Counted from the stretch's first letter, positions 1-64,000 are shown. The stretch is DNA of 64,000 nt from Eledone cirrhosa (GCA_964016885.1 CAXHJY010000105.1:1-64000), one strand, 5' to 3'. Notes: generated by a model from the letters alone, not told the origin. Numbers and translations are program-made.

Positions 1-1400
1 TCTCTCTCCCTCCATCTCTCGTTCTCTCACTCTTTCTCTCTCTCCCTCCATCTCTCGTTCTCTCACTCTTTCTCTCTCTCCCTCCATCTCTCGTTCTCTC
101 GCTCTTTCTTTCTCTACCTCCATATCTCGTTCTCTCACTCTTTCTCTCTCTCCCACCATCTCTCGTTCTCTCACTTTTTCTCTCTCTCCCTCCCTCTCTC
201 GTTCTCTCACTCTTTCTCTCTCTCCCTCCATCTCTCGTTCTCTCACTCTTTCTCTCTCTGCCTCCATCTCTCGTTCTTTCACTCTTTCTCTCTCTCCCTC
301 CATCTCTCTTTCTCTCTCTCCATCTCTCGTTCTCTCACTCTTTCTCTCTCTCCCTCCATCTCTCTTTCTCTCCCTCCATCTCTCGTTCACTCGCTCTTTC
401 TTTCTCTCTCTCCATCTCTCGTTCTCTCACTCTTTCTCTCTCTCCCTCCATCTCTCGTTCTCTCCCTCTTTCTCTCTCTCCCTCCATCTCTCGTTCTCTC
501 ACTCTTTCTCTCTCTCCCAGCATCTCTCGTTCTCTCACTCTTTCTCTCTCTCCCTCCATCTCTCGTTCTCTCACTCTTTCTTTCTCTCTCCATCTCTCGT
601 TCTCTCCCTCCATCTCTCGTTCTCTCGCTCTTTCTTTCTCTCTCTCCATCTCTCGTTCTCTCGCTCTTTCTTTCTCTCTCTCTATCTCTTGTTCTCTCAC
701 TCTTTCTCTCTCTCCCTCCATCTCTCGTTCTCTCTCTCTTTCTCTCTCTCTCGCTCCATCTCTCGTTCTCTCACTCTTTCCTTCTCTCCCTCCATCTCTC
801 GTTCTCTCACTCTTTCTCTCTCTCCCTCCATCTCTCGTTCTCTCCCTCTTTCTCTCTCTCCCTCCATCTCTCGTCCTCTCACTCTTTCTCTCTCTCCCAC
901 CATCTCTCGTTCTCTCACTCTTTCTCTCTCTCCCTCCATCTCTCGTTCTCTCACTCTTTCTTTCTCTCTCCATCTCTCGTTCTCTCCCTCCATCTCTCGT
1001 TCTCTCGCTCTTTCTTTCTCTCTCTCCATCTCTCGTTCTCTCGCTCTTTCTTTCTCTCTCTCCATCTCTTGTTCTCTCACTCTTTCTCTCTCTCGCTCCA
1101 TCTCTCGTTCTCTCACTCTTTCCTTCTCTCCCTCCATCTCTCGTTCTCTCACTCTTTCTCTCTCTCCACCATCTCTCGTTCTCTCACTCTTTCTCTCTCT
1201 CCCTCCATCTCTCGTTCTCTCACTCTTTCTCTCTCTCCCTCCATCTCTCCTTCTCTTGCTATTTCTTTCTCTCCCTCCATCTCTCGTTCTCTCACTCTTT
1301 CTTTCTCTCCCTCCATCTCTCGTTCTCTCACTCTTTCTCTCTCTCCCTCCATCTCTCGTTCTCTCGCTATTTCTTTCTCTCTCTCCATCTCTCGTTCTCT
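1..1400. repeat. Polypyrimidine (CT-rich) minisatellite, ~36-bp unit CCCTCCATCTCTCGTTCTCTCACTCTTTCTCTCTCT; open at the left window edge
   Basis: CCATCT recurs at 12, 48, 84 (36-bp spacing), with some units shorter through (CT)n slippage. The + strand is almost entirely C/T. A unit length divisible by 3 explains the REREMEGERERV / SLSPSISRSLTL ORFs. Confidence 0.95.
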
Positions 1401-1470
1401 TTCTTTCCTTCTACCTTTTTCACTCTGTATGACGCACTTTTTCTCTCTCTCTCACTCTCTCTCTACATCA

Positions 1471-1495
1471 ATGTATGTACATATGTGCGTGTGTG

Positions 1496-1588
<93 letters not shown>

Positions 1589-1724
1589 TTGTGTATATAT
1601 GTGTGTGTATATATATATGTGTGTGTGTATATATATGTGTGTATATATGTGTGTGTGTGTATATATGTGTGTGTGCATATATATGTATGTGTGTGTATAT
1701 ATATGTGTGTGTGTATATGTATGT
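1471..1724. repeat. Compound (TA)n/(TG)n dinucleotide microsatellite
   Basis: Interleaved runs of TATATA and TGTGTG, nearly continuous purine/pyrimidine alternation over ~250 bp. Confidence 0.97.
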
Positions 1725-1834
1725 CTGACAGGAAGAATAATGTTATCTTTATCTGCTTTTGACATTTTTCCTGTGTTTTGTTTGTTTATGTCTTGCTATA
1801 TTTTTCTAGGACGCCTGTCCATTCCTCTTTGTAC
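1725..1834. other. Short unique T-rich spacer between the microsatellite and the satellite
   Basis: Non-repetitive ~110 bp (ctgacaggaagaataatg...ttcctctttgtac). Apart from ~1400-1470 it is the only unique anchor sequence in the window. Confidence 0.8.
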
Positions 1835-2319
1835 CTCCTTCATTGCACTACTCTACAGGAAGTTACTAACACTCCTTCATTCCACTACTTTACAGGAAGT
1901 TACTAACACTCCTTCATTGCACTACTTTACAGGAAGTTACTAACACTCCTTCATTCCACTACTTTATAGGAAGTTACTAACACTCCTTCATTCCACTACT
2001 TTATAGGAAGTTACTAACACTCCTTCATTGCACTACTCTACAGGAAGTTACTAACACTCCTTCATTCCACTACTCTACAGGAAGTTACTAACACTCCTTC
2101 ATTCCACTACTTTACAGGAAGTTACTAACACTCCTTCATTCCACTACTCTACAGGAAGTTACTAACACTCCTTCATTCCACTACTTTACAGGAAGTTACT
2201 AACACTCCTTCATTCCACTACTCTACAGGAAGTTACTAACACTCCTTCATTCCACTACTCTACAGGAAGTTACTAACACTCCTTCATTCCACTACTTTAC
2301 AGGAAGTTACTAACACTCC

Positions 2320-5300
2320 TTCATTGCACTACTCTACAGGAAGTTACTAACACTCCTTCATTCCATTACTTTATAGGAAGTTACTAACACTCCTTCATTC
2401 CACTACTTTACAGGAAGTTACTAACACTCCTTCATTCCACTACTTTATAGGAAGTTACTAACACTCCTTCATTGCACTACTCTACAGGAAGTTACTAACA
2501 CTCCTTCATTCCACTACTCTACAGGAAGTTACTAACACTCCTTCATTCCACTACTTTACAGGAAGTTACTAACACTCCTTCATTGCACTACTCTACAGGA
2601 AGTTACTAACACTCCTTCATTCCATTACTTTATAGGAAGTTACTAACACTCCTTCATTCCACTACTTTACAGGAAGTTACTAACACTCCTTCATTGCACT
2701 ACTCTACAGGAAGTTACTAACACTCCTTCATTCCATTACTTTATAGGAAGTTACTAACACTCCTTCATTCCACTACTTTACAGGAAGTTACTAACACTCC
2801 TTCATTGCACTACTCTACAGGAAGTTACTAACACTCCTTCATTCCATTACTTTATAGGAAGTTACTAACACTCCTTCATTCCACTACTTTACAGGAAGTT
2901 ACTAACACTCCTTCATTGCACTACTCTACAGGAAGTTACTAACACTCCTTCATTCCATTACTTTATAGGAAGTTACTAACACTCCTTCATTCCACTACTT
3001 TATAGGAAGTTACTAACACTCCTTCATTGCACTACTCTACAGGAAGTTACTAACACTCCTTCATTCCACTACTCTACAGGAAGTTACTAACACTCCTTCA
3101 TTCCACTACTTTACAGGAAGTTACTAACACTCCTTCATTGCACTACTCTACAGGAAGTTACTAACACTCCTTCATTCCATTACTTTATAGGAAGTTACTA
3201 ACACTCCTTCATTCCACTACTTTACAGGAAGTTACTAACACTCCTTCATTGCACTACTCTACAGGAAGTTACTAACACTCCTTCATTCCATTACTTTATA
3301 GGAAGTTACTAACACTCCTTCATTCCACTACTCTACAGGAAGTTACTAACACTCCTTCATTCCACTACTCTACAGGAAGTTACTAACACTCCTTCATTGC
3401 ACTACTCTACAGGAAGTTACTAACACTCCTTCATTGCACTACTCTACAGGAAGTTACTAACACTCCTTCATTCCACTACTTTACAGGAAGTTACTAACAC
3501 TCCTTCATTGCACTACTCTACAGGAAGTTACTAACACTCCTTCATTCCACTACTCTACAGGAAGTTACTAACACTCCTTCATTCCACTACTTTACAGGAA
3601 GTTACTAACACTCCTTCATTCCACTACTTTACAGGAAGTTACTAACACTCCTTCATTGCACTACTCTACAGGAAGTTACTAACACTCCTTCATTCCATTA
3701 CTTTATAGGAAGTTACTAACACTCCTTCATTGCACTACTCTACAGGAAGTTACTAACACTCCTTCATTCCACTACTCTATAGGAAGTTACTAACACTCCT
3801 TCATTGCACTACTCTACAGGAAGTTACTAACACTCCTTCATTCCACTACTTTACAGGAAGTTACTAACACTCCTTCATTGCACTACTCTACAGGAAGTTA
3901 CTAACACTCCTTCATTCCACTACTCTACAGGAAGTTACTAACACTCCTTCATTCCACTACTTTACAGGAAGTTACTAACACTCCTTCATTCCACTACTTT
4001 ACAGGAAGTTACTAACACTCCTTCATTGCACTACTCTACAGGAAGTTACTAACACTCCTTCATTCCATTACTTTATAGGAAGTTACTAACACTCCTTCAT
4101 TCCACTACTTTACAGGAAGTTACTAACACTCCTTCATTGCACTACTCTACAGGAAGTTACTAACACTCCTTCATTCCATTACTTTATAGGAAGTTACTAA
4201 CACTCCTTCATTCCACTACTCTACAGGAAGTTACTAACACTCCTTCATTCCACTACTCTACAGGAAGTTACTAACACTCCTTCATTCCACTACTCTACAG
4301 GAAGTTACTAACACTCCTTCATTCCACTACTTTACAGGAAGTTACTAACACTCCTTCATTGCACTACTCTACAGGAAGTTACTAACACTCCTTCATTCCA
4401 TTACTTTATAGGAAGTTACTAACACTCCTTCATTCCACTACTTTACAGGAAGTTACTAACACTCCTTCATTGCACTACTCTACAGGAAGTTACTAACACT
4501 CCTTCATTCCATTACTTTATAGGAAGTTACTAACACTCCTTCATTCCACTACTTTACAGGAAGTTACTAACACTCCTTCATTGCACTACTCTACAGGAAG
4601 TTACTAACACTCCTTCATTCCATTACTTTATAGGAAGTTACTAACACTCCTTCATTCCACTACTTTACAGGAAGTTACTAACACTCCTTCATTGCACTAC
4701 TCTACAGGAAGTTACTAACACTCCTTCATTCCATTACTTTATAGGAAGTTACTAACACTCCTTCATTCCACTACTTTACAGGAAGTTACTAACACTCCTT
4801 CATTGCACTACTCTACAGGAAGTTACTAACACTCCTTCATTCCATTACTTTATAGGAAGTTACTAACACTCCTTCATTCCACTACTTTACAGGAAGTTAC
4901 TAACACTCCTTCATTGCACTACTCTACAGGAAGTTACTAACACTCCTTCATTCCATTACTTTATAGGAAGTTACTAACACTCCTTCATTCCACTACTTTA
5001 CAGGAAGTTACTAACACTCCTTCATTGCACTACTCTACAGGAAGTTACTAACACTCCTTCATTCCATTACTTTATAGGAAGTTACTAACACTCCTTCATT
5101 CCACTACTTTACAGGAAGTTACTAACACTCCTTCATTGCACTACTCTACAGGAAGTTACTAACACTCCTTCATTCCATTACTTTATAGGAAGTTACTAAC
5201 ACTCCTTCATTCCACTACTTTACAGGAAGTTACTAACACTCCTTCATTGCACTACTCTACAGGAAGTTACTAACACTCCTTCATTCCATTACTTTATAGG

Positions 5301-5380
5301 AAGTTACTAACACTCCTTCATTCCACTACTTTACAGGAAGTTACTAACACTCCTTCATTGCACTACTCTACAGGAAGTTA
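2320..5380 (+). repeat. 111-bp (3-monomer) higher-order repeat domain
   Basis: The variant CCATTACTTTATAG recurs every 111 bp at 2622, 2733, 2844, 2955 and at 4398 through 5286 (9 copies), cycling with GCACTACTCTACAG and CCACTACTTTACAG monomers. Confidence 0.92.
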
Positions 5381-8300
5381 CTAACACTCCTTCATTCCAC
5401 GACTTTATAGGAAGTTACTAACACTCCTTCATTCCACTACTCTACAGGAAGTTACTAACACTCCTTCATTGCACTACTCTACAGGAAGTTACTAACACTC
5501 CTTCATTCCACTACTTTATAGGAAGTTACTAACACTCCTTCATTCCACTACTTTACAGGAAGTTACTAACACTCCTTCATTCCACTACTTTATAGGAAGT
5601 TACTAACACTCCTTCATTCCACTACTTTATAGGAAGTTACTAACACTCCTTCATTCCACTACTTTATAGGAAGTTACTAACACTCCTTCATTCCACTACT
5701 CTATAGGAAGTTACTAACACTCCTTCATTCCACTACTTTATAGGAAGTTACTAACACTCCTTCATTGCACTACTTTATAGGAAGTTACTAACACTCCTTC
5801 ATTCCACTACTCTATAGGAAGTTACTAACACTCCTTCATTCCACTACTTTATAGGAAGTTACTATCACTCCTTCATTCCACTACTTTACAGGAAGTTACT
5901 AACACTCCTTCATTCCACTACGTTATAGGAAGTTACTAACACTCCTTCATTCCACTACTTTATAGGAAGTTACTAACACTCCTTCATTCCACTACTTTAT
6001 AGGAAGGTACTAACACTCCTTCATTCCACTACTTTATAGGAAGTTCTAACACTTCTTCATTCCACTACTCTACAGGAAGTTACTAACACTCCTTCATTCC
6101 ACTACTTTATAGGAAGTTACTAACACTCCTTCATTGCACTACTTTATAGGAAGTTACTAACACTCCTTCATTCCACTACTTTATAGGAAGTTACTAACAC
6201 TCCTTCATTCCACTACTTTACAGGAAGTAACTAACACTCCTTCATTCCACTACTTTACAGGAAGTTACAAACACTCCTTCATTGCACTACTCTACAGGAA
6301 GTTACTATCACTCCTTCATTCCACTACTTTATAGGAAGTTACTAACACTCCTTCATTGCACTACTTTATAGGAAGTTACTAACACTCCTTCATTCCACTA
6401 CTCTACAGGAAGTTACTAACACTCCTTCATTGCACTACTCTACAGGAAGTTACTAACACTCCTTCATTCCACTACTTTACAGGAAGTTACTAACACTCCT
6501 TCATTCCACTACTCTACAGGAAGTTACTAACACTCTTTCATTGCACTACTCTACAGGAAGTTACTAACACTCCTTCATTCCACTACTTTATAGGAAGTTA
6601 CTAACACTCCATCATTCCACTACTTTATAGGAAGTTACTAACACTCCTTCATTCCACTACTTTACAGGAAGTTACTAACACTCCTTCATTCCACTACTCT
6701 ACAGTAAGTTACTAACACTCTTTCATTCCACTACTTTATAGGAAGTTAATAACACTCCTTCATTCCACTACTTTACAGGAAGTTACTAACACTCCTTCAT
6801 TCCACTACTTTACAGGAAGTTACTAACACTCCTTCATTGCACTACTCTACAGGAAGTTACTAACACTCCTTCATTCCACTACTCTACAGGAAGTTACTAA
6901 CACTCCTTCATTCCACTACTTTATAGGAAGTTACTAACACTCCTTCATTCCACTACTCTACAGGAAGTTACTAACACTCCTTCATTCCACTACTTTACAG
7001 AAAGTTACTAACACTCCTTCATTCCACTACTTTACAGGAAGTTACTAACACTCCTTCATTCCACTACTTTATAGGAAGTTACTAACACTCCTTCATTCCA
7101 CTACTTTACAGGAAGTTACTAACACTCCTTCATTGCACTACTCTACAGGAAGTTACTAACACTCATTCATTCCAATACTCTACAGGAAGTTACTAACACT
7201 CCTTCATTCCACTACTTTATAGGAAGTTACTAACACTCCTTCATTCCACTACTCTACAGGAAGTTACTAACACTCCTTCATTCCACTACTTTACAGGAAG
7301 TTACTAACACTCCTTCAATCCACTACTCCACAGGAAGTTACTAACACTCCTTCATTCCACTAATCTATAGGAAGTTACTAACACTCCTTCATTCCACTAC
7401 TTTACAGGAAGTTACTAACACTCCTTCATTCTACTACTTTACAGGAAGTTACAAACACTCCTTCATTGCACTACTCTACAGGAAGTTACTAACACTCCTT
7501 CATTCCACTACTTTATAGGAATTTACTAACACTCCTTCATTCCACTACTTTATAGGAAGTTACTAACACTCCTTCATTCCACTACTTTACAGGAAGTTAC
7601 TAACACTCCTTCATTCCACTACTTTACAGGAAGTTACAAACACTCCTTCATTGCACTACTCTACAGGAAGTTACTAACACTCCTTCATTCCACTACCTTA
7701 TAGGAATTTAATAACACTCCTTCATTCCACTACTTTATAGGAAGTTACTAACACTCCTTCATTCCACTACTTTATAGGAAGTTACTAACACTCCTTCATT
7801 CCACTACTCTACAGGAAGTTACTAACACTCCTTCATTCCACTAATCTATAGGAAGTTACTAACACTCCTTCATTCCACTACTTTACAGGAATTTACTAAC
7901 ACTCCTTCATTCCACTACTCTACAGGAAGTTACTAACACTCCTTCATTCCACTACTGTATAGGAAGTTACTAACACTCCTTCATTGCACTACTCTACAGG
8001 AAGTTACTAACACTCCTTCATTCCACTACTCTACAGGTAGTAATTCTCCTTCATTCCACTACTTTACAGGAAGTTACTAACACTCCTTCATTCCACTACT
8101 TTACAGGAAGTTACAAACACTCCTTCATTGCACTACTCTACAGGAAGTTACTAACACTCCTTCATTCCACTAATTTATAGGAAGTTACTAACACTCCTTC
8201 ATTGCACTACTTTACAGGAAGTTACTAACACTCCTTCATTCCACTAATTTATAGGAAGTTACTAACACTCCTTCATTGCACTACTTTACAGGAAGTTACT

Positions 8301-11300
8301 AACACTCCTTCATTCCACTACTCTACAGGTAGTAATTCTCCTTCATTCCACTACTTTACAGGAAGTTACTAACACTCCTTCATTCCACTACTTTACAGGA
8401 AGTTACAAACACTCCTTCATTGCACTACTCTACAGGAAGTTACTAACACTCCTTCATTCCACTACTTTATAGGAAGTTACTAACACTCCTTCATTCCACT
8501 ACTCTACAGGAAGTTACTAACACTCCTTCATTGCACTACTGTACAGGAAGTTACTAACACTCCTTCATTCCACTACTGTACAGGAAGTTACTAACACTCC
8601 TTCATTCCACTACTTTACAGGAAGTTACAAACACTCCTTCATTGCACTACTCTACAGGAAGTTACTAACACTCCTTCATTCCACTACTTTATAGGAAGTT
8701 ACTAACACTCCTTCATTGCACTACTCTACAGGAAGTTACTAACACTCCTTCATTCCACTACTGTACAGGAAGTTACTAACACTCCTTCATTCCACTACTC
8801 TACAGGAAGTTACTAACACTCCTTCATTCCACTACTTTACAGGAAGTTACTAACACTCCTTCATTCCACTACTTTATAGGAAGTTACTAACACTCCTTCA
8901 TTCCACTAATTTACAGGAAGTTACTAACGCTCCTTCATTCCACTACTTTACAGGTAGTTACTAACACTCCTTCATTCCACTACTTTACAGGAAGTTACTA
9001 ACACTCCTTCTTTCCACTAATTTACAGGAAGTTACTAACACTCCTTCATTCCACTACTTTATAGGAAGTTACTAACACTCCTTCATTCCACTACTTTACA
9101 GGAAGTTACTAACACTCCTTCATTCCACTACTTTACAGGAAGTTACTAACACTCCTTCATTCCACTACTTTACAGGAAGTTACTAACACTCCTTCTTTCC
9201 ACTAATTTACAGGAAGTTACTAACACTCCTTCATTCCACTACTTTACAGGAAGTTACTAACACTCCTTCATTCCACTACTTTATAGGAAGTTACTAACAC
9301 TCCTTCATTCCACTAATTTACAGGAAGTTACTAACACTCCTTCATTCCACTACTCTACAGGAAGTTACTAACACTCCTTCATTCCACTACTTTATAGGAA
9401 GTTACTAACACTCCTTCATTCCACTACTCTACAGGAAGTTACTAACACTCCTTCATTCCACTACTTTACAGGAAGTTACTAACACTCCTTCATTCCACTA
9501 CTTTACAGGTAGTTACTAACACTCCTTCATTCCACTACTTTACAGGAAGTTACTAACACTCCTTCTTTCCACTAATTTACAGGAAGTTACTAACACTCCT
9601 TCATTCCACTACTTTACAGGAAGTTACTAACACTCTTTCATTCCACTACTTTATAGGAAGTTACTAACACTCCTTCATTCCACTACTCTACAGGAAGTTA
9701 CTAACACTCCTTCATTCCACTACTTTACAGGAAGTTACTAACACTCCTTCATTCCACTACTTTACAGGTAGTTACTAACACTCCTTCATTCCACTACTTT
9801 ACAGGAAGTTACTAACACTCCTTCATTCCACTACTTTACAGGAAGTTACTAACACTCCTTCATTCCACTACTTTACAGGAAGTTACTAACACTCCTTCAT
9901 TCCACTACTTTATAGGAAGTTACTAACACTCCTTCATTCCACTACTTTACAGGAAGTTACTAACACTCCTTCATTCCACTACTTTACAGGTAGTTACTAA
10001 CACTCCTTCATTCCACTACTTTACAGGAAGTTACTAACACTCCTTCATTCCACTACTTTATAGGAAGTTACTAACACTCCTTCATTCCACTACTTTACAG
10101 GAAGTTACTAACACTCCTTCATTCCACTACTTTATAGGAAGTTACTAACACTCCTTCATTCCACTACTCTACAGGAAGTTACTAACACTCCTTCATTCCA
10201 CTACTTTACAGGTAGTTACTAACACTCCTTCATTCCACTACTTTATAGGAAGTTACTAACACTCCTTCATTCCACTACTTTATAGGAAGTTACTAACACT
10301 CCTTCATTCCACTACTCTACAGGAAGTTACTAACACTCCTTCATTCCACTACTTTACAGGAAGTTACTAACACTCCTTCATTCCACTACTTTATAGGAAG
10401 TTACTAACACTCCTTCATTCCACTACTTTACAGGAAGTTACTAACACTCCTTCATTCCACTACTCTACAGGAAGTTACTAACACTCCTTCATTCCACTAC
10501 TTTACAGGTAGTTACTAACACTCCTTCATTCCACTACTTTATAGGAAGTTACTAACACTCCTTCATTCCACTACTTTATAGGAAGTTACTAACACTCCTT
10601 CATTCCACTACTCTACAGGAAGTTACTAACACTCCTTCATTCCACTACTTTACAGGAAGTTACTAACACTCCTTCATTCCACTACTCTACAGGAAGTTAC
10701 TAACACTCCTTCATTCCACTACTTTACAGGAAGTTACTAACACTCCTTCATTCCACTACTGTATAGGAAGTTACTAACACTCCTTCATTCCACTAATTTA
10801 CAGGAAGTTACTAACACTCCTTCATTGCACTACTCTACAGGAAGTTACTAACACTCCTTCATTCCACTACTCTACAGGAAGTTACTAACACTCCTTCATT
10901 CCACTACTCTACAGGAAGTTACTAATACTCCTTCATTCCACTACTTTACAGGAAGTTACTAACACTCCTTCATTCCACTACTGTACAGGAAGTTACTAAC
11001 ACTCCTTCATTCCACTACTCTACAGGAAGTTACTAACACTCCTTCATTCCACTACTTTACAGGAAGTTACTAACACTCCTTCATTCCACTACTGTATAGG
11101 AAGTTACTAACACTCCTTCATTCCACTAATTTACAGGAAGTTACTAACACTCCTTCATTGCACTACTCTACAGGAAGTTACTAACACTCCTTCATTCCAC
11201 TACTTTATAGGAAGTTACTAACACTCCTTCATTCCACTAATTTACAGGAAGTTACTAACACTCCTTCATTGCACTACTCTACAGGAAGTTACTAACACTC

Positions 11301-14300
11301 CTTCATTCCACTACTTTATAGGAAGTTACTAACACTCCTTCATTCCACTAATTTACAGGAAGTTACTAACACTCCTTCATTGCACTACTCTACAGGAAGT
11401 TACTAACACTCCTTCATTCCACTACTCTATAAGAAGTTACTAACACTCCTTCATTGCACTACTTTACAGGACGTTACTAACTCTCCTTCATTCCACTACT
11501 CTATAAGAAGTTACTAACACTCCTTCATTTCACTACTTTATAGAAAGTTACTAACACTCCTTCATTGCACTACTCTACAGGAAGTTACTAACACTCCCTC
11601 ATTCCACTACTTTATAGGAAGTTACTAACACTCCTTCATTGCACTACTCTACAGGAAGTTACTAACACTCCCTCATTCCACTACTCTACAGGAAGTTACT
11701 AACACTCCTTCATTCCACTACTCTACAGGAAGTTACTAACACTCCTTCATTCCACTACTTTATAGGAAGTTACTAACACTCCTTCATTCCACTAATTTAC
11801 AGGAAGTTACTAACACTCCTTCATTGCACTACTTTATAGGAAGTTACTAACACTCCTTCATTGCACTACTCTACAGGAAGTTACTAACACTCCTTCATTG
11901 CACTACTCTACAGGAAGTTACTAACACTCCTTCATTGCACTACTCTACAGGAAGTTATTAACACCCCTTCATTCCACTACTTTATAGGAAGTTACTAACA
12001 CTCCTTCATTGCACTACTCTACAGGAAGTTACTAACACTCCCTCATTCCACTACTCTACAGGAAGTTACTAACACTCCTTCATTCCACTACTCTACAGGA
12101 AGTTACTAACACTCCTTCATTCCACTACTTTATAGGAAGTTACTAACACTCCTTCATTCCACTAATTTACAGGAAGTTACTAACACTCCTTCATTGCACT
12201 ACTTTATAGGAAGTTACTAGCACTCCTTCATTCCACTACTTTACAGGACGTTACTAACACTCCTTCATTCCACTACTCTACAGGAAGTTACTAACACTCC
12301 TTCATTCCACTACTCTACAGGAAGTTATTAACACCCCTTCATTCCACTACTTTATAGGAAGTTACTAACACTCCTTCATTGCACTACTCTACAGGAAGTT
12401 ACTAACACTCCTTCATTGCACTACTTTATAGGAAGTTACAAACACTCCTTCATTGCACTACTTTATAGGAAGTTACAAACACTCCTTCATTCCACTACTT
12501 TACAGGAAGTTACTAACACTCCTTCATTCCACTACTCTACAGGAAGTTACTAACACTCCTTCATTCCACTACTCTACAGGAAGTTATTAACACCCCTTCA
12601 TTCCACTACTTTATAGGAAGTTACTAACACTCCTTCATTGCACTACTCTACAGGAAGTTACTAACACTCCTTCATTCCACTACTTTATAGGAAGTTACTA
12701 ACACTCCTTCATTGCACTACTCTACAGGAAGTTACTAACACCCCTTCATTCCACTACTTTATAGGAAGTTACTAACACTCCTTCATTGCACTACTCTACA
12801 GGAAGTTACTAACACTCCTTCATTGCACTACTCTACAGGAAGTTACTAACACTCCTTCATTCCACTACTCTACAGGAAGTTACTAACACTCCTTCATTGC
12901 ACTACTTTATAGGAAGTTACAAACACTCCTTCATTCCACTACTTTACAGGAAGTTACTAACACTCCTTCATTCCACTACTTTACAGGAAGTTACTAACAC
13001 TCCTTCATTCCACTACTTTACAGGAAGTTACAAACACTCCTTCATTGCACTACTCTACAGGAAGTTACTAACACTCCTTCATTCCACTACTTTACAGGAA
13101 GTTACTAACACTCCTTCATTCCACTACTTTACAGGAAGTTACTAACACTCCTTCATTCCACTACTTTACAGGAAGTTACAAACACTCCTTCATTGCACTA
13201 CTCTACAGGAAGTTACTAACACTCCTTCATTCCACTACTTTACAGGAAGTTACTAACACTCCTTCATTCCACTACTTTACAGGAAGTTACTAGCACTCCT
13301 TCATTGCACTACTTTACAGGAAGTTACTAACACTCCTTCATTGCACTACTCTACAGGAAGTTACTAACACTCCTTCATTCCACTACTTTACAGGAAGTTA
13401 CTAACACTCCTTCATTCCACTACTTTACAGGAAGTTACAAACACTCCTTCATTGCACTACTCTACAGGAAGTTACTAACACTCCTTCATTCCACTACTTT
13501 ACAGGAAGTTACTAACACTCCTTCATTCCACTACTTTATAGGAAGTTACTAACACTCCTTCATTCCACTACTTTACAGGAAGTTACTAACACTCCTTCAT
13601 TCCACTACTCTATATTAAGTTACTAACACTCCTTCATTCCACTACTTTACAGGAAGTTACTAGCACTCCTTCATTGCACTACTTTACAGGAAGTTACTAG
13701 CACTCCTTCATTGCACTACTCTACAGGAAGTTACAAACACTCCTTCATTCCACTACTCTACAGGAAGTTACTAACACTCCTTCATTGCACTACTCTACAG
13801 GAAGTTACTAACACTCCTTCATTCCACTACTCTACAGGAAGTTACTAACACTCCTTCATTGCACTACTTTACAGGAAGTTACTAACACTCCTTCATTCCA
13901 CTACTTTATAGGAAGTTACTAACACTCCTTCATTCCACTACTTTACAGGAATTTACTAACACTCCTTCATTCCACTACTTTATAGGAAGTTACTAACACT
14001 CCTTCATTCCACTACTCTACAGGAAGTTACTAACACTCCTTCATTCCACTACTCTACAGGAAGTTACTAACACTCCTTCATTCCACTACTTTATAGGAAG
14101 TTACTAACACTCCTTCATTGCACTACTTTACAGGAAGTTATTAAACACTCCTTCATTCCACTACTCTACAGGAAGTTACTAACACTCCTTCATTCCACTA
14201 CTCTACAGGAAGTTACTAACACTCCTTCATTCCACTACTCTACAGGAAGTTACTAACACTCCTTCATTCCACTACTCTATAGGAAGTTACTAACACTCCT

Positions 14301-16563
14301 TCATTCCACGACTTTATAGGAAGTTACTAACACTCCTTCATTCCACTACTTTACAGGAAGTTACTAACACTCCTTCATTCCACTACTTTACAGGAAGTTA
14401 CTAACACTCCTTCATTCCACTACTTTACAGGAAGTTACTAACACTCCTTCTTTCCACTACTTTACAGGAAGTTACTAACACTCCTTCATTCCACTACTTT
14501 ACAGGAAGTTACTAACACTCCTTCATTCAACTACTCTACAGGAAGTTACTAACACTCATTCATTGCACTACTTTATAGGAAGTTACTAACACTCCTTCAT
14601 TGCACTACTTTATAGAAAGTTACTAACACTCCTTCATTGCACTACTCTACAGGAAGTTACTAACACTCCTTCATTCCACTACTTTATAGGAAGTTACTAA
14701 CACTCCTTCATTGCACTACTTTATAGAAAGTTACTAACACTCCTTCATTGCACTACTCTACAGGAAGTTACTAACACTCCTTCATTGCACTACTCTACAG
14801 GAAGTTACTAACACTCCTTCATTGCACTACTCTACAGGAAGTTACTAACACTCCTTCATTCCACTACTTTATAGAAAGTTACTAACACTCTTTCATTGCA
14901 CTACTCTACAGGAAGTTACGAACACTCCTGCATTCCACTACTTTACAGGAAGTTACTAACACTCTTTCATTCCACTACTTTATAGGAAGTTACTAACACT
15001 CCTTCATTGCACTACTCTACAGGAAGTTACTAACACTCCTTCATTCCACTACTCTACAGGAAGTTACTAACACTCCTTCATTCCACTACTTTATAGGAAG
15101 TTACTAACACTCCTTCATTGCACTACTCTACAGGAAGTTACTAACACTCCTTCATTGCACTACTCTACAGGAAGTTACTAACACTCCTTCATTGCACTAC
15201 TCTACAGGAAGTTATTAACACCCCTTCATTCCACTACTTTATAGGAAGTTACTAACACTCCTTCATTGCACTACTCTACAGGAAGTTACTAACACTCCCT
15301 CATTCCACTACTCTACAGGAAGTTACTAACACTCCTTCATTCCACTACTCTACAGGAAGTTACTAACACTCCTTCATTCGACTACTTTATAGGAAGTTAC
15401 TAACACTCCTTCATTCCACTAATTTACAGGAAGTTACTAACACTCCTTCATTGCACTACTTTACAGGACGTTACTAACTCTCCTTCATTCCACTACTCTA
15501 CAGGAAGTTATTAACACCCCTTCATTCCACTACTTTATAGGAAGTTACTAACACTCCTTCATTGCACTACTCTACAGGAAGTTACTAACACTCCCTCATT
15601 CCACTACTCTACAGGAAGTTACTAACACTCCTTCATTCCACTACTCTACAGGAAGTTACTAACACTCCTTCATTCCACTACTTTATAGGAAGTTACTAAC
15701 ACTCCTTCATTCCACTAATTTACAGGAAGTTACTAACACTCCTTCATTGCACTACTCTACAGGAAGTTACTAACACTCCTTCATTCCACTACTTTACAGG
15801 AAGTTACTAACACTCCTTCATTCCACTACTTTACAGGAAGTTACAAACACTCCTTCATTGCACTACTCTACAGGAAGTTACTAACACTCCTTCATTCCAC
15901 TACTTTATAGGAAGTTACTAACACTCCTTCATTGCACTACTTTACAGGAAGTTACTAACACTCCTTCATTCCACTACTCTACAGGAAGTTACTAACACTC
16001 CTTCATTGCACTACTCTACAGGAAGTTACTAACACTCCTTCTTTCCACTACTTTACAGGAAGTTACTAACACTCCTTCATTCCACGAATTTACAGGAAGT
16101 TAATAACACTCCTTCATTCCACTACTTTATAGGAAGTTACTAACACTCCTTCATTCCACTACTTTATAGGAAGTTACTAACACTCCTTCATTCCACTACT
16201 CTACAGGAAGTTACTAACACTCCTTCATTCCACTACTTTACAGGAAGTTACTAACACTCCTTCATTCCACTACTTTATAGGAAGTTACTAACACTCCTTC
16301 ATTCCACTACTTTACAGGAATTTACTAACACTCCTTCATTCCACTACTTTATAGGAAGTTACTAACACTCCTTCATTCCACTACTTGATAGGAAGTTACT
16401 AACACTCCTTCATTCCACTACTTTATAGTAAGTTACTAACACTCCTTCATTCCACTACTCTCTAGCAAGTTACTAACACTCCTTCATTCCACTACTTTAT
16501 AGGAAGTTACTAACACTCCTTCATTCCACTACTTTATAGGAAGTTACTAACACTCCTTCATTG

Positions 16564-19500
16564 CACTACTTTATAGGAAGTTACTAACACTCCTTCATTC
16601 CACTACTTTATAGGAAGTTACTAACACTCCTCCATTGCACTACTTTATAGGAAGTTACTAACACTCCTTCATTGCACTACTTTATAGGAAGTTACTAACA
16701 CTCCTTCATTGCACTACTTTATAGGAAGTTACTAACACTCCTTCATTCAACTACTCTACAGGAAGTTACTAACACTCATTCATTGCACTACTTTATAGGA
16801 AGTTACTAACACTCCTTCATTGCACTACTTTATAGAAAGTTACTAACACTCCTTCATTGCACTACTCTACAGGAAGTTACTAACACTCCTTCATTCCACT
16901 ACTTTATAGGAAGTTACTAACACTCCTTCATTGCACTACTTTATAGAAAGTTACTAACACTCTTTCATTGCACTACTCTACAGGAAGTTACTAACACTCC
17001 TTCATTCCACTACTCTACAGGAAGTTACTAACACTCCTTCATTCCACTACTTTATAAGAAGTTACTAACACTCCTTCATTGCACTAATTATAGGAAGTTA
17101 CTAACAGTCCTTCATTCCACTACTTTACAGGAAGTTACTAACACTCCTTCATTCCACTACTTTATAGGAAGTTACTAACACTCCTTAATTCCACTACTTT
17201 ACTGGAAGTTACTAACACTCCTTCATTGCACTACTTTATAGGAAGTTACTAACACTCCTTCATTCCACTACTTTACAGGAAGTTACTAACACTCCTTCAT
17301 TGCACTACTTTATAGGAAGTTACTAACACTCCTTCATTCCACTACTTTACAGGAAGTTACTAACACTCCTTCATTCCACTACTTTATAGGAAGTTACTAA
17401 CACTCCTTCATTGCACTACTTTATAGGAAGTTACTAACACTCCTTCATTCCACTACTTTACAGGAAGTTACTAACACTCCTTCATTGCACTACTTTACAG
17501 GAAGTTACTAACACTCCTTCATTCCACTACTTTATAGGAAGTTACTAACACTCCTCCATTGCACTACTTTACAGCAAGTTACTAACACTCCTTCATTCCA
17601 CTACTTTACAGGAAGTTACTAACACTCCTTCATTGCACTACTTTACAGGAAGTTACTAACACTCCTTCATTCCACTACTTTACAGGAAGTTACTAACACT
17701 CCTTCATTGCACTACTTTACAGGAAGTTACTAACACCCCTTCATTCCACTACTTTATAGGAAGTTACTAACACTCCTTCATTCCACTACTTTACATGAGG
17801 TTACTAACACTCCTTCATTGCACTACTTTATAGGAAGTTACTAACACTCCTTCATTCCACTACTCTACAGGAAGTTACTAACACTCTTTCATTCCACTAC
17901 TTTATAGGAAGTTACTAACACTCCTTCATTCCACTACTTTACAGGTAGTTACGAACACTCCTGCATTCCACTACTTTATAGGAAGTTACTAACACTCCTT
18001 CATTCTACTACTTTACAGGAAGTTACTAACACTCTTTCATTCCACTACTTTATAGGAAGTTACTAACACTCCTTCATTGCACTACTCTACAGGAAGTTAC
18101 TAACACTCCTTCATTCCACTACTTTAGAGGAAGTTACTAACACTCCTTCATTCCACTACTTTACAGGAAGTTACTAACACTCCTTCATTGCACTAATCCA
18201 CAGGAAGTTACTAACACTCCTTCATTACACTACTTTATAGGAAGTTACTAACACTCCTTCATTCCACTACTTTATAGGAAGTTACTAACACTCCTTCATT
18301 CCACTACTTTATAGGAAGTTACTAACACTCCTCCATTGCACTACTTTATAGGAAGTTACTAACACTCCTTCATTGCACTACTTTATAGGAAGTTACTAAC
18401 ACTCCTTCATTGCACTACTTTATAGGAAGTTACTAACACTCCTTCATTCAACTACTCTACAGGAAGTTACTAACACTCATTCATTGCACTACTTTATAGG
18501 AAGTTACTAACACTCCTTCATTGCACTACTTTATAGAAAGTTACTAACACTCCTTCATTGCACTACTCTACAGGAAGTTACTAACACTCCTTCATTCCAC
18601 TACTTTATAGGAAGTTACTAACACTCCTTCATTGCACTACTTTATAGAAAGTTACTAACACTCCTTCATTGCACTACTCTACAGGAAGTTACTAACACTC
18701 CTTCATTCCACTACTCTACAGGAAGTTACTAACACCCCTTCATTCCACTACTTTATAAGAAGTTACTAACACTCCTTCATTGCACTAATTATAGGAAGTT
18801 ACTAACAGTCCTTCATTCCACTACTTTACAGGAAGTTACTAACACTCCTTCATTCCACTACTTTATAGGAAGTTAGTAACACTCCTTAATTCCACTACTT
18901 TACTGGAAGTTACTAACACTCCTTCATTGCACTACTTTATAGGAAGTTACTAACACTCCTTCATTCCACTACTTTACAGGAAGTTACTAACACTCCTTCA
19001 TTGCACTACTTTATAGGAAGTTACTAACACTCCTTCATTCCACTACTTTACAGGAAGTTACTAACACTCCTTCATTCCACTACTTTATAGGAAGTTACTA
19101 ACACTCCTTCATTGCACTACTTTATAGGAAGTTACTAACACTCCTTCATTCCAATACTTTACAGGAAGTTACTAACACTCCTTCATTGCACTACTTTACA
19201 GGAAGTTACTAACACTCCTTCATTCCACTACTTTATAGGAAGTTACTAACACTCCTCCATTGCACTACTTTACAGGAAGTTACTAACACTCCTTCATTCC
19301 ACTACTTTACAGGAAGTTACTAACACTCCTTCATTGCACTACTTTACAGGAAGTTACTAACACTCCTTCATTCCACTACTTTACAGGAAGTTACTAACAC
19401 TCCTTCATTGCACTACTTTACAGGAAGTTACTAACACCCCTTCATTCCACTACTTTATAGGAAGTTACTAACACTCCTTCATTCCACTACTTTACATGAG

Positions 19501-20012
19501 GTTACTAACACTCCTTCATTGCACTACTTTATAGGAAGTTACTAACACTCCTTCATTCCACTACTCTACAGGAAGTTACTAACACTCTTTCATTCCACTA
19601 CTTTATAGGAAGTTACTAACACTCCTTCATTCCACTACTTTACAGGTAGTTACGAACACTCCTGCATTCCACTACTTTATAGGAAGTTACTAACACTCCT
19701 TCATTCTACTACTTTACAGGAAGTTACTAACACTCTTTCATTCCACTACTTTATAGGAAGTTACTAACACTCCTTCATTGCACTACTCTACAGGAAGTTA
19801 CTAACACTCCTTCATTCCACTACTTTAGAGGAAGTTACTAACACTCCTTCATTCCACTACTTTACAGGAAGTTACTAACACTCCTTCATTGCACTAATCC
19901 ACAGGAAGTTACTAACACTCCTTCATTACACTACTTTATAGGAAGTTACTAACACTCCTTCATTCCACTACTTTATAGGAAGTTACTAACACTCCTTCAT
20001 TCCACTACTTTA
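16564..20012 (+). repeat. 1,701-bp (46-monomer) tandem duplication
   Basis: CTTCATTCAA at 16741/18442 and GTAGTTACGAACACTCCTGC at 17945/19646, both +1701 (46x37-1). Repeated again inside copy 2 at +16750. Confidence 0.9.
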
Positions 20013-20199
20013 CAGGAAGTTACTAACACGCCTTCATTGCACTACTCTACAGGAAGTTACTAGCACTCCTTCATTCCACTACTCTACAGGAAGTTACTAA
20101 CACTCCTTCATTCCACTACTCTATAGGAAGTTACTAACACTCCTTCATTCCACTACTTTACAGGAAGTTACTAACACTCTTTCATTGCACTACTCTACA

Positions 20200-23100
20200 G
20201 GAAGTTACTAACACTCCTTCATTCCACTACTCTACAGGAAGTTACTAACACTCCTTCATTCCACTACTTTACAGAAAGTTATTAACACTCCTTCATTCCA
20301 CTACTTTATAGGAAGTTACTAACAGTCTTTCATTCCACTACTTTATAGGAAGTTACTAACACTCCTTCATTCCACTACTTTACAGGTAGTTACTAACACT
20401 CCTTCATTCCACTACTTTACAGGAAGTTACTAACACTCCTTCATTCCACTACTCTACAGGAAGTTACTAACACTCCATTCCACTACTTTACAGGAAGTTA
20501 CTAACACTCCTTCATTCCACTACTTTACAGGAAGTTACTAACTCTCTTTCATTCCACTACTTTATAGGAAGTTACTAACACTCCTTCATTCCACTACTTT
20601 ATAGGAAGTTACTAACACTCCTTCATTGCACTACTTTATAGGAAGTTACTAACACTCCTTCATTCCACTACTTTACAGGAAGTTAGTAACACTCCTTCAT
20701 TGCACAACTTTACAGGAAGTTACTAACACTCCTTCATTCCAGTACTTTATAGGAAGTTACTAACACTCCTTCATTGCACTACTTTATAGGAAGTTACTAA
20801 CACTCCTTCATTCCACTACTTTATAGGAAGTTACTAACACTCCTTCATTGTACTACTTTACAGGAAGTTACTAACACTCCTTCATTCCACTACTTTACAG
20901 GAAGTTACTAACACTCCTTCATTCCACTACTTTATAGGAAGTTACTAACACTCCTTCATTCCACTACTCTATAGGTAGTTACTAACACTCTTTCATTCCA
21001 CTACTTTATAGGAAGTTACTAACACTCCTTCATTCCACTACTTTACAGGAAGTTACTAACATTCCTTCATTCCACTACTTTATAGGAAGTTACTAACACC
21101 CCTTCATCCCACTACTCTACAGGAAGTTACTAACACTCCTTCATTGCACTACTTTATAGGAAGTTACTAACACTCCTTCATTCCACTACTTTACATGAAG
21201 TTACTAACACTCCTTCATTCCACTACTTTACAGGAAGTTACTAACACTCTTTCATTCCACTACTTTATAGGAAGTTACTAACACTCCTTCATTCCACTAC
21301 TTTACAGGAAGTTACTAACACTCCTTCATTGCACTACTTTATAGGAAGTTACTAACACTCCTTCATTCCACTACTTTACAGGAAGTTACTAACACTCCTT
21401 CATTCCACTACTTTATAGGAAGTTACTAACACTCCTTCATTCCACTACTTTACAGGAAGTTACTAACACTCCTTCATTGCACTACTTTATAGGAAGTTAC
21501 TAACACTCCTTCATTCCACTACTTTACAGGAAGTTACTAACACTCCTTCATTCCACTACTTTACAGGAAGTTACTAACACTCCTTCATTCCACTACTTTA
21601 CAGGAAGTTACTAACACTCCTTCATTCCACTACTTTATAGGAAGTTACTAACACTCCTTCATTCCACTACTTTACAGGAAGTTACTAACACTCCTTCATT
21701 GCACTAATTATAGGAAGTTACTAACAGTCCTTCATTCCACTACTTTACAGGAAGTTACTAACACTCCTTCATTCCACTACTTTATAGGAAGTTACTAACA
21801 CTCCTTAATTCCACTACTTTACTGGAAGTTACTAACACTCCTTCATTGCACTACTTTATAGGAAGTTACTAACACTCCTTCATTCCACTACTTTACAGGA
21901 AGTTACTAACACTCCTTCATTGCACTACTTTATAGGAAGTTACTAACCCTCCTTCATTCCACTACTTTACAGGAAGTTACTAACACTCCTTCATTCCACT
22001 ACTTTATAGGAAGTTACTAACACTCCTTCATTGCACTACTTTATAGGAAGTTACTAACACTCCTTCATTCCACTACTTTACAGGAAGTTACTAACACTCC
22101 TTCATTGCACTACTTTACAGGAAGTTACTAACACTCCTTCATTCCACTACTTTATAGGAAGTTACTAACACTCCTCCATTGCACTACTTTACAGGAAGTT
22201 ACTAACACTCCTTCATTCCACTACTTTACAGGAAGTTACTAACACTCCTTCATTGCACTACTTTACAGGAAGTTACTAACACTCCTTCATTCCACTACTT
22301 TACAGGAAGTTACTAACACTCTTTCATTGCACTACTTTACAGGAAGTTACTAACACTCCTTCATTCCACTACTTTACAGGAAGTTACTAACACTCCTTCA
22401 TTGCACTACTTTATAGGAAGTTACTAACACTCCTTCATTCCACTACTTTACAGGAAGTTACTAACACTCCTTCATTCCACTACTTTATAGGAAGTTACTA
22501 ACACTCCTTCATTCCACTACTCTATAGGAAGTTACTATCACTCTTTCATTCCACTACTTTATAGGAAGTTACTAACACTCCTTCATTCCACTACTTACAG
22601 GAAGTTACTAACACTCCTTCATTCCACTACTTTATAGGAAGTTACTAACACTCCTTCATTCCACTACTTTATAGGAAGTTACTAACACTCCTTCATTGCA
22701 CTACTCTATAGGAAGTTACTAACACTCCTTCATTCCACTACTTTACAGGAAGTTACTAACACTCCTTCACTCAACTACTTTATAGGAAGTTACTAACACT
22801 CCTTCATTCCACTACTTTACAGGAAGTTACTAACACTCCTTCATTGCACTACTTTATAGGAAGTTACTAACACTCCTTCATTCCACTACTTTACAGGAAG
22901 TTACTAACACTCCTTCATTCCACTACTTTATAGGAAGTTACTAACACTCCTTCATTCCACTACTTTACAGGAAGTTACTAACACTCCTTCATTGCACTAC
23001 TTTATAGGAAGTTACTAACACTCCTTCATTCCACTACTTTACAGGAAGTTACTAACACTCCTTCATTCCACTACTTTATAGGAAGTTACTAACACTCCTT

Positions 23101-26100
23101 CATTCCACTACTCTACAGGAAGTTACTAACACCCCTTCATTCCACTACTTTATAAGAAGTTACTAACACTCCTTCATTCCACTACTCTACAGGAAGTTAC
23201 TAACACCCCTTCATTCCACTACTTTATAAGAAGTTACTAACACTCCTTCATTCCACTACTCTACAGGAAGTTACTAACACTCCTTCATTCCACTACTTTA
23301 TAGGAAGTTACTAACACTCCTTCATTCCACTACTCTACAGGAAGTTACTAACACTCCTTCATTCCACTACTTTACAGAAAGTTATTAACACTCCTTCATT
23401 CCACTACTTTATAGGAAGTTACTAACAGTCTTTCATTCCACTACTTTATAGGAAGTTACTAACACTCCTTCATTCCACTACTTTACAGGAAGTTACTAAC
23501 ACTCCTTCATTCCACTACTCTACAGGTAGTTACTAACACTCCTTCATTCCACTACTTTACAGGAAGTTACTAACACTCCTTCATTCCACTACTCTACAGG
23601 AAGTTACTAACACTCCATTCCACTACTTTACAGGAAGTTACTAACACTCCTTCATTCCACTACTTTACAGGAAGTTACTAACTCTCTTTCATTCCACTAC
23701 TTTATAGGAAGTTACTAACACTCCTTCATTCCACTACTTTATAGGAAGTTACTAACACTCCTTCATTGCACTACTTTATAGGAAGTTACTAACACTCCTT
23801 CATTCCACTACTTTACAGGAAGTTAGTAACACTCCTTCATTGCACAACTTTACAGGAAGTTACTAACACTCCTTCATTCCAGTACTTTATAGGAAGTTAC
23901 TAACACTCCTTCATTCCACTACTTTATAGGAAGTTACTAACACTCCTTCATTGTACTACTTTACAGGAAGTTACTAACTCTCTTTCATTCCACTACTTTA
24001 TAGGAAGTTACTAACACTCCTTCATTCCACTACTTTATAGGAAGTTACTAACACTCCTTCATTGCACTACATTATAGGAAGTTACTAACACTCCTTCATT
24101 CCACTACTTTATAGGAAGTTACTAACACTCCTTCATTGTACTACTTTACAGGAAGTTACTAACACTCCTTCATTCCACTACTTTACAGGAAGTTACTAAC
24201 ACTCCTTCATTCCACTACTTTATAGGAAGTTACTAACACTCCTTCATTCCACTACTCTATAGGTAGTTACTAACACTCTTTCATTCCACTACTTTATAGG
24301 AAGTTACTAACACTCCTTCATTCCACTACTTTACAGGAAGTTACTAACATTCCTTCATTCCACTACTTTATAGGAAGTTACTAACACTCCTTCATTCCAC
24401 TACTTTATAGGAAGTTACTAACACTCCTTCATTGCACTACTTTATAGGAAGTTACTAACACTCCTTCATTCCACTACTTTACATGAAGTTACTAACACTC
24501 CTTCATTCCACTACTTTACAGGAAGTTACTAACACTCCTTCATTCCACTACTTTATAGGAAGTTACTAACACTCCTTCATTCCACTACTTTACAGGAAGT
24601 TACTAACACTCCTTCATTGCACTACTTTATAGGAAGTTACTAACACTCCTTCATTCCACTACTTTACAGGAAGTTACTAACACTCCTTCATTCCACTACT
24701 TTATAGGAAGTTACTAACACTCCTTCATTCCACTACTTTACAGGAAGTTACTAACACTCCTTCATTGCACTACTTTATAGGAAGTTACTAACACTCCTTC
24801 ATTCCACTACTTTACAGGAAGTTACTAACACTCCTTCATTCCACTACTTTACAGGAAATTACTAACACTCCTTCATTCCACTACTTTACAGGAAGTTACT
24901 AACACTCCTTCATTCCACTACTTTATAGGAAGTTACTAACACTCCTTCATTCCACTACTTTACAGGAAGTTACTAACACTCCTTCATTGCACTAATTATA
25001 GGAAGTTACTAACAGTCCTTCATTCCACTACTTTACAGGAAGTTACTAACACTCCTTCATTCCACTACTTTATAGGAAGTTACTAACACTCCTTAATTCC
25101 ACTACTTTACTGGAAGTTACTAACACTCCTTCATTGCACTACTTTATAGGAAGTTACTAACACTCCTTCATTCCACTACTTTACAGGAAGTTACTAACAC
25201 TCCTTCATTGCACTACTTTATAGGAAGTTACTAACACTCCTTCATTCCACTACTTTACAGGAAGTTACTAACACTCCTTCATTCCACTACTTTATAGGAA
25301 GTTACTAACACTCCTTCATTGCACTACTTTATAGGAAGTTACTAACACTCCTTCATTCCACTACTTTACAGGAAGTTACTAACACTCCTTCATTGCACTA
25401 CTTTACAGGAAGTTACTAACACTCCTTCATTCCACTACTTTATAGGAAGTTACTAACACTCCTCCATTGCACTACTTTACAGGAAGTTACTAACACTCCT
25501 TCATTGCACTACTTTATAGGAAGTTACTAACACTCCTTCATTCCACTACTTTACAGGAAGTTACTAACACTCCTTCATTCCACTACTTTATAGGAAGTTA
25601 CTAACACTCCTTCATTCCACTACTCTATAGGAAGTTACTATCACTCTTTCATTCCACTACTTTATAGGAAGTTACTAACACTCCTTCATTCCACTACTTA
25701 CAGGAAGTTACTAACACTCCTTCATTCCACTACTTTATAGGAAGTTACTAACACTCCTTCATTCCACTACTTTATAGGAAGTTACTAACACTCCTTCATT
25801 GCACTACTTTATAGGAAGTTACTAACACTCCTTCATTCCACTACTTTACAGGAAGTTACTAACACTCCTTCACTCCACTACTTTATAGGAAGTTACTAAC
25901 ACTCCTTCATTCCACTACTTTACAGGAAGTTACTAACACTCCTTCATTGCACTACTTTATAGGAATTTACTAACACTCCTTCATTCCACTACTTTACAGG
26001 AAGTTACTAACACTCCTTCATTCCACTACTTTATAGGAAGTTACTAACACTCCTTCATTCCACTACTTTACAGGAAGTTACTAACACTCCTTCATTGCAC

Positions 26101-26400
26101 TACTTTATAGGAAGTTACTAACACTCCTTCATTCCACTACTTTACAGGAAGTTACTAACACTCCTTCATTCCACTACTTTATAGGAAGTTACTAACACTC
26201 CTTCATTCCACTACTCTACAGGAAGTTACTAACACCCCTTCATCCCACTACTTTATAAGAAGTTACTAACACTCCTTCATTCCACTACTCTACAGGAAGT
26301 TACTAACACCCCTTCATTCCACTACTTTATAAGAAGTTACTAACACTCCTTCATTCCACTACTATACAGGAAGTTACTAACACTCCTTCATTCCACTACT
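20200..26400 (+). repeat. Diverged ~3.1-3.3 kb tandem duplication
   Basis: Marker pairs ACAGAAAGTTATT 20271/23374 (+3103), CACTCCATTC 20471/23611 (+3140), ACATGAAG 21193/24481 (+3288), GTTACTATCA 22531/25634 (+3103). Offsets differ by whole monomers. Confidence 0.85.
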
Positions 26401-26938
26401 TTATAGGAAGTTACTAACACTCCTTCATTCCACTACTTTATAGGAAGTTACTAACACTCCTTCATTCCACTACTTTACAGGAAGTTACTAACACTCCTTC
26501 ATTGCACTATTCTACAGGAAGTTACTAGCACTCCTTCATTCCACTACTCTACAGGAAGTTACTAACACTCCTTCATTCCACTACTTTATAGGAAGTTACT
26601 AACACTCCTTCATTCCACTACTTTACAGGAAGTTACTAACACTCCTTCATTGCACTACTTTACAGGAAGTTACTAACACTCCTTCATTCCACTACTTTAT
26701 AGGAAGTTACTAACACTCCTTCATTGCACTACTTTACAGGAAGTTACTAACACTCCTTCATTCCACTACTTTATAGGAAGTTACTAACACTCCTTCATTG
26801 CACTACTTTACAGGAAGTTACTAACACTCCTTCATTCCACTACTTTATAGTAAGTTACTAACACTCCTTCATTGCACTACTTTACAGGAAGTTACTAACA
26901 CTCCTTCATTCCACTACTTTATAGGAAGTTACTAACAC

Positions 26939-29900
26939 TCCTTCATTCCACTACTCTACAGGAAGTTACTAACACTCCTTCATTCCACTACTTTACAGGT
27001 AGTTACTAACACTCCTTCATTCCACTACTTTATAGGAAGTTACTAACACTCCTTCATTCCACTACTTTATAGGAAGTTACTAACACTCCTTCATTCCACT
27101 ACTCTACAGGAAGTTACTAACACTCCTTCATTCCACTACTTTACAGGAAGTTACTAACACTCCTTCATTCCACTACTTTATAGGAAGTTACTAACACTCC
27201 TTCATTCCACTACTTTACAGGAAGTTACTAACACTCCTTCATTCCACTACTCTACAGGAAGTTACTAACACTCCTTCATTCCACTACTTTACAGGTAGTT
27301 ACTAACACTCCTTCATTCCACTACTTTATAGGAAGTTACTAACACTCCTTCATTCCACTACTTTATAGGAAGTTACTAACACTCCTTCATTCCACTACTC
27401 TACAGGAAGTTACTAACACTCCTTCATTCCACTACTTTACAGGAAGTTACTAACACTCCTTCATTCCACTACTCTACAGGAAGTTACTAACACTCCTTCA
27501 TTCCACTACTTTACAGGAAGTTACTAACACTCCTTCATTCCACTACTGTATAGGAAGTTACTAACACTCCTTCATTCCACTAATTTACAGGAAGTTACTA
27601 ACACTCCTTCATTGCACTACTCTACAGGAAGTTACTAACACTCCTTCATTCCACTACTCTACAGGAAGTTACTAACACTCCTTCATTCCACTACTCTACA
27701 GGAAGTTACTAATACTCCTTCATTCCACTACTTTACAGGAAGTTACTAACACTCCTTCATTCCACTACTGTACAGGAAGTTACTAACACTCCTTCATTCC
27801 ACTACTCTACAGGAAGTTACTAACACTCCTTCATTCCACTACTTTACAGGAAGTTACTAACACTCCTTCATTCCACTACTGTATAGGAAGTTACTAACAC
27901 TCCTTCATTCCACTAATTTACAGGAAGTTACTAACACTCCTTCATTGCACTACTCTACAGGAAGTTACTAACACTCCTTCATTCCACTACTTTATAGGAA
28001 GTTACTAACACTCCTTCATTCCACTAATTTACAGGAAGTTACTAACACTCCTTCATTGCACTACTCTACAGGAAGTTACTAACACTCCTTCATTCCACTA
28101 CTTTATAGGAAGTTACTAACACTCCTTCATTCCACTAATTTACAGGAAGTTACTAACACTCCTTCATTGCACTACTCTACAGGAAGTTACTAACACTCCT
28201 TCATTCCACTACTCTATAAGAAGTTACTAACACTCCTTCATTGCACTACTTTACAGGACGTTACTAACTCTCCTTCATTCCACTACTCTATAAGAAGTTA
28301 CTAACACTCCTTCATTTCACTACTTTATAGAAAGTTACTAACACTCCTTCATTGCACTACTCTACAGGAAGTTACTAACACTCCCTCATTCCACTACTTT
28401 ATAGGAAGTTACTAACACTCCTTCATTGCACTACTCTACAGGAAGTTACTAACACTCCCTCATTCCACTACTCTACAGGAAGTTACTAACACTCCTTCAT
28501 TCCACTACTCTACAGGAAGTTACTAACACTCCTTCATTCCACTACTTTATAGGAAGTTACTAACACTCCTTCATTCCACTAATTTACAGGAAGTTACTAA
28601 CACTCCTTCATTGCACTACTTTATAGGAAGTTACTAACACTCCTTCATTGCACTACTCTACAGGAAGTTACTAACACTCCTTCATTGCACTACTCTACAG
28701 GAAGTTACTAACACTCCTTCATTGCACTACTCTACAGGAAGTTATTAACACCCCTTCATTCCACTACTTTATAGGAAGTTACTAACACTCCTTCATTGCA
28801 CTACTCTACAGGAAGTTACTAACACTCCCTCATTCCACTACTCTACAGGAAGTTACTAACACTCCTTCATTCCACTACTCTACAGGAAGTTACTAACACT
28901 CCTTCATTCCACTACTTTATAGGAAGTTACTAACACTCCTTCATTCCACTAATTTACAGGAAGTTACTAACACTCCTTCATTGCACTACTTTATAGGAAG
29001 TTACTAGCACTCCTTCATTCCACTACTTTACAGGACGTTACTAACACTCCTTCATTCCACTACTCTACAGGAAGTTACTAACACTCCTTCATTCCACTAC
29101 TCTACAGGAAGTTATTAACACCCCTTCATTCCACTACTTTATAGGAAGTTACTAACACTCCTTCATTGCACTACTCTACAGGAAGTTACTAACACTCCTT
29201 CATTGCACTACTTTATAGGAAGTTACAAACACTCCTTCATTGCACTACTTTATAGGAAGTTACAAACACTCCTTCATTCCACTACTTTACAGGAAGTTAC
29301 TAACACTCCTTCATTCCACTACTCTACAGGAAGTTACTAACACTCCTTCATTCCACTACTCTACAGGAAGTTATTAACACCCCTTCATTCCACTACTTTA
29401 TAGGAAGTTACTAACACTCCTTCATTGCACTACTCTACAGGAAGTTACTAACACTCCTTCATTCCACTACTTTATAGGAAGTTACTAACACTCCTTCATT
29501 GCACTACTCTACAGGAAGTTACTAACACCCCTTCATTCCACTACTTTATAGGAAGTTACTAACACTCCTTCATTGCACTACTCTACAGGAAGTTACTAAC
29601 ACTCCTTCATTGCACTACTCTACAGGAAGTTACTAACACTCCTTCATTCCACTACTCTACAGGAAGTTACTAACACTCCTTCATTGCACTACTTTATAGG
29701 AAGTTACAAACACTCCTTCATTCCACTACTTTACAGGAAGTTACTAACACTCCTTCATTCCACTACTTTACAGGAAGTTACTAACCCTCCTTCATTCCAC
29801 TACTTTACAGGAAGTTACAAACACTCCTTCATTGCACTACTCTACAGGAAGTTACTAACACTCCTTCATTCCACTACTTTACAGGAAGTTACTAACACTC

Positions 29901-32900
29901 CTTCATTCCACTACTTTACAGGAAGTTACTAACACTCCTTCATTCCACTACTTTACAGGAAGTTACAAACACTCCTTCATTGCACTACTCTACAGGAAGT
30001 TACTAACACTCCTTCATTCCACTACTTTACAGGAAGTTACTAACACTCCTTCATTCCACTACTTTACAGGAAGTTACTAGCACTCCTTCATTGCACTACT
30101 TTACAGGAAGTTACTAACACTCCTTCATTGCACTACTCTACAGGAAGTTACTAACACTCCTTCATTCCACTACTTTACAGGAAGTTACTAACACTCCTTC
30201 ATTCCACTACTTTACAGGAAGTTACAAACACTCCTTCATTGCACTACTCTACAGGAAGTTACTAACACTCCTTCATTCCACTACTTTACAGGAAGTTACT
30301 AACACTCCTTCATTCCACTACTTTATAGGAAGTTACTAACACTCCTTCATTCCACTACTTTACAGGAAGTTACTAACACTCCTTCATTCCACTACTCTAT
30401 ATTAAGTTACTAACACTCCTTCATTCCACTACTTTACAGGAAGTTACTAGCACTCCTTCATTGCACTACTTTACAGGAAGTTACTAGCACTCCTTCATTG
30501 CACTACTCTACAGGAAGTTACAAACACTCCTTCATTCCACTACTCTACAGGAAGTTACTAACACTCCTTCATTGCACTACTCTACAGGAAGTTACTAACA
30601 CTCCTTCATTCCACTACTCTACAGGAAGTTACTAACACTCCTTCATTGCACTACTTTACAGGAAGTTACTAACACTCCTTCATTCCACTACTTTATAGGA
30701 AGTTACTAACACTCCTTCATTCCACTACTTTACAGGAATTTACTAACACTCCTTCATTCCACTACTTTATAGGAAGTTACTAACACTCCTTCATTCCACT
30801 ACTCTACAGGAAGTTACTAACACTCCTTCATTCCACTACTCTACAGGAAGTTACTAACACTCCTTCATTCCACTACTTTATAGGAAGTTACTAACACTCC
30901 TTCATTGCACTACTTTACAGGAAGTTATTAAACACTCCTTCATTCCACTACTCTACAGGAAGTTACTAACACTCCTTCATTCCACTACTCTACAGGAAGT
31001 TACTAACACTCCTTCATTCCACTACTCTACAGGAAGTTACTAACACTCCTTCATTCCACTACTCTATAGGAAGTTACTAACACTCCTTCATTCCACGACT
31101 TTATAGGAAGTTACTAACACTCCTTCATTCCACTACTTTACAGGAAGTTACTAACACTCCTTCATTCCACTACTTTACAGGAAGTTACTAACACTCCTTC
31201 ATTCCACTACTTTACAGGAAGTTACTAACACTCCTTCTTTCCACTACTTTACAGGAAGTTACTAACACTCCTTCATTCCACTACTTTACAGGAAGTTACT
31301 AACACTCCTTCATTCAACTACTCTACAGGAAGTTACTAACACTCATTCATTGCACTACTTTATAGGAAGTTACTAACACTCCTTCATTGCACTACTTTAT
31401 AGAAAGTTACTAACACTCCTTCATTGCACTACTCTACAGGAAGTTACTAACACTCCTTCATTCCACTACTTTATAGGAAGTTACTAACACTCCTTCATTG
31501 CACTACTTTATAGAAAGTTACTAACACTCCTTCATTGCACTACTCTACAGGAAGTTACTAACACTCCTTCATTGCACTACTCTACAGGAAGTTACTAACA
31601 CTCCTTCATTGCACTACTCTACAGGAAGTTACTAACACTCCTTCATTCCACTACTTTATAGAAAGTTACTAACACTCTTTCATTGCACTACTCTACAGGA
31701 AGTTACGAACACTCCTGCATTCCACTACTTTACAGGAAGTTACTAACACTCTTTCATTCCACTACTTTATAGGAAGTTACTAACACTCCTTCATTGCACT
31801 ACTCTACAGGAAGTTACTAACACTCCTTCATTCCACTACTCTACAGGAAGTTACTAACACTCCTTCATTCCACTACTTTATAGGAAGTTACTAACACTCC
31901 TTCATTGCACTACTCTACAGGAAGTTACTAACACTCCTTCATTGCACTACTCTACAGGAAGTTACTAACACTCCTTCATTGCACTACTCTACAGGAAGTT
32001 ATTAACACCCCTTCATTCCACTACTTTATAGGAAGTTACTAACACTCCTTCATTGCACTACTCTACAGGAAGTTACTAACACTCCCTCATTCCACTACTC
32101 TACAGGAAGTTACTAACACTCCTTCATTCCACTACTCTACAGGAAGTTACTAACACTCCTTCATTCCACTACTTTATAGGAAGTTACTAACACTCCTTCA
32201 TTCCACTAATTTACAGGAAGTTACTAACACTCCTTCATTGCACTACTTTACAGGACGTTACTAACTCTCCTTCATTCCACTACTCTACAGGAAGTTATTA
32301 ACACCCCTTCATTCCACTACTTTATAGGAAGTTACTAACACTCCTTCATTGCACTACTCTACAGGAAGTTACTAACACTCCCTCATTCCACTACTCTACA
32401 GGAAGTTACTAACACTCCTTCATTCCACTACTCTACAGGAAGTTACTAACACTCCTTCATTCCACTACTTTATAGGAAGTTACTAACACTCCTTCATTCC
32501 ACTAATTTACAGGAAGTTACTAACACTCCTTCATTGCACTACTCTACAGGAAGTTACTAACACTCCTTCATTCCACTACTTTACAGGAAGTTACTAACAC
32601 TCCTTCATTCCACTACTTTACAGGAAGTTACAAACACTCCTTCATTGCACTACTCTACAGGAAGTTACTAACACTCCTTCATTCCACTACTTTATAGGAA
32701 GTTACTAACACTCCTTCATTGCACTACTTTACAGGAAGTTACTAACACTCCTTCATTCCACTACTCTACAGGAAGTTACTAACACTCCTTCATTGCACTA
32801 CTCTACAGGAAGTTACTAACACTCCTTCTTTCCACTACTTTACAGGAAGTTACTAACACTCCTTCATTCCACGAATTTACAGGAAGTTAATAACACTCCT

Positions 32901-35900
32901 TCATTCCACTACTTTATAGGAAGTTACTAACACTCCTTCATTCCACTACTCTACAGGAAGTTACTAACACTCCTTCATTCCACTACTTTACAGGAAGTTA
33001 CTAACACTCCTTCATTCCACTACTTTATAGGAAGTTACTAACACTCCTTCATTCCACTACTTTACAGGAATTTACTAACACTCCTTCATTCCACTACTTT
33101 ATAGGAAGTTACTAACACTCCTTCATTCCACTACTTGATAGGAAGTTACTAACACTCCTTCATTCCACTACTTTATAGTAAGTTACTAACACTCCTTCAT
33201 TCCACTACTCTCTAGCAAGTTACTAACACTCCTTCATTCCACTACTTTATAGGAAGTTACTAACACTCCTTCATTCCACTACTTTATAGGAAGTTACTAA
33301 CACTCCTTCATTGCACTACTTTATAGGAAGTTACTAACACTCCTTCATTCCACTACTTTATAGGAAGTTACTAACACTCCTCCATTGCACTACTTTATAG
33401 GAAGTTACTAACACTCCTTCATTGCACTACTTTATAGGAAGTTACTAACACTCCTTCATTGCACTACTTTATAGGAAGTTACTAACACTCCTTCATTCAA
33501 CTACTCTACAGGAAGTTACTAACACTCATTCATTGCACTACTTTATAGGAAGTTACTAACACTCCTTCATTGCACTACTTTATAGAAAGTTACTAACACT
33601 CCTTCATTGCACTACTCTACAGGAAGTTACTAACACTCCTTCATTCCACTACTTTATAGGAAGTTACTAACACTCCTTCATTGCACTACTTTATAGAAAG
33701 TTACTAACACTCTTTCATTGCACTACTCTACAGGAAGTTACTAACACTCCTTCATTCCACTACTCTACAGGAAGTTACTAACACTCCTTCATTCCACTAC
33801 TTTATAAGAAGTTACTAACACTCCTTCATTGCACTAATTATAGGAAGTTACTAACAGTCCTTCATTCCACTACTTTACAGGAAGTTACTAACACTCCTTC
33901 ATTCCACTACTTTATAGGAAGTTACTAACACTCCTTAATTCCACTACTTTACTGGAAGTTACTAACACTCCTTCATTGCACTACTTTATAGGAAGTTACT
34001 AACACTCCTTCATTCCACTACTTTACAGGAAGTTACTAACACTCCTTCATTGCACTACTTTATAGGAAGTTACTAACACTCCTTCATTCCACTACTTTAC
34101 AGGAAGTTACTAACACTCCTTCATTCCACTACTTTATAGGAAGTTACTAACACTCCTTCATTGCACTACTTTATAGGAAGTTACTAACACTCCTTCATTC
34201 CACTACTTTACAGGAAGTTACTAACACTCCTTCATTGCACTACTTTACAGGAAGTTACTAACACTCCTTCATTCCACTACTTTATAGGAAGTTACTAACA
34301 CTCCTCCATTGCACTACTTTACAGCAAGTTACTAACACTCCTTCATTCCACTACTTTACAGGAAGTTACTAACACTCCTTCATTGCACTACTTTACAGGA
34401 AGTTACTAACACTCCTTCATTCCACTACTTTACAGGAAGTTACTAACACTCCTTCATTGCACTACTTTACAGGAAGTTACTAACACCCCTTCATTCCACT
34501 ACTTTATAGGAAGTTACTAACACTCCTTCATTCCACTACTTTACATGAGGTTACTAACACTCCTTCATTGCACTACTTTATAGGAAGTTACTAACACTCC
34601 TTCATTCCACTACTCTACAGGAAGTTACTAACACTCTTTCATTCCACTACTTTATAGGAAGTTACTAACACTCCTTCATTCCACTACTTTACAGGTAGTT
34701 ACGAACACTCCTGCATTCCACTACTTTATAGGAAGTTACTAACACTCCTTCATTCTACTACTTTACAGGAAGTTACTAACACTCTTTCATTCCACTACTT
34801 TATAGGAAGTTACTAACACTCCTTCATTGCACTACTCTACAGGAAGTTACTAACACTCCTTCATTCCACTACTTTAGAGGAAGTTACTAACACTCCTTCA
34901 TTCCACTACTTTACAGGAAGTTACTAACACTCCTTCATTGCACTAATCCACAGGAAGTTACTAACACTCCTTCATTACACTACTTTATAGGAAGTTACTA
35001 ACACTCCTTCATTCCACTACTTTATAGGAAGTTACTAACACTCCTTCATTCCACTACTTTATAGGAAGTTACTAACACTCCTCCATTGCACTACTTTATA
35101 GGAAGTTACTAACACTCCTTCATTGCACTACTTTATAGGAAGTTACTAACACTCCTTCATTGCACTACTTTATAGGAAGTTACTAACACTCCTTCATTCA
35201 ACTACTCTACAGGAAGTTACTAACACTCATTCATTGCACTACTTTATAGGAAGTTACTAACACTCCTTCATTGCACTACTTTATAGAAAGTTACTAACAC
35301 TCCTTCATTGCACTACTCTACAGGAAGTTACTAACACTCCTTCATTCCACTACTTTATAGGAAGTTACTAACACTCCTTCATTGCACTACTTTATAGAAA
35401 GTTACTAACACTCCTTCATTGCACTACTCTACAGGAAGTTACTAACACTCCTTCATTCCACTACTCTACAGGAAGTTACTAACACCCCTTCATTCCACTA
35501 CTTTATAAGAAGTTACTAACACTCCTTCATTGCACTAATTATAGGAAGTTACTAACAGTCCTTCATTCCACTACTTTACAGGAAGTTACTAACACTCCTT
35601 CATTCCACTACTTTATAGGAAGTTAGTAACACTCCTTAATTCCACTACTTTACTGGAAGTTACTAACACTCCTTCATTGCACTACTTTATAGGAAGTTAC
35701 TAACACTCCTTCATTCCACTACTTTACAGGAAGTTACTAACACTCCTTCATTGCACTACTTTATAGGAAGTTACTAACACTCCTTCATTCCACTACTTTA
35801 CAGGAAGTTACTAACACTCCTTCATTCCACTACTTTATAGGAAGTTACTAACACTCCTTCATTGCACTACTTTATAGGAAGTTACTAACACTCCTTCATT

Positions 35901-38900
35901 CCAATACTTTACAGGAAGTTACTAACACTCCTTCATTGCACTACTTTACAGGAAGTTACTAACACTCCTTCATTCCACTACTTTATAGGAAGTTACTAAC
36001 ACTCCTCCATTGCACTACTTTACAGGAAGTTACTAACACTCCTTCATTCCACTACTTTACAGGAAGTTACTAACACTCCTTCATTGCACTACTTTACAGG
36101 AAGTTACTAACACTCCTTCATTCCACTACTTTACAGGAAGTTACTAACACTCCTTCATTGCACTACTTTACAGGAAGTTACTAACACCCCTTCATTCCAC
36201 TACTTTATAGGAAGTTACTAACACTCCTTCATTCCACTACTTTACATGAGGTTACTAACACTCCTTCATTGCACTACTTTATAGGAAGTTACTAACACTC
36301 CTTCATTCCACTACTCTACAGGAAGTTACTAACACTCTTTCATTCCACTACTTTATAGGAAGTTACTAACACTCCTTCATTCCACTACTTTACAGGTAGT
36401 TACGAACACTCCTGCATTCCACTACTTTATAGGAAGTTACTAACACTCCTTCATTCTACTACTTTACAGGAAGTTACTAACACTCTTTCATTCCACTACT
36501 TTATAGGAAGTTACTAACACTCCTTCATTGCACTACTCTACAGGAAGTTACTAACACTCCTTCATTCCACTACTTTAGAGGAAGTTACTAACACTCCTTC
36601 ATTCCACTACTTTACAGGAAGTTACTAACACTCCTTCATTGCACTAATCCACAGGAAGTTACTAACACTCCTTCATTACACTACTTTATAGGAAGTTACT
36701 AACACTCCTTCATTCCACTACTTTATAGGAAGTTACTAACACTCCTTCATTCCACTACTTTACAGGAAGTTACTAACACGCCTTCATTGCACTACTCTAC
36801 AGGAAGTTACTAGCACTCCTTCATTCCACTACTCTACAGGAAGTTACTAACACTCCTTCATTCCACTACTCTATAGGAAGTTACTAACACTCCTTCATTC
36901 CACTACTTTACAGGAAGTTACTAACACTCTTTCATTGCACTACTCTACAGGAAGTTACTAACACTCCTTCATTCCACTACTCTACAGGAAGTTACTAACA
37001 CTCCTTCATTCCACTACTTTACAGAAAGTTATTAACACTCCTTCATTCCACTACTTTATAGGAAGTTACTAACAGTCTTTCATTCCACTACTTTATAGGA
37101 AGTTACTAACACTCCTTCATTCCACTACTTTACAGGTAGTTACTAACACTCCTTCATTCCACTACTTTACAGGAAGTTACTAACACTCCTTCATTCCACT
37201 ACTCTACAGGAAGTTACTAACACTCCATTCCACTACTTTACAGGAAGTTACTAACACTCCTTCATTCCACTACTTTACAGGAAGTTACTAACTCTCTTTC
37301 ATTCCACTACTTTATAGGAAGTTACTAACACTCCTTCATTCCACTACTTTATAGGAAGTTACTAACACTCCTTCATTGCACTACTTTATAGGAAGTTACT
37401 AACACTCCTTCATTCCACTACTTTACAGGAAGTTAGTAACACTCCTTCATTGCACAACTTTACAGGAAGTTACTAACACTCCTTCATTCCAGTACTTTAT
37501 AGGAAGTTACTAACACTCCTTCATTGCACTACTTTATAGGAAGTTACTAACACTCCTTCATTCCACTACTTTATAGGAAGTTACTAACACTCCTTCATTG
37601 TACTACTTTACAGGAAGTTACTAACACTCCTTCATTCCACTACTTTACAGGAAGTTACTAACACTCCTTCATTCCACTACTTTATAGGAAGTTACTAACA
37701 CTCCTTCATTCCACTACTCTATAGGTAGTTACTAACACTCTTTCATTCCACTACTTTATAGGAAGTTACTAACACTCCTTCATTCCACTACTTTACAGGA
37801 AGTTACTAACATTCCTTCATTCCACTACTTTATAGGAAGTTACTAACACCCCTTCATCCCACTACTCTACAGGAAGTTACTAACACTCCTTCATTGCACT
37901 ACTTTATAGGAAGTTACTAACACTCCTTCATTCCACTACTTTACATGAAGTTACTAACACTCCTTCATTCCACTACTTTACAGGAAGTTACTAACACTCT
38001 TTCATTCCACTACTTTATAGGAAGTTACTAACACTCCTTCATTCCACTACTTTACAGGAAGTTACTAACACTCCTTCATTGCACTACTTTATAGGAAGTT
38101 ACTAACACTCCTTCATTCCACTACTTTACAGGAAGTTACTAACACTCCTTCATTCCACTACTTTATAGGAAGTTACTAACACTCCTTCATTCCACTACTT
38201 TACAGGAAGTTACTAACACTCCTTCATTGCACTACTTTATAGGAAGTTACTAACACTCCTTCATTCCACTACTTTACAGGAAGTTACTAACACTCCTTCA
38301 TTCCACTACTTTACAGGAAGTTACTAACACTCCTTCATTCCACTACTTTACAGGAAGTTACTAACACTCCTTCATTCCACTACTTTATAGGAAGTTACTA
38401 ACACTCCTTCATTCCACTACTTTACAGGAAGTTACTAACACTCCTTCATTGCACTAATTATAGGAAGTTACTAACAGTCCTTCATTCCACTACTTTACAG
38501 GAAGTTACTAACACTCCTTCATTCCACTACTTTATAGGAAGTTACTAACACTCCTTAATTCCACTACTTTACTGGAAGTTACTAACACTCCTTCATTGCA
38601 CTACTTTATAGGAAGTTACTAACACTCCTTCATTCCACTACTTTACAGGAAGTTACTAACACTCCTTCATTGCACTACTTTATAGGAAGTTACTAACCCT
38701 CCTTCATTCCACTACTTTACAGGAAGTTACTAACACTCCTTCATTCCACTACTTTATAGGAAGTTACTAACACTCCTTCATTGCACTACTTTATAGGAAG
38801 TTACTAACACTCCTTCATTCCACTACTTTACAGGAAGTTACTAACACTCCTTCATTGCACTACTTTACAGGAAGTTACTAACACTCCTTCATTCCACTAC

Positions 38901-41900
38901 TTTATAGGAAGTTACTAACACTCCTCCATTGCACTACTTTACAGGAAGTTACTAACACTCCTTCATTCCACTACTTTACAGGAAGTTACTAACACTCCTT
39001 CATTGCACTACTTTACAGGAAGTTACTAACACTCCTTCATTCCACTACTTTACAGGAAGTTACTAACACTCTTTCATTGCACTACTTTACAGGAAGTTAC
39101 TAACACTCCTTCATTCCACTACTTTACAGGAAGTTACTAACACTCCTTCATTGCACTACTTTATAGGAAGTTACTAACACTCCTTCATTCCACTACTTTA
39201 CAGGAAGTTACTAACACTCCTTCATTCCACTACTTTATAGGAAGTTACTAACACTCCTTCATTCCACTACTCTATAGGAAGTTACTATCACTCTTTCATT
39301 CCACTACTTTATAGGAAGTTACTAACACTCCTTCATTCCACTACTTACAGGAAGTTACTAACACTCCTTCATTCCACTACTTTATAGGAAGTTACTAACA
39401 CTCCTTCATTCCACTACTTTATAGGAAGTTACTAACACTCCTTCATTGCACTACTCTATAGGAAGTTACTAACACTCCTTCATTCCACTACTTTACAGGA
39501 AGTTACTAACACTCCTTCACTCCACTACTTTATAGGAAGTTACTAACACTCCTTCATTCCACTACTTTACAGGAAGTTACTAACACTCCTTCATTGCACT
39601 ACTTTATAGGAAGTTACTAACACTCCTTCATTCCACTACTTTACAGGAAGTTACTAACACTCCTTCATTCCACTACTTTATAGGAAGTTACTAACACTCC
39701 TTCATTCCACTACTTTACAGGAAGTTACTAACACTCCTTCATTGCACTACTTTATAGGAAGTTACTAACACTCCTTCATTCCACTACTTTACAGGAAGTT
39801 ACTAACACTCCTTCATTCCACTACTTTATAGGAAGTTACTAACACTCCTTCATTCCACTACTCTACAGGAAGTTACTAACACCCCTTCATTCCACTACTT
39901 TATAAGAAGTTACTAACACTCCTTCATTCCACTACTCTACAGGAAGTTACTAACACCCCTTCATTCCACTACTTTATAAGAAGTTACTAACACTCCTTCA
40001 TTCCACTACTCTACAGGAAGTTACTAACACTCCTTCATTCCACTACTTTATAGGAAGTTACTAACACTCCTTCATTCCACTACTCTACAGGAAGTTACTA
40101 ACACTCCTTCATTCCACTACTTTACAGAAAGTTATTAACACTCCTTCATTCCACTACTTTATAGGAAGTTACTAACAGTCTTTCATTCCACTACTTTATA
40201 GGAAGTTACTAACACTCCTTCATTCCACTACTTTACAGGAAGTTACTAACACTCCTTCATTCCACTACTCTACAGGTAGTTACTAACACTCCTTCATTCC
40301 ACTACTTTACAGGAAGTTACTAACACTCCTTCATTCCACTACTCTACAGGAAGTTACTAACACTCCATTCCACTACTTTACAGGAAGTTACTAACACTCC
40401 TTCATTCCACTACTTTACAGGTAGTTACGAACACTCCTGCATTCCACTACTTTATAGGAAGTTACTAACACTCCTTCATTCTACTACTTTACAGGAAGTT
40501 ACTAACACTCTTTCATTCCACTACTTTATAGGAAGTTACTAACACTCCTTCATTGCACTACTCTACAGGAAGTTACTAACACTCCTTCATTCCACTACTT
40601 TAGAGGAAGTTACTAACACTCCTTCATTCCACTACTTTACAGGAAGTTACTAACACTCCTTCATTGCACTAATCCACAGGAAGTTACTAACACTCCTTCA
40701 TTACACTACTTTATAGGAAGTTACTAACACTCCTTCATTCCACTACTTTATAGGAAGTTACTAACACTCCTTCATTCCACTACTTTACAGGAAGTTACTA
40801 ACACGCCTTCATTGCACTACTCTACAGGAAGTTACTAGCACTCCTTCATTCCACTACTCTACAGGAAGTTACTAACACTCCTTCATTCCACTACTCTATA
40901 GGAAGTTACTAACACTCCTTCATTCCACTACTTTACAGGAAGTTACTAACACTCTTTCATTGCACTACTCTACAGGAAGTTACTAACACTCCTTCATTCC
41001 ACTACTCTACAGGAAGTTACTAACACTCCTTCATTCCACTACTTTACAGAAAGTTATTAACACTCCTTCATTCCACTACTTTATAGGAAGTTACTAACAG
41101 TCTTTCATTCCACTACTTTATAGGAAGTTACTAACACTCCTTCATTCCACTACTTTACAGGTAGTTACTAACACTCCTTCATTCCACTACTTTACAGGAA
41201 GTTACTAACACTCCTTCATTCCACTACTCTACAGGAAGTTACTAACACTCCATTCCACTACTTTACAGGAAGTTACTAACACTCCTTCATTCCACTACTT
41301 TACAGGAAGTTACTAACTCTCTTTCATTCCACTACTTTATAGGAAGTTACTAACACTCCTTCATTCCACTACTTTATAGGAAGTTACTAACACTCCTTCA
41401 TTGCACTACTTTATAGGAAGTTACTAACACTCCTTCATTCCACTACTTTACAGGAAGTTAGTAACACTCCTTCATTGCACAACTTTACAGGAAGTTACTA
41501 ACACTCCTTCATTCCAGTACTTTATAGGAAGTTACTAACACTCCTTCATTGCACTACTTTATAGGAAGTTACTAACACTCCTTCATTCCACTACTTTATA
41601 GGAAGTTACTAACACTCCTTCATTGTACTACTTTACAGGAAGTTACTAACACTCCTTCATTCCACTACTTTACAGGAAGTTACTAACACTCCTTCATTCC
41701 ACTACTTTATAGGAAGTTACTAACACTCCTTCATTCCACTACTCTATAGGTAGTTACTAACACTCTTTCATTCCACTACTTTATAGGAAGTTACTAACAC
41801 TCCTTCATTCCACTACTTTACAGGAAGTTACTAACATTCCTTCATTCCACTACTTTATAGGAAGTTACTAACACCCCTTCATCCCACTACTCTACAGGAA

Positions 41901-44900
41901 GTTACTAACACTCCTTCATTGCACTACTTTATAGGAAGTTACTAACACTCCTTCATTCCACTACTTTACATGAAGTTACTAACACTCCTTCATTCCACTA
42001 CTTTACAGGAAGTTACTAACACTCTTTCATTCCACTACTTTATAGGAAGTTACTAACACTCCTTCATTCCACTACTTTACAGGAAGTTACTAACACTCCT
42101 TCATTGCACTACTTTATAGGAAGTTACTAACACTCCTTCATTCCACTACTTTACAGGAAGTTACTAACACTCCTTCATTCCACTACTTTATAGGAAGTTA
42201 CTAACACTCCTTCATTCCACTACTTTACAGGAAGTTACTAACACTCCTTCATTGCACTACTTTATAGGAAGTTACTAACACTCCTTCATTCCACTACTTT
42301 ACAGGAAGTTACTAACACTCCTTCATTCCACTACTTTACAGGAAGTTACTAACACTCCTTCATTCCACTACTTTACAGGAAGTTACTAACACTCCTTCAT
42401 TCCACTACTTTATAGGAAGTTACTAACACTCCTTCATTCCACTACTTTACAGGAAGTTACTAACACTCCTTCATTGCACTAATTATAGGAAGTTACTAAC
42501 AGTCCTTCATTCCACTACTTTACAGGAAGTTACTAACACTCCTTCATTCCACTACTTTATAGGAAGTTACTAACACTCCTTAATTCCACTACTTTACTGG
42601 AAGTTACTAACACTCCTTCATTGCACTACTTTATAGGAAGTTACTAACACTCCTTCATTCCACTACTTTACAGGAAGTTACTAACACTCCTTCATTGCAC
42701 TACTTTATAGGAAGTTACTAACCCTCCTTCATTCCACTACTTTACAGGAAGTTACTAACACTCCTTCATTCCACTACTTTATAGGAAGTTACTAACACTC
42801 CTTCATTGCACTACTTTATAGGAAGTTACTAACACTCCTTCATTCCACTACTTTACAGGAAGTTACTAACACTCCTTCATTGCACTACTTTACAGGAAGT
42901 TACTAACACTCCTTCATTCCACTACTTTATAGGAAGTTACTAACACTCCTCCATTGCACTACTTTACAGGAAGTTACTAACACTCCTTCATTCCACTACT
43001 TTACAGGAAGTTACTAACACTCCTTCATTGCACTACTTTACAGGAAGTTACTAACACTCCTTCATTCCACTACTTTACAGGAAGTTACTAACACTCTTTC
43101 ATTGCACTACTTTACAGGAAGTTACTAACACTCCTTCATTCCACTACTTTACAGGAAGTTACTAACACTCCTTCATTGCACTACTTTATAGGAAGTTACT
43201 AACACTCCTTCATTCCACTACTTTACAGGAAGTTACTAACACTCCTTCATTCCACTACTTTATAGGAAGTTACTAACACTCCTTCATTCCACTACTCTAT
43301 AGGAAGTTACTATCACTCTTTCATTCCACTACTTTATAGGAAGTTACTAACACTCCTTCATTCCACTACTTACAGGAAGTTACTAACACTCCTTCATTCC
43401 ACTACTTTATAGGAAGTTACTAACACTCCTTCATTCCACTACTTTATAGGAAGTTACTAACACTCCTTCATTGCACTACTCTATAGGAAGTTACTAACAC
43501 TCCTTCATTCCACTACTTTACAGGAAGTTACTAACACTCCTTCACTCCACTACTTTATAGGAAGTTACTAACACTCCTTCATTCCACTACTTTACAGGAA
43601 GTTACTAACACTCCTTCATTGCACTACTTTATAGGAAGTTACTAACACTCCTTCATTCCACTACTTTACAGGAAGTTACTAACACTCCTTCATTCCACTA
43701 CTTTATAGGAAGTTACTAACACTCCTTCATTCCACTACTTTACAGGAAGTTACTAACACTCCTTCATTGCACTACTTTATAGGAAGTTACTAACACTCCT
43801 TCATTCCACTACTTTACAGGAAGTTACTAACACTCCTTCATTCCACTACTTTATAGGAAGTTACTAACACTCCTTCATTCCACTACTCTACAGGAAGTTA
43901 CTAACACCCCTTCATTCCACTACTTTATAAGAAGTTACTAACACTCCTTCATTCCACTACTCTACAGGAAGTTACTAACACCCCTTCATTCCACTACTTT
44001 ATAAGAAGTTACTAACACTCCTTCATTCCACTACTCTACAGGAAGTTACTAACACTCCTTCATTCCACTACTTTATAGGAAGTTACTAACACTCCTTCAT
44101 TCCACTACTCTACAGGAAGTTACTAACACTCCTTCATTCCACTACTTTACAGAAAGTTATTAACACTCCTTCATTCCACTACTTTATAGGAAGTTACTAA
44201 CAGTCTTTCATTCCACTACTTTATAGGAAGTTACTAACACTCCTTCATTCCACTACTTTACAGGAAGTTACTAACACTCCTTCATTCCACTACTCTACAG
44301 GTAGTTACTAACACTCCTTCATTCCACTACTTTACAGGAAGTTACTAACACTCCTTCATTCCACTACTCTACAGGAAGTTACTAACACTCCATTCCACTA
44401 CTTTACAGGAAGTTACTAACACTCCTTCATTCCACTACTTTACAGGAAGTTACTAACTCTCTTTCATTCCACTACTTTATAGGAAGTTACTAACACTCCT
44501 TCATTCCACTACTTTATAGGAAGTTACTAACACTCCTTCATTGCACTACTTTATAGGAAGTTACTAACACTCCTTCATTCCACTACTTTACAGGAAGTTA
44601 GTAACACTCCTTCATTGCACAACTTTACAGGAAGTTACTAACACTCCTTCATTCCAGTACTTTATAGGAAGTTACTAACACTCCTTCATTCCACTACTTT
44701 ATAGGAAGTTACTAACACTCCTTCATTGTACTACTTTACAGGAAGTTACTAACTCTCTTTCATTCCACTACTTTATAGGAAGTTACTAACACTCCTTCAT
44801 TCCACTACTTTATAGGAAGTTACTAACACTCCTTCATTGCACTACATTATAGGAAGTTACTAACACTCCTTCATTCCACTACTTTATAGGAAGTTACTAA

Positions 44901-47713
44901 CACTCCTTCATTGTACTACTTTACAGGAAGTTACTAACACTCCTTCATTCCACTACTTTACAGGAAGTTACTAACACTCCTTCATTCCACTACTTTATAG
45001 GAAGTTACTAACACTCCTTCATTCCACTACTCTATAGGTAGTTACTAACACTCTTTCATTCCACTACTTTATAGGAAGTTACTAACACTCCTTCATTCCA
45101 CTACTTTACAGGAAGTTACTAACATTCCTTCATTCCACTACTTTATAGGAAGTTACTAACACTCCTTCATTCCACTACTTTATAGGAAGTTACTAACACT
45201 CCTTCATTGCACTACTTTATAGGAAGTTACTAACACTCCTTCATTCCACTACTTTACATGAAGTTGCTAACACTCCTTCATTCCACTACTTTACAGGAAG
45301 TTACTAACACTCCTTCATTCCACTACTTTATAGGAAGTTACTAACACTCCTTCATTCCACTACTTTACAGGAAGTTACTAACACTCCTTCATTGCACTAC
45401 TTTATAGGAAGTTACTAACACTCCTTCATTCCACTACTTTACAGGAAGTTACTAACACTCCTTCATTCCACTACTTTATAGGAAGTTACTAACACTCCTT
45501 CATTCCACTACTTTACAGGAAGTTACTAACACTCCTTCATTGCACTACTTTATAGGAAGTTACTAACACTCCTTCATTCCACTACTTTACAGGAAGTTAC
45601 TAACACTCCTTCATTCCACTACTTTACAGGAAATTACTAACACTCCTTCATTCCACTACTTTACAGGAAGTTACTAACACTCCTTCATTCCACTACTTTA
45701 TAGGAAGTTACTAACACTCCTTCATTCCACTACTTTACAGGAAGTTACTAACACTCCTTCATTGCACTAATTATAGGAAGTTACTAACAGTCCTTCATTC
45801 CACTACTTTACAGGAAGTTACTAACACTCCTTCATTCCACTACTTTATAGGAAGTTACTAACACTCCTTAATTCCACTACTTTACTGGAAGTTACTAACA
45901 CTCCCTCATTGCACTACTTTATAGGAAGTTACTAACACTCCTTCATTCCACTACTTTACAGGAAGTTACTAACACTCCTTCATTGCACTACTTTATAGGA
46001 AGTTACTAACACTCCTTCATTCCACTACTTTACAGGAAGTTACTAACACTCCTTCATTCCACTACTTTATAGGAAGTTACTAACACTCCTTCATTGCACT
46101 ACTTTATAGGAAGTTACTAACACTCCTTCATTCCACTACTTTACAGGAAGTTACTAACACTCCTTCATTGCACTACTTTACAGGAAGTTACTAACACTCC
46201 TTCATTCCACTACTTTATAGGAAGTTACTAACACTCCTCCATTGCACTACTTTACAGGAAGTTACTAACACTCCTTCATTGCACTACTTTATAGGAAGTT
46301 ACTAACACTCCTTCATTCCACTACTTTACAGGAAGTTACTAACACTCCTTCATTCCACTACTTTATAGGAAGTTACTAACACTCCTTCATTCCACTACTC
46401 TATAGGAAGTTACTATCACTCTTTCATTCCACTACTTTATAGGAAGTTACTAACACTCCTTCATTCCACTACTTACAGGAAGTTACTAACACTCCTTCAT
46501 TCCACTACTTTATAGGAAGTTACTAACACTCCTTCATTCCACTACTTTATAGGAAGTTACTAACACTCCTTCATTGCACTACTTTATAGGAAGTTACTAA
46601 CACTCCTTCATTCCACTACTTTACAGGAAGTTACTAACACTCCTTCACTCCACTACTTTATAGGAAGTTACTAACACTCCTTCATTCCACTACTTTACAG
46701 GAAGTTACTAACACTCCTTCATTGCACTACTTTATAGGAATTTACTAACACTCCTTCATTCCACTACTTTACAGGAAGTTACTAACACTCCTTCATTCCA
46801 CTACTTTATAGGAAGTTACTAACACTCCTTCATTCCACTACTTTACAGGAAGTTACTAACACTCCTTCATTGCACTACTTTATAGGAAGTTACTAACACT
46901 CCTTCATTCCACTACTTTACAGGAAGTTACTAACACTCCTTCATTCCACTACTTTATAGGAAGTTACTAACACTCCTTCATTCCACTACTCTACAGGAAG
47001 TTACTAACACCCCTTCATCCCACTACTTTATAAGAAGTTACTAACACTCCTTCATTCCACTACTCTACAGGAAGTTACTAACACCCCTTCATTCCACTAC
47101 TTTATAAGAAGTTACTAACACTCCTTCATTCCACTACTATACAGGAAGTTACTAACACTCCTTCATTCCACTACTTTATAGGAAGTTACTAACACTCCTT
47201 CATTCCACTACTTTATAGGAAGTTACTAACACTCCTTCATTCCACTACTTTACAGGAAGTTACTAACACTCCTTCATTGCACTATTCTACAGGAAGTTAC
47301 TAGCACTCCTTCATTCCACTACTCTACAGGAAGTTACTAACACTCCTTCATTCCACTACTTTATAGGAAGTTACTAACACTCCTTCATTCCACTACTTTA
47401 CAGGAAGTTACTAACACTCCTTCATTGCACTACTTTACAGGAAGTTACTAACACTCCTTCATTCCACTACTTTATAGGAAGTTACTAACACTCCTTCATT
47501 GCACTACTTTACAGGAAGTTACTAACACTCCTTCATTCCACTACTTTATAGGAAGTTACTAACACTCCTTCATTGCACTACTTTACAGGAAGTTACTAAC
47601 ACTCCTTCATTCCACTACTTTATAGTAAGTTACTAACACTCCTTCATTGCACTACTTTACAGGAAGTTACTAACACTCCTTCATTCCACTACTTTATAGG
47701 AAGTTACTAACAC
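26939..47713 (+). repeat. Copy 2 of the 16.8-kb duplication, expanded by an internal 4,025-bp duplication
   Basis: The offset changes from 16750 to 20775 after ~40420 (CACTCCATTC 23611/44386; GTAAGT 26850/47625). Collinearity ends at the CACACC variant near 47711. Confidence 0.9.
36370..44440 (+). repeat. 4,025-bp (109-monomer) tandem duplication private to copy 2
   Basis: GTAGTTACGA 36396/40421, CACTCCATTC 37221/41246 and 40361/44386, all +4025 (109x37-8). Confidence 0.9.
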
Positions 47714-50700
47714 ACCTTCATTCCACTACTTTACAGGAAGTTACTAACACTCCTTCATTGCACTACTATATAGGAAGTTACTAACACTCCTTCATTCCAC
47801 TACTTTATAGGAAGTTACTAACACTCCTTCATTGCACTACTTTACAGGAAGTTACTAACACTCCTTCATTCCACTACTTTATAGGAAGTTACTAACACTC
47901 CTTCATTCCACTACTTTACAGGAAGTTACTAACACTCCTTCATTCCACTACTTTATAGGAAGTTACTAACACTCCTTCATTGCACTACTTTACAGGAAGT
48001 TACTAACACTCCTTCATTCCACTACTTTATAGGAAGTTACTAACACTCCTTCATTCCACTACTTTACAGGAAGTTACTAACACTCCTTCATTCCACTACT
48101 TTATAGGAAGTTACTAACACTCCTTCATTCCACTACTTTACAGGAAGTTACTAACACTCCTTCATTCCACTACTTTATAGGAAGTTACTAACACTCCTTC
48201 ATTCCACTACTTTACAGGAAGTTACTAACACTCCTTCATTCCACTACTTTATAGGAAGTTACTAACACTCCTTCATTCCACTACTTTACAGGAAGTTACT
48301 AACACTCCTTCATTGCACTACTCTACAGGAAGTTACTAACACTCCTTCATTCCACTACTCTACAGGAAGTTACTAACACTCCTTCATTCCACTACTTTAT
48401 AGGAAGTTACTAACACTCCTTCATTCCACTACTTTACAGGAAGTTACTAACACTCCTTCATTCCACTACTTTATAGGAAGTTACTAACACTCCTCCATTG
48501 CACTACTTTATAGGAAGTTACTAACACTCCTTCATTGCACTACTTTATAGGAAGTTACTAACATTCCTTCATTGCACTACTTTATAGGAAGTTACTAACA
48601 CTCCTTCATTCAACTACTCTACAGGAAGTTTCTAACACTCCTTCATTCCACTACTTTATAGGAAGTTACTAACACTCCTTCATTCAACTACTCTACAGGA
48701 AGTTACTAACACTCCTTCATTCCACTACTTTATAGGAAGTTACTAACACTCCTTCATTGCACTACTTTATAGGAAGTTACTAACACTCCTCCATTGCACT
48801 ACTTTATAGGAAGTTACTAACACTCCTTCATTGCACTACTTTATAGGAAGTTACTAACACTCCTTCATTGCACTACTTTATAGAAAGTTACTAACACTCC
48901 TTCATTGCACTACTCTACAGGAAGTTACTAACACTCCTTCATTGCACTACTTTATAGGAAATTACTAACACTCCTTCATTCCACTACTCTACAGGAAGTT
49001 ATTAACACCCCTTCATTCCACTACTTTATAGGAAGTTACTAACACTCCTTCATTGCACTACTCTACAGGAAGTTACTAACACTCCCTCATTCCACTACTC
49101 TACAGGAAGTTACTAACACTCCTTCATTCCACTACTCTACAGGAAGTTACTAACACTCCTTCATTCCACTACTCTACAGGAAGTTACTAACACTCCTTCA
49201 TTGCACTACTCTACAGGAAGTTACTAACACTCCTTCATTCCACTACTCTACAGGAAGTTACTAACACTCCTTCATTCCACTACTCTACAGGAAGTTACTA
49301 ACACTCCTTCATTGCACTACTCTACAGGAAGTTACTAACACTCCTTCATTCCACTACTCTACAGGAAGTTACTAACACTCCTTCATTCCACTACTTTATA
49401 GGAAGTTACTAACACTCCTTCATTCCACTAATTTACAGGAAGTTACTAAGACTCCTTCATTGCACTACTCTACAGGAAGTTACTAACACTCCTTCATTCC
49501 ACTACTGTATAGGAAGTTACTAACACTCCTTCATTCCACTACTTTACAGGAAGTTACAAACACTCCTTCATTGCACTACTCTACAGGAAGTTACTAACAC
49601 TCCTTCATTCCACTACTCTACAGGAAGTTACTAACACTCCTTCATTCCACTACTTTATAGGAAGTTACTAACACTCCTTCATTCCACTAATTTACAGGAA
49701 GTTACTAAGACTCCTTCATTGCACTACTCTACAGGAAGTTACTAACACTCCTTCATTCCACTACTGTATAGGAAGTTACTAACACTCCTTCATTCCACTA
49801 CTTTACAGGAAGTTACAAACACTCCTTCATTGCACTACTCTACAGGAAGTTACTAACACTCCTTCATTCCACTACTTTATAGGAAGTTACTAACACTCCT
49901 TCATTCCACTACTTTACAGGAAGTTACTAACACTCCTTCATTCCACTACTCTACAGGAAGTTACTAACACTCCTTCATTCCACTACTCTACAGGAAGTTA
50001 CTAACACTCCTTCATTCCACTACTCTACAGGAAGTTACTAACACTCCTTCATTCCACTACTCTACAGGAAGTTACTAACACTCCTTCATTCCACTACTCT
50101 ACAGGAAGTTACTAACACTCCTTCATTCCACTACTCTACAGGAAGTTACTAACACTCCTTCATTCCACTACTCTACAGGAAGTTACTAACACTCCTTCAT
50201 TCCACTACTCTACTGGAAGTTACTAACACTCCTTCATTCCACTACTCTATAGGAAGTTACTAACACTCCTTCATTCCACTACTTTATAGGAAGTTACTAA
50301 CACTCCTTCATTCCACTACTTTACAGGAAGTTACTAACACTCCTTCATTCCACTACTTTACAGGAAGTTACTAACACTCCTTCATTCCACTACTTTACAG
50401 GAAGTTACTAATAACTCCTTCATTCCACTACTTTACAGGAAGTTACTAACACTCCTTCATTCCACTACTTTACAGGAAGTTACTAACACTCCTTCATTCC
50501 ACTACTTTACAGGAAGTTACTAACACTCCTTCATTCCACTACTTTACAGGAAGTTACTAACACTCCTTCATTCCACTACTTTATAGGAAGTTACTAACAC
50601 TCCTTCATTCCACTACTTTATAGGAAGTTACTAACACTCCTTCATTCCACTACTCTACAGGAAGTTACTAACACTCCTTCATTCCACTACTTTACAGGAA

Positions 50701-52479
50701 GTTACTAACACTCCTTCATTCCACTACTTTATAGGAAGTTACTAACACTCCTTCATTCCACTAATTTACAGGAATTTACTAACACTCCTTCATTCCACTA
50801 CTTTATAGGAAGTTACTAACACTCCTCCATTCCACTACTCTACAGGAAGTTACTAACACTCCTTCATTCCACTACTTTATAGGAAGTTACTAACACTCCT
50901 TCATTGCACTACTTTACAGGAAGTTACTAACACTCCTTCATTCCACTACTCTACAGGAAGTTACTAACACTCCTTCATTCCACTACTCTACAGGAAGTTA
51001 CTAACACTCCTTCATTCCACTACTTTACAGGAAGTTACTAACACTCCTTCATTCCACTACTTTACAGGAAGTTACTAACACTCCTTCTTTCCACTACTTT
51101 ACAGGAAGTTACTAACACTCCTTCATTCCACTACTTTACAGGAAGTTACTAACACTCCTTCATTCCACTACTTTATAGGAAGTTACTAACACTCCTTCAT
51201 TCCACTACTTTATAGGAAGTTACTAACACTCCTTCATTCCACTACTCTACAGGAAGTTACTAACTCTCCTTCATTCCACTACTTTACAGGAAGTTACTAA
51301 CACTCCTTCATTCCACTACTTTATAGGAAGTTACTAACACTCCTTCATTCCACTACTTTACAGGAATTTACTAACGCTCCTTCATTCCACTACTTTATAG
51401 GAAGTTACTAACACTCCTTCATTCCACTACTTTATAGGAAGTTACTAACACTCCTTCATTCCACTACTTTATAGTAAGTTACTAACACTCCTTCATTCCA
51501 CTACTCTATAGGAAGTTAGTAACACTCCTTCATTCCACTACTTTATAGGAAGTTACTAACACTCCTTCATTCCACTACTTTATAGGAAGTTACTAACACT
51601 CCTTCATTGCACTACTTTATAGGAAGTTACTAACACTCCTTCATTCCACTACTTTATAGGAAGTTACTAACACTCCTCCATTGCACTACTTTATAGGAAG
51701 TTACTAACACTCCTTCATTGCACTACTTTATAGGAAGTTACTAACACTCCTTCATTCCACTACTTTATAGGAAGTTACTAACACTCCTCCATTGCACTAC
51801 TTTATAGGAAGTTACTAACACTCCTTCATTGCACTACTTTATAGGAAGTTACTAACACTCCTTCATTCCACTACTCTACAGGAAGTTACTAACACTCCTT
51901 CATTCCACTACTTTATAGGAAGTTACTAACACTCCTTCATTGCACTACTTTATAGAAAGTTACTAACACTCCTTCATTGCACTACTCTACAGGAAGTTAC
52001 TAACACTCCCTCATTCCACTACTCTACAGGAAGTTACTAACACTCCTTCATTCCACTACTTTATAGGAAGTTACTAACACTCCTTCATTCCACTACTTTA
52101 CAGGAGGTTACTAACACTCCTTCATTGCACTACTTTATAGAAAGTTACTAACACTCCTTCATTGCACTACTCTACAGGAAGTTACTAACACTCCTTCATT
52201 CCACTACTCTACAGGAAGTTACTAACACCCCTTCATTCCACTACTTTATAAGAAGTTACTAACACTCCTTCATTGCACTACTCTACAGGAAGTTACTAAC
52301 ACTCCCTCATTCCACTACTCTACAGGAAGTTACTAACACTCCTTCATTCCACTACTCTACAGGAAGTTACTAACACTCTTTCATTCCACTACTTTATAGG
52401 AAGTTACTAACACTCCTTCATTCCACTACTTTACACGTAGTTACGAACACTCCTGCATTCCACTACTTTATAGGAAGTT

Positions 52480-55400
52480 ACTAACACTCCTTCATTGCAC
52501 TACTTTATAGGAAGTTACTAACAGTCCTTCATTCCACTACTTTACAGGAAGATACTAACACTCCTTCATTCCACTACTTTATAGGAAGTTACTAACACTC
52601 CTTAATTCCACTACTTTACAGGAAGTTACTAACACTCCTTCATTGCACTACTTTATAGGAAGTTACTAACACTCCTTCATTCCACTACTTTACAGGAAGT
52701 TACTAACACTCCTTCATTGCACTACTTTATAGGAAGTTACTAACACTCCTTCATTCCACTACTTTACAGGAAGTTACTAACACTCCTTCATTCCACTACT
52801 TTACAGGAAGTTACTAACACTCCTTCATTCCACTACTTTATAGGAAGTTAGTAACACTCCTTCATTGCACTAATTTATAGGAAGTTACTAACACTCCTTC
52901 ATTCCACTACTTTATAGGAAGTTACTAACACTCCTTCATTCCACTACTTTATAGGAAGTTACTAACACTCCTTCATTCCACTACTTTATAGGGAGTTAAT
53001 AACACTCCTTCATTCCACTACTTTATAGGAAGTTACTAACACTCCTTCATTGCACTACTCTACAGGAAGTTACTAACACTCCTTCATTCCACTACTTCAC
53101 AGGAAGTTACTCACACTCCTTCATTCCCCTACTTTACAGGAAGTTACTAACACTCCTTCATTGCACTAATCTACAGGAAGTTACTAACACTCCTTCATTC
53201 CACTACTTTATAGGAAGTTACTAACACTCCTTCATTCCACTACTTTACAGGAAGTTACTAACACTCCTTCATTGCACTACTCTACAGGAAGTTACTAACA
53301 CTCCTTCATTCCACTACTCTATAGGAAGTTACTAACACTCCTTCATTCCACTACTTTACAGGAAGTTACTAACACTCCTTCATTGCACTACACTACAGGA
53401 AGTTACTAACACTCCTTCATTCCACTACTTTACAGGAAGTTACTAACATTTTTCATTCCACTACTTTATAGGAAGTTACTAACAGTCCTTCATTCCACTA
53501 CTTTATAGGAAGTTACTAACACTCCTTCATTCCACTACTTTACAGGAAGTTACTAACACTCCTTCATTCCACTACTTTACAGGAAGTTACTAACACTCCT
53601 TCATTCCACTACTTTACAGGAAGTTACTAACACTCCTTCATTCCACTACTCTACAGGAAGTTACTAACACTCCTTCATTCCACTACTTTACAGGAAGTTA
53701 CTAACACTCTTTCATTCCACTACTTTATAGGAAGTTACTAACACTCCTTCATTCCACTACTTTATAGGAAGTTACTAACACTCCTTCATTCCACTACTCT
53801 ACAGGAAGTTACTAACACTCCTTCATTCCACTACTTTATAGGAAGTTACTAACACTCCTTCATTGCACTACTTTATAGGAAGTTACTAGCACTCCTTCAT
53901 TCCACTACTTTACAGGAAGTTACTAACACTCCTTCATTCCACTACTTTATAGGAAGTTACTAACACTCCTTCATTGCACTACTTTATAGGAAGTTACTAA
54001 CACTCCTTCATTCCACTACTTTACAGGAAGTTACTAACACTCCTTCATTGCACTACTTTACAGGAAGTTACTAACACTCCTTCATTCCACTACTTTATAG
54101 GAAGTTACTAACACTCCTTCATTGCACTACTTTACAGGAAGTTACTAACACTCCTTCATTCCACTGCTTTATAGGAAGTTACTAACACTCCTTCATTGCA
54201 CTACTTTACAGGAAGTTACTAACACTCCTTCATTCCACTACTTTATAGGAAGTTACTAACACTCCTTCATTGCACTACTTTACAGGAAGTTACTAACACT
54301 CCTTCATTCCACTACTTTACAGGAAGTTACTAACACTCCTTCATTGCACTACTTTACAGGAAGTTACTAACACTCCTTCATTCCACTACTTTACAGGAAG
54401 TTACTAACTATCCTTCATTGCACTATTTTATAGGAAGTTACTAACACTCCTTCATTCCACTACTTTACAGGAAGTTACTAACACTCCTTCATTCCACTAC
54501 TTTATAGGAAGTTACTAACACCCCTTCATTCCACTACTCTATAGGAAGTTACTAACACTCTTTCATTCCACTACTTTATAGGAAGTTACTAACACTCCTT
54601 CATTCCACTACTTTACAGGAAGTTACTAACACTCCTTCATTCCACTACTTTATAGGAAGTTACTAACACTCCTTCATTCCACTACTTTATAGGAAGTTAC
54701 TAACACTCTTTCATTGCACTACTTTATAGGAAGTTACTAATACTCCTTCATTCCACTACTTTACAGGAAGTTACTAACACTCCTTCATTCCACTACTTTA
54801 CAGGAAGTTACTAACACTCCTTCATTCCACTACTTTATAGGAAGTTACTAACACTCCTTCATTCCACTACTTTACAGGAAGTTACTAACACTCCTTCATT
54901 GCACTACTTTATAGGAAGTTACTAACACTCCTTCATTCCACTACTTTACAGGAAGTTACTAACACTCCTTCATTGCACTACTTTATAGGAAGTTACTAAC
55001 AGTCCTTCATTCCACTACTTTACAGGAAGTTACTAACACTCCTTCATTCCACTACTTTATAGGAAGTTACTAACACTCCTTAATTCCACTACTTTACAGG
55101 AAGTTACTAACACTCCTTCATTGCACTACTTTATAGGAAGTTACTAACACTCCTTCATTCCACTACTTTACAGGAAGTTACTAACACTCCTTCATTGCAC
55201 TACTTTATAGGAAGTTACTAACACTCCTTCATTCCACTACTTTACAGGAAGTTACTAACACTCCTTCATTCCACTACTTTACTGGAAGTTACTAACACTC
55301 CTTCGTTCCACTACTTTATAGGAAGTTAGTAACACTCCTTCATTGCACTACTTTATAGGAAGTTACTAACACTCCTTCATTCCACTACTTTATAGGAAGT

Positions 55401-58400
55401 TACTAACACTCCTTCATTCCACTACTTTATAGGAAGTTACTAACACTCCTTCATTCCACTACTTTATAGGGAGTTAATAACACTCCTTCATTCCACTACT
55501 TTATAGGAAGTTACTAACACTCCTTCATTGCACTACTCTACAGGAAGTTACTAACACTCCTTCATTCCACTACTTCACAGGAAGTTACTCACACTCCTTC
55601 ATTCCCCTACTTTACAGGAAGTTACTAACACTCCTTCATTGCACTAATCTACAGGAAGTTACTAACACTCCTTCATTCCACTACTTTATAGGAAGTTACT
55701 AACACTCCTTCATTCCACTACTTTACAGGAAGTTACTAACACTCCTTCATTGCACTACTCTACAGGAAGTTACTAACACTCCTTCATTCCACTACTCTAT
55801 AGGAAGTTACTAACACTCCTTCATTCCACTACTTTACAGGAAGTTACTAACACTCCTTCATTCCACTACTTTATAGGAAGTTACTAACAGTCCTTCATTC
55901 CACTACTTTATAGGAAATTACTAACACTCCTTCATTCCACTACTTTACAGGAAGTTACTAACACTCCTTCATTCCACTACTTTACAGGAAGTTACTAACA
56001 CTCCTTCATTCCACTACTTTACAGGAAGTTACTAACACTCCTTCATTCCACTACTCTACAGGAAGTTACTAACACTCCTTCATTCCACTACTTTACAGGA
56101 AGTTACTAACACTCTTTCATTCCACTACTTTATAGGAAGTTACTAACACTCCTTCATTCCACTACTTCATAGGAAGTTACTAACACTCCTTCATTCCACT
56201 ACTCTACAGGAAGTTACTAACACTCCTTCATTCCACTACTTTATAGGAAGTTACTAACACTCCTTCATTGCACTACTTTATAGGAAGTTACTAGCACTCC
56301 TTCATTCCACTACTTTACAGGAAGTTACTAACACTCCTTCATTCCACTACTTTATAGGAAGTTACTAACACTCCTTCATTGCACTACTTTATAGGAAGTT
56401 ACTAACACTCCTTCATTCCACTACTTTACAGGAAGTTACTAACACTCCTTCATTGCACTACTTTACAGGAAGTTACTAACACTCCTTCATTCCACTACTT
56501 TATAGGAAGTTACTAACACTCCTTCATTGCACTACTTTACAGGAAGTTACTAACACTCCTTAATTCCACTACTTTATAGGAAGTTACTAACACTCCTTCA
56601 TTCCACTACTTTACAGGAAGTTACTAACACTCCTTCATTCCACTACTTTACAGGAAGTTACTAACACTCCTTCATTGCACTACTTTATAGGAAGTTACTA
56701 ACACTCCTTCATTCCACTACTTTACAGGAAGTTACTAACACTCCTTCATTGCACTACTTTATAGGAAGTTACTAACACTCCTTCATTCCACTACTTTACA
56801 GGAAGTTACTAACAATCCTTCATTCCACTACTTTACAGGAAGTTACTAACACTCCTTCAGTCCACTACTTTATAGGAAGTTAGTAACCCTCCTTCATTCC
56901 ACTACTTTATAGGAAGTTACTAACACTCCTTCATTCCACTACTTCATAGGAAGTTACTAACACTCCTTCATTGCACTACTTTATAGGAAGTTACTAACAC
57001 TCCTTCATTCCACTACTTTATAGGAAGTTACTAACACTCCTTCATTCCACTACTTTATAGGAAGTTACTAACACTCCTTCATTCCACTACTTTATAGGGA
57101 GTTAATAACACTCCTTCATTCCACTACTTTATAGGAAGTAACTAACACTCCTTCATTGCACTACTCTTCAGGAAGTTACTAACACTCCTTCATTCCACTA
57201 CTTCACAGGAAGTTACTCACACTCCTTCATTCCCCTACTTTACAGGAAGTTACTAACACTCCTTCATTGCACTACTCTACAGGAAGTTACTAACACTCCT
57301 TCATTCCACTACTCTATAGGAAGTTACTAACACTCCTTCATTGCACTACTCTACAGGAAGTTACTAACACTCCTTCATTCCACTACTCTACAGGAAGTTA
57401 CTAACACTCCTTCATTCCACTACTCTATAGGAAGTTACTAACACTCCTTCATTGCACTACTCTACAGGAAGTTACTAACACTCCTTCATTCCCCTACTTT
57501 ACAGGAAGTTACTAACACTCCTTCATTCCACTACTCTACAGGAAGTTACTAACACTCCTTCATTCCACTACTCTACAGGAAGTTACTAACACTCCTTCAT
57601 TCCACTACTTTACAGGAAGTTACTAACACTCCTTCATTGCACTACTCTACAGGAAGTTACTAACACTCCTTCATTCCACTACTCTACAGGAAGTTACTAA
57701 CACTCCTTCATTCCACTACTTTACAGGAAGTTACTAACACTCCTTCATTGCACTACTCTCCAGGAAGTTACTAACACTCCTTCATTCCACTACTCTACAG
57801 GAAGTTACTCATACTCCTTCATTCCCCTACTTTACAGGAAGTTACTAACACTCCTTCATTCCACTACTTTACAGGAAGTTACTAACACTCCTTCATTGCA
57901 CTACTCTCCAGGAAGTTACTAACACTCCTTCATTCCACTACTCTACAGGAAGTTACTCACACTCCTTCATTCCCCTACTTTACAGGAAGTTACTAACACT
58001 CCTTCATTGCACTACTCTACAGGAAGTTACTAACACTCCTTCATTCCACTACTCTACAGGAAGTTACTCACACTCCTTCATTCCCCTACTTTACAGGAAG
58101 TTACTAACACTCCTTCATTCCACTACTCTACAGGAAGTTACTAACACTCCTTCATTCCACTACTTTACAGGAAGTTACTAACACTCCTTCATTCCACTAC
58201 TTTACAAGAAGTTACTAACACTCCTTCATTCCACTACTTTATAGGAAGTTACTAACACTCCTTCATTCCACTACTTTACAGGAAGTTACTAACACTCCTT
58301 CATTCCACTACTTTATAGGAAGTTACTAACACTCCTTCATTCCACTACTTTATAGGAAGTTACTAACACTCCTTCATTCCACTACTTTATAGGAAGTTAC

Positions 58401-61400
58401 TAACACTCCTTCATTCCACTACTTTACAGGAAGTTACTAACACTCCTTCATTCCACTACTTTATAGGAAGTTACTAACACTCCTTCATTGCACTACTTTA
58501 CAGGAAGTTACTAACACTCCTTCATTCCACTACTTTACAGGAAGTTACTAACACTCCTTCATTCCACTACTTTACAGGAAGTTACTAACACTCCTTCATT
58601 CCACTACTTTACAGGAAGTTACTAACACTCCTTCATTCCACTACTTTATAGGAAGTTACTAACACTCCTTCATTCCACTACTTTACAGGAAGTTACTAAC
58701 ACTCCTTCATTCCACTACTTTATAGGAAGTTACTAACACTCCTTCATTGCACTACTTTACAGGAAGTTACTAACACTCCTTCATTCCACTACTTTACAGG
58801 AAGTTACTAACACTCCTTCATTCCACTACTTTACAGGAAGTTACTAACACTCCTTCATTCCACTACTTTACAGGAAGTTACTAACACTCCTTCATTCCAC
58901 TACTCTACAGGAAGTTACTAACACTCCTTCATTCCACTACTCTACAGGAAGTTACTAACACTCCTTCATTCCACTACTCTACAGGAAGTTACTAACACTC
59001 CTTCATTCCACTACTTTATAGGAAGTTACTCACACTCCTTCATTGCACTACTTTATAGGAAGTTACTAACACTCCTTCATTCCACTACTCTACAGGAAGT
59101 TACTAACACTCCTTCATTGCACTACTTTATAGGAAGTTACTCACACTCCTTCATTGCACTACTTTATAGGAAGTTACTAACACTCCTTCATTCCACTACT
59201 CTACAGGAAGTTACTAACACTCCTTCATTGCACTACTTTATAGGAAGTTACTCACACTCCTTCATTGCACTACTTTATAGGAAGTTACTAACACTCCTTC
59301 ATTCCACTACTCTACAGGAAGTTACTAACACTCCTTCATTGCACTACTCTACAGGAAGTTACTAACACTCCTTCATTGCACTACTCTACAGGACGTTACT
59401 AACACCCCTTCATTGCACTACTCTACAGGACGTTACTAACACTCCTTCATTCCACTACTTTATAGGAAGTTACTAACACTCCTTCATTCCACTACTCTAC
59501 AGGAAGTTACTAACACTCCTTCATTGCACTACTCTACAGGAAGTTACTAACACTCCTTCATTGCACTACTCTACAGGACGTTACTAACACCCCTTCATTG
59601 CACTACTCTACAGGACGTTACTAACACTCCTTCATTCCACTACTTTATAGGAAGTTACTAACACTCCTTCATTCCACTACTCTACAGGAAGTTACTAACA
59701 CTCCTTCATTCCACTATTCTACAGGAAGTTACTAACACTCCCTCATTCCACTACTCTACAGGAAGTTACTAACACTCCTTTATTGCACTACTCTACAGGA
59801 AGTTACTAACACCCCTTCATTCCACTACTTTATAGGAAGTTACTAACACTCCTTCATTCCACTATTCTACAGGAAGTTACTAACACTCCTTCATTCCACT
59901 ACTTTATAGGAAGTTACTAACACTCCTTCATTCCACTACTTTATAGGAAGTTACTAACACTCCTTCATTCTACTACTTTATAGGAAGTTACTAACACCCC
60001 TTCATTCCACTACTTTATAGGAAGTTACTAACACTCCTTCATTCCACTACTTTACAGGAAGTTACTAACACTCCTTCATTCCACTACTTTACAGGAAGTT
60101 ACTAACACTCTTTCATTCCACTACTTTATAGGAAGTTACTAACACTGCTTCATTGCACTACTCTACAGGAAGTTACTAACACTCCTTCATTCCACTACTT
60201 TACAGGAAGTTACTAACACTCTTTCATTCCACTACTTTATAGGAAGTTACTAACACTCCTTCATTGCACTACTCTACAGGAAGTTACTAACACTCCTTCA
60301 TTCCACTACTTTACAGGAAGTTACTAACACTCCTTCATTGCACTAATCTACAGGAAGTTACTAACACTCCTTCATTCCACTACTTTATAGGAAGTTACTA
60401 ACACTCCTTCATTCCACTACTTTATAGGAAGTTACTAACACTCCTTCATTGCACTACTTTATAGGAAGTTACTAACACTCCTTCATTCCACTACTTTACA
60501 GGAAGTTACTAACACTCTTTCATTCCACTACTTTATAGGAAGTTACTAACACTCCTTCATTCCACTACTTTATAGGAAGTTACTAACACTCCTTCATTCC
60601 ACTACTCTACAGGAAGTTACTAACACTCCTTCATTCCACTACTTTATAGGAAGTTACTAACACTCCTTCATTGCACTACTTTATAGGAAGTTACTAGCAC
60701 TCCTTCATTCCACTACTTTACAGGAAGTTACTAACACTCCTTCATTCCACTACTTTATAGGAAGTTACTAACACTCCTTCATTGCACTACTTTATAGGAA
60801 GTTACTAACACTCCTTCATTCCACTACTTTATAGGAAGTTACTAACACTCCTTCATTGCACTACTTTACAGGAAGTTACTAACACTCCTTCATTCCACTA
60901 CTTTATTGGAAGTTACTAACACTCCTTCATTGCACTACTTTACAGGAAGTTACTAACACTCCTTCATTCCACTACTTTACAGGAAGTTACTAACACTCCT
61001 TCATTGCACTACTTTACAGGAAGTTACTAACACTCCTTCATTCCACTACTTTACAGGAAGTTACTAACACTCCTTCATTGCACTATTTTATAGGAAGTTA
61101 CTAACACTCCTTCATTCCACTACTTTACAGGAAGTTACTAACACTCCTTCATTCCACTACTTTATAGGAAGTTACTAACACCCCTTCATTCCACTACTCT
61201 ATAGGAAGTTACTAACACTCTTTCATTCCACTACTTTATAGGAAGTTACTAACACTCCTTCATTCCACTACTTTACAGGAAGTTACTAACACTCCTTCAT
61301 TCCACTACTTTATAGGAAGTTACTAACACTCCTTCATTCCACTACTTTATAGGAAGTTACTAACACTCTTTCATTGCACTACTTTATAGGAAGTTACTAA

Positions 61401-64000
61401 TACTCCTTCATTCCACTAATTTACAGGAAGTTACTAACACTCCTTCATTCCACTACTTTACAGGAAGTTACTAACACTCCTTCATTGCACTACTTTACAG
61501 GAAGTTACTAACACTCCTTCATTCCACTACTTTACAGGAAGTTACTAACACTCCTTCATTGCACTATTTTATAGGAAGTTACTAACACTCCTTCATTCCA
61601 CTACTTTACAGGAAGTTACTAACACTCCTTCATTCCACTACTTTATAGGAAGTTACTAACACTCCTTCATTCCACTACTTTACAGGAAGTTACTAACACT
61701 CCTTCATTCCACTACTTTACAGGAAGTTACTAACACTCCTTCATTCCACTACTTTATAGGAAGTTAGTAACACTCCTTCATTGCACTAATTTATAGGAAG
61801 TTACTAACACTCCTTCATTCCACTACTTTATAGGAAGTTACTAACACTCCTTCATTCCACTACTTTATAGGAAGTTACTAACACTCCTTCATTCCACTAC
61901 TTTATAGGAAGTTACTAACACTCTTTCATTGCACTACTTTATAGGAAGTTACTAATACTCCTTCATTCCACTACTTTACAGGAAGTTACTAACACTCCTT
62001 CATTCCACTACTTTACAGGAAGTTACTAACACTCCTTCATTCCACTACTTTATAGGAAGTTACTAACACTCCTTCATTCCACTACTTTACAGGAAGTTAC
62101 TAACACTCCTTCATTGCACTACTTTATAGGAAGTTACTAACACTCCTTCATTCCACTACTTTACAGGAAGTTACTAACACTCCTTCATTGCACTACTTTA
62201 TAGGAAGTTACTAACAGTCCTTCATTCCACTACTTTACAGGAAGTTACTAACACTCCTTCATTCCACTACTTTATAGGAAGTTACTAACACTCCTTAATT
62301 CCACTACTTTACAGGAAGTTACTAACACTCCTTCATTGCACTACTTTATAGGAAGTTACTAACACTCCTTCATTCCACTACTTTACAGGAAGTTACTAAC
62401 ACTCCTTCATTGCACTACTTTATAGGAAGTTACTAACACTCCTTCATTCCACTACTTTACAGGAAGTTACTAACACTCCTTCATTCCACTACTTTACTGG
62501 AAGTTACTAACACTCCTTCATTCCACTACTTTATAGGAAGTTAGTAACACTCCTTCATTGCACTACTTTATAGGAAGTTACTAACACTCCTTCATTCCAC
62601 TACTTTATAGGAAGTTACTAACACTCCTTCATTCCACTACTTTATAGGAAGTTACTAACACTCCTTCATTCCACTACTTTATAGGGAGTTAATAACACTC
62701 CTTCATTCCACTACTTTATAGGAAGTTACTAACACTCCTTCATTGCACTACTCTACAGGAAGTTACTAACACTCCTTCATTCCACTACTTCACAGGAAGT
62801 TACTCACACTCCTTCATTCCCCTACTTTACAGGAAGTTACTAACACTCCTTCATTGCACTAATCTACAGGAAGTTACTAACACTCCTTCATTCCACTACT
62901 TTATAGGAAGTTACTAACACTCCTTCATTCCACTACTTTACAGGAAGTTACTAACACTCCTTCATTGCACTACTCTACAGGAAGTTACTAACACTCCTTC
63001 ATTCCACTACTCTATAGGAAGTTACTAACACTCCTTCATTCCACTACTTTACAGGAAGTTACTAACACTCCTTCATTGCACTACACTACAGGAAGTTACT
63101 AACACTCCTTCATTCCACTACTTTACAGGAAGTTACTAACACTCCTTCATTCCACTACTTTATAGGAAGTTACTAACAGTCCTTCATTCCACTACTTTAT
63201 AGGAAATTACTAACACTCCTTCATTCCACTACTTTACAGGAAGTTACTAACACTCCTTCATTCCACTACTTTACAGGAAGTTACTAACACTCCTTCATTC
63301 CACTACTTTACAGGAAGTTACTAACACTCCTTCATTCCACTACTCTACAGGAAGTTACTAACACTCCTTCATTCCACTACTTTACAGGAAGTTACTAACA
63401 CTCTTTCATTCCACTACTTTATAGGAAGTTACTAACACTCCTTCATTCCACTACTTTATAGGAAGTTACTAACACTCCTTCATTCCACTACTCTACAGGA
63501 AGTTACTAACACTCCTTCATTCCACTACTTTATAGGAAGTTACTAACACTCCTTCATTGCACTACTTTATAGGAAGTTACTAGCACTCCTTCATTCCACT
63601 ACTTTACAGGAAGTTACTAACACTCCTTCATTCCACTACTTTATAGGAAGTTACTAACACTCCTTCATTGCACTACTTTATAGGAAGTTACTAACACTCC
63701 TTCATTCCACTATTTTACAGGAAGTTACTAACACTCCTTCATTGCACTACTTTACAGGAAGTTACTAACACTCCTTCATTCCACTACTTTATAGGAAGTT
63801 ACTAACACTCCTTCATTGCACTACTTTATAGGAAGTTACTAACACTCCTTCATTCCACTACTTTACAGGAAGTTACTAACACTCCTTCATTCCACTACTT
63901 TACTGGAAGTTACTAACACTCCTTCATTCCACTACTTTATAGGAAGTTAGTAACACTCCTTCATTGCACTACTTTATAGGAAGTTACTAACACTCCTTCA
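52480..64000 (+). repeat. Distal sub-domain with its own repeated variant blocks (offsets 2478, 1628, 6660, 7215 bp)
   Basis: GGGAGTTAAT at 52991, 55469, 57097, 62684; ACAGTCC at 52521, 54999, 62214; CACTATTTTA at 54421 and 61081. Confidence 0.82.

Follow-up and report, generated by a model that had tools for sequence, protein, structure and literature searches.

Does a tandem repeat in which most units carry what looks like a complete 3′ splice site take part in splicing, or is the likeness accidental? The question is raised by a stretch of 64,000 nucleotides of Eledone cirrhosa DNA (the window, positions 1–64000 of contig C132 in an assembly of 3.0 Gb), which from position 1,835 onwards consists of copies of a 37-bp unit. 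The sequence-only reading of the window took these copies for a long field of tandem acceptors and offered several roles or origins for it; the extent of the array, its relation to the nearest gene, the strength and rarity of the motif, and the signals that accompany it all bear on the choice among these.

Extent and structure of the array

TRF reported a single array in the window (1835–64000, + strand, period 37, 1,681 copies, 94% matches), and repeat counts carry it on to C132:117,686, in coordinates that share their origin with the window, for a whole length of ~116 kb and ~3,130 units. The spacing of units is 37 in 3,076 of 3,123 cases, that is, units in the 10–60 bp range follow each other head to tail with high identity, as in a minisatellite or satellite. 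All 2,144 genome matches of an exact 24-mer of the array lie inside it, as befits a single-locus repeat, and a 15-mer occurs in 3 places outside the array among the first 100 matches listed, compared to 9 control matches. Block duplication is shown by rare variants, which come back after 228, 453 and 576 units. A coding role was rejected (stop-free runs do not exceed 147 aa on the + strand and 38 aa on the − strand), and a search of openly accessible literature returned no paper on this 37-bp repeat.

On its left, the array borders a T-rich single-copy flank (1725–1834, + strand) with a weak acceptor-like TAG/G at 1809 (score 2.0; the slash marks the splice boundary) that is not accompanied by a donor. 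This flank is preceded by a (TG/TA)n microsatellite (1471–1724, TRF), on which all matches of an Rfam search of 1400–4000 fell, none of them above threshold, and by the end of a TC-rich 36-bp array (1–1464, + strand), identified by a repeat call and by matches elsewhere. The TC-rich array also makes up all 5 kb of contig C354 and lies at C2:408,346,643–408,360,371 on the minus strand, beside a gap of 200 N. Because this array is shared with C354 and with gap-flanking sequence of C2, the upstream region is broken in the assembly, and the C2 copy by the gap is the probable upstream neighbour of C132. Only the start of C132 supports its insertion into the C2 gap; the far end does not match the other side. 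Beside the gap, C2 is a patchwork of tandem arrays like C132.

The acceptor-like motif and its strength

According to the sequence-only reading, every monomer is a complete 3′ splice site. The motif is real, but its full form, TACTAAC followed by an AG-free interval and YAG/G, is present in 1,446 of the ~1,680 monomers of the window (86%) rather than in all of them; TACTAAC as such occurs 1,559 times in the window. The first complete unit (1864–1895, + strand) has TACTAAC with its branch A at 1869, a pyrimidine-rich stretch of 22 nt and a CAG ending at 1895, so that the distance of 26 nt claimed between branch A and acceptor G is confirmed. Such a unit combines the branch word, pyrimidine tract, YAG and AG-free zone of a U2-type 3′ splice site. 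The whole array holds 2,711 such complete acceptors.

Splice sites were scored with matrices derived from 29 acceptors (25 from myosin and 4 from 3beta-hydroxysteroid dehydrogenase, 3beta-HSD) and 28 donors, placed by eye in the exons of these genes; of 30 myosin loci, 5 were omitted for the acceptor set and 5 for the donor set. The median score of the array acceptor is 4.6, and 11 of the 29 real acceptors score lower, on a matrix in which placement by eye favours T-rich tracts. By this measure the unit is a realistic acceptor, within the range seen in this genome; of the 29 real acceptors, one has TACTAAC. Among 1,865 AGs of flanking introns, a set of decoys that may contain a few real acceptors, 1.5% are at least as strong as the array acceptor, or ~0.8 per kb.

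Position of the array relative to the 3beta-HSD gene

The proposed splicing roles presupposed transcription in the orientation of the window, which is probable, as the array lies in sense just ahead of a spliced gene on the + strand. From its end it is 750 bases to the first coding exon of this gene, which encodes 3beta-HSD and shares the strand of the array. Four coding exons (+ strand; C132 118,440–118,645, with the ATG at 118,492; 119,263–119,427; 323,327–323,542; and from 345,975) encode an intact 3beta-HSD that is 67–80% identical to that of Octopus vulgaris. The last array unit is followed, in this order, by a fragment of a high-copy LINE reverse transcriptase (C132 ~117,698–118,360, ~660 bases), a TC tract and, at 118,439, a strong acceptor (score 7.8, with a CTGAC branch word and a T9 tract); apart from the LINE piece and the TC repeat there is nothing in the 750-base interval that separates array and exon, and its best donor scores 1.2. 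Derivation of the array from the LINE was rejected, the letters upstream of other LINE copies being unrelated. A contig of 515 bases, from one sample with three runs whose kind is not on record, is identical over the region that reaches from the end of the LINE to and across the first coding exon; the contigs of the same sample contain thousands of other LINE copies, and no listed piece covers the whole stretch.

The longer Octopus isoform aligns from its residue 18 onwards, beginning exactly at the 118,439 acceptor, whereas its first 17 residues have no match in the 364 kb of C132 examined. These two observations point to an upstream exon and thereby place the array, probably, in the first intron of 3beta-HSD, in sense orientation. 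Exon 1 was not found by a genome search with the 37-residue N-terminus or with a back-translated pattern allowing 3 mismatches, nor by local alignment to C2:408.33–408.43 Mb and C2:408.497–408.507 Mb, where the best scores were those of transposable element or array noise. A GC-box and a TATA-like stretch near C2:408,360,740 were rejected as a start of the gene, there being no donor with a score above 0.

Alternatively, the motif would likewise be of chance origin and the array would lie outside the transcription unit, with the gene starting in the LINE piece, in the TC tract or at the end of the array. The absence of an upstream exon in the protein and pattern searches of the genome and in the C2 stretches around the probable join speaks for this alternative, as does the Argonauta protein, the N-terminal extension of which differs, so that the 5′ end of 3beta-HSD is not fixed across octopods. 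However, a strong acceptor stands precisely where the similarity to the Octopus protein begins, and an exon of 18 residues that is probably untranslated is easily missed, the more so with an assembly gap upstream. We consider such an arrangement unlikely, while granting it a real minor chance.

Array-filled introns in the same gene and contig

An intronic location would not be exceptional here. The 204-kb 3beta-HSD intron after 119,427 consists of a 113-kb array of a 41-mer and a 90-kb array of a 44-mer, and the next intron contains a 21.6-kb array of a 27-mer. With more than 100 kb of tandem repeat between exons of one open reading frame, the 204-kb intron is a satellite-filled gigantic intron, and we infer the same status for the interval that holds the 37-bp array. 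Tandem repeats make up 95% of C132:117.7–364 kb, and 18 of 20 further samples of C132 are wholly tandem, compared to 3 of 20 samples across chromosomes, two of which are among four near the end of C2. Given the giant arrays in later introns and the tandem richness of C132, the size and position of the 37-bp array are ordinary for the region. In the three arrays within proven 3beta-HSD introns, a sense-strand acceptor is absent. No description of array-filled introns in cephalopods was found in a search of openly accessible literature.

Chance occurrence of the motif and relatives of the unit

When compared with shuffled 37-mers, as had been proposed, the strict form proves rare per monomer, occurring in 23 of 200,000 shuffles and in none of the 45,697 37-mers taken, with overlap, from the genome; a looser form, TACTAAC with YAG, occurs in 355 and 21 of these, respectively, and with metazoan-type branch words (CTRAY, YTNAY) in place of TACTAAC the frequency expected by chance rises to 1–7%. 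The presence of the motif across units is one origin event, not 1,600. Furthermore, the repeats of this genome are rich in TACTAAC, so that shuffling gives too low an estimate of chance: there are 68,875 periodic TACTAAC triplets genome-wide compared to 7,062 for the reversed control, and the share of this array is 2,552 (3.7%).

Other arrays also carry splice-like words. An AG of acceptor strength is present in each unit of 3 of 29 other arrays (2 families), and the combination of an acceptor with a CTRAY branch in half of the units is found in 0 of 29; a neighbouring array of a 53-mer has a near-consensus donor, CAG/GTGAGG (score 5.6), 127 times in 10 kb, in most of its units. The core of the 37-bp unit is common to the 21-mer array at C132:856–881 kb (14 of 5,000 shuffles score equally) and to a 48-mer array on C17, itself found by the core search (0 of 5,000 shuffles score equally). 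TACTAAC is absent from both of these arrays; in the 37-bp unit, the branch motif forms at the junction of the core's TTAC with an added piece. The sequence-only reading had conceded that coincidence was possible, and this gains weight from the equally strong unused AGs, the other arrays with acceptors, the abundance of TACTAAC and the relatives lacking the branch motif. These observations suggest that the unit is likely a chance pseudo-acceptor. No paper on a satellite with a branch word and an acceptor in each unit was found in the main text of openly accessible literature.

Some observations run against the chance reading. The strict arrangement is rare per monomer, none of the 29 other arrays pairs an acceptor with a CTRAY branch in half of its units, and the strength of the acceptor matches that of real sites; moreover, the acceptor-free arrays in proven introns could reflect purging that the 37-bp array escaped.

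Partner signals and conservation across units

The commonest GT of the unit has a donor score of −0.4 (28-donor matrix), and of the 3,167 GT sites, 32 score as high as the lower quartile for the 28 real donors. AATAAA does not occur in the array and ATTAAA occurs twice; the array thus offers almost none of the downstream partners, donors or polyA sites, that define an exon. The proposal that the units are landing pads for stepwise splicing fails for the common monomer, which reads YAG/GA and has no usable donor; only 27 of the ~3,130 units read YAG/GT, as a recursive (ratchet) site would. Of these variant units, in which an acceptor is followed by a weak-to-moderate donor, 26 fall between 8036 and 45037 (+ strand) and the 27th is at C132:73,081; their donors score 3.5 or less, and they recur at the spacings of the block duplications.

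Among the 3,076 units of 37 bases, deviation at the branch and AG columns was 1.0–1.5%, compared to 1.8% in the other columns (p = 0.43–0.45), with three polymorphic columns excluded. Because block duplications make the column counts non-independent, this comparison has little power and indicates no visible constraint, nothing more. A function of the acceptors, as put forward by the sequence-only reading, thus finds no backing in the conservation of the splice columns, in the donors of the common monomer or in the relatives of the unit, which do without TACTAAC.

The favoured reading, an ordinary giant array, and its alternatives

The explanation that we favour, with moderate confidence, is that of a single-locus array of the minisatellite type, likely in intron 1, the unit of which is a chance pseudo-acceptor and which is otherwise an ordinary giant array. 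Under this scenario, pieces of the shared repeat core would have been joined in a way that put TACTAAC 26 nt before a YAG, and the unit would then have been amplified like those of the neighbouring arrays, with no selection on the splice letters and with growth partly by block duplication. The spliceosome would pass over the array, and the upstream exon would be spliced to the strong 118,439 acceptor. Under exon definition, the acceptor of a long intron needs a downstream donor or polyA site for commitment. An array almost devoid of donors and polyA sites is therefore expected to be skipped, with a small leak at most. In human cells, tandem CAG acceptors in an intron captured ~1% of upstream donors or transcripts (10.1101/2023.10.16.562581). 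The locus may accordingly be seen as an ordinary giant intronic satellite with some chance of leaky splice trapping.

A stronger version of trapping, in which the ~2,700 acceptors divert the upstream donor or hold SF1/U2, so that array length tunes 3beta-HSD, and in which the 27 YAG/GT units could act as stepwise splicing points, appears improbable. It would fit the sense orientation of the array before the gene, the realistic strength of an acceptor whose branch word is found in one of 29 real acceptors, and the location of all but one of the YAG/GT units in the first 45 kb; precedents are the copy-number-dependent capture of donors by tandem acceptors (10.1101/2023.10.16.562581) and the use of the donor that is repeated in an intronic VNTR (PMC5954066). 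However, the splice columns show no extra conservation, the YAG/GT units are rare, with donors of 3.5 or less at block-duplication spacings, and the arrays that fill the following intron contain neither acceptors nor landing sites, which the gene can thus do without in that intron.

Equally improbable, in our view, is that the unit was copied from a real intron end, either the gene's own acceptor region or that of a lost 5′ UTR exon, and amplified neutrally, as in the suggestion of a relic of an amplified intron 3′ end. If the LINE piece were removed, ~80 bases would separate the end of the array from the real acceptor, and a gapped alignment of the unit to the exon boundary can be drawn; yet this likeness to the 3beta-HSD acceptor region is not significant, being equalled by 73–687 of 4,000 background windows and 62–423 of 1,000 shuffles, the unit has more in common with other repeat arrays, and the last unit is followed by LINE sequence rather than by an exon. 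A boundary-copying VNTR of the ABCA7 type was rejected, the array lying 750 bases from the exon and its similarity to the boundary not being significant.

If the array is ordinary, as we favour, the locus is a natural test of exon definition, in which the upstream donor would have to pass ~2,700 acceptors that are realistic in strength and have a perfect branch word. If the trap were true, a steroid enzyme would be controlled through the length of the array, which would be a natural and very large field of decoy acceptors. A mating study located 3beta-HSD mRNA in the octopus oviduct, although this may be another orthologue (10.1101/2025.10.28.685082). The wider picture may matter more, namely whole introns filled by arrays of 20–113 kb with gene-specific units.

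Comparison with known systems

Recursive splice sites are AG/GT ratchet points. The 27 variant units resemble them in reading YAG/GT within a probable giant intron; unlike them, the common unit reads YAG/GA and has no donor, and the sites show no extra conservation within the array and are unevenly spaced. In expanded CAG repeats, a donor is similarly followed by many YAG acceptors in a row (10.1101/2023.10.16.562581), but these are trinucleotide repeats described in human cells on engineered or disease alleles, whereas in the 37-bp array a branch word and a tract come with each unit.

Another intronic repeat whose unit bears a splice signal is the VNTR of ABCA7 intron 18 (PMC5954066), which begins at the edge of the exon, consists of repeats of that exon's donor, reaches ~10 kb and has shown splicing effects. 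The array described here differs in that it repeats an acceptor and a branch word, extends over 116 kb, stands apart from the exon and has no supported derivation from it.

With respect to architecture, the comparison is with the Y-linked fertility genes of Drosophila, which have gigantic satellite-filled introns (PMC12965833, PMC11207136). They differ from the present case in that the units here are of 27–44 bp and change from array to array, and the gene encodes a steroid enzyme. In both, small exons are separated by introns of hundreds of kilobases that consist mostly of tandem repeat.

Periodic TACTAAC and related arrays

Across the whole Eledone cirrhosa genome (G000), the reversed control was about 10 times rarer than periodic TACTAAC. 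The first array among the matches listed, at C1:1,530,952-1,536,627, is a C/A/T-rich 32-bp repeat in which the branch word is present and AG is absent.

The 21-mer array at G000:C132:855,957-881,398, which shares a core with the 37-mer unit and lacks TACTAAC, has a unit similar to a stretch (C132:118,460-118,477) lying 5' within the 3beta-HSD gene's first coding exon, a likeness scored as highly by 12 of 4,000 background windows. Because it was spotted after inspection of 29 arrays, this likeness is possibly due to chance.

Surroundings of the C2 gap

A TC-rich 36-mer array ties the 200-N gap in C2 (G000:C2:408,346,443-408,346,642) to the start of the unplaced contig C132 (window 1-1464) and to the 5-kb contig C354; no match was found between the far end of C132 and the other side of this gap. 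In L040, a stretch of C2 near the gap, GC-box-like and TATA-like words on the minus strand (L040: ~700-770) are oriented toward the gap, with no good donor downstream of them, and a LINE-like fragment forms a long inverted duplication (L040:2,400-6,150, i.e. C2:408,362,400-408,366,150), each arm of which, judged by eye, is roughly at least 1.2 kb. A 112-kb 53-mer array follows on the minus strand (G000:C2:408,366,390-408,478,617), its units carrying the near-consensus splice donor CAG|GTGAGG; if the C132-C2 join is right, this donor and the 3beta-HSD gene share one orientation.

Unlike most interior samples, C132 and C2 present here, near a chromosome end, a patchwork of arrays (G000:C132:356,631 to ~640,000; C2:408.35-408.82 Mb) with units of 14-55 bp that differ between arrays, lengths, gauged by sampling, of up to ~280 kb, and short TE-rich spacers in between.

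An array-filled gene and a possible second one

In the intact 3beta-HSD gene, tandem arrays occupy two introns nearly throughout (G000:C132:119,597-345,497), namely a 41-mer array of 113 kb, a 44-mer array of 90 kb and a 27-mer array of 21.6 kb, one of the arrays ending ~33 bases before the following exon. These introns represent intron gigantism via gene-specific minisatellites. A second, partial 3beta-HSD-like match on the minus strand (G000:C2:280,379,951-280,380,139; residues 337-399, 63%) is a paralogue or fragment. Near a chromosome start, two myosin-head exon matches (G000:C3:886,075-1,200,575) lie 314 kb apart, compared with tens of kb in interior myosins, and this locus may be another array-filled gene.
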